Shown here piece by piece: positions 1 through 64,000 of a stretch of DNA of 64,000 nucleotides. The DNA lies in contig CBDDCA010000003.1 in the NCBI GenBank assembly GCA_965226055.1, forward strand, positions 32,001 through 96,000. Reading direction: 5' to 3'. This DNA comes from Spirochaetia bacterium. Its GTDB lineage: Bacteria; Spirochaetota; Spirochaetia; WTKD01; G963693115. The notes under the pieces are model-generated. The model searched no databases. It saw nothing but the letters and a program-made list of their open reading frames with translations, and was not told the DNA's origin. The stretch's first letter is position 1; each line of letters begins with the position of its first letter. A program made the translations under genes and the position numbers.

Positions 1-160
1 ACGAGTGACAAGTGATGAAGCCACAGTACATATTGGAGAGTACTGTTCAAGAATCTGCCATATGGAAGGCTTTGCAGGACATGCAGAGCAAGCGAATATA
101 CGACTTCGTAGATATGGCAAAAAAGATGTTCCGTATGGTACTCCTGCCACAAAGGAATAA
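1..160 (+). CDS. 3' end of a histidinol dehydrogenase (HisD)-family protein, probably a non-biosynthetic paralogue (partial)
   Basis: Frame from nt 2 reads [52 protein letters not shown]. The EG-x-x-x-HA...R motif is typical of the HisD C-terminus. No other his genes are adjacent downstream. Confidence 0.75.
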
Positions 161-196
161 TGCAAAAAATAATAGTAAGGAGCTATAGCTTACACT

Positions 197-1036
197 ATGA
201 TAGAACAAATATTTAGCTTAAAAGGAAAAAAAGCCATTGTAACAGGAGCAACAGGGTCTATCGGATATGCCTGTGTGCAAGCACTACTATCTTTTGGAGC
301 TTCGGTGCTTATAGTAGGAAGAAAGAAAGAAAAACTTATTGAGATAGAACAGCGTCTACAAAAAGATATGCTACAAACATCTCATCATAATGCTACTCAG
401 CATGCTCCTAATCATCAGACTGTTCATCAGAATAAGGTACAAGCACAATCTCATCAGCTTGATTGTAACGATATAGCTGCAATGAAAAAATTTTTTTCCA
501 ATCACAATGATACAGACATCTTTGTCAATAGTGTAGGCACTAACATACCAAAGCCTTTGCTTGAAATGAGCGAACAAGACTATGACACGCTTATGGACAC
601 AAATGTAAAAAGTGCTTTTTTTCAAACACAGTGTTTTGTAGCAGCAAAGACAGAAAAAGAAAAAAGAACTACTCAGTCATCTCCTGCATCGATTATTCAC
701 ATATCTTCACAGATGGGATTTGTAGGAGGCGATGAGCGTAGCATATATTGTGCAAGTAAACATGCCATGCAAGGTATGTGTAAAGCCATAGCCTTAGAAA
801 TAGGAAAGTGGAATATGCGTATCAATACTATTTGTCCTACTTTTATTGAGACAGAGCTTACACGTTCTACGCTTGTCGATGCAGAGAAACGAAAAAAAAT
901 AACCCAATCTATTGTCTTTGAACGTTTAGGTGAACTACAGGACATATACGGAGCGGTAGTATACTTAGCCTCTGATGCCTCTCGTTTAGTAACAGGCACT
1001 GCAATAACAGTAGATGGCGGATGGACAGCACGATAG
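197..1036 (+). CDS. Short-chain dehydrogenase/reductase (SDR)
   Basis: TGATGSIG Rossmann motif, YCASK catalytic motif, C-terminal VDGGW. Confidence 0.93.
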   Translation: MIEQIFSLKGKKAIVTGATGSIGYACVQALLSFGASVLIVGRKKEKLIEIEQRLQKDMLQTSHHNATQHAPNHQTVHQNKVQAQSHQLDCNDIAAMKKFFSNHNDTDIFVNSVGTNIPKPLLEMSEQDYDTLMDTNVKSAFFQTQCFVAAKTEKEKRTTQSSPASIIHISSQMGFVGGDERSIYCASKHAMQGMCKAIALEIGKWNMRINTICPTFIETELTRSTLVDAEKRKKITQSIVFERLGELQDIYGAVVYLASDASRLVTGTAITVDGGWTAR

Positions 1037-1042
1037 GGGAGC

Positions 1043-1315
1043 TTAGTTATTTTTTCTCATAGATATTTCTTTCTCTATATCTCTGTCTACAGAGTTAGTA
1101 AGACTATCAATTTCAAGCCCCATACCTTCTATTATTCTTTGATTTTCAACTTTCAAGGTTTCTAAAAATTCTGACTTATTCCACAGCCTATTTTTATTAC
1201 CAAATCCATCTTCAGTAACATCCTGCAATGTACTTAAGTAAGATATGTGCATGACAATTAATACTATCAGGCTTACCTCTCTTACCTGTTCTGTTGGGTA
1301 CATGTATGGCCACAT
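1043..1315 (-). CDS. Hypothetical protein or fragment ending in the duplicated IEKEISMRK sequence
   Basis: ORF track. Its C-terminus is encoded by repeat copy 1. Start uncertain. Confidence 0.3.
   Translation of the reverse strand: MWPYMYPTEQVREVSLIVLIVMHISYLSTLQDVTEDGFGNKNRLWNKSEFLETLKVENQRIIEGMGLEIDSLTNSVDRDIEKEISMRKNN
1050..1078. repeat. 29-bp direct repeat, copy 1 (TTTTTTCTCATAGATATTTCTTTCTCTAT)
   Basis: Identical to 2404-2432. Confidence 0.9.
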
Positions 1316-1703
1316 CGCAACACATACCTTGATCAGTTAAGAGTTTGGTAAATTGCTCTACATAAGAAAGAAAAAAATAAGTCTGATAATTCTAAACTGC
1401 GACTGAAAGTATAAGTAGCTTTTTAATAATAGATAATCTCATTCGTATAGAGAGACTGAAAATAGATACTCCTATATAATGTATTATCCGATGTTTATTC
1501 CCAATTATTTATCAATGGCTGGCTACTATGTATATAGTTCCCAAATGATAGGAGTATAATCTATAGAAAAATAAAAACTATTTACTTATCAAAATCTCAG
1601 AAACCTACCGCGTTGTAAAAACAGGAAACACTATATAATTAAATATAAGGTTAAGCCCTAAAATCCTATCGCAAAATCATAGCCCCAAGCCTGGCCTAGA
1701 TGT

Positions 1704-1922
1704 TTATTGGTTTATTGCATTATAGAGTAAAGCGAATCCAGAAAGCATGATTGCAAAGTTTATTCCAAATATCCAATAAATAGTTTTTATACTATTGCTC
1801 AAACTATTTATTTTTTCATTTAAGTTTGTATTCATACTATTCATTTTTTCTACGAGTAAATCATACTGAGTTACTGGTGTGCCTAATGAACCATCATCTG
1901 TATTTTTCTTTATATCTTTCAT
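1704..1922 (-). CDS. Small coiled-coil protein with C-terminal transmembrane anchor (Bdr/DUF1640-like architecture)
   Basis: 72 aa. Heptad-like MNSMNTNLNEKINSLSNSIK followed by hydrophobic IYWIFGINFAIMLSGFALLY. Confidence 0.6.
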   Translation of the reverse strand: MKDIKKNTDDGSLGTPVTQYDLLVEKMNSMNTNLNEKINSLSNSIKTIYWIFGINFAIMLSGFALLYNAINQ

Positions 1923-1955
1923 AATCCTATTATCGCATATTTTTATTTTTTTAGT

Positions 1956-2409
1956 TTAGAGACTTGGGCTCTTGTAGCTCTGATTTTGTTGCTGCTCCTG
2001 TTCATATTCTCTTTTTAATTCTTTTATTTTCTCTACGATTGTTTTTTTAAGGTAGGATATGATGTTATACTTGGTTTAATTTCTTCTTCTAACATTTTAT
2101 TTTCTTTATCTGTAAAATTATTCTTTTTGTAAATAGTCTTCTTTTCATCATACAACATATTGTCACATACTTTCTGAGCTACTCTTTTAATTTCTGCCTG
2201 TCTCTCCTGCTCGATATGTTGTCTTTCAAGTTGATACTGTTTTTCTTTCTGTTCCTGCTCGATAGATAGCTGTATACTTTTATTCACATCAATACTAAGT
2301 ATAGGTTCGGGTGATAGTGGGTAATATTCTTTTTCATCTTGTTTATGTGCCTTATCTATTTGGGGTTGGGATAACTCTCGTTTTTCCTCTCTAATATCCT
2401 CTTTTTTTT
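1956..2409 (-). pseudogene. 5'-truncated, frameshifted charged coiled-coil gene fragment
   Basis: The frame of ORF 2033..2287 is open back to the repeat junction (EKKEDIREEKRELSQPQIDK...). Adding one A to the A7 run (2042-2048) extends it to ...TIVEKIKELKREYEQEQQQNQSYKSPSL*. Confidence 0.45.
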
Positions 2410-3434
2410 CTCATAGATATTTCTTTCTCTATGAGAGAAAAAATATCATAGCCAAACTGTTTTAGTATATCAAGTATATCTATCATCACCCAATTTTCTA
2501 CAAGACGATTTTCTTCTCGTCTCCATATATCAACAACACGTAGAGTAATCTTTGTATTGCTTGCAGTCAACCCAAGCCATCCATCACCAGTATGAGACGC
2601 ATACATAGAAGGAAACCCAAAGTCGCATACATAGTTTCCCTCTGCTAGCTGTGCTGTATACGGAGTCTCTGTTTTTGAGAGTATACCTCTATCAGGAAAT
2701 GCAGTGAGAAATGGAATTTGATGATACTTTTGAAACCCTTTCAATCCGCGTGTAGTACCTATCCCAGAAGGGCCGTACCACATCATGTTTTTTGTATCCC
2801 AGAAACGTTCTTGTCCCATTGAATCAAGACTGTTTCCATCATAGGAAAGCAATCCATCAAGCATAGCATTTACCAAATTAAGAGAAGCAATACTTTCTTC
2901 TTCGCTGGTATCATAGAGGATAATACCGTCCTGTGTCATTGGTGCTGCAGTTACAATCTCAGCTCCTCGTTGTGGTAATAGTTGTAACCCTGCTTGTCTC
3001 ATGATAGCAAGAGAGTCAATAAAATACCATGCCTTTTGTATACGCCCATTTTGTAATATATAATGAGCATGAAAGCGAATCCATGTTGCTTGTTGAGTAG
3101 CAGGAACAGTAAACCAATCTCGTGCAAATGTGCCTATCATGTTTCCTGCACAACATACACATTCCATATCTTTGTATACATCACCAAACAAAAGATACGG
3201 CTGAATTTCTAGATCAGGAAATGAATAGCTGAGAGTATGCCAAAATTGAGTCATATGCTCTTCTATGCCTTTTTGAGGAGCATGAGAAAAAGGCTCGGTA
3301 GCATAGCTTTCACTATCATGTGCCATATATGTTTGTAATGTTTCTGCGGTATATGTGCCATTTTCTAAGGCACGGTTTATATCTTGTATACATGAATATA
3401 CAACTTGTTTGTTGTGTAATATATGTTGTTTCAT
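2391..3434 (-). CDS. SnoaL/NTF2-like 'ester cyclase' protein, two domains
   Basis: SFPDL, WYGPSGIG, FLTAFPDR and RVVDIWRREENRLVENWVMID motifs. Start moved to ATG 3434 (AAGGA RBS upstream). Paralogue of 4505..5506. Confidence 0.85.
   Translation of the reverse strand: MKQHILHNKQVVYSCIQDINRALENGTYTAETLQTYMAHDSESYATEPFSHAPQKGIEEHMTQFWHTLSYSFPDLEIQPYLLFGDVYKDMECVCCAGNMIGTFARDWFTVPATQQATWIRFHAHYILQNGRIQKAWYFIDSLAIMRQAGLQLLPQRGAEIVTAAPMTQDGIILYDTSEEESIASLNLVNAMLDGLLSYDGNSLDSMGQERFWDTKNMMWYGPSGIGTTRGLKGFQKYHQIPFLTAFPDRGILSKTETPYTAQLAEGNYVCDFGFPSMYASHTGDGWLGLTASNTKITLRVVDIWRREENRLVENWVMIDILDILKQFGYDIFSLIEKEISMRKKRGY
2404..2432. repeat. 29-bp direct repeat, copy 2, inside the 3' end of the SnoaL-like gene
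   Basis: Identical to 1050-1078. Confidence 0.9.
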
Positions 3435-3444
3435 AGTATTGTCC

Positions 3445-4497
3445 TTATGTTTTATTTCGGTATAATTGACACAATGTATCAAATGCATCGTACACAAGCC
3501 ATTCTTGAGTAATGCTATTGTTTACAATTTCTATATGATGAATCCCTAAAGTATTGGCACTCATATCTGTTGCAGTGCCAAATACCTGTGAATCATGAGC
3601 ATGTACGCCTTTTAGTCGCCATCGTATTGCTATTTCAGTTTTTTCTTCATAGAAAGTAGCGGTAATTTGGTATATACTCAAGGCTTTCTCTTCAAACGGG
3701 GAGAGCAATGTACTCCATAGAAACTTTCTTTGTTCGGGAGAACGATAGGAACTATCGCATATGCCATTGCTTACAGCAGTATCATGATAAAAAGAATCGA
3801 TTGATTGGTTGTTACTAATAGCTTTGTACAAGGACATAACAAAATCAATAGCTGCTTCGTCAGTATCGTGCGGTGTGTACTGGCTGTACTGTATAGGGGT
3901 ACAGCCATCGTCATATGCAAGTACATCTATGGCATTGTAGCGGGTATCCTGTATTGCCATATGTATGGGATCAAAGCCAAGTTGTCGTATAACAAACAAG
4001 TTATCACGTACAAGCCATTCTTCATAAATAATATTATTTTTTGCAAGGCAATCTGCTATAGTACGAAAATGAATATGCTTTCCTGTTGCTGCTCCATATA
4101 CAGTAGCACCAGTATTTGTAGCAGTCGAGAAAATTCTATGGGACGAAAAAAAACGCTGCTCGTCACTACTGATGAGAGATTCTTTGCTAGCACAAGTACT
4201 ATCGTGATAATGGGCCCATATAACAGCTTCTGCTCCCATTGTTCTATCAGGAAAAGAATACAGTGTTTTTAATGTTCCTTCTATTACTTGATCTAATCCG
4301 TGTATAGTTCTTGCTCCACTATGTATAGCAATATCTTTATCATAAGTATCATATAAAAGCCAAATAGCTCTCTTTTCCCAAATCTGTTCAGTAATATCAA
4401 GTATATAATGAGGAAAACTGGTATATATATCCTTAAAGCCCGGAGGAGTACTGTAAGAGCTTAGCCGCTTTTGATGTAAATATTCTCTTATAATCAT
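3445..4497 (-). CDS. SnoaL/NTF2-like 'ester cyclase' protein, two domains
   Basis: ITEQIWE, SFPDR, IYEEWLVRD and AIRWRLKGVH...ITQEWLVYD motifs. Confidence 0.85.
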   Translation of the reverse strand: MIIREYLHQKRLSSYSTPPGFKDIYTSFPHYILDITEQIWEKRAIWLLYDTYDKDIAIHSGARTIHGLDQVIEGTLKTLYSFPDRTMGAEAVIWAHYHDSTCASKESLISSDEQRFFSSHRIFSTATNTGATVYGAATGKHIHFRTIADCLAKNNIIYEEWLVRDNLFVIRQLGFDPIHMAIQDTRYNAIDVLAYDDGCTPIQYSQYTPHDTDEAAIDFVMSLYKAISNNQSIDSFYHDTAVSNGICDSSYRSPEQRKFLWSTLLSPFEEKALSIYQITATFYEEKTEIAIRWRLKGVHAHDSQVFGTATDMSANTLGIHHIEIVNNSITQEWLVYDAFDTLCQLYRNKT

Positions 4498-4504
4498 ATA
4501 TATA

Positions 4505-5506
4505 TTATACTAATTCTTTACAACGAGCAAATACATCAAGACCTTGTTGTAATAGCCAGTAAGGAATATCAATAAACACCCAGTTTTCTGCAAGTTTATC
4601 ATGTTCTCTGCGGTATATGTCCACAACACGCATATCAGCAGGCTTTGAAGCAGGAAGCCCTAGAAACCCACCAGTAGGAGTATTGGTTAAGTTAGGCCAG
4701 CCGAAGAAACCTGCGTACTGTCCTTCTGCAAAACGACATATGTGACCATTAAATGTTTTGTCTTTTAGATTTTTACGAAAAGGGTATTGATGTTGTTTTT
4801 GAAACAGAGGAATAGTATAGGTTGCTCCAATGCCTGTCGGACCGTACCATATCATATCTTTATGCCATGTTCTCTCTAAATATTTAGGATTGCATTCATC
4901 ATTTCCTGTTTTATTGAGTGTATCTAAATCATCAATCATAGTGTTAAGAAGATTGAGTGTTTTTTCTCCTTCTTCTGGAACTTGTGTCTTGTAAAGAAGT
5001 CCATCATGGGTACGGGGACCTGGATAGAGAAATGAGGCTCCCGTTTGCATAGGAAGAGGATATATGCCTGATTGTTGCATAACATCGATCATATCACAGA
5101 AAAATGCACTTTGGGTAATACTATCGTTTTCAACACAATGAAATTCAGCATAACGAAGAAAGGTCATTGCATTGTTGGATGGAATACCTAGCCACTCTGC
5201 TTGTCGTATTCCTAAAAAATGCCCCATACTGATAGTCCATATTTTGTTATCGTATATATTTTTTCCTGCAATAAAAATATCTTGTCGTCTTTGTACATGA
5301 GACCAAGAAGCATAAAACGGCTTCCAGAATATTTCTATTACCTGTTGTCTATCGTTTTGCTTGTTAAATGGATGTACTCCATACCATGTATATGCTTGTG
5401 ATACATATTTTTGCACTATTGATGCCACCGTATCTTGTGTAGCTGTTTCTAATTCTGTATAGTATGAAAGTACTAATTGTTTTGCATGCTCAATACTTAC
5501 AGACAT
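4505..5506 (-). CDS. SnoaL/NTF2-like 'ester cyclase' protein, two domains
   Basis: WYGPTGIG and MRVVDIYRREHDKLAENWVFID motifs. Confidence 0.85.
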   Translation of the reverse strand: MSVSIEHAKQLVLSYYTELETATQDTVASIVQKYVSQAYTWYGVHPFNKQNDRQQVIEIFWKPFYASWSHVQRRQDIFIAGKNIYDNKIWTISMGHFLGIRQAEWLGIPSNNAMTFLRYAEFHCVENDSITQSAFFCDMIDVMQQSGIYPLPMQTGASFLYPGPRTHDGLLYKTQVPEEGEKTLNLLNTMIDDLDTLNKTGNDECNPKYLERTWHKDMIWYGPTGIGATYTIPLFQKQHQYPFRKNLKDKTFNGHICRFAEGQYAGFFGWPNLTNTPTGGFLGLPASKPADMRVVDIYRREHDKLAENWVFIDIPYWLLQQGLDVFARCKELV

Positions 5507-5509
5507 ATA

Positions 5510-6541
5510 TTATCCTTTTACTGCCCCTGCAGAGAGGCCTTTTACAAGATATTTCTGAAAGAATATAATAATGAATATAATAGGAATGGTAATAGAAATT
5601 GATGCTGCTGCTGCAATAGTACGATATGCTGCATCTTCTCCGCTTGTATATGATGCAATGGCCACAGGAAGAGTCCAGTTTGATTGAAGAAGCAAACGAC
5701 CAAGTAAAAATTCATTATAGGCTAAAAGCAAGGTAAAGAGGCTAGTGGTAATAATACCAGGCCACGATATAGGGAGAATAACCCTCCAAAAAGCAGTAAA
5801 TCTACTCGCTCCATCAATTAACGCTGCTTGTTCAATTTCCTTTGGTATTTCCATAAAAAAGCTACGAAGCATCCAAATAGTAAAAGGCTGATTTACCGCA
5901 ACAAGCACGAGTATCATCAAAAGATGAGTGTCATAAAGTCCTGTAATCTGTCCTACATAATAGAAAGGAAGCCCAAAAGCAGTACGAGGTAACGCACGAA
6001 AGCTCAAGGCTACTATGAGTATAATAGTACTCATTATTCCTTTATAGCGAGACAATGCGTATCCTCCAAAACATCCAATAGTAATGGATATACATAAAGT
6101 AAATACCGTGATAATAATACTGTTGATAAGGTATCCATAAAATTTTGATACAGTAACAAACAGAGGAGTAATAGCAATCATGATAATAATGATACTTGTA
6201 ATGATAATCCCCATAGTTGTATTTGAAAGTATCTGTTTTTTGCGGTTATATCGATATACTACAATACATGCTATCAGTAAGATAATACTTGTTATCCCAA
6301 CAGGCATAAATTCGGCTACAGGCTCTTGATATGCAGAACCACGTACAAGAAGCCAGAGTTTTGCAAAATTATATGGGGTAGGCATAAAGCCCCATATACT
6401 TGGCACTATTTTATTTGCTTCTACTGGAAATTTAATTGCAGTGAGAAGTGCCCATAAAAAAGGAAGCAAGCACAGTATAGATACTATCACTAATATGAGA
6501 TGAATAAGAATACGAAGATATATGTTTTTTACTTTATCGAT
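5510..6541 (-). CDS. Carbohydrate ABC transporter permease (MalG type)
   Basis: EAA loop (EIEQAALIDGAS), C-terminal QKYLVKGLSAGAVKG. The frame is open up to an ATC at 6541 preceded by GGAGG; the ORF track start is GTG 6490. Confidence 0.9.
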   Translation of the reverse strand: MDKVKNIYLRILIHLILVIVSILCLLPFLWALLTAIKFPVEANKIVPSIWGFMPTPYNFAKLWLLVRGSAYQEPVAEFMPVGITSIILLIACIVVYRYNRKKQILSNTTMGIIITSIIIIMIAITPLFVTVSKFYGYLINSIIITVFTLCISITIGCFGGYALSRYKGIMSTIILIVALSFRALPRTAFGLPFYYVGQITGLYDTHLLMILVLVAVNQPFTIWMLRSFFMEIPKEIEQAALIDGASRFTAFWRVILPISWPGIITTSLFTLLLAYNEFLLGRLLLQSNWTLPVAIASYTSGEDAAYRTIAAAASISITIPIIFIIIFFQKYLVKGLSAGAVKG

Positions 6542-7399
6542 TTAGCGTTCCTCCTTTTGTTGTTTATAGGTAATAATAAGAAATGGTATAAGCACTACTA
6601 AAATTCCTATGACAGTAATAATAGACACAGCATTTGCTTTTCCTAATCGTTGTACAGCAGTAGCTATCTTAAAATTATAGTACATAATAGTATCTACCTT
6701 AAAGGCGGGGTTACTCCGTGACATAACTATAATGCTATCAAATATACGATATGCGTCCATAATAGAGACTAATGATACAAATACAATAAGAGGACTAAGG
6801 TGAGGAATAACAACATGCTGTATTTTCTTAAAAATATTTGCTCCATCTATTTTTGCTGCTTCCATTGTTTCTCGTGGAAGCGTTTGTAATCCTGCAAAAA
6901 ATGTTATCATTGCAAAGGGGGTAACATACCATATGCCATGCGTAATAATAAGAAAACGTACAGTGTTAGTAGTGAGAATAAAATCATAATTGAAGAAATC
7001 TAACAGAAAATAATATAACCCCCCTCTATCAAACATGTTTCTAAACATTAAAGTACCAACAACAGGAGTTATAATAAAAGGAATAAGAATAGCTGCTACA
7101 TACAATCCACGCCCTTTCTTTATCTGATCTACTAATAAGGCAAGAAAAAACCCAAGTAATAATTCAAAAGGGATAGTAATACAAATAAAAAGGAGAGTAA
7201 ATCGAAAAGAACTCCAAAAGTCTGGATCTTGTATTATTTCTATGTAGTTTCTTAGTCCTATAAACTGAGGCTGATCAAGTGTAGCATAGGTAAGGTAATG
7301 AAAGCTTAGCCATATAGCAGTGAACAATGGTATTATCATCATGAGAGTCATAACAATAAGACTTGGTGATATAAATTTTAGGAAAGTTGCTCTTTTCAC
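6542..7399 (-). CDS. Carbohydrate ABC transporter permease (MalF type)
   Basis: FIGLRNY and AGLQTLPRETMEAAKIDGA motifs. Confidence 0.92.
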   Translation of the reverse strand: MKRATFLKFISPSLIVMTLMMIIPLFTAIWLSFHYLTYATLDQPQFIGLRNYIEIIQDPDFWSSFRFTLLFICITIPFELLLGFFLALLVDQIKKGRGLYVAAILIPFIITPVVGTLMFRNMFDRGGLYYFLLDFFNYDFILTTNTVRFLIITHGIWYVTPFAMITFFAGLQTLPRETMEAAKIDGANIFKKIQHVVIPHLSPLIVFVSLVSIMDAYRIFDSIIVMSRSNPAFKVDTIMYYNFKIATAVQRLGKANAVSIITVIGILVVLIPFLIITYKQQKEER

Positions 7400-7455
7400 A
7401 ATAATAGTTTATGGTAAGATATATATGGTATCTTTCATACAGTTAGCACTAAAGA

Positions 7456-7495
7456 TATAAGTGTACTGTCAATTATGTACGGCAATACACTTATA
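7456..7495 (-). terminator. Intercistronic stem-loop between binding-protein and permease genes
   Basis: TATAAGTGTA...TACACTTATA 10-bp perfect stem plus imperfect extension. Typical position for an mRNA-stabilising or attenuating hairpin. Confidence 0.6.
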
Positions 7496-7507
7496 ATACA
7501 ATATGTG

Positions 7508-8812
7508 TTACAGTACCCCTTGTTGGGTAGCTTCTTTTCTATACGCATCAGCCATCTCATTGAGTAGCCCTTGAATATCATCTCTTCTGTTAATTGCCTG
7601 TGGAAGATAATTATCTGCTATTGCTATAGCAATAGGATTACCAGGATGAGTGCTTGTCACCGCACCTCCTTCACTAATTGATTGTAACGCTGCTTTAGTA
7701 TAGCGTACATCTTGTCTTGCTTCTGATACTTTATTTCTTGTCATAAGAGAATAGTCTGCTCCACGTTTTTGTGATTCAAAATCTGTGGCTTCTGCAATAA
7801 CACGAAAAATATATTCTGGATCTACCGTTGTATTTATAGGAATCATATAGTAATCAGCAGTAGCAGGAGCAGCTCTTTTTTCTGAGGGGCTTACACGTGG
7901 TGCAGGGGCAAAGCCAATTCTCCCAACAAACTGAGATTTTGTAGGATCGTCCATATTTGCAGCACGGGAGGTCCATGTTGTTGCAGATGCAAGGCGACCA
8001 GTCTCAAGCCCAATCTCTACATCGTCAATACTCCAGGAAAGGCCTTCTTTACCCATTGTGGCATCAGCAATGTCAAGTATCATTTCTAATGCAGCAACTC
8101 CTTCTTTGCTATTAAAAAGAGGTTCTCCCTCATCACTGAGCCATTGTCCTCCAAAAGCATTGAGAAAATTGATAAATTCAATACGCCATGCCCATCCAGC
8201 ATGAAGATTAATTGCAAAAGGAAGATCAATATCTGCATCTTTTAGTTTTTTTGCAGACGCAATGACATCAGCATATGTTTCTGGCACACTGATATTATAT
8301 TCTTCAAAAATATCCATATTATAGAAATAATGCATAGAATTAGCAGTAAAAGGAATACCATAAATCTTTCCGTCAGGAGAAGTAAGAGTATAGAGAGTAT
8401 CACTAATATCACCAAAATCATATACATCTTTATATTTTTCAATATAATCATCAAGAGCAAGAATCTGTTTATTTATTGCTAACTCCGTGAGAAACGTTGC
8501 ATCTCCTTGTACGATCTCATACGGAGATTTTCCTCCGCCTGCTAATGCCAAACGTACTTGTTCTCGCACACTTTGGGAATCTAACAGCTGAGTGCTTACC
8601 GTTAATTTATCTACAGAGTTGAACGATTCAAGCTCTTCTGCAAAAAATTCGGTAACAGGAAAGCGCCACCCAATCATATTGATTGTTGTTGCTGTTTCTG
8701 GTACTAGTACTAATGTTTCAGTACTATCTGATGTATTCTCGTTGTTGCCTCCTGCAAATAATACAGTAGATACAAGAGAGAATAACATTACATAAAAAGT
8801 AATATTTTTCAT
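7508..8812 (-). CDS. Carbohydrate ABC transporter substrate-binding protein
   Basis: Signal peptide ending LFAGG, DGKIYGIP, YNMDIF...VPETY (SBP family 1). Confidence 0.92.
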   Translation of the reverse strand: MKNITFYVMLFSLVSTVLFAGGNNENTSDSTETLVLVPETATTINMIGWRFPVTEFFAEELESFNSVDKLTVSTQLLDSQSVREQVRLALAGGGKSPYEIVQGDATFLTELAINKQILALDDYIEKYKDVYDFGDISDTLYTLTSPDGKIYGIPFTANSMHYFYNMDIFEEYNISVPETYADVIASAKKLKDADIDLPFAINLHAGWAWRIEFINFLNAFGGQWLSDEGEPLFNSKEGVAALEMILDIADATMGKEGLSWSIDDVEIGLETGRLASATTWTSRAANMDDPTKSQFVGRIGFAPAPRVSPSEKRAAPATADYYMIPINTTVDPEYIFRVIAEATDFESQKRGADYSLMTRNKVSEARQDVRYTKAALQSISEGGAVTSTHPGNPIAIAIADNYLPQAINRRDDIQGLLNEMADAYRKEATQQGVL

Positions 8813-8956
8813 AATAACCCTCTTAATGTTTTTTATATAGTATACTATAATATTAAAAAAAAGTTTTTAGTAAATACAATAGGTAAATTAATTATATACA
8901 ATACTACTGTAATTCCATATAATGATATGATTACCACATAATAAAGGAATAATGGT

Positions 8957-9406
8957 ATGAGAAACATTTTGTTGTTATGGTGTATGTTTGCACCGTTTTT
9001 ATTTAGTTGTGTGTCTCTGTCTGAATCTGATATAGCTATTGATTATGGAGAACAAAGATTGATAACGAAAGAAGGGGTATCAGTAAATGAACTGTACATA
9101 CTTACTCATGAATTTTTACTGTTTCATATAAGTGATGCCGAAGTGAGCGTAGAGTTTTTTGATAAAGAAGATGGCAAAATAATAGGCAATTTCAATGTGA
9201 AAATAGTTAATGACAGTGCCTACACAGATTCTGTAGTGTACTATAACTATACTTATAATATTGATATAAGAGATGGCCAAGTACATGCTAGCATTAAAGG
9301 GATAGCAAGGCAGGTTGATGCTACGCTCATTCAGTTTTGTACTGATTTTCTCGATGCTTTAGAGGAGTATATTCATAGTCATTCTATTATAGATAGGTTT
9401 GTATAG
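8957..9406 (+). CDS. Hypothetical lipoprotein (DUF4468-like)
   Basis: Lipobox LFSC, DKEDGKIIG and IDIRDG motifs, AAGGA RBS. Confidence 0.6.
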   Translation: MRNILLLWCMFAPFLFSCVSLSESDIAIDYGEQRLITKEGVSVNELYILTHEFLLFHISDAEVSVEFFDKEDGKIIGNFNVKIVNDSAYTDSVVYYNYTYNIDIRDGQVHASIKGIARQVDATLIQFCTDFLDALEEYIHSHSIIDRFV

Positions 9407-9498
9407 TTTTTTCTGTAAAATGTTGCACATGCAGATTAAAGTATTGTAAAGTGCATTAGTATGCGATACAGCAAAAAAGAGCAGAAAAACAAAAAGGT

Positions 9499-9537
9499 GG
9501 AATTTCACTATCTCATGTATACCTTTGGTAGCACTCA
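9499..9537 (+). repeat. att-like site A (left island boundary)
   Basis: GGAATTTCAC-TATCTCATGTATACCTTTG-GTAGCACTCA. Homology to the other copies continues only rightward. Confidence 0.75.
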
Positions 9538-9614
9538 ATTCAGATATTTTATGTAATTAGTACTTAAAATTGAGGATAGCAGGCTATTTTTTAAAAAAAA
9601 TAGGTGTTCTGCTA

Positions 9615-9643
9615 TTGCGGTTTTTTTTTTTTTATTGTATAAT
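9615..9643 (+). promoter_or_regulatory. Sigma70-type promoter with T13 tract in a 17-bp spacer
   Basis: TTGCGG (9615-9620), T13-ATTG, TATAAT (9638-9643). AAGGAG RBS before ATG 9696. Confidence 0.75.
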
Positions 9644-9695
9644 ATAGCTATATTTATAAAAAATTCAAGTATTAAATTTGAAAAAGGAGCAAAAT

Positions 9696-9868
9696 ATGAA
9701 AAAAAATCGTATATGGTTTGTTATTTTATGTTTTCAGCGATGTTTTTTAATGCTACCGCTTTTAAGCAAGATTTAGAAGCATGGGGGAAACACATAGGCA
9801 AAAAAAGAGTATTTAAGGCAAATATGTTTTATGGGAGTGGAGTAAAAACACCACCAACATGGCATTAA
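9696..9868 (+). pseudogene. Internally deleted DUF285/BspA-type surface protein gene (signal-peptide start fused out of frame to the C-terminal cap)
   Basis: MKKNRIWFVIL resembles [10 protein letters not shown] of 17332. In another frame [20 protein letters not shown]...MFYGSGVKTPPTWH matches the C-terminus of 17332..19143. Confidence 0.8.
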
Positions 9869-9936
9869 AATATAGAGGTAGGGATGGTAGAACTTTCTTA
9901 CACTTTGAAAAAGAATAATTTTAATAGGAGGCAAAA

Positions 9937-12900
9937 ATGAAATTATTGAATATATCATATATATTTTTTATCGTTTTTGTGTTTTCACTTTTCACTTGTG
10001 AAAATGACAATGTAGGAAGCGGAGGAAGTAACAACGCTATTGATTTAAGTAGTGTGGCATCTCCCCCGCTAGATGTAACGAATATTACTAACAGTATTGT
10101 GAATGGTAATATTGTGTTAAAGTGGCAAGTTCCAGCCCTTACTACTAATCTTAAAAGGAAAGATGGCAAAACACTCACAAAGGCAGATATATCTTACAAA
10201 GTGTATCGAGTAGTAAAGGGAGCAAAGAGCCGAACAATAGCCCAGATTAAAACAGTGGATAAAAAACCGATAACAGTAGCAAAGGGAACAACAAGTACAA
10301 CTATAAGTAATCTTACTGGAAATACAACATACGAGATAGTAGTGCAGGCAGTAAATTCTACAGATACCACAAAAGTCTCTACAGGAGTGAGAGCAGAAGT
10401 TACTACTTTATCCTCTGCAACTGCTCCCGCAGAAGTAAGCACTATTACTGCAGGCAGTACAACGGCTAGCAGTACAGTTATATCATGGACAGCCCCAACG
10501 CTTGATACTAGCCACAAGAAAGCAGACGGCACAGCACTGACAAAGGCAGATGTGTCTTACAAAGTGTATCGAGTAGCAAAGGGAAGCGATGAGCGAACAG
10601 TAGCACAAATAAAATCAGCAGACACAAGCCCGCTAGCAGTAGCAAAGGGAACAACAAGTACAACTATAAGTAACCTTACAGGCAGTACAACATACGAGAT
10701 AGTAGTGCAGGCAGTCAATTCTACTGATGCCACAAAAGCCTCTATAGGCAAGAGAATAGAAGTTACTACTACTGTTATAATAAATCAAGCCACCGCACCC
10801 GCAGAGGCAAGCACTATTACTGCAGGCAGTACAACAGCTAGCAGTACAGTTATATCATGGACAGCTCCAACGCTTGATACTAGCCACAAGAAAGCAGACG
10901 GCACAGCACTGATAAAGGCAGATGTATCTTACAAAGTGTATCGAGTAGCAAAAGGAAGCGATGAGCGAACAGTGGCACAGATTAAGACAGCAGATACAAG
11001 CCCGCTAGCAGTAGCAAAGGGAACAACAAGTACAACTATAAGTAACCTTACAGGGAATACAACATACGAGATAGTAGTGCAGGCAGTAAATTCTACTGAT
11101 ACCACAAAAGCCTCTATAGGCAAGAGAATAGAAGTTACTACCACGAACCCTGCAACTGCCCCCGCAGAAGTAAGTGCTATTACTGCAGGCAGTACAACGG
11201 CTAGCAGTACAACGCTATCATGGACAGCCCCCACGCTTGATACTAGTCACAAGAAGGCAGACGGCACAGCACTGACAAAGGCAGATGTGTCTTACAAAGT
11301 GTATCGAGTAGCAAAAGGAAGCGATGAGCGAACAGTAGCACAGATTAAGACAGCAGACACAAGCCCGCTAGCAGTAACAAAGGGAACTATAAGCAAAACT
11401 ATAAATAACCTTACAGGCAGTACAACATACGAGATAGTAGTGCAGGCAGTCAATTCTACCGATATCACAAAAGCCTCTACAGGCAAGAGAATAGAAGTTA
11501 CTACTCTAAACCCCGCAAATGCCCCAACAGAAGTAAGCACTATTACTGCAAGCAGTACAACAGCTAGCAGTACAGTTATATCATGGACAGCTCCAACGCT
11601 TACTACTAGCCATAAGAAAGCGGACGGGGGAAGGCTTACAACGGCAGATGTATCTTACAAAATATATCGAGTAGCAAAGGGAAGCAAAGCCCGAACAGTA
11701 GCAGAGATTAAGAGAGTAGACCCGACTCCACTAAAAGTAACAAAGGGAACAACCCGTATAACTATAACAAACCTTAATTATAATACCGCCTATGAAATAG
11801 TAGTACAAGCAGTCAATTCTACTGATACTACAAAAGTCTCTACAGGAATACGAAAAGAAGTTACTACTAATCGTATACCTAATATAGCCACCGCCCCAAC
11901 AGAAGTAACCAATATCACCGCAGGCAGTACAACGGCTAGCAGTACAGTTATATCATGGACAGCCCCCACCCTAACAAACAGTCACAAGAAAGCAAACGGA
12001 CAAAATCTTACAACGGCAGATGTATCTTACAAAATATATCGGGTAGCGAAGGGAAGCGATGAGCGAACAGTAGCCCAGATTAAAACAGCAGACACGACTC
12101 CGATCGCAGTAGCAAAGGGAACAACAAGAACAACTATAAGTAACCTTACAGGAAGTACAATATACGAGATAGTAGTGCAGGCAGTCAATTCTACCGATAC
12201 CACAAAAGTCTCTACAGGAGTGAGAGCAGAAGTTACTACTCTAAACCCCGCAAATGCTCCCGCAGAAGTAAGCAATGTTACTGCTGGAAGTACTACCGAT
12301 AAAAGAATAGAAGTAACATGGCAAGCACCAACGCTTACTAATGATCACAAGAAGGCAAACGGAGAAACACTAACAACGGCAGATGTATTTTATAAAGTGT
12401 ATCGAGTAGCAAAAGGAAGCGATGAGCGAACAGTAGCAGAGATTAAAACAGCAGACACAAGCCCGTTAGAAGTAGCACGGGGAATAACTACTGTATTTAT
12501 ACCCAACCTTACAGGCAGTACAACATACGAGATAGTAGTGCAGGCAGTCAATTCTACCGATACCACAAAAGCCTCTACAGGAGTGAGAGCAGAAGTTACT
12601 ACTACTAACCCTGCAAATGCTCCCGCTGAAGTAAGCAATATTACTGTAGGCAGTACAACGGCTAGCAGTACAACGCTTTCATGGACAGCCCCCACGCTTG
12701 ATAATAGCCACAAAAAAGCAAACGGAGAAACACTTACAACGGCAGATGTGTCTTATAAAGTGTATCGTGTTGCAAAAGGAAAGAATGCCCGAGATGTAGC
12801 AGAGATTAAGACAGCGGATAAAAGCCCGTTAGCAGTAGCAAAGGGAACTATAAGCAAAACTATAAATAACCTTGCAGGCAGTACAACTTATGAGATAGTA

Positions 12901-15900
12901 GTACAAGCAGTCAATTCTACTGATACCACAAAAGCCTCTACAGGAGTGAGAGCAGAAGTTACTACTTTATCCTCTGCAACAGCCCCCGCAGAAGTAAGCA
13001 ATGTTAGTGCAGGAAGCACAACTGCTAGCAGTACAGTTATATCATGGACAGCCCCCACGCTTGATAATAGCCATAAAAAAGCAGACGGTACAGCACTGAC
13101 AAAGGCAGATGTGTCTTACAAAGTGTATCGAGTAGCAAAGGGAAGCGATGAGCGAACAGTAGCAGAGATTAAGACAGCGGATAAAAGCCCGCTAGCAGTA
13201 ACAAAAGGAACTATAAGCAAAACTATAAATAACCTTACAGGCAGTACAACATACGAGATAGTAGTGCAGGCAGTCAATTCTACCGATACCACAAAAGTCT
13301 CTACAGGCAAGAGAATAGAAGTAACAACCTCAAACCCCGCAAATGCCCCCGCAGAAGTAAGCAATGTTAGTGCAGGAAGCACAACTGCTAGCAGTACAGT
13401 TATATCATGGACAGCCCCAACGCTTGATACTAGCCACAAGAAAGCAGATGGCACAGCACTGACAAAGGCAGATGTGTCTTACAAAGTGTATCGAGTAGCA
13501 AAGGGAAGCGATGAGCGAACAGTAGCAGAGATTAAGACAGCGGATAAAAGCCCGCTAGCAGTAACAAAAGGAACTATAAGCAAAACTATAAGTAACCTTA
13601 CAGGCAGTACAACATACGAGATAGTAGTGCAGGCAGTCAATTCCACCGATACCACAAAAGTCTCTACAGGAGTGAGAGCAGAAGTTACTACTTTATCCTC
13701 TGCAACTGCTCCCGCAGAAGTAAGCAATGTTAGTGCAGGAAGCACAACTGCTAGCAGTACAGTTATATCATGGACAGCACCAACGCTTGATACTAGCCAT
13801 AAGAAAGCAGACGGCACAGCACTAACAAAGGCAGATGTGTCTTACAAAGTGTATCGAGTAGCAAAAGGAAAGAATGCCCGAGATGTAGCAGAAATTAAGA
13901 CAGCGGATAAAAGCCCGTTAGCAGTAACAAAGGGAACTATAAGCAAAACTATAAGTAACCTTACAGGCAGTACAACATACGAGATAGTAGTGCAGGCAGT
14001 CAATTCTACCGATACCACAAAAGCCTCTACAGGCAAGAGAATAGAAGTTACTACTCTAAACCCCGCAAATGCCCCCGCAGAAGTAAGCAATGTTAGTGCA
14101 GGAAGCACAACTGCTAGCAGTACAGTTATATCATGGACAGCCCCCACGCTTGATAATAGCCATAAAAAAGCAGACGGTACAGCACTGACAAAGGCAGATG
14201 TGTCTTACAAAGTGTATCGAGTAGCAAAGGGAAGCGATGAGCGAACAGTAGCAGAGATTAAGACAGCGGATAAAAGCCCGCTAGCAGTAACAAAAGGAAC
14301 TATAAGCAAAACTATAAATAACCTTACAGGCAGTACAACATACGAGATAGTAGTACAAGCAGTAAATTCTACTGATACCACAAAAGTCTCTACAGGAGTG
14401 AGAGCAGAAGTTACTACTTTATCCTCTGCAACTGCTCCCGCAGAAGTAAGCAATGTTAGTGCAGGAAGCACAACTGCTAGCAGTACAACAATATCATGGA
14501 CAGCCCCAACGCTTGATAATAGCCACAAGAAAGCAGACGGCACAGCACTAACAAAGGCAGATGTGTCTTACAAAGTGTATCGAGTAGCAAAAGGAAAGAA
14601 TGCCCGAGATGTAGCAGAGATTAAGACAGCAGATAAAAGCCCGTTAGCAGTAACAAAAGGAACTATAAGCAAAACTATAAGTAACCTTACAGGCAGTACA
14701 ACATACGAGATAGTAGTACAGGCAGTCAATTCTACCGATACCACAAAAGCCTCTACAGGCAAGAGAATAGAAGTTACTACTACCAACCCCGCAAATGCTC
14801 CCGCAGAAGTAAGCAATATTACTGCAGGCAATCTTATTGCAGGCACTCCCTACAGCACTGGTATTACTATATCATGGACAGCCCCAACGCTTGATAATAG
14901 CCACAAGAAAGCAGATGGCACAGCACTGACAACGGCAGATGTATCTTACAAAGTGTATCGAGTGGCAGAAAGATGGAATAACCCCCGAACAGTAGCACAG
15001 ATTAAAACAGCAGACACAAGCCCGCTAGAAGTAACACAGAATACAACAAGTATAAATATAACTAATCTTGTTTTGTACGAAACATACGAGATAGTAGTGC
15101 AGGCAGTCAATTCTACCGATACCACAAAAATCTCTACAGGAATAAAGAAAAACATTACTCTCAATAGTAACGCCACTGATCCCGCAGAAGTAAACAATGT
15201 TACAGGAACTCCCGCTGATAAATCTGCAAGAATATCGTGGGAAGCTCCAACACTCAAAAGCAGTCACAAAAAATCAGACGGAACACAACTAACAACGGCA
15301 GAGGTATCGTATAAGGTATATGCAGCGAGAAGGAAAAGAGATGAGTACGGAGTTTATTACAAAGAACGCACAGTAGCACAAATTATAGCAGGTGGTCACC
15401 CAATTAGTTTACCCGCAGGAACTACAAGTACGAATATTAATACTATTGCAAAAGATATAGTTTTTATACCTAAAAATAAATACGAGATAGTAGTGCAAGC
15501 AGTAAATGTCACCGATACGTCAAAAGTCTCTACAGGAGTAAGAATAGAAATAACTACCATTTCTACTAATCACGCCACCGCCCCGCCAGACCCCCGCAGT
15601 GTTTTAAGCTATGCAGCAAAGCCATCTAATAGAGCAGTAACAATATCATGGATAACTTCAACGCTTACTAATAATCATAAGAAACCAGACGGCACGAAAT
15701 TAGCGAAAACAGATATAGATTACTATGTATATCATTTAGAAAAGGCCAGCATTTCTAAAACAGTAGAACAAATTAAAAACAGAAAGCCAATCCCTATACT
15801 AGTACTCAATGGAGCTACAAATGTAGTTATTTCTAATCTTAAGCCCAATACTACCTATGAGGTAGTAGTGCAGGCAGTCAACTCTATTGATACAAGAAAA

Positions 15901-16248
15901 AAATCTACAGGCATACGAATAGAAGTTACTACTTTAGTAACGCTTAATGAATTAGTATTTAAGGTAAAGGGAAATAAAGTTACTTATGAATGGGTACATT
16001 ACCCTGAAACTGCAAATATTGAAATAGAACAAACGCCATACGCAACAGGTAAATATTCAATAAGTCCCAACCTCACAGCAGACACTGGACTGTCCTTTGA
16101 TACAAAAACAGGCAGGATATACGGACAACCCACGAAATCGCTTAAAACCTTCAATGCTCGTAAATACTACACAGTAAAATTTACTGCAAACGATGGACGA
16201 ATAGCACGGGGTACAATTCTCTTAAAAGTAACAAGAAATAACTACTAA
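9937..16248 (+). CDS. Giant surface (lipo)protein: 16 tandem fibronectin type III-like modules plus C-terminal putative Ig domain
   Basis: AGGAGG RBS, signal peptide ending LFTC, 16 copies of W-x-x-P...Y-x-VY...NL...YE(I/V)VVQAVN, C-terminal YSISPNL...GLSFDTKTGRIYGQP (He_PIG-like). Confidence 0.9.
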   Translation: MKLLNISYIFFIVFVFSLFTCENDNVGSGGSNNAIDLSSVASPPLDVTNITNSIVNGNIVLKWQVPALTTNLKRKDGKTLTKADISYKVYRVVKGAKSRTIAQIKTVDKKPITVAKGTTSTTISNLTGNTTYEIVVQAVNSTDTTKVSTGVRAEVTTLSSATAPAEVSTITAGSTTASSTVISWTAPTLDTSHKKADGTALTKADVSYKVYRVAKGSDERTVAQIKSADTSPLAVAKGTTSTTISNLTGSTTYEIVVQAVNSTDATKASIGKRIEVTTTVIINQATAPAEASTITAGSTTASSTVISWTAPTLDTSHKKADGTALIKADVSYKVYRVAKGSDERTVAQIKTADTSPLAVAKGTTSTTISNLTGNTTYEIVVQAVNSTDTTKASIGKRIEVTTTNPATAPAEVSAITAGSTTASSTTLSWTAPTLDTSHKKADGTALTKADVSYKVYRVAKGSDERTVAQIKTADTSPLAVTKGTISKTINNLTGSTTYEIVVQAVNSTDITKASTGKRIEVTTLNPANAPTEVSTITASSTTASSTVISWTAPTLTTSHKKADGGRLTTADVSYKIYRVAKGSKARTVAEIKRVDPTPLKVTKGTTRITITNLNYNTAYEIVVQAVNSTDTTKVSTGIRKEVTTNRIPNIATAPTEVTNITAGSTTASSTVISWTAPTLTNSHKKANGQNLTTADVSYKIYRVAKGSDERTVAQIKTADTTPIAVAKGTTRTTISNLTGSTIYEIVVQAVNSTDTTKVSTGVRAEVTTLNPANAPAEVSNVTAGSTTDKRIEVTWQAPTLTNDHKKANGETLTTADVFYKVYRVAKGSDERTVAEIKTADTSPLEVARGITTVFIPNLTGSTTYEIVVQAVNSTDTTKASTGVRAEVTTTNPANAPAEVSNITVGSTTASSTTLSWTAPTLDNSHKKANGETLTTADVSYKVYRVAKGKNARDVAEIKTADKSPLAVAKGTISKTINNLAGSTTYEIVVQAVNSTDTTKASTGVRAEVTTLSSATAPAEVSNVSAGSTTASSTVISWTAPTLDNSHKKADGTALTKADVSYKVYRVAKGSDERTVAEIKTADKSPLAVTKGTISKTINNLTGSTTYEIVVQAVNSTDTTKVSTGKRIEVTTSNPANAPAEVSNVSAGSTTASSTVISWTAPTLDTSHKKADGTALTKADVSYKVYRVAKGSDERTVAEIKTADKSPLAVTKGTISKTISNLTGSTTYEIVVQAVNSTDTTKVSTGVRAEVTTLSSATAPAEVSNVSAGSTTASSTVISWTAPTLDTSHKKADGTALTKADVSYKVYRVAKGKNARDVAEIKTADKSPLAVTKGTISKTISNLTGSTTYEIVVQAVNSTDTTKASTGKRIEVTTLNPANAPAEVSNVSAGSTTASSTVISWTAPTLDNSHKKADGTALTKADVSYKVYRVAKGSDERTVAEIKTADKSPLAVTKGTISKTINNLTGSTTYEIVVQAVNSTDTTKVSTGVRAEVTTLSSATAPAEVSNVSAGSTTASSTTISWTAPTLDNSHKKADGTALTKADVSYKVYRVAKGKNARDVAEIKTADKSPLAVTKGTISKTISNLTGSTTYEIVVQAVNSTDTTKASTGKRIEVTTTNPANAPAEVSNITAGNLIAGTPYSTGITISWTAPTLDNSHKKADGTALTTADVSYKVYRVAERWNNPRTVAQIKTADTSPLEVTQNTTSINITNLVLYETYEIVVQAVNSTDTTKISTGIKKNITLNSNATDPAEVNNVTGTPADKSARISWEAPTLKSSHKKSDGTQLTTAEVSYKVYAARRKRDEYGVYYKERTVAQIIAGGHPISLPAGTTSTNINTIAKDIVFIPKNKYEIVVQAVNVTDTSKVSTGVRIEITTISTNHATAPPDPRSVLSYAAKPSNRAVTISWITSTLTNNHKKPDGTKLAKTDIDYYVYHLEKASISKTVEQIKNRKPIPILVLNGATNVVISNLKPNTTYEVVVQAVNSIDTRKKSTGIRIEVTTLVTLNELVFKVKGNKVTYEWVHYPETANIEIEQTPYATGKYSISPNLTADTGLSFDTKTGRIYGQPTKSLKTFNARKYYTVKFTANDGRIARGTILLKVTRNNY
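10057..15935 (+). repeat. Intragenic ~363-bp tandem repeat (16 units) with a 726-bp higher-order period
   Basis: Near-identical units. The variant GCAAAAGGAAAGAATGCCCGAGATGTAGCAGA recurs at 12772, 13861 and 14587. Confidence 0.9.
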
Positions 16249-16275
16249 TACATATATATTGTATATAATTAAGTA

Positions 16276-16356
16276 GTGTAATGATGGTAGAATTTGTATA
16301 TTTTTCTCCTAATAAATGCAGATATTAGAGTATAATTTTTTCTATCATCTTTACAC
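16276..16356. repeat. 81-bp imperfect hairpin element
   Basis: GTGTAATGATGGTAGAA...TTCTATCATCTTTACAC arms with central AATGCAGAT. Homologous to 19158-19240. Confidence 0.7.
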
Positions 16357-16391
16357 TTTGAAAAAGAATAATTTTTGAATAGGAGGCTGCA

Positions 16392-16971
16392 ATGAAATTA
16401 TTGAATGGTATCATATTATATTTTTATCGTTCTTGTGTTTTTACTGTTTACTTGCGAAGGCAACAAGGTAGGTAGCACTAAAGGTAACCCTGCCACCGCA
16501 CCGCCAGAGGCAAGCAGTGTTACAGGAAGTCCCACCGATAACAGTGTAAGGGTATCATGGACAGCTCCAACGCTTGATAATAATCATAAGACAGCAGACA
16601 CAAGCCCGCTAGCAGTAGCAAAGGGAACAACAAGTATAAATATAACTAATCTTACAACTACTACCACCTATGAAGTAGTAGTACAGGCAGTCAATGCAAC
16701 AGATACCACAAAAGTCTCTACAGGAATAAAAACAGAAGTAACTACTCTTAGTTCTCTTAATTTAGTTTTGAAGAAAGGCAGTACTATAGAAACAGAAGTA
16801 AACATAAGGATAAATTCTGTTGGTGTTAATGTTCGTTCAATAGTAACACCGAATGTAAGTGGTACATTTTTTATTTCTCCTAATTTAACGAAAAATACTG
16901 GAATTTTATTTAATACTAATACTGGCATACTATCGGGGTTAGTACATTTAAGTAGTATTTTACTATATTGA
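16392..16971 (+). pseudogene. Degenerate FN3 + Ig surface protein gene (5' end like 9937, 3' end like 19503)
   Basis: AGGAGG + ATGAAATTATTGAAT as in 9937, then a +1 frameshift. In-frame 96-bp deletion in the FN3 module. 85-bp deletion relative to 25998-26082. Confidence 0.8.
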
Positions 16972-17003
16972 TATGATTAAATATATGGTACTTTAGTATT
17001 ACC

Positions 17004-17042
17004 TTTAGTAGACACAGCATTATTTATGCTGTGTCTACTAAA
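17004..17042. terminator. Perfect 17-bp inverted repeat, copy 1
   Basis: TTTAGTAGACACAGCAT-TATTT-ATGCTGTGTCTACTAAA. Identical copy at 26148-26186. Confidence 0.7.
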
Positions 17043-17134
17043 TTACCGAAAGCAAAAGAGCTAATTTTTATAAAATCGGTAAGTATTTATTGCAGGTACA
17101 TATAAAATAACTTCTACTAAGCATATTTGAGAAA

Positions 17135-17173
17135 GGAGTTTTGTTATCTCATGTATACCTTTGGTAGCACTCA
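17135..17173 (+). repeat. att-like site B (internal junction)
   Basis: GGAGTTTTGT-TATCTCATGTATACCTTTG-GTAGCACTCA, with shared flanks on both sides. Confidence 0.75.
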
Positions 17174-17250
17174 ATTCAGATATTTTATGTAATTAGTACT
17201 TAAAATTGAGAATAGAAGGCCATCTCTTTAAAAAAACAGGTGTTTTGGTA

Positions 17251-17279
17251 TTGCGTTTTTTTGTATTTCTTTGTATATT
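17251..17279 (+). promoter_or_regulatory. Sigma70-type promoter, 17-bp spacer with interrupted T tract
   Basis: TTGCGT-17 bp-TATATT, positionally homologous to 9615 and 19421. Confidence 0.65.
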
Positions 17280-17331
17280 ATATCTATCTTTATTCAAAAT
17301 TCAAGCGTTAAGTTTGAAAAAGGAGAAAAAT

Positions 17332-19143
17332 ATGAAAACAAATCATATATATTTTATTATTTTTAGTGTTTTTATTATTTTGATAAGTGCTTGTGAAGCT
17401 GAGATTCCGACTATTGATAACAGTAGGAATGATGCTTCCTCTGCGACTGCACCAGCAGAGGCAAGCAATGTTACAGGAAGCCCAACCAATACAAGTGCAA
17501 GTATATCCTGGCAAGCCCCAACGCTTACAAGCAGTCATAAGAAAGCAGACGGAACACAGCTGACAAAGGCAGATGTATCTTACAAAGTATACCGAGTAGC
17601 AAAAGGAGCAAAGAGCCGAACAATAGCACAGATTAAAGAAGCGGACACGAAACCGATTGAAGTAGCAAAGGGAACAACAAGCACAAGTATAACTAATCTT
17701 ACTAGAAGTACGACCTATGAAATAGTAGTACAAGCAGTCAATGCCACCGACCCCACAAAAGTCTCTACAGGTATACGAATAGAAGTAACTACACTTGCCA
17801 CAAATCAAGCAACAGCACCAGCAGACGTCCGTGTTGTTACAGGAAGCCGCTCTACTGATACCAGTACATTGATAAGATGGCTACCCCCAACGCTTGATAC
17901 TAGCCACAAGAAAGCAGACGGCACAGCACTGACAAAGGCAGATGTATCTTACAAAGTGTATCGAGTAGCAAAGGGAAGTGATGAGCGAACAGTAGCAGAG
18001 ATTAAGACAGCAGACACAAGCCCGTTAGCAGTAACAAAGGGAACAACAAGTACAACTATAAGTAACCTTACAGGAAATACAACATACGAGATAGTAGTAC
18101 AAGCAGTCAATTCCACTGCCCCCACAAAAGTCTCTACAGGCATACGAATAGAAATAACTACCCTTGCCTCTATTAGCATGAGAGCAAAGCAACAAGGAAG
18201 CAGCAGTACATTTACTACTTTGTCAGCAACAGCACAAGGAAAAGACGGAACAACAGAAATTACTCCTATTGTAATGGAAGTAACGCCCAGTAGTGTAGTA
18301 AGCAGTGGTACATTTTCAATCAGCCCCAGCCTAACAGAAAATACAGGCATTTCTTTCAATACCAGCAACGGCACAATATCAGGGGTAGCGAAATATATAC
18401 AGAGTGAAACTACTTATACAATAACCTTTACAGCGACAGACCGCAGAACAGCACAGACCACTATTGATATTACTGTAGTGGGAAAATATAGCCCGAAAAG
18501 TAGAGCCGATTTAATTACACTAATACAGGATATAATGGACACCGATGACAACGGGAAAATAGATGATATTGACCCCGACTTAAACATTATTGATACAAGT
18601 AATATTACAGATATGACCAAATTATTTAGCACGAGAACAAAATTACATGTATTTAATGGGGATATATCAAAATGGGATGTAAGTAATGTAACTACTATGT
18701 TTACCATGTTTGCCAGTAATAAGGTATTTAATGGGGATATATCAAACTGGAATGTAAGTAAAGTAACCGATATGGACGGGATGTTTAATAATGCTATAAA
18801 GTTTAATGGGGATATATCAAACTGGAAAGTAGGGAAAGTAACGAATATGGACAGGATGTTTTTTAATGCAACAGCATTTAATGGTGACATATCAAAATGG
18901 GATGTAAGCAAAGTAACGGATATGAGCCTTATGTTTCATCAAGCCTCTGCATTTAATAAGGATATATCAGACTGGAATGTAGAGAGTGTAACCAATATGT
19001 TTGGAATGTTTAATCTAGCGACTTCATTTACTAAAGATTTAGAAGCATGGGGGGAACATATAGGGGATAGTGTAGATATGTCCTTAATGTTTGATGGCAG
19101 TGGAGTAAAGACAACGCCTTCATGGTATAAAAGTGGAAATTAA
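17332..19143 (+). CDS. Surface lipoprotein: 2 FN3 modules, putative Ig domain, DUF285/BspA-type 25-aa repeats
   Basis: Start moved to ATG 17332 (AAGGAG RBS). Lipobox LISAC. FSISPSL...[13 protein letters not shown]. Repeated [16 protein letters not shown]. Confidence 0.9.
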
Positions 19144-19157
19144 AGTATAGTAAACTT

Positions 19158-19240
19158 GTGTAGGGATGAGAAATATAAAATCTTTATTATATTACTAATG
19201 CAGATGTTTGTTATTCTTATCTTTTCAATCATCCCTACAC
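19158..19240. repeat. 83-bp imperfect hairpin element
   Basis: GTGTAGGGATGA...TCATCCCTACAC perfect 12-bp arms with central AATGCAGAT. Confidence 0.7.
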
Positions 19241-19305
19241 TTTAGTAAGTTTATATAAGATGAGAAAACTGTTATTACTATTACAAATTGAGCATATTTG
19301 AGAAA

Positions 19306-19344
19306 GGAGTTTTGCTATCTCGTGTATACCTTTGGTAAAACTCC
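19306..19344 (+). repeat. att-like site C (internal junction, most symmetric copy)
   Basis: GGAGTTTTGC-TATCTCGTGTATACCTTTG-GTAAAACTCC; the arms are 9/10 inverted. Confidence 0.75.
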
Positions 19345-19420
19345 ATTCAGATATTTTATGTAAATAGCACTTAAAATTGAGAATAAAAGGCTATTTTTTA
19401 AGAAAATAGGTGTTTTGCTA

Positions 19421-19451
19421 TTGCGGTTTTTTTTTTTTTTTGTTGTATAAT
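19421..19451 (+). promoter_or_regulatory. Sigma70-type promoter with T15 tract in a 19-bp spacer
   Basis: TTGCGG (19421-19426), T15-GTTG, TATAAT (19446-19451). Confidence 0.75.
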
Positions 19452-19502
19452 AATATATCTGCATCTAAAATGCAAGTATTAAGTTTGAAAAAGGAGTAAA
19501 AT

Positions 19503-22500
19503 ATGAAAATAAACCATATATATTTTATTGTTTTTAGTGTTTTTATTATTTTGATAAGTGCTTGTGAAGCTGATATCTCGACTAGCTCTAGTAGTGGGGG
19601 GAGTACACTATCTTCTGCAACTGCACCATTAGAGGTAAGCAATGTTACAGGAAATCCTACCGACAGAAGTATTATATTGAAGTGGCAAGCCCCAACGCTT
19701 ACAAGCAGTCATAAGAAAGCAGACGGAACACAGCTAACAAAGGCAGATGTATCGCATAAGGTTTTTATAGTAGAAAAAGGATCACAGAGCCGAACAGTAG
19801 AGAATATTATAGCTTTAGATAAATCGCCTATTGAGGTAAAAAAAGGAATAGTAACAGTAAATATAAATGATCGAAAGCCCAATACCACCTATGAAATAGT
19901 AGTACAAGCGGTCAATTCTACCGATACCACAAAAGTCTCTAAAGGAATGAGAGTAGAAGTGACTACCCTTACCACTGATCACGCAACAGCACCTCCAGAA
20001 GCAAGCGATGTTACAGGAAGTCCTATCGATACAAGTGCAAGAATAACATGGCAAGCCCCAAATCTTACCGATAGCCATAAGAAAGCAGATGGCACAGCAC
20101 TCACAACGGCAGATGTATCGTACAAAGTGTATCGGGTAGCAAAGGGAAGCGATGAGCGAACAGTAGCAGAGATTAAGACAGCAGATAAGACTCCGCTTGA
20201 AGTAGCAAAAGGAACGACAAGTATAAATATAACTAACCTTAATAAAAATACTGCTTATGAAGTAGTAGTACAATCAGTCAATTCCACCGATACCACAAAA
20301 GTCTCTACAGGAGTAAGAATAGAAGTAACTACCCTTGCACAGAATCATGCAACCGCACCAGCAGATGCAAGCAGTGTTGCAGGAAGCCCAGACAATGACA
20401 GTGTAGCGGTATCATGGCAAGCCCCAAATCTTACCGATAGCCATAAGAAAGCAGACGGCACACAACTCACAACGGCAGATGTATCTTACAAAGTATACCG
20501 AGTAGCAAAGGGAAGCGATGAGCGAACAGTAGCAGAGATTAAAACAGCAGACACGACACCGATTGAAGTAGCAAAAGGAACAACAAGCACAACTATAAAT
20601 AATCTTATTGGAAGTACTACCTATGAAATAGTAGTACAAGCAGTCAATTCCACCGACTCTACAAAAGCCTCTACAGGCATACGAATAGAAGTAGCTACCA
20701 CGAACCCCGCCACTGCACCAGCAGACGCCCGCAGTGTTGCAGGAAGCCCAGCCGATACCAGCGCAAGAATAACATGGCAAGCGCCAGCGCTTACAGGCAG
20801 TCATAAAAAAGCAAACGGACAAAGACTCACAGAGGCAGATGTATCTTACAAAGTATACCGAGTAGTAAAGGGAAACGGTGTCCGAACAGTAGCAGCGATT
20901 AAAACAGCAGATAATAACCCGCTAGCAGTAGCAAAGGGAACAACAAGTACAAATATAACCAGTCTTACCCCTGCTACCACCTATGAAATAGTGGTACAAG
21001 CAGTCAATTCCACCGATACCACAAAAGTCTCTACAGGCAAACGAATAGAAGTAACTACCCTTGCAAATAATCACGCAACAGCACCAGCAGACGCAAGCAG
21101 TGTTGTAGGAAGCCCAGCCGATGACAGTGTAGGGGTATCATGGCAAGCCCCAGCCTTTACAAGTAGTCATAAGAAAGCAGACGGAACACAACTCACAAAG
21201 GCAGATGTATATTACAAAGTATACCGAGTAGTAAAGGGAGCAAAGAGCAGAACAATAGCAGAGATTAAAGAAGCAGACAAGACCCCGATGGAAGTAGCAA
21301 AGGGAACAACAAGCACAACTATAACTAATCTTACAGGAAGTACCACCTATGAAATAGTAGTACAAGCAGTCAATTCCACCGACTCTACAAAAGCCTCTAC
21401 AGGCATACGAATAGAAGTAGCTACCACGAACCCCGCCACTGCACCAGCAGACGCCCGCAGTGTTACCGCAGGAAGCACGACAGCCTCAAGTACAACTTTA
21501 TCGTGGACAGATCCAACGCTTACTACTAGCCACAAGAAAGCAAATGGACAAAGACTCACAACGGCAGATGTATCGTACAAAGTATATCGTGTAGCAAAAG
21601 GAAGGAATGCTCGAACAATAGCAGAGATTAAAACAGCAGATGGGACACCGCTAGCAGTAGCAAAGGGAACAAAAAGCACAACTATAACTAATCTTACAGG
21701 AAGTACTACCTATGAAATAGTAGTACAAGCAATCAACTCCACCGATACTACAAAAGTCTCTACAGGAGTGAGAATAGAAGTGACTACCACGAACCCTGCC
21801 ACCGCGCCAGCAGATGCAAGCAGTGTTGCAGGAAATCCAACTGATGACAGTGTAGCGGTATCATGGACAGCCCCAGCTCTTACAAGCAGTCACAAGAAAG
21901 CAGATGGAACGAAACTCACAAAGGCAGATGTATCTTACAAAGTATATCGAGTAGCAAAGAATGGAGCAAACACTCGATCAATAGCACAGATTATAACAGC
22001 AGACAAGACCCCGCTTGAAGTAGTAAAAGGAACAACAAGTGCAACTATAACTAATCTTACCCCTAGTACCACCTATGAAATAGTAGTACAAGCGATCAAT
22101 TCTACCGATACCACAAAAACCTCTACAGGAGTAAGAATAGAAGTAACTACCGATAACCTTGCCACCGCACCAGCAGAGGCAAGTAGTGTTACAGGAAGCC
22201 CAACCGATACTAGTGCAAGAATAACATGGCAAGCTCCAACGCTTACTACTAGCCATAAGAAAGCAGACGGACAAAGACTCACAACGGCAGATGTATCTTA
22301 CAAAGTGTATCGAGTAGCAAAAGGAAGCGATGCCCGAACAATAGCAGAGATTAAAACAGCAGATAAGAACCCGCTAGCAGTAGCAAGGGGAACAACAAGC
22401 ACAACTATAACCAGTCTTACCCCTAATACCACCTATGAAATAGTAGTACAAGCAGTCAATTTTACCGATACTACAAAAGTCTCTACAGGCAAACGAATAG

Positions 22501-25500
22501 AAGTAACTACCGTTGCACAGAATCATGCAACAGCACCAGCAGACGCAAGCAATGTGAGAGGAATCCCAGACGATGACAGTATAGCGGTATCATGGCAAGC
22601 CCCAACGCTTACCGATAGCCACAAGAAACCAGACGGAACACAACTAACACAGGCAGATGTATACTACAAAGTATATCGTGCAGTAAAAGGAGCAAAGAGC
22701 CGAACAATAGCAGAGATTAAAACAGCAGATAAGACTCCGATAGCAGTAGCAAAAGGAATAACAAGTACAACTATAACTAATCTTACAGGAAGTACTACCT
22801 ATGAAGTAGTGGTACAAGCAGTCAATTTCATCGATACTACAAAAGCCTCTACAGGCATACGAATAGAAGTAGTCACCACTAACCCCGCCACTGCACCAGC
22901 GGACGCAAGCAATGTGAGAGGAAGCTCTACCGATACAAGTGCAAGAATAACATGGCAAGCCCCAGCACTTGATACTAGCCACAAAAAAGCAAACGGACAA
23001 AGCCTCACCACAGCAGATGTATCGTACAAAGTGTATCGGGTAGCAAAAGGAAAGAATGCTCGAACTATAGCAGCGATTAAAACAGCAGATAAGAACCCGA
23101 TAGCAGTAGCAAAAGGAAAAACAAACACAAGTATAACTAATCTTACCCCTATTACCACCTATGAAATAGTAGTGCAGGCAGTTAATACAACAGATATAAC
23201 AAAAGCCTCTACAGGAGTGAGAATAGAAGTGACTACCAAGAACTCAGCAACCGCACCGTCAGAGGCAAGCAGTATTACAGGAAGCCTAAACGATGATGGG
23301 AGTGTAACGGTATCATGGACAGCCCCCACGCTTACAAGCAGTCACAAGAAAGCAAACGGACAAGCACTCACAAAAGCAGATGTATCGTACAAAGTGTATC
23401 GTGTAGAAAGGGGGGGGCGATTCAGAACAGTAGCAGCGATTAAAGCAGCAGATCCGAACCCGCTAGCAGTAGGAAAAGGAACAACAAGTATAAATATAAC
23501 TAATCTTAAGTCTAATGCTACCTATGAAGTAGTAGTGCAAGCAATCAATTCCACCGATACCACAAAAGTCTCTACAGGAGTCAAAGAATTTGTATTTGTC
23601 ACTAATCGTGCCACCGCACCGCCAGACATATCTAGTGTGGTGACAGGTAAAACTGATAACAGCATAACACTAAACTGGTCAATTTTGCCTAGAGATAGTC
23701 ATCAAAAGAGAAACGGACAAAGACTCACAGCGTCAGATATATCTTATAAAGTATATCGTGTAGTAAAGGGAGCAAAGAGCCGAACAATAGCAGCGATTAA
23801 AGCAGCAGATAGGACCCCGCTAGCAGTAGCAAAGGGAACAACAAGTATAAATATAACTAATCTTAATGAAAATACCACCTATGAAATAGTAGTACAAGCA
23901 GTCAATTCCACTGATACCACAAAAGTCTCTACAGGAGAAAAAGTAGAACTAACTACCACTAATAATGCCACTGCACCGCCAGATGCTCGTAGTGTTACAG
24001 GAAGCCCAATCGATGACAGTATAACGGTATCATGGACAGCTCCAGATCTTACAAGCAGTCACAAAAAAACAGACGGACAAGCACTCACAGCGGCAGATGT
24101 ATTGTATAAAGTATATCATATAGCAAAAGGAAAGGATGCCCGAACAATAGCAGAGATTAAAGCAGCAGATAAGAACCCGCTAGCAGTAGCAAAAGGAACA
24201 ACAAGCACAACTATAACTAATCTTACTGGAAGTACTACCTATGAAATAGTAGTACAAGCAGTCAATTCCACCGCTATTGCAAAAGTCTCTACAGGAGTAA
24301 GAATAGAAGTAACTACCACTAACTTAGCAACCGCACCAGCAGACGTCCGCGATGTTACCGCAGAAAGTCTTATTGATACCAGTGCAACTATATCATGGAA
24401 AGATCCTGTTCTTACTAATAGTCACAAGAAATCAGACGGACAAACACTCACAACGGCAGATGTATCGTATAAAGTGTATCGTGTGGTAAAGGGAGGCAGT
24501 GCCCGAACAATAGCAGCGATTAAAGCAGCAGATAATAACCCGCTAGCAGTAGCAAAGGGAATAACAAATACAAATATAACTAATCTTACCCATAATACTA
24601 CCTATGAAGTAGTAGTACAAGCAGTCAATTCCACCGCTATTGCAAAAGTCTCTACAGGAGTAAGAGTAGAAGTAACTACCACTAATAATGCCACCGCACC
24701 GCCAGATGCTCGCAGTGTTACAGTAGTAAGATCAACTGATGACAGTGTAGAGATATCATGGCAAGCCCCAAATCTTACTGCTAGTCACAAGAAAACAAAC
24801 GGGCAAAGGCTTACAGAGGCAGATGTATCGTACAAAGTATATCGTGTAACAAAGGGAAAGAATGCCCGATCAATAGCAGCGATTAAAACAGCAGATAATA
24901 ACCCGATAGCAGTAGCAAAGGGAACAACAAGTACAACTATAACTAATCTTACATTTAGTACCACCTATGAAATAGTAGTACAGGCAGTCAATGCAACATA
25001 TACCACAAAAGTCTCTACAGGAATAAAAACAGAAGTAACTACTGTGTCCTATGCAACCGAACCAGCAGATGCCCGCAATGTTACCGCAGCAAGTATTACC
25101 AATAAAGCTGTAAAGGTATCATGGCAAGTCCCAGATATTACCGATAGTCACAAGAAACCAGACGGAACACAACTAACACAGGCAGATGTATCGTATAAGG
25201 TATATCATGTAGCAAAAAAGGGAACAAAGAAACGAACAGTAGCAGAGATTATAGCAGCAGATACTAGCCCGATAGAAGAAGCAGCAGTAGCAAAAGGAAC
25301 GACAAGCACAAATGTAGATATAACTAATCTTACATTTAATACCACCTATGAAATAGTAGTACAAGCAATCAATACAACAGATACTACAAAAGTTTCTACA
25401 GGGGTAAGAGTAGAAGTAATTGCTAACCCAGCAACAGCTCCCCCAGAGGTAAATAATATTGTAAAAGACCCTACAGATATCAATATAGAACTAGAGTGGA

Positions 25501-26099
25501 CAGCTCCCACGCTTACAAGCAGTCACAAAAAAACAGACGGACAAGCATTAACAAAGGCAGATCTATCCTACAAAATTTACGCTTTAGAAAAAGGAGCAAG
25601 AAGCCGATCAATAGCAGCAATTAAAGCAACAGGTTTTATTCACGAATTACTAAAAGGATTAACAGTTGCAAATATATCTTTACTTCTTAGTGCTGATAAA
25701 GACGTACCCTTGAAGCCTAACACTACCTATGAAATAGTAATACAGGCAGTCAATTCCACCGATCCCACAAAAGTCTCTACAGGCAAACGAATAGAAGTAA
25801 CTACTCTTAGTTCTCTTAATTTAGTTATGAAGAGAGGCAATACTATAGTAACAAACTTACACATAAAGGTAGATTCTGTTGGTGTTAATATTCGTTCAGT
25901 AGTAACACCGAGTGTAAGTGGTATATTTTTTATTACTCCTGATTTAACGCAAAATACTGGAATTTTATTTAATACTAATACTGGCGTACTATCGGGGAAA
26001 GCAAAAAAACTTGCATCAAAGAAAACATATACAATAGTCTTTACTGCATCAGATGGACGATTAGCACGTACTTCTTTTAGTGTTAGTACATTTAGGTAG
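19503..26099 (+). CDS. Giant surface lipoprotein: 17 tandem FN3-like modules plus C-terminal putative Ig domain
   Basis: AAGGAG RBS, lipobox LISAC, 17 YE(I/V)V(V/I)Q modules, C-terminal FFITPDL...GILFNTNTGVLSG...TYTIVFTASDG. Confidence 0.9.
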   Translation: MKINHIYFIVFSVFIILISACEADISTSSSSGGSTLSSATAPLEVSNVTGNPTDRSIILKWQAPTLTSSHKKADGTQLTKADVSHKVFIVEKGSQSRTVENIIALDKSPIEVKKGIVTVNINDRKPNTTYEIVVQAVNSTDTTKVSKGMRVEVTTLTTDHATAPPEASDVTGSPIDTSARITWQAPNLTDSHKKADGTALTTADVSYKVYRVAKGSDERTVAEIKTADKTPLEVAKGTTSINITNLNKNTAYEVVVQSVNSTDTTKVSTGVRIEVTTLAQNHATAPADASSVAGSPDNDSVAVSWQAPNLTDSHKKADGTQLTTADVSYKVYRVAKGSDERTVAEIKTADTTPIEVAKGTTSTTINNLIGSTTYEIVVQAVNSTDSTKASTGIRIEVATTNPATAPADARSVAGSPADTSARITWQAPALTGSHKKANGQRLTEADVSYKVYRVVKGNGVRTVAAIKTADNNPLAVAKGTTSTNITSLTPATTYEIVVQAVNSTDTTKVSTGKRIEVTTLANNHATAPADASSVVGSPADDSVGVSWQAPAFTSSHKKADGTQLTKADVYYKVYRVVKGAKSRTIAEIKEADKTPMEVAKGTTSTTITNLTGSTTYEIVVQAVNSTDSTKASTGIRIEVATTNPATAPADARSVTAGSTTASSTTLSWTDPTLTTSHKKANGQRLTTADVSYKVYRVAKGRNARTIAEIKTADGTPLAVAKGTKSTTITNLTGSTTYEIVVQAINSTDTTKVSTGVRIEVTTTNPATAPADASSVAGNPTDDSVAVSWTAPALTSSHKKADGTKLTKADVSYKVYRVAKNGANTRSIAQIITADKTPLEVVKGTTSATITNLTPSTTYEIVVQAINSTDTTKTSTGVRIEVTTDNLATAPAEASSVTGSPTDTSARITWQAPTLTTSHKKADGQRLTTADVSYKVYRVAKGSDARTIAEIKTADKNPLAVARGTTSTTITSLTPNTTYEIVVQAVNFTDTTKVSTGKRIEVTTVAQNHATAPADASNVRGIPDDDSIAVSWQAPTLTDSHKKPDGTQLTQADVYYKVYRAVKGAKSRTIAEIKTADKTPIAVAKGITSTTITNLTGSTTYEVVVQAVNFIDTTKASTGIRIEVVTTNPATAPADASNVRGSSTDTSARITWQAPALDTSHKKANGQSLTTADVSYKVYRVAKGKNARTIAAIKTADKNPIAVAKGKTNTSITNLTPITTYEIVVQAVNTTDITKASTGVRIEVTTKNSATAPSEASSITGSLNDDGSVTVSWTAPTLTSSHKKANGQALTKADVSYKVYRVERGGRFRTVAAIKAADPNPLAVGKGTTSINITNLKSNATYEVVVQAINSTDTTKVSTGVKEFVFVTNRATAPPDISSVVTGKTDNSITLNWSILPRDSHQKRNGQRLTASDISYKVYRVVKGAKSRTIAAIKAADRTPLAVAKGTTSINITNLNENTTYEIVVQAVNSTDTTKVSTGEKVELTTTNNATAPPDARSVTGSPIDDSITVSWTAPDLTSSHKKTDGQALTAADVLYKVYHIAKGKDARTIAEIKAADKNPLAVAKGTTSTTITNLTGSTTYEIVVQAVNSTAIAKVSTGVRIEVTTTNLATAPADVRDVTAESLIDTSATISWKDPVLTNSHKKSDGQTLTTADVSYKVYRVVKGGSARTIAAIKAADNNPLAVAKGITNTNITNLTHNTTYEVVVQAVNSTAIAKVSTGVRVEVTTTNNATAPPDARSVTVVRSTDDSVEISWQAPNLTASHKKTNGQRLTEADVSYKVYRVTKGKNARSIAAIKTADNNPIAVAKGTTSTTITNLTFSTTYEIVVQAVNATYTTKVSTGIKTEVTTVSYATEPADARNVTAASITNKAVKVSWQVPDITDSHKKPDGTQLTQADVSYKVYHVAKKGTKKRTVAEIIAADTSPIEEAAVAKGTTSTNVDITNLTFNTTYEIVVQAINTTDTTKVSTGVRVEVIANPATAPPEVNNIVKDPTDINIELEWTAPTLTSSHKKTDGQALTKADLSYKIYALEKGARSRSIAAIKATGFIHELLKGLTVANISLLLSADKDVPLKPNTTYEIVIQAVNSTDPTKVSTGKRIEVTTLSSLNLVMKRGNTIVTNLHIKVDSVGVNIRSVVTPSVSGIFFITPDLTQNTGILFNTNTGVLSGKAKKLASKKTYTIVFTASDGRLARTSFSVSTFR
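19615..25805 (+). repeat. Intragenic ~360-366-bp tandem repeat (17 units)
   Basis: Same family as the repeats in 9937..16248, more diverged among units. Confidence 0.9.
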
Positions 26100-26147
26100 T
26101 ATTTTACTATATTGATATGATTACATATATGGTACTTTAGTATTACC

Positions 26148-26186
26148 TTTAGTAGACACAGCATTATTTATGCTGTGTCTACTAAA
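26148..26186. terminator. Perfect 17-bp inverted repeat, copy 2
   Basis: Identical to 17004-17042, about 50 bp after the stop codon. Confidence 0.7.
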
Positions 26187-26278
26187 TTACCGAAAGCAAA
26201 AGAGCTAACTTTTACAAAATCGGTAAGTATTTATTGTAGGTACATATAAAATAACTCCTACTAAGCATATTTGAGAAA

Positions 26279-26317
26279 GGAGTTTTGCTATCTCGTGTAT
26301 ACCTTTGTTAAAAGTAC
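26279..26317 (+). repeat. att-like site D (right island boundary)
   Basis: GGAGTTTTGC-TATCTCGTGTATACCTTTG-TTAAAAGTAC. Homology to the other copies continues only leftward. Confidence 0.75.
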
Positions 26318-26404
26318 AAAAATAAAAAGGAGAGTTATATATTGTGTAAGTCTATGATATACTATGTATAGTATTATTGAAAAAATAAGGAGTGAGAAAC
26401 AGGT

Positions 26405-27133
26405 ATGTCAGGACATAGTAAATGGTCAACTATTAAAAGAAAAAAAGGTGCAAATGATGCTGCAAGAGGAAAAGTATTTAGTAAGATTTCTAAAGAAATT
26501 ATGGTAGCAGTAAGAGAAGCAGGAGCAGATCCCAATACTAATCATCGTCTTCGTTCGGCAATTATAAAAGCAAGATCAGAAAATATGCCTAACGATAATG
26601 TTGAGCGAGCAATAAAAAAAGGGAGTGGAGGGCAAGATGGCACTCATTTTGAAGAAGTACAATATGAAGGGTATGGACCTGGCGGAGTTGCCATGCTTGT
26701 GTCTTGCTTGACAGATAATAAAAATAGAACTGGTTCTGAAGTACGTTCTACTTTTACAAAATCGGGAGGTAATCTTGGAGAAGCAGGCTCTGTTTCTTAT
26801 TTATTTTCTCGTAAAGGTATTATCATAGTTGATGCAAATATAGTTGATGAAGATACAATATTTTCTTTAGCACTGGAACACGGTGCTGAAGATGTATTTA
26901 ATAACAATACAGAAATAGAAATTCTTACTCCACCAGAAAATTTTAATGCAGTAGTAGAGGCTTTGCGTACTATAGATATAGCACCTATGAATGCTGAAAT
27001 TACACTGTTGCCATCAAATTATATTTCTCAATCAAATGAGATTCAAGAGAAAGCATTAAAACTTGTTGGTATATTAGAAGATTTAGACGATGTTCAAATG
27101 GTATCGCATAATTTAGAGATACAAGATAGTTAA
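26405..27133 (+). CDS. yebC: YebC/PmpR family protein
   Basis: MSGHSKWSTIKRKKG, YEGYGPGG, LTDNKNRT. Confidence 0.97.
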   Translation: MSGHSKWSTIKRKKGANDAARGKVFSKISKEIMVAVREAGADPNTNHRLRSAIIKARSENMPNDNVERAIKKGSGGQDGTHFEEVQYEGYGPGGVAMLVSCLTDNKNRTGSEVRSTFTKSGGNLGEAGSVSYLFSRKGIIIVDANIVDEDTIFSLALEHGAEDVFNNNTEIEILTPPENFNAVVEALRTIDIAPMNAEITLLPSNYISQSNEIQEKALKLVGILEDLDDVQMVSHNLEIQDS

Positions 27134-27156
27134 TCAATGCTTGTAAGTAGGTTTTT

Positions 27157-27687
27157 TTGAAAACAGTTATCGGTATAGATCCAGGATTAGCATCATTAGG
27201 ATGGGGAATTATACAATATAGCGATGTTTCGCATGCTTCTTCGTTTGAATATATTGCACATGGGGTTATAGAAACTTCTTCTGATAGAGAGCTTCATCAT
27301 AGGCTATATACATTGGATGTTGAGTTTGATAGAGTGATGAGACGCTATCAAGTGCAGGAGCTTGCATATGAGTATCAATTTTTTGTAAAAAATGTTACCA
27401 GTGCATTACCAGTTGCCCATGCACTTGGCATCATTTTATTATATGGAGCAAAGCATAATATATCAGTAACTCATTATACTCCAAAAGATGTAAAAAAGCA
27501 AATTACAGGAAATGCGAATGCTTCTAAAGATACCGTAAACACTTATGTACGATTACCGTTGCGAGTACATAACATTACTCCTCATCATGCTGCTGATGCT
27601 CTTGCGGTGGCATTAACCCATATCTTTCGAACGCACAGTAATAATACGCTTAAAAAGGTAGTTCCTGCCTCTCATACAGGCAAATAG
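27157..27687 (+). CDS. ruvC: Holliday junction resolvase
   Basis: IGIDPGLASLGWG and HAADALAVA motifs. TTG start. Syntenic with ruvAB. Confidence 0.95.
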   Translation: MKTVIGIDPGLASLGWGIIQYSDVSHASSFEYIAHGVIETSSDRELHHRLYTLDVEFDRVMRRYQVQELAYEYQFFVKNVTSALPVAHALGIILLYGAKHNISVTHYTPKDVKKQITGNANASKDTVNTYVRLPLRVHNITPHHAADALAVALTHIFRTHSNNTLKKVVPASHTGK

Positions 27688-27736
27688 AGAAGAAAGCAAA
27701 AAAGAATAGATATATAGTATACAATAAAATAGAGAT

Positions 27737-28366
27737 ATGATACATAGTATTAGGGGAATTATACAATCAGTGACTCAATCGTATGTTATTATAGATATGC
27801 ATGGTCTTTCTTGGTTGATATACGCAACAACAACAACCTTAGAGTTACTAGCTCAAAAGGAATCAGAGGAAGCAAGTGTCTATACATGGCTACAAGTAAC
27901 TGATAGTGCTATGATTCTGTATGGTTTTGCAGATATACGAGAGCGTGATGTATTTCTTGCCTTAATTAGTGTAAATGGTATAGGAGCAAAAGGAGCAATA
28001 AAAATTCTATCAAATGGTCATTTTAGTAGTATTATTACTCACATTAAAGAGAAAGATATACCAATGCTCATGAAAACAGCAAAGGTAAGCCAAAAAAAAG
28101 CCCAAAGCATTCTTCTAAAGCTGGAAGGGATAAGCATTGCGTCTTATAGAGACAGTGAAACCTCTACAGGTAGTGGGGATACAACGCATCAATTACGCGA
28201 GCAAGTCATTGAAGGGCTTATGGAAATGGGGTATACTAGAAAGCAGATTGAAGATGCTTTAAGAAATACTATTGATACGCAAAAAATAGATTTACATTCC
28301 GAAAATCTTTCGGGTATCTTAAAAGCACTTATTGTCTATTTACAAAAAGGAGTGTTTACTCTTTAG
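27737..28366 (+). CDS. ruvA: Holliday junction branch migration protein A
   Basis: LYGF...ERDVF..LISVNGIGAK HhH motif. Confidence 0.95.
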   Translation: MIHSIRGIIQSVTQSYVIIDMHGLSWLIYATTTTLELLAQKESEEASVYTWLQVTDSAMILYGFADIRERDVFLALISVNGIGAKGAIKILSNGHFSSIITHIKEKDIPMLMKTAKVSQKKAQSILLKLEGISIASYRDSETSTGSGDTTHQLREQVIEGLMEMGYTRKQIEDALRNTIDTQKIDLHSENLSGILKALIVYLQKGVFTL

Positions 28367-28370
28367 TTTT

Positions 28371-29393
28371 ATGCACAACAGTTTTTGGAACACAGAAGAA
28401 AAAAAAATACAGGATACTCTTGATACAGAGCTACGACCACTCAATTTTGATGGCTTTGTAGGGCAAACACAGGTAAAGAAAAATCTTGCTCTATATATAA
28501 AAGCAGTAAAAGAGCGTAATGAAGTACTTGATCATGTGTTTCTCAGTGGGCCTCCTGGATTAGGAAAAACTACTATTGCAAATATACTTTCAAGCGAATT
28601 ACAAGTGCCTTTATTTGTTACAAATGCTCCTGCCATTGAAAAACCAAAGGATCTTATTGGTATTTTATCGACTTTATCAGAAGGTTCAGTACTGTTTATT
28701 GATGAAATACATCGTCTAAAATCTAATATTGAAGAAGTGTTATATGTTGCTATGGAAGAGTTTAAGGTAGATTGGATTATTGGTTCTGGGGTTGATGCAC
28801 GTTCAGTTCGTATTCCCTTAAATAAATTTACCTTAGTGGGAGCTACAACACAGCCAGGAAAAGTAGCGTTGCCTTTACATAGTCGTTTTGGTATTTCTGA
28901 GCGTTTACAGTATTATTCTCCTTTAGATCTTTCAGAAATCATTTCTCGTTCTTCTCGTATTTTAAATATGCCTATTGAAAAAGAAGCTGCTGATTATTTA
29001 GGTAGAATAGGGCGTGGGACTCCCCGTTGGGCAAATAAACTGTTAAGGAGAATGAGGGATTTTGCACAAGTAAAAGGAAATGGCGTAATAGATACAACAG
29101 TAGTAGAAACGGGGTGTCAGGAGCTAGGTATTGATGAATTTGGACTAGAAGAGATTGATAGAAAAATTATTAAGGTATTGGTACAAGAATATGCAGGAAA
29201 GCCTGTGGGATTAAAAACACTTGCGTTATCAGTAAACGAAACTCCAGAAAGTCTGGAAGATTACTGGGAACAATACTTAGTGATACAGGGCTATGTTAAA
29301 CGTACCGCACAAGGAAGACAAGCAACGCAAAAAGCAATAGATTTTTTACAAAAAATAGATACATCTCTCAATACAACACAGTTTCTATTGTAA
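28371..29393 (+). CDS. ruvB: Holliday junction branch migration helicase B
   Basis: LRP, GPPGLGKTT, FIDEIHRL, FTLVGATT, RGTPR. Start moved to ATG 28371. Confidence 0.97.
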   Translation: MHNSFWNTEEKKIQDTLDTELRPLNFDGFVGQTQVKKNLALYIKAVKERNEVLDHVFLSGPPGLGKTTIANILSSELQVPLFVTNAPAIEKPKDLIGILSTLSEGSVLFIDEIHRLKSNIEEVLYVAMEEFKVDWIIGSGVDARSVRIPLNKFTLVGATTQPGKVALPLHSRFGISERLQYYSPLDLSEIISRSSRILNMPIEKEAADYLGRIGRGTPRWANKLLRRMRDFAQVKGNGVIDTTVVETGCQELGIDEFGLEEIDRKIIKVLVQEYAGKPVGLKTLALSVNETPESLEDYWEQYLVIQGYVKRTAQGRQATQKAIDFLQKIDTSLNTTQFLL

Positions 29394-29443
29394 TATCCCT
29401 GTGTCTTCATACCAGTATATAGTACCATCTACAATATTGTCTA

Positions 29444-30082
29444 TTAGTATGTAGATTCATCCATTGCTTCAAATTCTGCGATAGCATTTTCTGCTTTTTG
29501 TAGTTCACGTTGTATAATGGCATGATAATCTAAAGTATTTAATTTTATTCTAATATACTCATCTTCCCAGTACTGAATGGCTTCTAAGCTAAGAAATAAC
29601 TCGTTCATATTATCAATTTGTTCTACATACTGTAAAGATTCTTGCCAATATACATTTGCATATTCAAATAAAGCTATGGCTTTTTTTAAGCTAGCTATAT
29701 TTTCTTCTTTCCATGGAGCATTATAAAAATATACTTTTTCTCTTCCATATTTTTTGCCCCAGCTTAAATATAACTTGGTAAGCAACAGGTTTACATGTAA
29801 ATTAAAGTGGTTTCGATACCATTCCCATTCTTTTTTTGTGTTTATTCTTGCGAGAGCATTGAGTGGGTTTGCAAAATCAGAACGTAATACTTGTTCTAGC
29901 CAATGGATATTTTCTGCGAATTGTTCAGGATACATAGTAAGATGTCTGTGATAGAGCTCATATAACTGTTCTTTATATCGTAATCGATATCCAGGCCAAC
30001 TAAAGACAGTATAGGTAGCAGAGAACAGCAAAATGCACATAAATACTGGATACAAGAAATATTTTTTCATACTATAATACAT
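29444..30082 (-). CDS. Hypothetical exported helical protein
   Basis: Signal peptide-like N-terminus (start may be 30070); FANPLNAL motif; no recognised family. Confidence 0.75.
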   Translation of the reverse strand: MYYSMKKYFLYPVFMCILLFSATYTVFSWPGYRLRYKEQLYELYHRHLTMYPEQFAENIHWLEQVLRSDFANPLNALARINTKKEWEWYRNHFNLHVNLLLTKLYLSWGKKYGREKVYFYNAPWKEENIASLKKAIALFEYANVYWQESLQYVEQIDNMNELFLSLEAIQYWEDEYIRIKLNTLDYHAIIQRELQKAENAIAEFEAMDESTY

Positions 30083-30151
30083 GAGTATGGCATCTTTACA
30101 ATAAAAAGATACTATTATTATAAGTTCGGATACTCATACATAGAATAAAGC

Positions 30152-30177
30152 AAAAAAAGAGGTATTGCTCTATACCT
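30152..30177 (-). terminator. Intrinsic terminator downstream of tmk
   Basis: Minus strand AGGTAT-AGAGCA-ATACCT-C-T7. Confidence 0.55.
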
Positions 30178-30233
30178 AATTCCCAGAATCTAACTCACAG
30201 AAGGAGAAAGTGCAGTAAAAAGGTCGTCTCCCT

Positions 30234-30893
30234 CTATATTCCTAAATGTTTCTCTAAATAATTCATACACTGTTCAGTGAGTTCTTTAATTGGTTTATTT
30301 GCATCTAAATTACAGTGTTGTACATTACTCTGCTGTAATAATTGGTGTATAACGGTATGATATCGCTGATGCACTTTTTGTAAGGTAGTGATATTTTCAA
30401 CAGTAGTATGTATTTCTTGTTGTGTGCTATGTTTTCTGTGTTCTAAACGTTTCATTGATTCTTCTGGAGTAATATCAAGAAAGAATAGTATAGATGGTAA
30501 GGGAAAATCTTGGTTTAATTGCTCAACAAGTTTTTGTGTTTCTTCAGATACTCCCTGATATACATACGATGAAAACAAATATCTATCACACAATACTATA
30601 CTATTATTGTCTAGATGGGTATAAATACCATTCTCTCCATACAAATGTTCATGTCTATCAGCTGCAAATAGGTAAGTATAAGAGTTGCTGTGGATAGGAC
30701 GATTGCTATCATTTTTAGATAGCATATCATGGATAAACATGCCTATGGGCCCCGCACTTGGTTCATGAGTCTTAAATGCTGTATGATCTTTATTACTTAA
30801 AGACTGATGCACAGAATGAATCAAAGAGCTTTTTCCTGCTCCATCAATTCCTTCAAAAACAATGAATTTTTTTTCTATTTTTCCGTTAAACAT
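30234..30893 (-). CDS. tmk: Thymidylate kinase
   Basis: FEGIDGAGKS, LFAADR, CDRY..SSYVYQG. Confidence 0.96.
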   Translation of the reverse strand: MFNGKIEKKFIVFEGIDGAGKSSLIHSVHQSLSNKDHTAFKTHEPSAGPIGMFIHDMLSKNDSNRPIHSNSYTYLFAADRHEHLYGENGIYTHLDNNSIVLCDRYLFSSYVYQGVSEETQKLVEQLNQDFPLPSILFFLDITPEESMKRLEHRKHSTQQEIHTTVENITTLQKVHQRYHTVIHQLLQQSNVQHCNLDANKPIKELTEQCMNYLEKHLGI

Positions 30894-31006
30894 ATAAGTA
30901 GCTGTTATATAATGTATTATTTCTTATAATAATTATACTTCATTTTATATTATTTATCGTCATATAATGTATAATATAGAGTATAATAGGTTACTTATAG
31001 AAAATT

Positions 31007-34000
31007 ATGAGATTATTTCATCCACATTATCACACACTAGGCAAGACTCACAATAAAATTATCCCTCTTTTTATGTCACTTATTATATTAGTAGGCCTTG
31101 TATTGTGTTTGATTGTATTTAATATTACTTTGTTTTTTGTTAAAAATACAGTAAAAAATATTGAAAATACATTTGATATTACATTACAGTGGGATAAAAT
31201 ACTGTTTACTCCCGATGCATCGGTACATATATACGATCTTAGTGTTATTACAGAAAATTATGGATCAGAGCCTTTTTCTGCAGAACATATACAAATTCAG
31301 CTTAATGTAGCAACAATCATGAAAGTGATATTTAGTGCCTTTGATGATATTCCTATGCATCAGAGGCTAGATGTAGATAATAAATCGTTAGATTTTATTC
31401 TTATAAAATCAATACAACATATACAAGTTGATGATACAAAAGTAAACATAGCAATTCAGGAAGATATTACTACTATCAATAACATTATAGACAGTATGTT
31501 TAGTGGGCGCTTTTATCCAAAAAATGCTTCCTTATATATAAATAATTCATCGCTTCTTTATAAGTTCAATAATGGAAAAACAGAATTAGCTTCAGATCAA
31601 ATACATGTAAGATTGAATGAAGATACAGGAATAACAGTAGATAATTATCTTATAAGAGCTCAATTACACTTTCTTGCAAATCAATATAAAACAATTATAA
31701 GTGGAAACTCTTATATGTATGATGTAGAGAAAGTGTTATTCAAGCACACATTTCAAACCTCTGATATTCAGCTTAATCGTTATCTTACACTTATGCCTTT
31801 AGGTATTGTTGTTGATACTTTTTCTCAAGGAATCTCTGTGGGAGTGCATCAAAAAGATACGCTTCTTTTTAATGTAAGCAGTTCTATTGAAAATACGCTC
31901 ATGCAAATATCTTCCTCTATATCCTCAGTATCACTAAAGGATATCGTTCGTTTTCGTGTGCCTTCTCAATTTGATACTTTACTAAACACTACATTAAATG
32001 GATATTTTAGCGGTAATTTTGATACAAAAGCAAATAAGGCTGACTATGTGTTTATATTAGAAAGTGAGCAAAATAAAAGTGATATGCATGTTAATATTAA
32101 CCTTGAAGGCAATGAGCAAATATTAGATATAAACAGCTTTTTATTAACATATCGTCAGCAAATTATTGATTGGGATGGATACTTGAATGTACAAACTATG
32201 GTGCCTTATGGAACAATAAAGAGTTACATTGACTCTCCTTTTGTAAGTATACCTCTCCATATGTCTATTGATTTCTCTTTTGAAACTGTATCAAATACTT
32301 CTAAAGCATATATTCATGACTTTAAGTTACATAGTATTCCTCAATCAAACTTCACTATAGCATTTAATTATACTACTGATGTTTTACAGGTGTACGAAGA
32401 AGGGAAAACAGCTCCTGTTATTCAGAGTAGGGTATATACTACACCAAGACAGCTTGTATCATCAATACGTGATGATTCTTATGTGCTACCGACAGAAAGA
32501 AATATATATTTAGAGATACATACATTAAACTTAAAAGTTATAGATGGATGGTTATTTAATAATGATACTGTTCAGATATTTTCGAATGTTACCATTAATG
32601 GAAATGTCAACATTACTACACTGCACAGTAAATTACAAAAAATTGATTATACCATAGATGTATACCATGAAACAAAAGATGACATCTCTTTTAAGAGTGA
32701 AGGAACATACACACTTAATGAAGGATTTCAAGCCAAAGGAGAGCTAGTACTCAATACTTCTCTCAATGTACAGTTTGAAACTACTGATGATGAAAAAAGA
32801 GTATTTTCTAACAACAATTTTCATATTCTCACCCAAGTTCAATACACTCTTCCAGCATTTAATGATACAGTAGATATACGTGCTATCACAAACGAGAATG
32901 AAGTTAATCAGCTTGAAACAGAGAGTAATAAAAATATAGCGTTTACCACATTTCAAGATACTTTTGTACTGCATGGTACTGTTGCAAAAGAATCAATATC
33001 AGTATACCTTGATAATGTTTTTTCTACAGTCATTAATTTTGATACAACTGATATTAGCAACATATTTATTAGTTTTGATAAATTTACTCTGTCAGGGTTT
33101 AAGAATACATTGGATGGAGATATGAGTATTGTATTTCATCAAAATACTGTTTCTTATATTGAATCACAAATAACAGTATCAAATGATAACTTTATTGTGT
33201 TCCAGACAGATGTGTTATATGAAAATCATACTGGCACAATACAAAATTTAATTCTTGCTTCCGAAGATGATATATTTCGGGGTACAGGAATATTTATTCA
33301 TGATGATAATGGCAAAGGATTTAGCTTTGAGGTAACCGAAGCTAATCATAATGCCGCTCGTATAAATGATGATCTAAGAAAAGTATACGGCTCATTTAAC
33401 TCATTGAGTAATACTGTACGTATTCATATACATAATCTCACTACCTCTCTTTTTACTAAAAGAGTAGATGGAGTAATCAATGCTACCTTAGACATTAATC
33501 TTGATCTATCGTATATATTTCTCAGTATTGAAAACATTGATGTAACGATGGTAGCTTCAAATGATAGGTATATAGTAAATGGTAAAGCAAGTATGAATAA
33601 TAATGAGCTTCAATTACAACATATGCAAATTCAGAGGAATGATGTATTATACAAATTACACAGTGCATTATTTTCAAAGAAAACAGCCGAAATAGAGGCA
33701 CTTATTTCATCTGTACAAGAATCTTCGAATATACCTACAGTACATACACGTATTTCACTTTCAACACAAAATTCACTCATGGATCTACGATCGTTATTAC
33801 AGAAAACCACGAGCTTACCAATAGCAGAAGGAAAAATCACTATAACTCCTTTTTTTGAGACAGAGAGAAAATTTTCTCAAGATTTTACGCATACACTATT
33901 CTTTAAATCAAGTAGATATGTATCTACTTTTACAGAACAACAAAACAAATTGTATCTTACAAGAACTGTTGATGGAGCTATCAATGGAAAGATTGGAAAT

Positions 34001-35527
34001 CGTACTCTAGCATGGAATATGCTTGTGTCAGGCTCACTATTTGAAGATGATGTAAGAATGCGTTTTGATATCACTGATATTGATCTTGCGAGGTTGGTAT
34101 CTGAAGCATCAATACAAGAAATGTTACCTTTAACCGTATCTCAAGGGAAACTACAAGGAACATTTTTTATGAGAGGTACATTGAATGTACCACAATTCTA
34201 TGCCTCAGTAGAAGGGGCTGCTATTGAGTTATATTATCCACAATCAGAAGATACATATTCTATTGATACCTTCCCTATTAATATTAACAATAATCATATA
34301 AGCATTTCAAATGCTCTATTGACTACTACTGATGCAGCGGTACTTATCAGTGGAACTGGGTATCTTAATAATTATTCTTTTGGAAATCTGACACTTAATT
34401 TTTTCAGTCTTAAAAATTATCTCAGAATCTCTGAATTACCTCTTGCAAATGTAATGCTTACGGGGTTTGCAAAAGGTTCAGCTTCGTTGCATTTAGAACC
34501 ACAAACGATAAAAATAACAGGAGACATTTATCTTAAAAATACTTCTTTTTATATTATTGATGAAAGAGAAGAAGTAGCAGAGAGCAATATCACACATACA
34601 GATATAGATATTAATGTTCATTCTGAAAACAATGTTGTCTATTACTGGCCGAGCCCTACATTTCCTTTACTTAAAAGTAGTTTAGAAAAAGATCAAACAT
34701 TGAACATTCTGTATAATAGCTCGTTAGAGCTTATTGATCTACAAGGTACTATAACCTTACAAAGTGGGTTGATATATTATTTTAACAAAGGGTTTAAGAT
34801 TGTAAAAGGAAAGGTAGTGTTTAATAAAAAAATACAGGCTGTCCCTATTATTGAAGATTTTGAAGCAACATATCAAACAAGATTGAATAATCAAAGTTAT
34901 GTTATACAATTAAGCACACAAAGAAGTGCCTTTGATGACCTTGATTTTACTATAACAAGTACTCCATTACTATCTAATTTTGACCTCAATATTGTGCTAG
35001 GAACTTCTAATTTTGAAGATAATAATAGTGTAAATCAATCTTTTGATGATCCTTTTGATAATGTAAATAAAACCTTAGCTAGTTTTGGAGATCAATTAAG
35101 TAATATAGGTATATCTCAATTTGAACAAACACTTACAACAGCATTGGATATTGATTATCTTTCGTTTAAGACGAAAATTTTTAAGAATTTAGTAGAGTAC
35201 TCAAGTACTTCTGATATACAAAATAATAGTACCTTGTTAGCAAATACTACATTGGCATCTTTAGTAGATGGATCATCTATTGAAATTGGAAAATACATAG
35301 ATTTAGCGTATGTGAGTTTTATTCTTGAAATAAAAGAACGACAAGCGTTGTCTTTATCCGATCCTCTGTATGGTAGTTTTGCTTTTTCCCCTCAATTCAA
35401 TGTTGAAATTCCTACTCCTATTGTCAATGTCGGTTGGTCATTCAATTTTGCTTCTTTTATCAACAATAATACTGTAACTCAATATCCTCTCAATACCATT
35501 ACATTATCCTGGCAAAAAAGGTACTGA
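31007..35527 (+). CDS. tamB: TamB/AsmA-like translocation and assembly module protein
   Basis: 1506 aa with N-terminal TM anchor and beta-rich body, C-terminal IEIGKYI. Lies immediately upstream of bamA as in spirochaetes. Confidence 0.75.
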   Translation: MRLFHPHYHTLGKTHNKIIPLFMSLIILVGLVLCLIVFNITLFFVKNTVKNIENTFDITLQWDKILFTPDASVHIYDLSVITENYGSEPFSAEHIQIQLNVATIMKVIFSAFDDIPMHQRLDVDNKSLDFILIKSIQHIQVDDTKVNIAIQEDITTINNIIDSMFSGRFYPKNASLYINNSSLLYKFNNGKTELASDQIHVRLNEDTGITVDNYLIRAQLHFLANQYKTIISGNSYMYDVEKVLFKHTFQTSDIQLNRYLTLMPLGIVVDTFSQGISVGVHQKDTLLFNVSSSIENTLMQISSSISSVSLKDIVRFRVPSQFDTLLNTTLNGYFSGNFDTKANKADYVFILESEQNKSDMHVNINLEGNEQILDINSFLLTYRQQIIDWDGYLNVQTMVPYGTIKSYIDSPFVSIPLHMSIDFSFETVSNTSKAYIHDFKLHSIPQSNFTIAFNYTTDVLQVYEEGKTAPVIQSRVYTTPRQLVSSIRDDSYVLPTERNIYLEIHTLNLKVIDGWLFNNDTVQIFSNVTINGNVNITTLHSKLQKIDYTIDVYHETKDDISFKSEGTYTLNEGFQAKGELVLNTSLNVQFETTDDEKRVFSNNNFHILTQVQYTLPAFNDTVDIRAITNENEVNQLETESNKNIAFTTFQDTFVLHGTVAKESISVYLDNVFSTVINFDTTDISNIFISFDKFTLSGFKNTLDGDMSIVFHQNTVSYIESQITVSNDNFIVFQTDVLYENHTGTIQNLILASEDDIFRGTGIFIHDDNGKGFSFEVTEANHNAARINDDLRKVYGSFNSLSNTVRIHIHNLTTSLFTKRVDGVINATLDINLDLSYIFLSIENIDVTMVASNDRYIVNGKASMNNNELQLQHMQIQRNDVLYKLHSALFSKKTAEIEALISSVQESSNIPTVHTRISLSTQNSLMDLRSLLQKTTSLPIAEGKITITPFFETERKFSQDFTHTLFFKSSRYVSTFTEQQNKLYLTRTVDGAINGKIGNRTLAWNMLVSGSLFEDDVRMRFDITDIDLARLVSEASIQEMLPLTVSQGKLQGTFFMRGTLNVPQFYASVEGAAIELYYPQSEDTYSIDTFPININNNHISISNALLTTTDAAVLISGTGYLNNYSFGNLTLNFFSLKNYLRISELPLANVMLTGFAKGSASLHLEPQTIKITGDIYLKNTSFYIIDEREEVAESNITHTDIDINVHSENNVVYYWPSPTFPLLKSSLEKDQTLNILYNSSLELIDLQGTITLQSGLIYYFNKGFKIVKGKVVFNKKIQAVPIIEDFEATYQTRLNNQSYVIQLSTQRSAFDDLDFTITSTPLLSNFDLNIVLGTSNFEDNNSVNQSFDDPFDNVNKTLASFGDQLSNIGISQFEQTLTTALDIDYLSFKTKIFKNLVEYSSTSDIQNNSTLLANTTLASLVDGSSIEIGKYIDLAYVSFILEIKERQALSLSDPLYGSFAFSPQFNVEIPTPIVNVGWSFNFASFINNNTVTQYPLNTITLSWQKRY

Positions 35528-35599
35528 CATTAAATTATTTGTTTGATATAGTTAGAATAAGGTAGTAAATCTTTATAAAAGTACAAGGAAGGAGTTAGT

Positions 35600-38266
35600 T
35601 TGATTCTTAAAAAAAATGCTATAATAACCTCAATATCTATTGGTATATTTTTATTATACATACTAAATAATGCATATGCTCAGGACACTGGTACTACAAA
35701 CTCAGAAGATCCTAATTGGTTTTTGGATAAAAAAATTAGCTCATTTCAATATCAAGGGCTAAAAATAATTAGTCGTTCGGCAATGAACAATGTTTTGTCT
35801 GATTATATAGGAAAGAAATTTACATATGAAATATTACAGGAAATTCAAGGTATTTTATATGAACTTGATTTATTTCAGGAATTAACCCCTGAAGCAAGAA
35901 GAGGACCTAATGATGAGCTGGTGTTGTTTTTTTCTTTTGTTGAATATCCGAGTGTTTCCAGAATTAAATTTGTTGGCAATAAAAAAATAGGAGTAAGCTC
36001 GTTATTAGGAACTATTAGATTACGAAGAAATGAAATAGCCAATGAAAGAAAAATCAAAGAAGATGTTGAAGCTTTGAAGAAGTACTATTACGGACAAGGC
36101 TATCCTAAAACAGAAGTTGAGTATGAGCTTACCCCAGATATAACAGTTCCTGATCAAGTTGTTGTCACTTTTTATATAGCAGAAAATGAAAGAATATCTA
36201 TTACATCAATAAAATTTATTGGAAATAAACTATTTTCTCAACAGAAACTTGAAGGTATTATTAGCTCAAAAAAGAAATCTATTTTTTCTAGAGGCACATA
36301 CTCAGAAAGGCAAACAACAAATGATAGACGACTTATAGAAGAAGAATATGGAAAAAATGGATTTATTGATGCAAAGGTACTTGAGGTATTGATAGAGGAA
36401 TATCCTGATCCAAAAGCCTCTGAAAACACGAGTGTAGAACTTCAATTTATCATTCAAGAAGGGAAACGGTTTATGTTAGGCTCTATTGATTTTTCTGGCA
36501 ATACAATCTATACTTCTGATGAATTACGCAAGCTATTTTCTGTGAAAGAAGGGGATGTTCTTGATACATCAAAAATACAAAGAGGCTATGACAGAGTACG
36601 ATTGAAGTATTCTGATGAAGGATTTATGTTCAATCAGTACAGTATTCAAGAAAATAGAGATGATGTAGAAAGTAAAATGAACTATGTATTGCAAATTTTC
36701 GAGGCAGGACAAAGCCACGTAGAAAATATTATTATTCGAGGCAACATTGATACAAAAGATTTTGTTATTGAACGTGAACTAGGGTTTGAAGAAGGCGATC
36801 TTTTTACTGCACGTTTTGTCAATAATGCTCGTAATAATTTATTTAATACTCGTTATTTTCGTACTATTATTCCTGAAACAAAACCTGGTTCGGCTCCTGG
36901 CCTTATAGACTTAATTCTCAATTTAGAAGAAGATCGTACGCGTGATATCCGTCTCGGTATGACTTTTGGGGGAGCTTCTCAGTTTCCTATCAGTCTTTAC
37001 TTTAGCTGGAATCAGAATAACCTGTTCGGAAGAGGGCTTATTTGGAATAACAGTATAACAGCCTCTTTTTACGAGCAATCTATTAGAAGCTCTTTTATTG
37101 AACCACGTTTTCTTAATACAAATTTTTTATTAAGTGCATCGTTGAGTTTTAGCCATGAGCTTGTTGATAAAGTACCGCAGGATATTCTTTCTCCGTACCT
37201 CAATGCAAGTGCAAGCACTGTTAATTACGATCCTTATACTGGAAAATATGTATTTCCTGTTGATAAAACATACAAAGGAACGCAATACAAAGCAGGTGAT
37301 CCTTTTAAGGGTACTCCTACTGATGATGAAGTAGAAGAATTAGGATTAATCACTGATAGAAAGTATTTTTCTTCTTTTCTTAATTCAGTCAATAATAATT
37401 CTTTTATGAATTATGATATTTACCAAATTGGGGCTAGTGTTGGGTCAGGGTATACCTATAATACTCCTATTGGGGATGTAGGAGCAAGAGTAAGTGCAGG
37501 TCCTACTTTTTCGTATGTATATTATGATAAGTTTGCGTATAGAGCAGCAAATGTTCAAACAAGAAAGAATTTAGAAACATGGAAAGTATATAATAGCATA
37601 GGTATCAGCTTGTTCTTTGATAATCGAGATATATTTTTTATGCCAAGTAACGGATTTAGAGTGCAGCAGGATGTTATCTTTGTAGGAGGTCTTCTGTTTG
37701 GAGATTCACATTACATAAAAACAAGTACTTCAGCAGAAGCTCATTTCACACTATTTGATTGGCAAGTAGCAGAAAATTGGTCATGGAAGATGGTATTTGC
37801 TACTCAAACTACTTTTTCTACTATTTTGCCTCAATGGTATTATCCTCCAGGAACCTCATACGAAACAGATGGGCCTACTTTCAATCAAAAACTAAGGCTT
37901 AATGGAATATCAAATGCAAGAGGATGGTATAGAATATATAATGGTGAAGCATTATGGAATACTTGGTTTGAGCTTCGTATGCCACTCTATGAGACAGTTA
38001 TTTGGTGGGACCAAATATTTGAAGTTGCATCATTATGGACAAAATTGAATGACATTTATAATCAGGAAGATACTAATTATTACTTTACTCTTGGTTCAGG
38101 GTTTCGGTTTGTGTTGCGCCAATTTCCTTTAAGGATATATATTGCAAAACGTTTTTTAATTCAAAATAATGAATTAAAATGGCAAAGAGGAAATCTTTCC
38201 TCTTCAAATAGTTCCTCTGATACAGGAGGATTAGATCTTATTTTTGCTATATCAATTTTTGATTAA
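35600..38266 (+). CDS. bamA: Outer membrane protein assembly factor
   Basis: POTRA repeats (IKFVGNK, IIIRGNIDTKDFVIEREL), NQNNLFGRG, beta-barrel C-terminus. Confidence 0.95.
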   Translation: MILKKNAIITSISIGIFLLYILNNAYAQDTGTTNSEDPNWFLDKKISSFQYQGLKIISRSAMNNVLSDYIGKKFTYEILQEIQGILYELDLFQELTPEARRGPNDELVLFFSFVEYPSVSRIKFVGNKKIGVSSLLGTIRLRRNEIANERKIKEDVEALKKYYYGQGYPKTEVEYELTPDITVPDQVVVTFYIAENERISITSIKFIGNKLFSQQKLEGIISSKKKSIFSRGTYSERQTTNDRRLIEEEYGKNGFIDAKVLEVLIEEYPDPKASENTSVELQFIIQEGKRFMLGSIDFSGNTIYTSDELRKLFSVKEGDVLDTSKIQRGYDRVRLKYSDEGFMFNQYSIQENRDDVESKMNYVLQIFEAGQSHVENIIIRGNIDTKDFVIERELGFEEGDLFTARFVNNARNNLFNTRYFRTIIPETKPGSAPGLIDLILNLEEDRTRDIRLGMTFGGASQFPISLYFSWNQNNLFGRGLIWNNSITASFYEQSIRSSFIEPRFLNTNFLLSASLSFSHELVDKVPQDILSPYLNASASTVNYDPYTGKYVFPVDKTYKGTQYKAGDPFKGTPTDDEVEELGLITDRKYFSSFLNSVNNNSFMNYDIYQIGASVGSGYTYNTPIGDVGARVSAGPTFSYVYYDKFAYRAANVQTRKNLETWKVYNSIGISLFFDNRDIFFMPSNGFRVQQDVIFVGGLLFGDSHYIKTSTSAEAHFTLFDWQVAENWSWKMVFATQTTFSTILPQWYYPPGTSYETDGPTFNQKLRLNGISNARGWYRIYNGEALWNTWFELRMPLYETVIWWDQIFEVASLWTKLNDIYNQEDTNYYFTLGSGFRFVLRQFPLRIYIAKRFLIQNNELKWQRGNLSSSNSSSDTGGLDLIFAISIFD

Positions 38267-38271
38267 ATTGA

Positions 38272-38301
38272 TTGTAAATAGATAATAAATTACAGTATAA
38301 T
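38272..38301 (+). promoter_or_regulatory. Putative promoter directly before skp (leaderless geometry)
   Basis: TTGTAA-18 bp-TATAAT, ATG 6 nt after the -10, no Shine-Dalgarno. Confidence 0.45.
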
Positions 38302-38307
38302 CTAACC

Positions 38308-38847
38308 ATGATGAAATATAATATATTATTTGGCATTCTTTTTTGTCTTATATCTGTGTACTCACTCTCATCTCAAGAGCAAACAAATAATACTTCAATA
38401 TCCATTACAACGGTAGCTGTTATTGATATAAAAGTAATCTATGCTGCGTTTCCTAGTGAAGCCAGAGGATATAATAGCCTTATTGTCTTAAAAGAACAAT
38501 ATCAACAGGAGATTGACGATCAAATCGAAAGATTAAATATCATTAAACAAAGAAGAAAAAATGCTTTAGAGAATGGACTGTATGATGAAGCAGCAGACTA
38601 TGAAACTCAAATTACTAATCTGAGTAATTATATAAATGTACTCAGTGATAGAAGACAAGATGAGCTTATTAGATTAAGTAAATTACCTATATCTAAAAAT
38701 TTTCTGGACAGATTACAGAAAGCTATTGAGTTTGTTGCACAAGAAAATGGTTTTACTGTTGTCTTAAATACTGGAACAGAAGGGCTTCAATGGTGGGCTC
38801 CTGTTGTAGATATATCAGAAAAAGTGATAGAAAAACTAAAATCATAA
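38308..38847 (+). CDS. skp: OmpH/Skp periplasmic chaperone
   Basis: Signal peptide, VAVID, AIEFVAQENGFTVVL...VDISEKVI; follows bamA. Confidence 0.88.
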   Translation: MMKYNILFGILFCLISVYSLSSQEQTNNTSISITTVAVIDIKVIYAAFPSEARGYNSLIVLKEQYQQEIDDQIERLNIIKQRRKNALENGLYDEAADYETQITNLSNYINVLSDRRQDELIRLSKLPISKNFLDRLQKAIEFVAQENGFTVVLNTGTEGLQWWAPVVDISEKVIEKLKS

Positions 38848-38887
38848 GAAACTATGTATTTGTGCAATAGAAAGGATAATTATAATA

Positions 38888-41545
38888 ATGTCTGTAAATT
38901 ATAATCCAATGCATTCAAGCGATAAAAAATCTCATAAAAAATTGACTCCTATGTTACAGCAATATCATAAAGAAAAAATTCGATATAAAGATCATCTTTT
39001 ATTTTTTCGAGTAGGAGATTTTTTTGAATTATTTTTTGATGATGCAATTAGAGGATCAAAATTACTTGATATTACCCTTACTAAAAGAAATAATGTAGTT
39101 ATGTGTGGGGTTCCTGCACATGCTATTGATGCATACGTAAAACGCTTACTCAAACAAGGAGAAAAGGTAGCACTATGTGATCAAACAAGTCCTGCTCAAA
39201 AAGGAAATCTTGTCAAAAGAGAAGTAGTAGAAAAAATTACTCCAGGGACCATCAGTAATAGTGAATATTTAGAAAAAGCAGAGCATAATTATCTTTTAGC
39301 TATATATCTTGTATCAAACACATATCTTTGTGCTTGGATTGATGTATCTACTGGAGATTTTACTGTAAAGCATATGAGCCAAAGTTATGAGCAACTGTAC
39401 TCTTTAGTAGTACAAATTCAACCAAAAGAAATACTTGTTGCTGAATCTCAATTACAGGATAAAAGTATACTACGATTACAACAGGAACAAAACTCATTGT
39501 GCATTACTTCTGTACAAGATTGGTTTTTTTCTGAAGATGAAGGAGAACGCTATCTACGTGATGCATTAAAACTAGCAACACTGAAATCATTATCTTTTGA
39601 AGGAGAAAATAAGAAGCTATTATTAGTAATTTCTGCTATTATGCAGTATATCCATGTAAACAACAGCTATGTTATGAAAAGAATTCATAGTATCATTATC
39701 CATAATGATCAAGAATATATGCAACTGGATTCTGATGCTATCTATAACCTTGAACTCTTTTATTCAATGAGAGAACGAAAAACAGAGCATTCCCTCTTAC
39801 ATATTTTAGATTCTACTATCACTAAAATAGGGCATCGTTGTTTAGTGCAATGGCTTGCTCATCCATTACTTGATGAAACATATATCAATCATCGTCATAA
39901 CACTATTGCTTTTTTTCTTGAACACTCATCATTGCTTGCACAAATACAACAGAAATTATCCCAAATACATGATATCCCTCGCTTACTTACCCGTATAGCT
40001 ACTTACAAAGCACATGCAAGAAATGTAGCTTCATTATTACACAGTACTAAACATGCTTTAGAAATAGTACAATTATTAAAAGAATATGATTATAAATGGA
40101 TTATTGAACATGATATACATAAGGCCATTGATGAGGAAAAAATAGCACAGTTTATATCATATGTGGATAATTTTCTCAGTGATGATCCTCCGGTACATTT
40201 TGGTACAGAATATATTATTCGTAAAGGTATTGATGCTACTTTAGATGATTTACGTCATACCTATGAAAACGCAACAGATATCTTGAATGAATATGTTATG
40301 AGAGAAAACAGAACTACCTTACAGAATTTACGTTTGAAATTTAATAAGGTAGTAGGGTACTTTTTTGAAATTTCACCGAGCTTAAGAGGAAAGCTCCCAG
40401 ATTATTTCATACTTCGGCAAACACTTACAAATGCAGATAGATATAAAACTATTGAATTATCAGAGCTTGAATCAAGGATATTACAGGCAGAACAGCAGCG
40501 ACTTGAGAGAGAACAACTACTCTTTCGAAAAATGCTTGATGCTATTACGAGAATCATTCCTGATATTCAAAAGCTAGTTGCATATATTGCTGAAATTGAT
40601 GTGTTATGTAATTTTGCATCTAATGCTCGTAATTATCATTATACACGCCCAAAAATGTGTAAAGACAATACATTATACATTAAGCAAGGAAGACATCCTG
40701 TTATTGAGTATTATGCACATACTACTCAGTTTATCCCTAATAATCTTAAATTAGATGAGCAAGCACATACATTTGCTATATTGACTGCCCCTAATATGGC
40801 AGGAAAATCTACTTTTTTACGACAAAATGCACTTATTGTTCTTATGGCACAGATAGGATCATATGTTCCTGCAGAATATGCTGAAATTGGTATCAGAGAT
40901 AAAATCTTTTGTAGGGTAGGAGCGTCAGATAATCTTATTAAAGGAGATTCAACATTTTTATTAGAAATGAGTGAGACAGCCTATATCATTAAAAATGCTA
41001 CATCAAAAAGCTTAGTGATAATGGATGAAATAGGCAGAGGGACAAGCATCAATGATGGAAAAGCACTTGCACAAGCAATAGCTGAATATTTTATCGATAA
41101 AAAAATTTTTACCATATTTGCTACACATTATCACTCTTTAACACAATTAAAGCATACTAACATACAATATCTCACATTGAGCATTAGTATTCATAGTGAA
41201 CAAATAATCTTTACAAGGAAACTGAAAGAAGGTATAGCAAAAAGCTCCTATGGGATAGAAGTTGCTCAGCTTGCTGGAGTTGATACAAATATTATACAAA
41301 GAGCAAAAAAGTTGCTTATGAACAAACAGGATACAAATGAAAATAATACTCAAAGAGAAACAGTACAAGAATCGCAATTATTTCAAACATCTCAACAAAA
41401 TAATCAAATGGAATCGTATCTGAAACAGCTGGATGCATTAAAAGAGATAAACTTGCATGATATCACTCCCTTAGAAGCTATGACTCATTTACAAACTGTT
41501 CTTTCGGTGCTAAACAATACTTCTGAACATACTGTGCAAAATTAA
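38888..41545 (+). CDS. mutS: DNA mismatch repair protein
   Basis: TPMLQQY, GDFFELF, PNMAGKST, STFLLEM, DEIGRGT, FATHYH, SYGIEVA. Confidence 0.97.
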   Translation: MSVNYNPMHSSDKKSHKKLTPMLQQYHKEKIRYKDHLLFFRVGDFFELFFDDAIRGSKLLDITLTKRNNVVMCGVPAHAIDAYVKRLLKQGEKVALCDQTSPAQKGNLVKREVVEKITPGTISNSEYLEKAEHNYLLAIYLVSNTYLCAWIDVSTGDFTVKHMSQSYEQLYSLVVQIQPKEILVAESQLQDKSILRLQQEQNSLCITSVQDWFFSEDEGERYLRDALKLATLKSLSFEGENKKLLLVISAIMQYIHVNNSYVMKRIHSIIIHNDQEYMQLDSDAIYNLELFYSMRERKTEHSLLHILDSTITKIGHRCLVQWLAHPLLDETYINHRHNTIAFFLEHSSLLAQIQQKLSQIHDIPRLLTRIATYKAHARNVASLLHSTKHALEIVQLLKEYDYKWIIEHDIHKAIDEEKIAQFISYVDNFLSDDPPVHFGTEYIIRKGIDATLDDLRHTYENATDILNEYVMRENRTTLQNLRLKFNKVVGYFFEISPSLRGKLPDYFILRQTLTNADRYKTIELSELESRILQAEQQRLEREQLLFRKMLDAITRIIPDIQKLVAYIAEIDVLCNFASNARNYHYTRPKMCKDNTLYIKQGRHPVIEYYAHTTQFIPNNLKLDEQAHTFAILTAPNMAGKSTFLRQNALIVLMAQIGSYVPAEYAEIGIRDKIFCRVGASDNLIKGDSTFLLEMSETAYIIKNATSKSLVIMDEIGRGTSINDGKALAQAIAEYFIDKKIFTIFATHYHSLTQLKHTNIQYLTLSISIHSEQIIFTRKLKEGIAKSSYGIEVAQLAGVDTNIIQRAKKLLMNKQDTNENNTQRETVQESQLFQTSQQNNQMESYLKQLDALKEINLHDITPLEAMTHLQTVLSVLNNTSEHTVQN

Positions 41546-42642
41546 AATAATTGATATGATAGTTGAGATAAATAGCGATCTATATCAAACTTATCAAAGA
41601 AAGGAGAAAAGCTTTTCCCTTCGTGCAATCTCATAACAATTTGAGCAGACATTCTTTGTGAAGGTACCACTTTAATAAAAGGGTACTCCTTTTCAAGATT
41701 AGCTCGTGGAATAGTATCAAGCGTTACTATGTCTTCAAATAAACCTTCTTCATATAATGTTTGAAATCTTTCTAATGCAGGATGTGAAAACACTGGATGT
41801 ATTACCGCAACATGCACTGATTTTACTTTCTTTTTTGCAAGTGATCGTAAAATTGCCTCAACAGATCCTCCTGTATCTATCATGTCATCGACTATCCATA
41901 TTTCTTTTTCACCAAGATCAGTAGAACTTAAAATATTGACTGATTCAATAGTATTTACACGCGTATAATCTCTTTGTTTGTAGCTATTTATAAAATCGGT
42001 ATGAAACGCAAGAGCAAAATCACGTGCCATAGATTCTCCACTTGAATCTACTGAACAAAAAAGCCAGTTATTCTTTACTTCTTCGTCTAACTTTTGTTTT
42101 GTTTTTACATAATTGCTTGCTATAAACTCCATAAGTTGTAATGTGGCAGGTATATCCTCTATTGAGCAAGTAGTAGGATCTACAATCGATTTACTTTTAT
42201 TTGAATGTAATTGATACGTGAGAATATAGTTTACTCCTAAATTGGCAAGAATCTTAAAATGAACCCATAAAGCAACACTGCTTCTTCCCATAGCTCTATC
42301 AGAGCGTGCAGGGGAACAATACGGCTCAAACAAAATAACACGCCCAGGATCACATCTACGAATAGCATCTACTGTATTGTAGAGTTGAATTTTAGCTTTT
42401 GCTGGATCATGATCAATCATGCTCCTCCCAGAATTGGCAAATAAGAATATATCTTTTCCTCGAATAGTTAAGTCAAGGACAGCCTCTATTTCTCCGTCAG
42501 CAAATGTTGTAATGCCAACACTATGCGGTTTATGATTAGAATATCCTCTTGCATAAAACTCTGGAAAAAGACATAATTCTTCAAATACTGCATTAGCGTA
42601 GTTTTCCATAGATTTTGTAGATAAAATTTGAAGTGAATTCAT
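41542..42642 (-). CDS. prs: Ribose-phosphate pyrophosphokinase (divergent)
   Basis: FADGE, IRGKDIF, IVDDMIDTGGS. Real start 42642 or 42651, because the longer ORF overlaps recA. Confidence 0.88.
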   Translation of the reverse strand: MNSLQILSTKSMENYANAVFEELCLFPEFYARGYSNHKPHSVGITTFADGEIEAVLDLTIRGKDIFLFANSGRSMIDHDPAKAKIQLYNTVDAIRRCDPGRVILFEPYCSPARSDRAMGRSSVALWVHFKILANLGVNYILTYQLHSNKSKSIVDPTTCSIEDIPATLQLMEFIASNYVKTKQKLDEEVKNNWLFCSVDSSGESMARDFALAFHTDFINSYKQRDYTRVNTIESVNILSSTDLGEKEIWIVDDMIDTGGSVEAILRSLAKKKVKSVHVAVIHPVFSHPALERFQTLYEEGLFEDIVTLDTIPRANLEKEYPFIKVVPSQRMSAQIVMRLHEGKSFSPFFDKFDIDRYLSQLSYQLF

Positions 42643-42697
42643 GCTAAACATAGTATAATATGTATAAGAAAAAAAATAAATAACTAAGGAAGGGTTT

Positions 42698-44023
42698 ATG
42701 GACAAAAAATTGAAATTGAATGCAAATACGAAAATAGAGGATAGCAATGAACGCAAAAAAGCGTTTGAGGCAGCTCGTCAGATGATAGAAAAGCAATTTG
42801 GGAAAGGAGCTATTATTCAACTTGGTGATTCTAGTGTTTCTCAAGATATTCAATGTATTCCTTCGGGTTCACTTATCCTCGATAGAGTGTTAGGGGTAGG
42901 GGGATACCCTCGAGGCAGAATTATTGAGATATACGGACCTGAATCGTCAGGAAAGACTACATTAGCTTTGCATGCTATTGCAGAAGCACAAAAAGGAGGG
43001 GGAACTGCAGCATTTATTGATGCAGAGCATGCGTTAGATCCAAATTATGCAAAAAATCTCGGTGTTGATATTGATTCACTATGGGTGTCTCAGCCCGATA
43101 ATGGAGAACAAGCCTTAGAGATAGCCGAACAACTGGTACGTTCTGGTGCTACTGATATCATTGTTATTGATTCTGTTGCTGCACTTACGCCAAAGGCAGA
43201 AATAGCAGGACTTATGGGAGATTCCATAGTAGGCGCACAAGCACGCCTTATGAGTCAGGCTTTACGAAAACTTACTGGTATTATAAACAAAAGCTCTTGT
43301 TGTTTAATTTTTATCAATCAAATACGTATGAAAATTGGGGTTATGTTTGGAAGTCCTGAAACTACAAGCGGAGGAAATGCTCTTAAGTTTTATGCCTCTA
43401 TGCGTCTTGACATACGTAGAATTGATAAAATATCCGAAGGAGCAGAAAATTATATAGGAAACAAAGTAAAAGTAAAGGTAGCGAAAAATAAAGTGGCTCC
43501 TCCTTTTAAGGTAGCTACCTTTGCCATTTATTATGGAAAAGGCATGTCTCGTGAAGAAAATATATTAGAGCTTGCCATTGAAATGGACTTTGCTAAAAAA
43601 ACAGGAAGCTGGTACTCTTTAGGAGAGGAAAAGATGGGGCAAGGAAAAGAAAACGCTATTCAGTACTTAAAAGATCATGAAGATATTGCACAAAATTTAG
43701 AAAATAAAATAAAAGAACAATTATTTCCTGCAAAAACAAAAGATACCAGCAGTGCTGATACAGCAGCCAACGAAGATACCAGTAAAGATGAGCAAGAACA
43801 AACACCTACAAAAGCAAAAGATGCCAACAATGTTGATACAGCAGACAATGAGGATACCCAAAAAGATACCAGTAAAGATGAGCAAGAACAAACACCTACA
43901 AAAGCAACGGATGTCAGTAATGTTGATACAGCAGACAATGAGGATGCCAAAAAAGATATCAGTAAAGATGCACAAGAACAAACAAACGAAGTAACTGTTG
44001 ATAATACAGCTGAATCGCAGTAA
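42698..44023 (+). CDS. recA: Recombinase A with ~95-aa acidic repetitive C-terminal tail
   Basis: [43 protein letters not shown]. Confidence 0.99.
43775..43985 (+). repeat. 90-bp tandem repeat (~2.3 copies) in the recA 3' end
   Basis: GATA(C/T)CAGTAAAGATG at 43775, 43865 and 43955. Confidence 0.9.
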
Positions 44024-44062
44024 GATACTGAAATGACATCATAGGAAGAAATAATAAGTAAT

Positions 44063-44854
44063 ATGGAACATACACATTTAGAACATACAGATGATCAGAA
44101 ACATATTTCTGATAAAGAGCGTTCGGTACAGAGCCATATACATGTCTCTGTAGAACATTTTGACGGACCTTTAGATATATTGCTTTTATTAGTACAAAAA
44201 AATAAAATTGATATTTATGATATTCCTATAGCTGAAATAACAGAGCAGTATCTTGTTTTTTTACGTGAGTTAGTAGAAAAGGATCTTGAAAATCTCACTG
44301 AATTTTATAAAATGGCAACATTGTTGTTATACATAAAATCTCGTATGTTACTTCCTCTTCAACACGTTGATGATTTAGAAGAAATGGAAGATCCACGCAC
44401 AGAACTTGTAGATAAACTCATAGAATATCAAAAATTTAAGAAACTCTCAGGCTTATTACAAAAACAATTATATGAATCTCCACCATTGCTTTTACGAAAA
44501 GAACCTGATACACTGCCACTTACTGCTCCAACTGAGTTAGAGTGGAAAGAGATGACTCCATTAAGTCTGCTCCAATCTTTCTTAAAGATAGTTGATTCTA
44601 ATAAGGAAGTAGAAAGAATAATAGACTTACATGAAGAAGTAACAATAAAACAAAAAATTACTGTTATATATGAACTTATGGAAAAGCACAAACAATTTAC
44701 TTTTAGTGATATCGTTGGTACAAAAAGTATACTCTCATTAGTATGTAGCTTGCTTGCTGTATTAGAACTGTTAAAACAACAAGTTATACGTGCAATACAA
44801 AAACAATCGTATGGTATTATATACTTACAAAAGAAAGAAACAGTACTACCATAA
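44063..44854 (+). CDS. scpA: Segregation and condensation protein A
   Basis: FDGPLDILL, IDIYDIPIAEITEQY, IKSRMLLP, EDPR. Confidence 0.96.
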   Translation: MEHTHLEHTDDQKHISDKERSVQSHIHVSVEHFDGPLDILLLLVQKNKIDIYDIPIAEITEQYLVFLRELVEKDLENLTEFYKMATLLLYIKSRMLLPLQHVDDLEEMEDPRTELVDKLIEYQKFKKLSGLLQKQLYESPPLLLRKEPDTLPLTAPTELEWKEMTPLSLLQSFLKIVDSNKEVERIIDLHEEVTIKQKITVIYELMEKHKQFTFSDIVGTKSILSLVCSLLAVLELLKQQVIRAIQKQSYGIIYLQKKETVLP

Positions 44855-44880
44855 AAAAACAGAGAAAAAGAGAAAAGAAC

Positions 44881-45477
44881 ATGAATCCTCAAGAACAAAA
44901 GAAGAAAAAAGAAAGAACAACTAAGAAAGGTACTACGGTACTCATAAAAAAGCTGGAAGCTATTTTATTTTTAGAAGGCAAATACAGTCATAAAAAAGAG
45001 CTTGCAGAAAAACTTTCTTGCAGTATAGAAGAGCTTGATCACGCAGTATTGGTACTTACTGATATATACAAAAAAAATGGGCATGCATTTTGTATAGAAC
45101 AGAATAAAAATAGTTTGATGCTCATGATCAATCGTAATGGCATTGAAGATGTTATAGCTCCCTATGAAGGAATAAAAAAAGAAGGGTTGTCGCGTACAGT
45201 ATTAGAAACATTGGCAATTATCGCCTACTCTCAGCCTATTACAAAATCGGAAATAAATTCAATTCGCGGAGTAAACTCTAGTAATGCCATATCATATTTA
45301 TTAGAGAAAAATATCATTGTCGTAGCAGGAAAACGTGCTATTCCAGGACAACCGAACGAGTATATTACTACTCCTGAATTTCTTACTATTTTTAAGCTCA
45401 GCAGTATTACCGAATTGCCTGCGTTAGAAGAAAAAGACAGAGCGTTGTTTGTGAAAACACATACAGAAGGAGAATAA
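44881..45477 (+). CDS. scpB: Segregation and condensation protein B
   Basis: LEAILF, LETLAIIAYSQPIT, IRGVNS. Confidence 0.96.
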   Translation: MNPQEQKKKKERTTKKGTTVLIKKLEAILFLEGKYSHKKELAEKLSCSIEELDHAVLVLTDIYKKNGHAFCIEQNKNSLMLMINRNGIEDVIAPYEGIKKEGLSRTVLETLAIIAYSQPITKSEINSIRGVNSSNAISYLLEKNIIVVAGKRAIPGQPNEYITTPEFLTIFKLSSITELPALEEKDRALFVKTHTEGE

Positions 45478-45489
45478 TGTATATCCTAT

Positions 45490-46242
45490 ATGCATACAAA
45501 TGAAGCAGAAACTACATCTACATATTCTCTGCGTTTAGATAGTTTTCTCTCTAAAGCAGGGCTTTGTTCACGAAGAAAAGCCAAGATATATATTGAACAA
45601 GGCAGTATTACGGTAAACAATACTGTTTGCAACGATGCATCGTATAGGGTATTTCCTCAGAGAGATCGTGTATTGCATAATAAACAAGTATATACGCTTG
45701 CAGAAAAAAAAGTATACTTTGTTTTTCATAAGCCACTAAAAGTAGAATCTACAAATCAAGTCCAGCGAGAACATTCACAGAGAAAGACAAGCCGTTCTTT
45801 TTTGCAGCATATATGCAATGGGCATCTTTTTTCAATAGGAAGGCTTGATTATCTTAGTACAGGATTACTTTTGTTTACCAATGATGGGGAGTTATGCTAT
45901 AAGCTCACACATCCTAAATTTCAGGTAAAAAAAATATATCTTGTAAAAACAGCTACTCCTGTTTCAAAGTCTATTCTTGATACATGGAAACGAGGAATAC
46001 GTATCAACAACATACTCTATACACTGCATTCGTATCATGAGCATCACAATAATACAGTCAAACTTACGTTATGTGAAGGGAAAAAAAGAGAAATACGTCA
46101 AGTGTTAGAGTATTTCTCATTAAAGGTACTGATGTTACATAGAACACAGTTTGCTAATATTACGTTGAATAATCTCGCTGTTGGTGATTATAGAGCCTTG
46201 ACTTCTAAAGAACTACATATGCTAAAAAAAATGGTATCATAG
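45490..46242 (+). CDS. rluB: rRNA pseudouridine synthase (RsuA/RluB family)
   Basis: S4 domain (CSRRKA), GRLD, LTHP, EGKKREIR; follows scpAB. Confidence 0.85.
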   Translation: MHTNEAETTSTYSLRLDSFLSKAGLCSRRKAKIYIEQGSITVNNTVCNDASYRVFPQRDRVLHNKQVYTLAEKKVYFVFHKPLKVESTNQVQREHSQRKTSRSFLQHICNGHLFSIGRLDYLSTGLLLFTNDGELCYKLTHPKFQVKKIYLVKTATPVSKSILDTWKRGIRINNILYTLHSYHEHHNNTVKLTLCEGKKREIRQVLEYFSLKVLMLHRTQFANITLNNLAVGDYRALTSKELHMLKKMVS

Positions 46243-46320
46243 CTTTTTTACACTATACAACATATATCATATCTTGCTATACTGTATGTATAAAATGGAT
46301 ATACAAAATAGGTATACAAA

Positions 46321-48777
46321 ATGGTGAACGATATAGTCATAACTATTGATGGTCCAGCAGGGTCAGGAAAAAGTAGTATTGCTCGGTTATTTGAAGAGCG
46401 TCTTTCATTTAACAGCATTAATTCTGGTGCTTTTTATCGTTGCACTGCGTTCTTATTTTGTCATTTTGTGTCTGATACGGATCTTGATATACTATCTCAA
46501 ACAAAAGATATACAAGTACATCTTTCTCATCTTCATACAATTATCAATATGTATGTTCCCGCTATGCAATGGAAAAATCATACGATGCAATTTTTACATC
46601 CAATACAAATAAAAGAAAAAACATACACATCGGTATCTCATGATGAGCTTTTTTCTCAAAAGATAGATACATACGCATCGTTGCTCTCAACATACACAGC
46701 ACTAAGACAAGCAATCAATACTCACATTCGTTATTATCTCAAAGCTGGAAAATGGATTATTGAAGGACGTGATGCAGGCACACATATTTTTCCTGACACT
46801 AAATGGAAATTTTATCTTGATGCAGATATCAATACACGTATTCAAAGAAGGGTACATCAATATTCTGGTGCAACAAAAACACAAAATAATGACACTGTTG
46901 CTCAAGCATTAGTAAAAAGAGATGCTTTAGATAAAAATAAGGGAGAATATAGCCTAAAAAGTAATAATAGTGAACTTTTTTATATAGATTCAACTGACAA
47001 AACACTTGAACAAATTTATGAAATAATGTATACTAACATAGTATTAAGTATGAGTGAACAAAAAATAAATAATACTACTAACCCTGTCGAAGTTGATGTC
47101 CCTGCCAACTTTGATCAAATGATTGATAATAGCTTTCAACGATTGCATGATGTACAAAATATTCATCATGGAGATATAGTGAATGGTGAAATAATTAAGG
47201 TCACAGATAGTGATGTATTTCTTGATCTTGGCTTAAAAACCGAAGGAAGAATTTCAATTACTGAGTTTGAAAATGCTCATGTTGTCCCTACAGTAGGGGA
47301 TAGCATTCAAGTATTTGTAATGAAGAATAACACTGATAATTTAAATGTTTCTTTTGCAAAGGCACAGGAATTACAGTCCATCAATGAATTACGCGAATCG
47401 TATCAGAATAACAAAATGGTGAAAGCTACAGTGAAGAGTGTTCATGCGCATGGCTTTATTGCTCAGATAGCAAGTTCAGTACAGGCATTTGTTCCAATTT
47501 CACAGATGGATACATTTCATATTTCTGAACAGCATGCACATAAATATGTTAATAATGAATATGAATTTCTTATTCTTGAACTGTATAGAAATAAAAAATT
47601 GCAGCCTATTCTTTCCCGTAAAAAATTGCTTGTAGAAAGATATGAAAATGCAAAGAATGAGTTTATTTCACAGCATAAGGAAGGAGATGTAGTAAAAGGC
47701 ACTGTAAAAACATTTACCTCTTTTGGCGTTTTTATAGACCTAGGAGGGTTTGATGCTTTATTACATATATCTGACATTAGTTGGAAACATAGCGTACGTC
47801 CCACTGAAGCACTTAAAAAGAATGAGGAACATGAGTTTAAGCTGATTTCTATCAATGCTGAAACTAAAAAAATAGGCTTATCATTGAAGGCGTTACAGCC
47901 TGATCCTTGGGATAGTATTCAAACAAACTATCCTGTTGGGACCATAGTTCCAGGAAAAGTTATGAAAGTACTCAGTTATGGAGCTTTTATCTCAATAGAT
48001 CAAGAAATTGAAGGCTTTATTCATATATCCGAAATGTCATGGTTAAAGCACATAAAACATCCTAGCGAATTGTTAAAGCAAGGAAGTATTGTAAAATGTA
48101 AAGTTCTTCATATAGATAATGAAAAGAAACGTATCTCTTTAGGTCTTAAGCAGGCAGAGCGTAATCCATGGGAAACAGTTGATTCTTTGTATCCTGTAGG
48201 GTACAAATTACAGTTGCCTATTAAACGAGTAACGCCACAGGGAATTGTAGTGGAATTTGAAGAAGGGTATAGAGGTGTTATTGACAGTGAAAATATATCA
48301 TGGAGTAAGCAACGACATAATTATAAACAAGGACAAAAAGTTGAATGTATAGTGCTTTCTCATGATAAAGAAAATTGTCATATCAATCTTGGCATTAAGC
48401 AACTAAGTGAAAATCCTTGGGAAAGCGACTTTTTAGGAGTAGGGAGATCTGTAGAAGGAGTTATTTCTTCTGTTACTGATTTTGGGGTATTTGTGCGGTT
48501 TCCTAATGGGGTAGAAGGGCTTATTCCAAAAAATAAAACTTTTGATACGAAGGAGCATAGTTCTTATGAGGATGTAAGGCCAAAGTTTAAGGTAGGAAAG
48601 CCAATTCAAGCAGTGATTGTATCTATTCAAAAAAATGAACAAAGATTATTACTGTCTGTACAAGCATTAAAAGAAATGATAGATCAACAAGAGTTAGAAA
48701 AGCATATGGTAAATGATGTAGAATCAGAACGTGCAATGAGTCTTGGTGATATAATTGTAAGTGATAAAAATAGCTAG
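46321..48777 (+). CDS. rpsA: Cytidylate kinase - ribosomal protein S1 fusion (cmk-rpsA)
   Basis: IDGPAGSGKS and EGRDAG (Cmk), followed in frame by multiple S1 domains (FGVFIDLGG, LLHISDISW). Confidence 0.93.
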   Translation: MVNDIVITIDGPAGSGKSSIARLFEERLSFNSINSGAFYRCTAFLFCHFVSDTDLDILSQTKDIQVHLSHLHTIINMYVPAMQWKNHTMQFLHPIQIKEKTYTSVSHDELFSQKIDTYASLLSTYTALRQAINTHIRYYLKAGKWIIEGRDAGTHIFPDTKWKFYLDADINTRIQRRVHQYSGATKTQNNDTVAQALVKRDALDKNKGEYSLKSNNSELFYIDSTDKTLEQIYEIMYTNIVLSMSEQKINNTTNPVEVDVPANFDQMIDNSFQRLHDVQNIHHGDIVNGEIIKVTDSDVFLDLGLKTEGRISITEFENAHVVPTVGDSIQVFVMKNNTDNLNVSFAKAQELQSINELRESYQNNKMVKATVKSVHAHGFIAQIASSVQAFVPISQMDTFHISEQHAHKYVNNEYEFLILELYRNKKLQPILSRKKLLVERYENAKNEFISQHKEGDVVKGTVKTFTSFGVFIDLGGFDALLHISDISWKHSVRPTEALKKNEEHEFKLISINAETKKIGLSLKALQPDPWDSIQTNYPVGTIVPGKVMKVLSYGAFISIDQEIEGFIHISEMSWLKHIKHPSELLKQGSIVKCKVLHIDNEKKRISLGLKQAERNPWETVDSLYPVGYKLQLPIKRVTPQGIVVEFEEGYRGVIDSENISWSKQRHNYKQGQKVECIVLSHDKENCHINLGIKQLSENPWESDFLGVGRSVEGVISSVTDFGVFVRFPNGVEGLIPKNKTFDTKEHSSYEDVRPKFKVGKPIQAVIVSIQKNEQRLLLSVQALKEMIDQQELEKHMVNDVESERAMSLGDIIVSDKNS

Positions 48778-48791
48778 TTTTTTTTTGTAAT

Positions 48792-50342
48792 ATGAGTAAA
48801 TTCCAAAATTTAAATCTTGATAGATTACATCAGCTTATCAATGTAAATCTTACCGTTACTGAAAATTACGATAATTTTGAAGTTGTCCTTCAACGGTTAC
48901 TTCATGCCATTGAGATGATTACAAATTGTGAAGTAACATCTTTTTTATTGTATGATAATGAAACAAAAAATCTTACCTTTAGATTAGCGAGTGGTAAAAA
49001 TACTCATGAGCTTCTTGGACTTGTTGTTCCTAATGGAAGAGGAATAGCTCATACTGCTATTCGTGATAAAAAAGGGATGATAATCAATGATATGGATGAG
49101 GTAAAGGATAAGCATTATACAGAGATAGATAAAATATTAAATTTTAAGACAATAAATCTTATGGCTTTTCCTATGTTAGATCATAATGGGGAAGTAATAG
49201 GGGTAGTAGAAGCATGTAATAAGAAAAATAATGAAAATTTTACTAATGAGGATTATCAAATTTTACTCATTTTTTGTCAAACAGCTGAACGGGCGCTGAG
49301 GCATACTATTAAAATAGCAAATCTTAGAAAAAAATTAGATTTTGCTAATAGAAAATTGACTGATTTATCGCATCCTTCGTTTGTGTATGGAAGCAAAGAG
49401 TCAGAAACAAAGTTGACTTTTGCAAAGAAGATTGCAGACTCACAGTCTCGAGTACTCATCTATGGTGAAAGAGGTACAGGGAAAACAAACTTAGCAACAC
49501 AGATTCATCGATTTAGTAACAGAAATGATAAGCCTATTGAGTATATTAACTGTGTAGATCTATCGTTATTAAAAAATGAACAAGAACAGTACATACATAT
49601 TTTTGGTGCAAAGAAAAATACTAAACTAGGAATACGAAATGATATACAAGGGATTTTTGAATTAGCTACAGGAGGCACTGTAATATTGCAAGAGATTGGC
49701 TATCTTCCATTGTTTATTCAAGAAAAAGTTATGCTCCTTATAAAATTTGGTCATATAACTCCCTATGGATCAGATAGCAATAAGTCAGTCAATGTTCGAG
49801 TTCTTGTTACTACTTCTCAAAAACTTGAAGAGCTTGTTGAATTGCATAAATTTCAAGAAGATTTATTTTATTTACTGAACTCTGTTAATATTTCAATTTC
49901 ACCATTAAGTGCTCGAAGAGAAGACATAGTACCAATAACAGAGTATTTTTTTAAGAAATGTGTGAGTGAAAGTAGAAAGGTTATTACCAGTATTGAACCA
50001 AAAGTATTGTATATTCTAAAAAGTTATTCATGGCCTAATAATGTAGCTGAATTGTATAATGTTATACAAAGAGCTGTGTGGAATTGTGATGAAACTACTT
50101 TACGGATTCATCATATTGCTCTCCATAATTTTGGTTCTAATGATGCTGATGGAATAAAAAAGAAAGAGCCTTTTGTTACCTTACAAGACGGAATAAATGA
50201 ATTTAAGAAGAGGTATATTTATCAAGTATTACTCCATAATGGTTGGAGTTATACAAAATCAGCGAAAGTTCTTAAGATTCAACGTTCATATCTTTCTAAG
50301 TTAGTGAAAATGTATAACTTAAAATCAGGGGATGAAAAATAG
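48792..50342 (+). CDS. GAF + NtrC-type AAA+ + Fis-HTH transcriptional regulator with degenerate sigma54-contact motif
   Basis: GRGIA/GVVEACNK (GAF), GERGTGK, INC, YSWPNNVAEL, C-terminal HTH. No GAFTGA. Confidence 0.88.
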   Translation: MSKFQNLNLDRLHQLINVNLTVTENYDNFEVVLQRLLHAIEMITNCEVTSFLLYDNETKNLTFRLASGKNTHELLGLVVPNGRGIAHTAIRDKKGMIINDMDEVKDKHYTEIDKILNFKTINLMAFPMLDHNGEVIGVVEACNKKNNENFTNEDYQILLIFCQTAERALRHTIKIANLRKKLDFANRKLTDLSHPSFVYGSKESETKLTFAKKIADSQSRVLIYGERGTGKTNLATQIHRFSNRNDKPIEYINCVDLSLLKNEQEQYIHIFGAKKNTKLGIRNDIQGIFELATGGTVILQEIGYLPLFIQEKVMLLIKFGHITPYGSDSNKSVNVRVLVTTSQKLEELVELHKFQEDLFYLLNSVNISISPLSARREDIVPITEYFFKKCVSESRKVITSIEPKVLYILKSYSWPNNVAELYNVIQRAVWNCDETTLRIHHIALHNFGSNDADGIKKKEPFVTLQDGINEFKKRYIYQVLLHNGWSYTKSAKVLKIQRSYLSKLVKMYNLKSGDEK

Positions 50343-50420
50343 TATAGCAACGGACGAAGAATGATGGCAATAGTATATGACATATAATTAAATTTTTGAA
50401 GGAATGGAGAAACACAAAGC

Positions 50421-51227
50421 ATGGCAATGAATTACGAATCGCATAATACACTTGAATTTTTTATCTCAAAGTATAAGTGGGTGTTTATTATTGCGTTTAT
50501 AGTGCTTATTATTATAGGAATAAGCGTGCTATTTATTACACAACAAAGCAATACAAAGAGTATAGAGGCTACTATAGCATTTGAAGCTCTTGAGGAAGAT
50601 TACGAAAATTTTACTCAAGATTATAGTTTGTATGAAGATCACAGTGATACTATTGATACGGAAAAAATGGATACATTGATACAAAGCTATAAAGAGATAA
50701 CGCAAAAATATCCTAGGGAAACTGTGGCGCAAAAATCATTTCTTAATATAGGTACTATCTATGCTATAGATAAGAAAAATGAGGAAGCGCTTCAATATTT
50801 TTCTCTTGCGGTACAAAATGGGTCTATTGCGTATCGTACCTATCTGACTCCTCGTGCTTTGTTTAATGTTGCTGCTATGCAGGAAAATGCAGATGCCCCT
50901 ATGGAAGCGATTGCTACATATCAACGTATTATCAATGAATATCCAACTGATTTGATTGCTCCTCATGCTATGTTTAATATAGCAAGAATAAATGAACAAA
51001 TAAATGAGACTTCAATAGAAGCTATTGGCTATTACCAACTAATAATAGAGAACGAAGATTGGAAAGATTCGGAATGGGTAAGCATTGCTAAAAGTCGCTT
51101 AGCTCTTTTACAAAAACTTGTAGATGAAGATACAGATGAAACTATAGACGATGCAAAGAATGAAGAAAGCACAGACGAAGCCACTGATGAAACTATGGAT
51201 GAAGACAGCACAAACGAAAATCAATAA
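50421..51227 (+). CDS. Membrane-anchored TPR protein (YfgM-like) with acidic tail
   Basis: Single N-terminal TM segment, TPR-like helices, D/E-rich C-terminus. Confidence 0.8.
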   Translation: MAMNYESHNTLEFFISKYKWVFIIAFIVLIIIGISVLFITQQSNTKSIEATIAFEALEEDYENFTQDYSLYEDHSDTIDTEKMDTLIQSYKEITQKYPRETVAQKSFLNIGTIYAIDKKNEEALQYFSLAVQNGSIAYRTYLTPRALFNVAAMQENADAPMEAIATYQRIINEYPTDLIAPHAMFNIARINEQINETSIEAIGYYQLIIENEDWKDSEWVSIAKSRLALLQKLVDEDTDETIDDAKNEESTDEATDETMDEDSTNENQ

Positions 51228-51246
51228 ATATGGTAATATAATAGAG

Positions 51247-52023
51247 ATGAAAAGAAAGTATTCTTTGTTTCCTTTTAGAGCTCAAAATATACCGTTACTG
51301 TTAGTACTCTTTTTTCTGATTATTTCTTCTTGCGGTGTTCCTACCATTATCTTATTTAATGCTGCAGAAGTTATAACAGACGCAGGGGCTAAAACGATAA
51401 CTATTGTTCATAATAGCAGTAATGATGCATTACCATCTGTAAAATTTATAGGATATGAAGTATACTATAAAATATATAAATCTAGTGATATTGACAAGAG
51501 AGCAGAGGATAAAAATTATATTACAGATACTTCTGCGAGAGTCCCTTCCACTTCTGTCTTAACTTCAAAAAATTTTCTTAAACTGAAAGTCGTAAACTTT
51601 AGTGCAGATGAAAATAAGTTTAATGATACTACTGATACCCCTAATGTTGCTATAAACAGCTCTAATCAACGAGTAATCTTAGATTTTGGTGTATCTAATC
51701 CAAGTGAGTATTCATACACTGCTGGAACAACAGGGGAATTTTATGGCTATCAGGCCCTCCTTATTAACCAAAACAACAGCACAGAAGTATTACATAGAAA
51801 CCTCAATACTACCACTAAACCATTTTTTGATACACAGACTAACACATCTTTCAGTAGTTCCGATTACGATGTAAGAAAGATGATATCTTCTTTTAATAAC
51901 GATACATTAGAACTTGTTATTGCAGTTATTCCTTATGGCATAAACCTTGCTAATGTACAAGTAGTATATGGTAACATAGCAATATCAGAAGACGTAACCC
52001 TTGATTACGGCAGCACTCCTTAG
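51247..52023 (+). CDS. Hypothetical lipoprotein
   Basis: Start moved to ATG 51247; lipobox ISSC-G; FIGYEVYYKIY. Confidence 0.75.
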   Translation: MKRKYSLFPFRAQNIPLLLVLFFLIISSCGVPTIILFNAAEVITDAGAKTITIVHNSSNDALPSVKFIGYEVYYKIYKSSDIDKRAEDKNYITDTSARVPSTSVLTSKNFLKLKVVNFSADENKFNDTTDTPNVAINSSNQRVILDFGVSNPSEYSYTAGTTGEFYGYQALLINQNNSTEVLHRNLNTTTKPFFDTQTNTSFSSSDYDVRKMISSFNNDTLELVIAVIPYGINLANVQVVYGNIAISEDVTLDYGSTP

Positions 52024-52127
52024 CTAGCTTTCTCATTTGAATTTCCATTTTCTCTACTGTGTGAATATGTGTGAGTGTGCAATGTGAATATGTAGTATAA
52101 TAGTATTGGAGAGATAGGAGGAGAATT

Positions 52128-53837
52128 ATGGATAAAGATTCATTAAGAAATATACTAAAAAATGCAAAGCAAGGTTTTAATAAAGGAAAATATGAAGAAG
52201 CAATAGCTGATTATGACAAAGCTATAGAGCTAAATCTAAAAGATGCAAGAGTATATTTTTTCAGAGGTACTACAAAGGCTAAATTAGAAAGATATGAAGA
52301 AGCAATAGCTGATTATGACAAAGCTATAGAGCTAAATCTAAAAGATGCAAGAGTATATTTTTTCAGAGGTACTACAAAGGCTAAATTAGAAAGATATGAA
52401 GAAGCAATAGCTGATTATGACAAAGCTATAGAGCTAAATCTAAAAGATGCAAGAGTATATTTTTTCAGAGGTACTACAAAGGCTAAATTAGAAAGATATG
52501 AAGAAGCAATAGCTGATTATGACAAAGCTATAGAGCTAAATCTAAAAGATGCAAGAGTATATTTTTTCAGAGGAAATACAAAAGCTAAATTAGAAAGATA
52601 CGAAGAGGCAATAATTGATTATGAAAGAGCAATAAAATATAAACCAAGTTTTGCAGAGGCATATAACAATAGTGGTACTACGAAAGATGAATTAGAAAGA
52701 TATGAAGAAGCAATAGTAGACTATGACAAGGCTATAGAGCTAAATCTAAAAGATGCAAAGGTATATTTCAATAGAGGAAATACAAAAGCTAAATTAGAAA
52801 AATATGAAGAAGCAATAGCTGATTATGACAAAGCTATAGAATATAAAGAAGATTTTGCAGAAGCATACAACAATAGTGGTACTATGAAAGATGAATTAAA
52901 AAGATATAAAGAAGCAATAGCTGATTATGACAAGGCTATAGAGCTAAATCTAAAAGATGCAAGAGTATATTTCAATAGAGGAAATATAAAAGCTAAATTA
53001 GAAAGATATGAAGAAGCAATAGTAGACTATGACAAGGCTATAGAGTTAAATCTAAAAGATGCAAGGGTATATTTCAATAGAGGAAATATAAAAGCTAAAT
53101 TAGAAAGATACGAAGAGGCAATAATTGATTATGAAAGAGCAATAAAATATAAACCAAGTTTTGCAGAGGCATACAACAATAGTGGTACTACGAAAGATGA
53201 ATTAAAAAGATATGAAGAAGCAATAGTAGACTATGACAAGGCTATAGAGTTAAATCTAAAAGATGCAAGGGTATATTTCAATAGAGGAAATACAAAAGCT
53301 AAATTAGAAAAATATGAAGAAGCAATAGCTGATTATGACAAAGCTATAGAGTTAAATCTAAAAGATGCAAGGGTATATTTCAATAGAGGAAATATAAAAG
53401 CTAAATTAGAAAGATACGAAGAGGCAATAATTGATTATGAAAGAGCAATAAAATATAAACCAAGTTTTGCAGAGGCATACAACAATAGTGGTACTACGAA
53501 AGATGAATTAAAAAGATATGAAGAAGCAATAGTAGACTATGACAAGGCTATAGAGCTAAATCTAAAAGATGCAAGGGTATATTTCAATAGAGGAATTACG
53601 AAAGCTAAATTAGAAAAATATGAAGAAGCAATAGCTGATTATGACAAAGCTATAGAGTTAAATCCAGAAGATGTAGTAGAAGTAAATTTCAATAAAGAAA
53701 TTACGAAAGCTAAATTAGAAAGATACGAAGAGGCAACAATTGATTATGAAAGAGCAATAAAATATAAACCAAGTTTTGCAGAGGCATACAACAATAGTGG
53801 TACTACGAAAGATGCAACAATATACAAAAACAGATGA
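52128..53837 (+). CDS. Tetratricopeptide repeat protein (16 repeats, ends in a partial repeat)
   Basis: AGGAGG RBS; 34-aa repeats YEEAIADYDKAIEL. Confidence 0.92.
   Translation: MDKDSLRNILKNAKQGFNKGKYEEAIADYDKAIELNLKDARVYFFRGTTKAKLERYEEAIADYDKAIELNLKDARVYFFRGTTKAKLERYEEAIADYDKAIELNLKDARVYFFRGTTKAKLERYEEAIADYDKAIELNLKDARVYFFRGNTKAKLERYEEAIIDYERAIKYKPSFAEAYNNSGTTKDELERYEEAIVDYDKAIELNLKDAKVYFNRGNTKAKLEKYEEAIADYDKAIEYKEDFAEAYNNSGTMKDELKRYKEAIADYDKAIELNLKDARVYFNRGNIKAKLERYEEAIVDYDKAIELNLKDARVYFNRGNIKAKLERYEEAIIDYERAIKYKPSFAEAYNNSGTTKDELKRYEEAIVDYDKAIELNLKDARVYFNRGNTKAKLEKYEEAIADYDKAIELNLKDARVYFNRGNIKAKLERYEEAIIDYERAIKYKPSFAEAYNNSGTTKDELKRYEEAIVDYDKAIELNLKDARVYFNRGITKAKLEKYEEAIADYDKAIELNPEDVVEVNFNKEITKAKLERYEEATIDYERAIKYKPSFAEAYNNSGTTKDATIYKNR
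52190..53813 (+). repeat. 102-bp tandem repeat; first three units identical
   Basis: 52190-52291 = 52292-52393 = 52394-52495; later units show a 306-bp period. Confidence 0.92.
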
Positions 53838-54823
53838 AAGATCTTAATATAATAACACCAGCAACACCAAATCGCTTCATAGAAGAGAAGCATGAGAAAT
53901 ATTCGAATTTCTTAATATTCGTAAATCAAAAGAATGAAGAAGAAAAATATTACATACAAGGTATTAAGATAGCTATGTTAGCAGCAAAAGCAAATAAATT
54001 AGAAAAATATGAAAAAGAAAAAGAGCTAATTAAGGAAGCAAGAAAATGTATCGAAAAAGCAATTAGGATAAAATGTGAGAAGCAGCAACAAGGAAAATTA
54101 GAATATAAAATAGGATATAAATTTAAGCCTATCAATAAGGATACAATAGATATGTTAATAAAGGAAAAAATATATTTTAGTGATGTTTCATCACTAAATG
54201 ATCCATTGGAATGCCCTATACTTAAATTATATGATAAATACTTTAAAAATGAGATATTTCAAGGTGATTATGAACCATACATATGTTCCTTTGTTGTTGA
54301 TACTAAGAATAAACCAGATGATATAATAAAAAATACCTTATTGTTTAGTCATTATGCTGATAGACATAGAGGAATATGCATAGAATATGAGATAGACGAA
54401 AAATTACTAAATCAAGGCAAAATATGGCATACTCGTGTAGAATATAGTGAAAATACACCTTATAAACAGTTAGATAATATAGCATATGTCTTCGCTATTA
54501 AGAGTAAAAAATGGGAATATGAGGAAGAATATCGCTTTATACTTTTTGGGCATGATAAAGAAAAACAACAAAAACGTGGAACAGGAGTATATATTAATGG
54601 TATTAATGGTGGTGCTGTTGTTAAGAGAATTATTTTTGGATTAGAGACACCTGAGGAAGATAAAGAGTTATTATATACATTACTGTCAGATGAAAAAAAA
54701 GATGAGAAAGAGAAAGACAAGAACAAAAATGAAATACAATTTTTTGAAACGAAGAATGATATAGAAAATGAGTATTTTACCCTTTATATTGATATTGACT
54801 CTCCTTACAAGCCCAAGTCATAA
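53834..54823 (+). CDS. DUF2971-like domain protein
   Basis: YKFK, LNDPLE, LFSHYADRHRGICIEY, KSKKWEYEEEYR, IIFG. ATGA overlap with the TPR gene. Confidence 0.8.
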   Translation: MKDLNIITPATPNRFIEEKHEKYSNFLIFVNQKNEEEKYYIQGIKIAMLAAKANKLEKYEKEKELIKEARKCIEKAIRIKCEKQQQGKLEYKIGYKFKPINKDTIDMLIKEKIYFSDVSSLNDPLECPILKLYDKYFKNEIFQGDYEPYICSFVVDTKNKPDDIIKNTLLFSHYADRHRGICIEYEIDEKLLNQGKIWHTRVEYSENTPYKQLDNIAYVFAIKSKKWEYEEEYRFILFGHDKEKQQKRGTGVYINGINGGAVVKRIIFGLETPEEDKELLYTLLSDEKKDEKEKDKNKNEIQFFETKNDIENEYFTLYIDIDSPYKPKS

Positions 54824-54824
54824 T

Positions 54825-54853
54825 AAGTAGTAATACTGATTTAGTATTACTAT
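54825..54853. terminator. Hairpin between converging DUF2971 and restriction genes
   Basis: TAGTAATACT...AGTATTACTA inverted repeat. Confidence 0.55.
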
Positions 54854-54956
54854 TACTCACGTATATTCACCTATGAAAATTCCCTCAATTATTACTTCCT
54901 ATAAGTCCTATTCTGTCTACCAATTACAATGTAAATACTGTAACATGTATTTACGA

Positions 54957-55733
54957 TTATAAGTACTGTAAAAAATAATCATCAATTTCTTTTCTCATTT
55001 GTATTCCTACTCTTTCAAAGCAGTCAAGTAGAGTATGATATGCTCCTTCTCCACCAAGAAAATCCCAAAATTCTTCAGCTACTTTTAATTCTTGTTTTAT
55101 ATCAAGCATTCCTGCCATTGTCCATCTATCATAAGGCTTTGGATCATATGGATTATATGGAATAGCAATAAGTGTATGTACTTTTGCTTGAGGCTTTTCA
55201 GCTAATACTGAAGCTGTCCACTCTAAAAGAGTTCTTTTGAATTCCTTAAAAGAGCCTCTATTTGGTTTTGCTGTTTTAATATCAATGAGATATATCTCAC
55301 CTTCCATACTTTCTAAATAAAGATCTACTTTTGTTAATTTTACTTCTCTCATTTCTCCGCTTTGACAAACATTACGAATGATTTCAATATCTCTCTGTTT
55401 ATTTGGTTCTGTAATTGCAGAAGATAAGCTATCTATTATTTTTTGAATTTCAAAATGAGCAGAGTTACTTATTTTTATCCCTGCTTTTACTTGTGTTTTT
55501 ACCACTTTAAATCTATTTGAGGCAAGAGATACTGCTATTGGCTCAAAAATGGTAGTACCAAAATTTGTATTAAGTGAATGGATAAATGAATATAAGGCAA
55601 GTCTATCTTTTCCTAGCAACCTTGTATGAAACGGCATTATTGCTGGTTCAGGATTATGGCTAGAAAATTTCTTTCTTAAGCTCCCTTTGATTATTTCTTC
55701 AATAGATTGTATTTGCTGTGGTGTAAGCACCAT
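54957..55733 (-). CDS. Type II restriction endonuclease (TdeIII/MjaII-like family)
   Basis: MPFH...SFIHSLNTNFG..IFE, KVDLYL...IDIKTAKPN (PD-D/ExK), IPYNPY, EEFWDFLGG; coupled to an MTase gene. Confidence 0.85.
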   Translation of the reverse strand: MVLTPQQIQSIEEIIKGSLRKKFSSHNPEPAIMPFHTRLLGKDRLALYSFIHSLNTNFGTTIFEPIAVSLASNRFKVVKTQVKAGIKISNSAHFEIQKIIDSLSSAITEPNKQRDIEIIRNVCQSGEMREVKLTKVDLYLESMEGEIYLIDIKTAKPNRGSFKEFKRTLLEWTASVLAEKPQAKVHTLIAIPYNPYDPKPYDRWTMAGMLDIKQELKVAEEFWDFLGGEGAYHTLLDCFERVGIQMRKEIDDYFLQYL

Positions 55734-57310
55734 TATTGCTCCTTTAGGTGAAAAATAGTTTCTGCGTATGCAGATGTATTTTTTTCTGTTCTGTTTAAGA
55801 CAGGCCTTTTATATTGATCTACTATTTGCATATTTGCTTTTTCAGCAATAGTTGGGTATAGATTATATTTATCATTAGCTACCAAAAAAACATTGTAATC
55901 TTTTTGTAGGTATCTTTTTGCGTTACTTAAAACATTTGCTATTCCCTCAACATATGATGTACGAGCATCTTTCCCTTGTCCTTTATATAGAGGGCCTATC
56001 TCAAGTTTATCATTACGCTCAAGCTCAAATAATTCATATGCATATGCGTGTTGTTGGTGATAATCGATTAAGCCTACATACGGAGGGCTTGAAAAAATCC
56101 CTTTAATTTTATGTTTTTTTAACAAAATTTCTAACGCAGGATTATATTTGTGTAATTGTGATGCTATATCAATATTTTTTGCATCTCCTTGTAAGAAACT
56201 GTGCAAGCTATCGGTACGTAATGCATCAAATTCCAAAAGACGATGTATTGTATCAGCACTGTACCTTTTCCACCAAGAAAGAAGTGAAAACAAAGGCTTA
56301 CATATTTTTCCATGTTTTTTACAATAATATGTTTGTGTTACAGGCTTTTTTAATGTGGTTAAATCAGCATGGGTAGTAGCTCGACAAGATCGTATTGTTC
56401 TACTTAATATGATAGTAATAATGTTTCTGATAGCTTGATTTTTGATGCGCTTGATATGTTCATATATAAAATCCATTTCTTTTCTTATTGGATGTATGTA
56501 CCATGTTTCAAGAAATGTATTTGCTTTTTCTTGTTGTATTGTAAGCTGGTATTTTTTTTGTAGTCTGTCAAAAATAAGTGCAAACTCACTTTCTTTTGCA
56601 GAAGCATATTCCTTTTCATTTATCTCATGCTTTCTTACTTGTATTTTATATTCTGGAGAAGGAAAATATTTTTTATTGAATACAGAAAGTTCTGCAAGAA
56701 GCTCATTTTCAAATTGTATATTTATATTATTTGCAATAAACTTTTGAAGAGCTGTAGTTATGTATTGTAGCTCCTGTTGTATAGTATCAAAATGTACCTT
56801 TTCTATCTTTGCACTAGATATGAGTGTATTAAATAGGGAAATATCAATGCCTATAGCATGTATTCCCAGTTCATTTGCTTGTATTACTGTTGTACCACTT
56901 CCAGAAAATGGATCTAAAACAATATCCCCCTTCTTAAAGTACACCTCTTTCTTAATAGTATCTATATGATCATCTAAAAAATATTCTACTAATTGGGGAA
57001 TAAATTTGCCTTTATATGGATGCAATCTATGAATGTGCTTTGTAGTTTCTTTTTCTGTAAGGGTATGAAAAGACAAAGATAAGTGTATGTCTTCCCCTAA
57101 CTTTTCTTTCCAATCGCTTTCTCTTTGATTCTTAAAACTGTCATAGTAATATAGTAAATCATATTTATTGACTACTACCTTTCCTTGTTTTTCGTATTTC
57201 TTAACTTTGCCATATTGAAGTAAATACGATATATTTGAAGGAGTAACATTTTTATTGAGATATTCACTTGCCCATGTACTTGCTTTTTTTATTGTCAATA
57301 ACTCTATCAT
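55733..57310 (-). CDS. Amino-DNA methyltransferase (probably N4-C, alpha motif order) with N-terminal HTH-like region
   Basis: HPYKGKFIPQ, DPFSGSGTT (motif I) preceding SSPPY (motif IV). Confidence 0.88.
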   Translation of the reverse strand: MIELLTIKKASTWASEYLNKNVTPSNISYLLQYGKVKKYEKQGKVVVNKYDLLYYYDSFKNQRESDWKEKLGEDIHLSLSFHTLTEKETTKHIHRLHPYKGKFIPQLVEYFLDDHIDTIKKEVYFKKGDIVLDPFSGSGTTVIQANELGIHAIGIDISLFNTLISSAKIEKVHFDTIQQELQYITTALQKFIANNINIQFENELLAELSVFNKKYFPSPEYKIQVRKHEINEKEYASAKESEFALIFDRLQKKYQLTIQQEKANTFLETWYIHPIRKEMDFIYEHIKRIKNQAIRNIITIILSRTIRSCRATTHADLTTLKKPVTQTYYCKKHGKICKPLFSLLSWWKRYSADTIHRLLEFDALRTDSLHSFLQGDAKNIDIASQLHKYNPALEILLKKHKIKGIFSSPPYVGLIDYHQQHAYAYELFELERNDKLEIGPLYKGQGKDARTSYVEGIANVLSNAKRYLQKDYNVFLVANDKYNLYPTIAEKANMQIVDQYKRPVLNRTEKNTSAYAETIFHLKEQ

Positions 57311-57453
57311 ATAATGTTTTATATTATACCATAATAATACTATTGCTTATCATGTATCTCATACTGTCATTTTAATGTGAATTTCTTACACTATTTTTAG
57401 GTATCATGTATACCTTCATCGCAATAATATACTATATCCTTTATAATATACAT

Positions 57454-58293
57454 ATGATTGATGAAAAAGATATACCTCATGTTCTTACAAGTACAGAAAT
57501 ACAATCGTGGGAAAAAGTAGTGAATACTCTTCTGTTTTTACGCACAGAGCAAGGATGTAGCTGGGATAAAGCACAAACGATGGAGAGTATTATTGTAAAT
57601 TTAGTGGAAGAAGTATCAGAGCTTATTGATGCTATACATATGTATTCTCATAAAAAAAAGGATGCGTCTGTTATAACAGATAACGATAAACAGATGCAAG
57701 ATCTTATAGAAGAGTTTGGTGATGTACAGCTTGTATTGACTATGATGATGATTATTTTTACAGATACTAATAGTACAAAAGATAATAATGATACCCCCTC
57801 TCATTTTGATATGAGTACATTTAATGCTATTTTTGTACAGTTAGGAAATAAATTGATACGAAGGCATCCTCATGTTTTTTCTCACACAGTTCTTAATGAA
57901 AACAAAGATGATTTATACGCTCAATGGCAGCATATTAAGTATCATGTGGAAGGAAAACGAGAGCCAGAAACATTACATGAATATAAACCCTACTTGCATA
58001 TACTTGAGCGGGTAAAAGAAATTCAAAAAAAAGCAGAAAAACTTTCTCTCTCTCAAAAGCGACCTTTTTCAAGTAAACTACAAAAGCTACAAAAAAGTCT
58101 TGAAGCACTGACAGATGCAGAATCTTCCCTTCCTGATAAAGATAGCTATATCCCTACTGATGATGATATACAATTAAACATTGGAAAATGTTTTTATGAG
58201 CTTATAGATGTTGCACGTTCCTTGCGAGTAAGTCCAACTACTTGCCTTACTAAATATATGTCTACTGTGTTGCAAGAATTGCAGCAAACATAG
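57454..58293 (+). CDS. mazG: MazG family nucleoside triphosphate pyrophosphohydrolase
   Basis: LR...GCSWDKAQT, EEVSELIDAI, EEFGDV, KLIRRHPHVF. Start probably ATG 57454. Confidence 0.88.
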   Translation: MIDEKDIPHVLTSTEIQSWEKVVNTLLFLRTEQGCSWDKAQTMESIIVNLVEEVSELIDAIHMYSHKKKDASVITDNDKQMQDLIEEFGDVQLVLTMMMIIFTDTNSTKDNNDTPSHFDMSTFNAIFVQLGNKLIRRHPHVFSHTVLNENKDDLYAQWQHIKYHVEGKREPETLHEYKPYLHILERVKEIQKKAEKLSLSQKRPFSSKLQKLQKSLEALTDAESSLPDKDSYIPTDDDIQLNIGKCFYELIDVARSLRVSPTTCLTKYMSTVLQELQQT

Positions 58294-58308
58294 TGTTATC
58301 AATATTGC

Positions 58309-59418
58309 TTATATTTGATGATAGAGAATGTATACGTATAGTATAAATGTGCTTATAAATACAAGAGCAATTATTTTCTGTATATATACTTTTTTTATCA
58401 TGAGCAATAAAAGTGCTGCATTTGATATAAGTAGCAATATGCTTTCAGAAGAAAAATGATGCATATTGTCTATAGGTGAAATAAGGGCTGTACTTCCAAT
58501 AATAAGCAGGATATTTATAATATTGCTTCCTAATATATTGCCTTCTCCAATATCAGAAAAATTTGTAGTACCACTCTTTTTGTTCTTACGAAAATACATA
58601 ATAACAAGAGGAATAATTGCAGCGAGTATAATAAAGAGTTCAGGAATACTTGTTCCTAATGATACTATAAGGAGTCCTACTATTTTTTCACTGATACCAA
58701 AGCGTTTTGCTAACTCGATAATGCTGGATAAAAATATTTCGGATGCAACATATAATAAAACAGTTCCCCCTATTACTCCAACAGTGGCAATGCATACTTG
58801 TATTATGTTGTTACGTGAGAATAAATGTTTTGTAGAGATATGTTGTTCTTCTTTCTCTACAGTATGAGTACGCGGAGTGTGTGGCAATTTATTGTTATCA
58901 GAATTTTCTGTGTTACTATGCCATACTTTGTTATGAGAGCCTTTGTTTGCAATAAGTAAATGATAAAAATATAATAGTAGGCCTAATAAAAAAAATACCC
59001 CTATCCACCATGGTATTGTGTTGATACTTTTTATTGTGGTTATATAAATAATACTGTTGAGTATACTTACTAATAAAATATTTTTAATTGAAATGCTAGA
59101 TATTTGTGAAGAAAAGAGCAAATATATCCCGTAAATTAAAAGTGAATTAAAAAGATTACTTCCTATGACATTTGCTACTGGTATATATGTTAGCCTTGAA
59201 AAAGCTGCATTTATGGAAACAAAAAACTCTGGCATTGATGTTGCTAGAGCAACCACTGTAAGACCAATAATATATTGTCGTATGTGCAATAATTTTGCAA
59301 AAAGAACACTTCCTTTTAATAGAGAAAGACTTCCTAAGTACAATATAACAATACTGAAAAAGAATAATACCAGTAATAAAAAATTTGAAGAAGATATATA
59401 AAAAGGCTGATGTAACAT
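58309..59418 (-). CDS. Ca2+/Na+ antiporter (YrbG family)
   Basis: Two alpha repeats: ATSMPE...NVIGSN and GTSIPE...GNILGSN. Start moved to ATG 59418 because the longer ORF overlaps the tRNA. Confidence 0.88.
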   Translation of the reverse strand: MLHQPFYISSSNFLLLVLFFFSIVILYLGSLSLLKGSVLFAKLLHIRQYIIGLTVVALATSMPEFFVSINAAFSRLTYIPVANVIGSNLFNSLLIYGIYLLFSSQISSISIKNILLVSILNSIIYITTIKSINTIPWWIGVFFLLGLLLYFYHLLIANKGSHNKVWHSNTENSDNNKLPHTPRTHTVEKEEQHISTKHLFSRNNIIQVCIATVGVIGGTVLLYVASEIFLSSIIELAKRFGISEKIVGLLIVSLGTSIPELFIILAAIIPLVIMYFRKNKKSGTTNFSDIGEGNILGSNIINILLIIGSTALISPIDNMHHFSSESILLLISNAALLLLMIKKVYIQKIIALVFISTFILYVYILYHQI

Positions 59419-59427
59419 GAAGTTATT

Positions 59428-59500
59428 TGGGTGAAGAGGGACTTGAACCCACGACATCCTGCTTGTAAGGCAGGCACTCTACCAGCTGAGTTATTCACCC
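59428..59500 (-). tRNA. tRNA-Val(TAC), CCA not encoded
   Basis: GGGTGAATAACTCAGCTGGTAGAGTGCCTGCCTTACAAGCAGGATGTCGTGGGTTCAAGTCCCTCTTCACCCA: full cloverleaf, anticodon TAC. Confidence 0.97.
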
Positions 59501-59510
59501 ATATAATAGT

Positions 59511-59539
59511 ATTATAGAGTATATAGTAAATTATGTCTA
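59511..59539 (-). promoter_or_regulatory. Sigma70 promoter of tRNA-Val
   Basis: Minus strand TAGACA-17 bp-TATAAT, 10 nt before the tRNA. Confidence 0.7.
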
Positions 59540-59606
59540 TATTTCTCTCTATTTTTTACTGAGATATTTGTTTCTTATATATTACCACTAATTATAAAAA
59601 TAGTTT

Positions 59607-60542
59607 TTATCGTTTGTTTCGTATTTTATCAATAATAACGGCAATAATAATAACTATTCCTTTTATTACCGATTGCCAAAAATCTGATACCTGCATAAGA
59701 GTTAAGCCGTTATCCAACATTCCTATAATAAGCGCTCCAATAAGTGTACCGCCTATGCCACCTATGCCTCCAACAAAACTTGTGCCTCCTAAAATTACTG
59801 CAGCAATAGCATCAAGTTCAGCACCTCTGCCTAGAAACCCATTTGCACTATACAATCTACTTGATACCATCACTCCTGTCAGTCCTGCACAAAGTCCACT
59901 AATAGCATACACAGAGACTAGTACTTTTTTGACAGGAATACCAGTAAGTTTTGCAGCTTCTAAATTTCCCCCTATAGAATATATCCATATTCCTAGTACT
60001 GTTTTTCGAAGTACTATCCAACATACAAATATTAACAGAAGAGAAATAATAATGAGCCACGGTATTCCAATGATACTGGAGTTTGCTACCCATGCATAAC
60101 TTAAATCATTGTTGATAATTGTAGTACCGTTAGCAAGTAAAAATGCTACTCCACTTAAAGAAGTAAGTCCTCCAAGAGTAACAATAAAAGGTGGTAAGTC
60201 TACATACGCAATAAGTATTCCTACCAATACTCCTATAAGTCCTCCTACTAATATGGCTATGATTGGAGCAAAAGGCGTAATTGTTGAAAACAGTAATGAG
60301 ATTACTGCCGTTACTGCCATCAATGATCCAACAGATAAATCAATGCCTCCTGTGAGTATTACAATAGTCATACCGCTTGCTAATACTATATTGATAGCTG
60401 TTTGCATAAACACATTTCTAAAGTTATTTATACTAAAAAAATTTTCGTTTAATACTGTAAAAATTATTATTATCAATAGTAGTACTGGTAACATACCGAG
60501 TGATTTCAATAATTTTGTATAATTTTGTTTTTGTAAAAGCAT
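59607..60542 (-). CDS. Ribose-type monosaccharide ABC permease (RbsC-like)
   Basis: TGGIDLSVGS, PPFIVTLG, GGNLEAAKLTGI, ELDAIAAVILGGTS. Confidence 0.93.
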   Translation of the reverse strand: MLLQKQNYTKLLKSLGMLPVLLLIIIIFTVLNENFFSINNFRNVFMQTAINIVLASGMTIVILTGGIDLSVGSLMAVTAVISLLFSTITPFAPIIAILVGGLIGVLVGILIAYVDLPPFIVTLGGLTSLSGVAFLLANGTTIINNDLSYAWVANSSIIGIPWLIIISLLLIFVCWIVLRKTVLGIWIYSIGGNLEAAKLTGIPVKKVLVSVYAISGLCAGLTGVMVSSRLYSANGFLGRGAELDAIAAVILGGTSFVGGIGGIGGTLIGALIIGMLDNGLTLMQVSDFWQSVIKGIVIIIAVIIDKIRNKR

Positions 60543-62065
60543 TATATTGTTTCTCCTGATTCTTTATGGGTACATAATGTCATAATATATTCCTGAGTGA
60601 TAGCGTTTTTATCAGTAATATCTCCCACTAAACTCCCCTCTCGCATTACTAATACTCTGTCTGATAAATGGATAATCTCAGGTAACTCACTTGAAATAAT
60701 AATGATAAGTGTGCCTTGTCTAGCGAGCTTTTTGATGATTTTATATATTTCATGTTTAGCACCAATATCTATGCCTCTTGTGGGTTCATCTAATATCAAT
60801 ACTTTAGGTGCTATATTGAGCCATCGTGCTAATAAAATCTTTTGTTGATTTCCTCCTGAAAGTTCATCTACTTTTGTCGACTTGGTTGTTTTGATATTTA
60901 GTTCCTCTATAGACCGTTCTGCTATTGCATCATTGATTTTATTGTTGATAAATATGTTGATATACGCATTATCTCTCTGTTTATTTTCCACAATATTCTC
61001 TAGTGAATTCATGTCTAAAAATAAGCCTTGTAGCTTTCTGTCTTCAGGTACCATTCCTATACCATACTTGATAGCATCTATAGGACTTTTTATAGAAAGT
61101 TTTTCTTCGTTTAAGTAGACTGAACCTTGTTTTAAGGTATCTGCTCCAAATAGTAGTCTTGCAAGTTCACTTCTGCCTGATCCTATTAAGCCTGAAATAC
61201 CAATGACTTGTCCAGAGGATAGCTCACATGATATATTTTTTACAAAGCCAGATTCATCGTGTATATTTTCTAGTTTTAGACGAGTTTGTAATTTCCCATT
61301 GTTTTCTTGTGTACTGCTATCTTGTTCATCATAAAACGAAGAAATAGTTCTTCCTACCATCATATAGATAATTTTTTCTATGTCTTGTACTTGAGATTCA
61401 CCAATATACTTACCATCACGTAATACCGCAACTCTGTCTGCAATCTTTTCTATTTCATCCATTTTGTGACTAATAAAAATAATAGTTATGCCCTGTGATT
61501 GTAATGATTGGATAAGCTCAAAAAGATTTTTCACTTCTTTATCGCTTAATGAGGCTGTTGGCTCATCCATAATAATAAGATTGCTATTATGAGAAATGGC
61601 TCTTGCTATTTCTATTTGTTGTCTCTGAGCAATACTCAGAATGCCTGCTTTATCTGTTGCAGAAAAATCAGCTTTAAGGGTACGAAGTATTTCATCTGCT
61701 TTTGTTATCATGCTCTTTTTATCTAAGAATCCCCATGACTGCGTTTCATTTCCCATGAAGATATTTTCCATAACAGTAATGTTAGGAGCTATACTAAGCT
61801 CCTGATAAATAAGAGAGATTCCTATGCTTCTGACATATGATAGAGAAAATTGCTCATATGGTTTCCCCTTAAAAAGCAAGATCCCCTTATCTATATCTGG
61901 AGTATATACTCCAGATATAATTTTCATAAGGGTACTTTTTCCTGCTCCATTTTCACCAGATAGAGCAAGCACCTCACCTTTATATACTTTCATAGAAACA
62001 TCATCAAGCACCTTGATTGGACCAAAGCTTTTACTAATATTTCTAATTTCTAATATAGTTTCCAT
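60542..62065 (-). CDS. Ribose-type monosaccharide ABC ATPase (RbsA-like)
   Basis: GENGAGKST, DEPT, PEDRK, LSGGNQQK. Confidence 0.95.
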   Translation of the reverse strand: METILEIRNISKSFGPIKVLDDVSMKVYKGEVLALSGENGAGKSTLMKIISGVYTPDIDKGILLFKGKPYEQFSLSYVRSIGISLIYQELSIAPNITVMENIFMGNETQSWGFLDKKSMITKADEILRTLKADFSATDKAGILSIAQRQQIEIARAISHNSNLIIMDEPTASLSDKEVKNLFELIQSLQSQGITIIFISHKMDEIEKIADRVAVLRDGKYIGESQVQDIEKIIYMMVGRTISSFYDEQDSSTQENNGKLQTRLKLENIHDESGFVKNISCELSSGQVIGISGLIGSGRSELARLLFGADTLKQGSVYLNEEKLSIKSPIDAIKYGIGMVPEDRKLQGLFLDMNSLENIVENKQRDNAYINIFINNKINDAIAERSIEELNIKTTKSTKVDELSGGNQQKILLARWLNIAPKVLILDEPTRGIDIGAKHEIYKIIKKLARQGTLIIIISSELPEIIHLSDRVLVMREGSLVGDITDKNAITQEYIMTLCTHKESGETI

Positions 62066-62091
62066 GTACTATGAATAGTTCTAATATAGTT

Positions 62092-63048
62092 CTAATTTGG
62101 TACATCCCAACCGTCATAGCTGTCTATATTATCTTTTGTAATCAATGTTACTGGTACTAATATTGTATCTTCTGCAGGAGGACTGCTGTTATTTACTGCT
62201 ATATCGTATCCAACTTCTACTGCTGTTTCTGTCATTAGATATGGATCTTGTGCAGCTGTTGCAAGAAAAATAGAATCTGGATCTTTTAAGGCTACTACTG
62301 CATCAGGAGAACCATCAACTCCTACTATAAATAGTTCATTTTCTCTTTTTGCTTGTTTTACTGCTAATTCTGCACCAATGCCTGTAGGATCATTAATTGC
62401 AAATACAGCATCAATAGAGTCAAATGCAGTAAGAAGATCTGTCATAACTTTGAGCCCGCCTTCCCTACTTCCTCCTGCGTTTTGATTATCTGAAAGGATG
62501 GTAATATCAGGGTATTGAGCAAATACATCTTTCGCTCCTCTTACTCTGTCTATCACTGCAGTGACTGGTGGGCCATTGATGATGACTACATTGCCTTTTC
62601 CATTGAGTCTTTTTGCTAAAAATTCTGCTGGTAAATATCCTGCTTGATAGTTATCGGATGTTACAGTGACATCAACTCCTCCGTCTGCTCCCACATCTGC
62701 AGCAATAATGGTAAGCCCTGCTGCTTTTGCTCTTTTTACTGCAGGGGCTATTCCTTTTGTGTCTGCTGCATTTAATATGATAATTTTTACTCCTCCTGCA
62801 ATAAAATTATCAATCTGACTCACCTGCTTATTCAAATCATATGAACTGGATAAGAGCGTAAGAGATGCTTTATTATCAGTAAGTTGGTTTAGCTTATCCT
62901 CTGCTCCTTTTCCCATTGTGTAGAAAAAAGGGTTTCCTAGATCTCCTACTGTCATGCCTACTTTCAATTCTTCTGATTTTTTAGCACAGCTAATAAATAC
63001 GCTCAATACCATTAGTGTTACTAACAAAGATATAATTATCTTTTTCAT
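62092..63048 (-). CDS. Ribose-type monosaccharide-binding lipoprotein (RbsB-like)
   Basis: Lipobox FISC, NPFF, SDNYQAG, FAIND, VGVDG; GAGGAG RBS. Confidence 0.92.
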   Translation of the reverse strand: MKKIIISLLVTLMVLSVFISCAKKSEELKVGMTVGDLGNPFFYTMGKGAEDKLNQLTDNKASLTLLSSSYDLNKQVSQIDNFIAGGVKIIILNAADTKGIAPAVKRAKAAGLTIIAADVGADGGVDVTVTSDNYQAGYLPAEFLAKRLNGKGNVVIINGPPVTAVIDRVRGAKDVFAQYPDITILSDNQNAGGSREGGLKVMTDLLTAFDSIDAVFAINDPTGIGAELAVKQAKRENELFIVGVDGSPDAVVALKDPDSIFLATAAQDPYLMTETAVEVGYDIAVNNSSPPAEDTILVPVTLITKDNIDSYDGWDVPN

Positions 63049-63197
63049 GCTTCCTCCTCAATATATAAATAACTTATTATATATAGTATAGCATAAAATA
63101 TTCTGTGAATGTTTTATATGTTTGCAAGTTCAAGTATTAAATGTGAAAAAAAGAAGAAAAATAGGATGCTGTACTTAGTCTTTTTAATTGCAATTTT

Positions 63198-64000
63198 TTA
63201 TACAAACATTCTTTGTAATAGGCCTTTCTTATACAGCTTTGTAAGTGCTACTTGTTTCTGTGTGAGCGATATTTTTGTGTCAAGGCTCTGCAGAAAAGAG
63301 GCTATCTTTTGTTGTTCGGGGAGGGTGGGAAGTAATACTTTTTCTTGAGAATAATCCTTAAAATATATATGAGGAATAACACTTCCAATAATATATTTTG
63401 AAAATACAATTCTTTGTAATACACTGTATAAAAAATATACATTAATTTTTTCTTTTTTTGGTTTAATTATATCGAGTGTTCCTAAAACAGAAGAATACGG
63501 TGAGCAGAGATGTATTTTTCCTACTGCACCATCTTTTACTATTGCTACATAAGGTTCTGTTTCTCTAAAAAAATCTACTCTTTTAATCTCTCCCGCTGCC
63601 CCATAAACAGCATATGTTCCTCTTAATTCTTTCAAACTATCTAGGGTAATATCAGAAGATACTTTAGTTACTACCTCCCCCAGCCTCCTCTCTTCCCAAT
63701 CGGGATACTCGTTTCCTTGATCGTCCTTAAAGCGTAGCTCCTGTGAAAAGAGTTTTTGCATGATGCCTTTTTTGTATGACTGCAATAGCACTACTTTTCT
63801 TTCAAGGAGCTGTATCTTTGTGTCTACACTCTGCAGAAAAGATGCTATCTTTTGTTGTTCAGGGAGGGTGGGACTGTAAAACTTTGTATTAGAGATAATA
63901 CTATTGTAAAGTCTTTGTATTGTCCCTCCTTCTGAATCATATCTGACTATTTGATATATGTAGTACAAAAAAACATTGTAAACTAATTTTTCATCATTTT
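63198..64000 (-). CDS. hsdS: Type I restriction-modification specificity subunit (5' part outside the window)
   Basis: Two PTLPEQQKIASFL motifs, KKGIMQKLFSQELRF..., C-terminal KKGLLQRMFV. Frame stays open to the window edge. Confidence 0.92.
   Translation of the reverse strand, partial: NDEKLVYNVFLYYIYQIVRYDSEGGTIQRLYNSIISNTKFYSPTLPEQQKIASFLQSVDTKIQLLERKVVLLQSYKKGIMQKLFSQELRFKDDQGNEYPDWEERRLGEVVTKVSSDITLDSLKELRGTYAVYGAAGEIKRVDFFRETEPYVAIVKDGAVGKIHLCSPYSSVLGTLDIIKPKKEKINVYFLYSVLQRIVFSKYIIGSVIPHIYFKDYSQEKVLLPTLPEQQKIASFLQSLDTKISLTQKQVALTKLYKKGLLQRMFV

What the first reader, a model, noticed from the sequence alone, without database searches (positions are those of the whole stretch)
9499..26317. 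Tandem surface-protein cassette array delimited by four att-like sites in attL/attP/attP/attR geometry
Seen: the 19-bp core TATCTC(A/G)TGTATACCTTTG occurs four times in direct orientation (9509, 17145, 19316, 26289), each inside ~10-bp arms. In copy C the arms are a 9/10 inverted repeat (GGAGTTTTGC/GTAAAACTCC). Both internal copies have the shared left flank (AGCATATTTGAGAAA) and the shared ~190-bp right flank with promoter and RBS. The first copy has only the right flank and the last only the left flank, so homology starts and stops at this site, exactly at the island edges. This defines three units (7636, 2171, 6973 bp), each running site, promoter, surface-protein gene(s), hairpin, site. 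Known: B-O-P', P-O-P', P-O-B' is what repeated site-specific integration of circles into one attB leaves. Inference: an integron-like but promoter-carrying system for gaining, losing or reordering adhesin cassettes next to yebC-ruvCAB, with a recombinase acting in trans. None is encoded in the window.
Basis: partly seen in the sequence, partly recalled or inferred. Interest (0 to 1): 0.85.

Follow-up and report, generated by a model that had tools for sequence, protein, structure and literature searches.

The report
Transposon-end relics flanking surface-protein genes
The four repeated "attachment-like" sites around these giant surface-protein genes are leftover ends of a jumping gene that is still active elsewhere in the same spirochaete genome, so this is a transposon-marked gene array, probably reshaped by ordinary recombination, not a new integron-like system.

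Summary
The 19-bp core occurs four times in direct orientation at the stated places, with the stated arms, flanks and unit lengths.

The interpretation does not hold as written. Arm plus core is homologous, tip to tip, to the terminal inverted repeat of a 1213-1215-bp DDE insertion sequence (HTH plus rve transposase, TG..CA tips, 14-15-bp target duplications). The IS has 5 full copies in this genome and at least 15 in the sister species. The left arm of B-D resembles the reverse complement of the IS right tip. The right arm of C equals that tip. The right arm of D resembles the inverted left tip.

In both species this relic end heads a conserved promoter and signal-peptide module of FN3/DUF285 lipoprotein paralogs, at dispersed loci too. 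The array is flanked by a 13/15 direct repeat of the IS's duplication length. Both genomes hold only two Xer-like tyrosine recombinases. Neither has a serine, IS110 or Y1 enzyme. The sister species has four genes here and no terminal core.

Best reading: an IS-end-bounded founder unit, amplified and reshuffled by recombination between the relic ends. Trans-mobilisation by the IS transposase remains possible.

The parts
9483..9497 (+). Left copy of the 15-bp direct repeat flanking the array (AGAAAAACAAAAAGG). It lies directly before the T of the TG tip.
   Evidence: It matches 26316-26330 at 13 of 15. The genome holds 49 copies of this 15-mer with up to 2 substitutions among 2,249,164 positions.
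9499..9537 (+). Site A. Relic IS end of the right-end type (arm GGAATTTCAC, core, arm GTAGCACTCA), preceded by T, which gives a TG tip. It is the left edge of the island.
   Evidence: It has 28 matches in 41 columns against the reverse complement of the IS right end.
9538..9695 (+). Promoter and leader module A. It holds the palindrome CTATTTT..AAAATAG, then TTGCGG, T13 (9621-9633), TATAAT and the RBS AAAGGAG.
   Evidence: The promoter assignment is by eye. The consensus scan of the C copy did not list it.
9696..9868 (+). Remnant of a DUF285 lipoprotein gene. The signal-peptide start is fused out of frame to the last 46 codons.
   Evidence: It shares 27 of 46 aa with the C-terminus of the 645-aa protein. 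The sister species has an intact 657-aa gene in this position.
9937..16248 (+). 2103-aa lipoprotein of FN3 repeats (363-nt units). It has its own RBS but no promoter module.
16405..16971 (+). 188-aa FN3 ORF, a shortened paralog of the C-terminal part of the 2198-aa gene.
   Evidence: fn3; 16587-16938 matches 24884-25043 and 25722-25997 at 89-92%.
17135..17173 (+). Site B, an internal relic IS end. To the left are the type-2 tail and the 15-nt flank, as at D. To the right, the first 47 nt are identical to A.
17332..19143 (+). FN3 + He_PIG + DUF285 lipoprotein, with ATG at 17332. The mechanical ORF list starts it at a TTG at 17206.
19306..19344 (+). Site C, an internal relic IS end (GGAGTTTTGC, core, GTAAAACTCC, then A). 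The right arm equals the last 10 nt of the IS.
   Evidence: The best local alignment of module C to the IS is tip to tip, with 29 identical of 37 columns.
19345..19502 (+). Promoter and leader module C, with a T15 tract at 19427-19441.
19503..26099 (+). 2198-aa FN3-repeat lipoprotein.
26100..26278 (+). Type-2 tail: the hairpin GACACAGCAT..ATGCTGTGTC, about 100 nt absent from the sister species, and the 15-nt flank AGCATATTTGAGAAA.
26279..26318 (+). Site D. It joins 29 nt of the right-end-type relic to TTAAAAGTAC-A, which resembles the inverted left tip of the IS (GTAAAAGTACA). It is the right edge of the island.
26316..26330 (+). Right copy of the flanking direct repeat (ACAAAAATAAAAAGG). It overlaps the last 3 nt of the tip.

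Best explanation
Each 'att-like site' is a roughly 40-bp relic of the end of an insertion sequence. The IS is a 1213-1215-bp element with an HTH + DDE (rve) transposase, TG..CA tips and 14-15-bp target duplications. It is alive in this genus.

The relic heads a conserved promoter and signal-peptide module, about 160 bp long, of a family of FN3/DUF285 surface lipoprotein genes.

The island between the DUF4468 gene and yebC began as a unit bounded by a right-end-type relic on the left (site A) and an inverted left-tip relic on the right (the end of site D). I infer that it was inserted by transposition before the two known species split.

The unit carried the relic in direct orientation at both ends. 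Unequal crossing-over between those short repeats, and afterwards between whole units, then made the tandem array. The internal sites B and C are therefore hybrids: the left context of D joined to the right context of A.

Later deletions, gene conversion and exchange with paralogs reshaped the units.

Shown: the homology of the sites to the IS ends, the live IS, the missing recombinases, and the differences from the sister species.

Inferred: the founding transposition, and the recombination route to the array.
For: 1. A complete IS in the sister genome has a perfect 22-bp terminal inverted repeat that resembles arm plus core.

2. The 5 full copies in the own genome end in GTACTTTTAC... and ...GTAAAACTCC. 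All 5 carry 14-15-bp target duplications and TG..CA tips.

3. The best local alignment of module C to the whole IS, on either strand, runs from position 0 to position 0, with 29 identical of 37 columns. The score is 33, against 23.6 +/- 2.8 in 300 shuffles.

4. A profile built from 15 sites found 8 further loci with E<1. Three of them (C2:104521, C3:131681, C5:484225) have the same start and strand as IS ends found independently with an IS-end-only profile. A fourth (C6:823332) runs on into IS right-end interior sequence.

5. The relic heads the same module at dispersed paralogs. The sister species has 7 cores with up to 2 mismatches at 7 places. The own genome has 2 further copies on contig C5.

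6. Array ends elsewhere carry a longer terminal element: about 19 nt of the relic followed by an inverted 34-38-nt IS left end that finishes in GTAAAAGTAC. This is seen at 4 of 4 such loci.

7. The array is flanked by 15-mers that match at 13 of 15, at the tips.

8. B combines D's left side (92-96%) with A's right side, whose first 47 nt are identical.

9. Each genome has only two tyrosine recombinases, in Xer-like housekeeping context, and no PF00239, PF01548 or PF01797.

10. The sister species has 4 genes at this locus and no terminal core. The own genome has an internally deleted first gene.
Against: 1. A narrow profile built from only 4 IS ends does not reach sites A-D at E<=1 genome-wide. 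By score alone the pairwise alignment is modest: one of 300 shuffles reached 37. The case rests on the tip-to-tip register and on intermediate copies.

2. The flanking repeat is A-rich. It is out of register with the canonical tip by 3 nt, and in the sister species it survives only in part.

3. D's right arm holds only 10-11 nt of the left tip. That is probably too little to be a working end.

4. A and D share only about 29-39 nt, which is short for RecA-type crossing-over.

5. In 2 of 2 runs from other studies, a contig that matches the tail of unit 3 stops matching the window at 26307 (X6) or 26295 (X7). That is at or inside core D. The contigs run on for 18 and 58 unlike letters, which the tool did not print. 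A breakpoint at the site fits recombination at the relic, but it fits a site-specific process equally well.

6. Why a promoter module should begin with an IS end is not explained.
Confidence: 0.6

Rival explanations
1. The lipoprotein units are non-autonomous cargo transposons, like mobile insertion cassettes. A relic right end and an inverted left end bound passenger genes. The resident IS transposase moves or copies them in trans. The array grew by repeated insertion next to, or into, an existing end.
For: - A live IS with matching tips is present, with 5 and at least 15 full copies.
- A flanking repeat of the right length sits at the array (13 of 15) and at the C5 unit (12 of 15, abutting TG.. 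and ..CA).
- Units present only in the sister species break from the own genome within 3 nt of the tip in 2 of 4 loci, L007 and L010.
- Terminal elements carry a 34-38-nt inverted left end.
- One IS copy sits inside a promoter module, with a perfect 15-bp duplication.
Against: - No clean duplication was found for any of the 5 dispersed or arrayed initial sites examined in the sister species.
- The flanks of the C5 unit differ in the sister species, so its 12 of 15 match may be chance.
- In 2 of 4 loci (L006, L009) the break lies 60-350 nt away from the tip.
- The right boundary at L010 is another mobile element, not this IS end.
- Internal junctions lack any inverted end. Internal left tips read AG, not TG.
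Confidence: 0.25
2. The sites are att-like, and cassettes are integrated and excised as circles by a site-specific recombinase acting in trans, in an integron-like manner.
For: - The hybrid-site geometry is real.
- The arms form an imperfect inverted repeat. One sister-species copy carries a compensatory change (GGAGCTTTGC/GTACAGCTCC).
- Contigs from two other studies diverge from the window at or inside core D.
Against: - The only tyrosine recombinases are two in Xer-like context. Neither genome, one of which is a single contig, has a serine, IS110 or Y1 enzyme.
- None of the 11 cores is an empty site. The sister species has no core at the yebC junction.
- The core is absent from the viral contigs. 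The 11 metagenome hits share no flanking sequence with the module.
- The site is explained by homology to IS ends.
- A 19-bp spacer between 10-bp arms is unlike tyrosine-recombinase core sites (recalled).
Confidence: 0.05
3. The site is mainly a regulatory or structural element of the promoter module, such as an upstream operator, an insulator hairpin or a leader. Selection keeps it. Its likeness to IS ends would arise because the IS targets or has captured such sequence, and the array would be plain tandem duplication.
For: - Homology of old dispersed paralogs begins within about 16 nt of the core in most copies, although their genes are only 77-80% identical. That fits constraint on the module.
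- The stem is kept in many copies.
- A 13-codon ORF (MYTFG..F.YFM) starts at the variable A/G of the core.
Against: - Solo copies sit after genes with no promoter behind them: D, and the long-form ends at 4 loci.
- There is no Rfam match above threshold.
- By my reading of the copies printed, the small ORF is broken or shifted in at least 3 of them, and its changes are not synonymous-biased.
- The tip-to-tip register with the IS is not expected for an operator.
Confidence: 0.1

Closest known systems
Solo inverted repeats, MITEs and mobile insertion cassettes (MICs) derived from insertion sequences. Source: passages of the ISsaga paper, PMC3129680. The Xanthomonas Tn3-like MIC paper PMC4337579 was seen only as a search listing and abstract start. 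MIC231 of Bacillus cereus is recalled.
   Same: IS ends without a transposase lie beside or around passenger genes. A cognate transposase is encoded elsewhere in the genome. The elements act as scars and as recombination substrates.
   Different: Here the relic is about 75% identical to the live IS ends. Only one full-length end heads each unit. The passengers are giant surface lipoprotein genes with their own promoter module, arranged head to tail. Mobility is not shown.
IS1202 family, ISTde1 subgroup, and the IS481 family. Source: passages of bioRxiv 10.1101/2022.12.17.520857.
   Same: A single HTH + DDE transposase distantly related to IS481 and IS3, a TGT tip at the left end, and target repeats of 15-17 bp. 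The own IS gives 14-15 bp in 5 of 5 copies. Some family members carry passenger genes.
   Different: The best NCBIfam model is IS481, at 107.7 bits against a cut-off of 224. The right tip reads TGG. I did not verify the family's transposase signature, and the 120 listed relatives carry no family name. Family placement is therefore open.
Integron cassettes with attC and attI sites (recalled).
   Same: Directly repeated imperfect-palindrome sites separate gene cassettes in one orientation at one locus.
   Different: There is no IntI-like integrase. The cassettes carry promoters. The sites are homologous to DDE-transposon ends. No empty site was found.
Tandem amplification by unequal crossing-over between flanking direct repeats such as IS copies or rrn operons (recalled general knowledge).
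   Same: It gives exactly the pattern seen here: x-R-unit, then flank-R-unit one or more times, then flank-R-y.
   Different: The repeats here are only about 40 bp long, and the units have since diverged into different genes.
Extragenic homology blocks that bound variable surface-protein genes in spirochaetes: the upstream and downstream homology sequences of Borrelia hermsii vsp/vlp, and the 17-bp repeats of vls cassettes (recalled; no paper read here).
   Same: Short conserved extragenic repeats mark the edges of exchangeable surface-lipoprotein genes in a spirochaete.
   Different: No expression-site and archive arrangement is seen. Every unit here has its own promoter module. The repeats derive from an IS.

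Membership tests
Integron-like or att-site cassette system | A dedicated site-specific recombinase (tyrosine, serine or IS110 type) in the genome | tested here: not met
   PF00589 gives 2 hits per genome, syntenic, beside ftsZ and a 296-aa ORF I take to be dprA. PF00239 and PF01548 give 0 of 2 genomes. The own genome is 89% complete. The sister genome is a single contig.
Integron-like or att-site cassette system | An empty target site (arm-core-arm without a cassette) in a related genome or elsewhere | tested here: not met
   None of 11 cores (4 own, 7 sister) is an empty site. The sister yebC junction has no core. The 11 metagenome hits have no flank homology, and the viral contigs give 0 hits.
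Integron-like or att-site cassette system | Excised circles, or cassette polymorphism with breakpoints only at the core | tested here: inconclusive
   Only contigs were available. Many joints lie inside the repeats. Two contigs diverge at or inside core D, and their onward letters were not shown.
Terminal inverted repeat of the resident DDE insertion sequence | Sequence homology to the IS end, in register with the tip | tested here: met
   Tip-to-tip alignment with 29 identical of 37 columns. Sites A-D give 28-31 matches of 41 columns against the right end, and 20-22 against the left end. Three of 8 site-profile hits are independent IS ends.
Terminal inverted repeat of the resident DDE insertion sequence | TG..CA tips | tested here: inconclusive
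   A is preceded by T, giving TG. C and D are followed by A, giving ..CA. B, C and D are preceded by A, giving AG. A and B end in ..CTCAA.
Terminal inverted repeat of the resident DDE insertion sequence | A cognate transposase present in the same genome | tested here: met
   There are 5 full-length open copies at 93-94% aa identity to the sister-species copy. Pfam finds HTH plus rve.
Mobile insertion cassette or cargo transposon | Inverted IS ends at both borders of the passenger DNA | tested here: inconclusive
   The left border is a relic of about 40 nt. The right border of the window array has only 10-11 nt of the inverted left tip. Long-form ends elsewhere have 34-38 nt.
Mobile insertion cassette or cargo transposon | A target-site duplication of the IS's length at the borders | tested here: inconclusive
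   The array gives 13 of 15 with a 3-nt offset. The C5 unit gives 12 of 15. No duplication was found for 5 initial sites in the sister species.
Mobile insertion cassette or cargo transposon | Presence/absence between genomes with the break exactly at the ends | tested here: inconclusive
   The left break lies within 3 nt of the tip in 2 of 4 loci (L007, L010), and 60-350 nt away in 2 (L009, L006). No right break lies at an IS end.
IS1202 family, ISTde1 subgroup | 15-17-bp direct repeats, TGT tips, and a DDE transposase with the family signature | tested here: inconclusive
   The repeats are 14-15 bp in 5 of 5 copies. The left tip is TGT and the right tip TGG. The signature residues were not verified. 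The best NCBIfam hit is IS481, below its cut-off.
Phase-variable promoter (homopolymer in the spacer) | Tract length that varies within a population and changes expression | not tested
   The tracts differ among paralogs: T13 in A, T7 interrupted in B, T15 in C. The rows shown list no length variant there, and many rows were cut.

The most novel reading that the evidence does not exclude
The giant FN3/DUF285 surface-lipoprotein genes of this spirochaete genus are passengers of non-autonomous transposons. Each is headed by a promoter module that begins with an IS end. The resident IS transposase, acting in trans, spreads them around the chromosome. It also drives cassette gain, loss and reordering at the 40-bp ends. 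That would be a transposase-powered surface-antigen cassette system.
Probability: 0.25. Interest if true: 0.7.

Novelty: new variant of a known kind. Interest (0 to 1): 0.45.

Why it matters
It replaces an attractive but unsupported model (a promoter-carrying, integron-like adhesin system) with a concrete and testable one. Short relics of a still-active insertion sequence mark the heads and ends of surface-protein gene units. They offer both homologous-recombination handles and possible transposase substrates.

If the transposase does act on them, this would be a rare case of very large surface-antigen genes moving as IS passengers in a host-associated spirochaete. If it does not, the locus is a clear worked example of how two flanking 40-bp repeats can mimic attL/attP/attR geometry.

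Tried and rejected
1. Metagenome scan for the core: 11 stretches, none sharing the module's flanks, so all are chance.

2. Viral contigs: 0 hits.

Among the loci fetched, only those from the one Spirochaetia record (the sister genome) matched the module over a stretch extending beyond the core. A single 23-nt, borderline match elsewhere in the module (L024, E 8e-4) looks like chance. The scan was therefore too loose to say much.

4. Rfam on the C and D regions: nothing near any gathering score.

5. IS200/IS605 or REP-RAYT idea. It was prompted by 'TTAC' before 7 of 9 initial sites and by the hairpins. I dropped it because neither genome has a Y1 transposase, and the TTAC is simply part of the DDE IS tip.

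6. Xer/dif idea. The central TGTATA looks dif-like, but the arms do not (by eye only). The real dif site was not located.

7. The small ORF in the core (MYTFG..) was judged to be chance.

8. Empty site in other genera. yebC is only 42-60% identical there and the DUF4468 gene is not adjacent, so there is no usable DNA comparison.

9. Target-duplication search around initial sites in the sister species: nothing at an IS tip.

10. The right boundary of the L007 difference was not found within the locus held.

11. Naming the IS through relatives: 327 proteins with E<=1e-5, of which 120 are listed. They are named only 'transposase' or carry no name.

12. Reads. All four runs were contigs that break at the repeats. 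No piece spans a unit. Depth and uncovered parts say nothing. Most rows of the joint and loose-end tables were cut.

13. Consensus promoter scan of the C region: it did not list the TTGCGG..TATAAT pair, and the 3 sites it found do not exceed shuffles.

14. One call failed on a parameter limit and was repeated within the limit.


Full report
OBSERVATION

The core TATCTC(A/G)TGTATACCTTTG occurs four times, all on the + strand, at 9509, 17145, 19316 and 26289. Shuffles give 0.00 expected. No further copy with up to 2 mismatches exists in the 2.25-Mb genome, which is in 6 contigs and 89% complete.

An alignment of the four sites with their flanks and pairwise counts give these figures:
- The 190 nt after the core are 84-86% identical among A, B and C, and unrelated (about 50%) at D.
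- The 226 nt before the core are 92% identical between B and D, and unrelated in every other pair. BLAST gives 96.5% over 226 nt including the core.
- B, C and D share the exact 15-nt flank AGCATATTTGAGAAA.

Contigs of public runs cross both edge junctions.

The genes are lipoproteins built of FN3 repeats (2103 and 2198 aa) and an FN3 + He_PIG + DUF285 protein.

Unit 1 is composite:
- After promoter A comes a signal-peptide start fused out of frame to the last 46 codons of a DUF285 gene (27 of 46 aa identical to the C-terminus of the 645-aa protein).
- Next comes the 2103-aa gene, which has only a ribosome-binding site.
- Last comes a 188-aa shortened copy of the tail of the 2198-aa gene.

THE SITE IS NOT CONFINED TO THIS LOCUS

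In the only other genome of the genus, a single 2.36-Mb contig titled as a Spirochaetia MAG, the core occurs 7 times with up to 2 mismatches, at 7 places over 770 kb.

The copies there fall as follows:
- Five of the seven (L005, L006, L008, L010 and L011) form the 5' edge of the same module. It holds a palindrome, a T tract between TTGCGG-like and TATAAT-like hexamers, AAAGGAG, ATG and a lipoprotein signal peptide. Paralogous FN3 genes follow it.
- L007 is a truncated solo module.
- L009 is interrupted by transposase fragments.

The own genome has two more diverged copies heading paralogs on contig C5, and a partial module without a core.

Among old dispersed paralogs, whose genes are 77-80% identical, homology starts within about 16 nt of the core. 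The exception is the pair L007/L009, which shares 60 nt more.

The syntenic locus of the sister species has four genes (657, 426, 1951 and 1955 aa), each behind a module. It has no core between the last gene and yebC. There the own genome carries about 100 extra nt, including site D.

WHAT THE SITE IS

A profile of 15 sites, searched over the own genome, picked up short loci unrelated to the lipoprotein genes. One lay in front of a truncated transposase ORF. That led to a complete element in the sister genome. It has a perfect 22-bp terminal inverted repeat, GTAGTTTTACCGTTTCGTGTGA, and a 373-aa ORF.

Properties of the element:
- The ORF has HTH domains and an rve integrase core.
- Its best NCBIfam model is IS481, at 107.7 bits against a cut-off of 224.
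- The sister genome holds 15 full-length matches. Seven of them carry one in-frame TAA near the 5' end of the matched frame. It also holds fragments. The own genome holds 5 full copies and one fragment, none of them in the window.
- The five own copies are 1212-1213 bp between GTACTTTTAC... and ...GTAAAACTCC.
- With the adjoining T and A the tips read TG..CA.
- All five are flanked by 14-15-bp duplications.

This explains the arms:
- The left arm of B, C and D (GGAGTTTTG[TC]) resembles the reverse complement of the IS right tip (GGAGTTTTAC).
- The right arm of C equals the IS right tip.
- The right arm of D (TTAAAAGTAC, then A) resembles the inverted left tip (GTAAAAGTACA).

The best local alignment of module C to the whole IS, on either strand, runs from the first base of the site to the first base of the reverse-complemented IS. 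It has 29 identical of 37 columns, and likeness stops after about 40 nt. The score is 33, against 23.6 +/- 2.8 in 300 shuffles (maximum 37). The score alone is modest. The exact tip-to-tip register is the stronger argument, and two further results support it:
- Three of the 8 non-module hits of the site profile are IS ends found independently, with the same start and strand.
- The copy at C6:823332 has a core-like first 28 nt and then IS right-end interior sequence.

Against this, a narrow profile built from four IS ends does not reach A-D at E<=1.

ARRAY ENDS ELSEWHERE

At four loci, three in the sister genome and one in the own genome, the tail and the same 15-nt flank are followed by about 19 nt of the relic and then an inverted 34-38-nt IS left end that finishes in GTAAAAGTAC. 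Homology stops there. Site D is a shorter version of this terminal element.

FLANKING REPEAT

The 15 nt before the TG tip of A (9483-9497) and the 15 nt at 26316-26330 match at 13 of 15. The right copy overlaps the last 3 nt of the tip. The genome holds 49 such near-matches among 2.25 million positions, which gives about 1.5e-4 for one falling within 3 nt of a given place.

The sequence is A-rich, and the sister species keeps only part of it. I therefore treat it as suggestive of a founding transposition that predates the species split.

A unit on contig C5 shows 12 of 15, abutting TG.. and ..CA. Its flanks differ in the sister species.

No such repeat was found for five initial sites in the sister species.

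Units present only in the sister species break from the own genome within 3 nt of the tip at 2 of 4 loci, and 60-350 nt away at the other two. The one right boundary I could find lies at a different mobile element.

ENZYMES

Each genome has two tyrosine recombinases, syntenic and about 2 kb apart. They lie beside ftsZ and a 296-aa ORF that I take, by eye, to be dprA. That is a housekeeping, Xer-like context.

Searches for serine recombinases, IS110 transposases and Y1 transposases found nothing in either genome, while the control genomes did respond.

HOW IT MOST LIKELY WORKS

A founder unit carried the relic in direct orientation at both ends, as A and D do now. Unequal crossing-over between two such repeats yields a tandem copy. 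Its junction joins D's left context to A's right context.

B looks exactly like that. Its left side matches D at 92-96%. Its core has the A variant, and the next 47 nt are identical to A.

The pattern 'x-site-module, flank-site-module, flank-site-y' therefore needs no site-specific recombinase.

Later changes are visible:
- an internal deletion of the first gene, where the sister species has an intact 657-aa gene;
- a shortened 188-aa gene;
- loss of the terminal site in the sister species, next to a TACAAAA microhomology;
- many joints inside the FN3 repeats in contigs from two other studies, which may also come from paralogs.

OPEN POINT

In both runs from other studies, a contig that matches the tail of unit 3 stops matching the window at 26307 or 26295. 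That is at or inside core D. The contigs run on with 18 and 58 letters that the tool did not print.

This may be cassette-number polymorphism at the relic.

COMPARISON WITH KNOWN SYSTEMS

Solo IRs, MITEs and mobile insertion cassettes are recognised IS derivatives that a cognate transposase can activate (passages of PMC3129680).

The ISTde1 subgroup of the IS1202 family has 15-17-bp target repeats, TGT tips and transposases distantly related to IS481 and IS3. Some members carry passenger genes (passages of bioRxiv 10.1101/2022.12.17.520857).

The comparisons with integrons and with Borrelia homology blocks are recalled, not read.

EARLIER NOTES OF THIS SCAN

Another reader flagged the same stretch as a paralogous FN3 lipoprotein locus with shared 5' and 3' modules. 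Other notes describe phase-variable lipoprotein families, and an IS30-family element with solo left-end stubs, elsewhere in this genome. A look-up by the transposase sequence found nothing.

VERDICT

The integron-like reading is not supported. The sites are relic IS ends that head the promoter modules of a surface-lipoprotein family. This is a new variant of a known kind and is of moderate interest. The bolder possibility, that the IS transposase mobilises these units, remains testable.

Noticed in passing
window 9609-9645, 17244-17285, 19415-19455: A T tract lies between a TTGCGG-like hexamer and a TATAAT-like hexamer in each module: T13 with a 17-nt spacer in A, T7 interrupted in B, and T15 with a 19-nt spacer in C. 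The sister-species copies carry tracts of other lengths. This looks like a slipped-strand promoter switch, a known kind. Variation within a population was not seen in the rows shown.
   Followed up: partly
L192 (G004:C1:655001-673000) 8447-9663: A full IS copy sits inside a lipoprotein promoter module, 115 nt after its relic end, with a perfect 15-bp duplication AAAAATAGGTATTTT. Several own-genome IS duplications look similar (AATAGGTATTTTTTA, AAAATAGCTTTTAT). The IS may prefer the module's palindrome region as a target and so switch these genes off.
   Followed up: partly
G000 contigs C6:929826, C5:470655, C3:131681, C3:11333, C3:6767, C6:445248, C6:522057, C2:104521, C5:130970, C5:221248, C5:520211 (all outside the window): There are many solo ends of the same IS, of both left and right type. 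Every one is preceded by T. IS decay is common in this genome.
   Followed up: partly
L188 (G004:C1:1412001-1432000), reverse strand, about 6700-7220 of the oriented sequence: A 7-kb segment holding an FN3 lipoprotein unit is present in the sister species beside a tRNA gene. In the own genome 10 nt take its place. Its right edge is a different transposase-like gene with a zinc-ribbon-like N-terminus.
   Followed up: partly
window 9868-9936 and 16249-16404: A second junction type links genes inside unit 1. It has a hairpin (GTAATGATGGTAGAA..TTCTATCATCTTTAC, truncated in the first copy), then ACTTTGAAAAAGAATAATTTT..AGGAGGC and ATGAAATTATTGAAT. These look like operon-style links without a promoter module.
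   Followed up: no
G000:C5:571381-571418, reverse strand: A 38-nt arm-loop-arm sequence like the sites (GTAGTTTTAC..GGTAAAGCTC) lies about 150 nt upstream of an unrelated small lipoprotein gene.
   Followed up: no
L128, G004:C1:1125843-1125881: One sister-species site has arms GGAGCTTTGC/GTACAGCTCC. Relative to site C, the change is on both sides of the stem and keeps the pair. The IS right end itself has a subterminal inverted repeat, so the stem may matter to the transposase or as a DNA hairpin.
   Followed up: no
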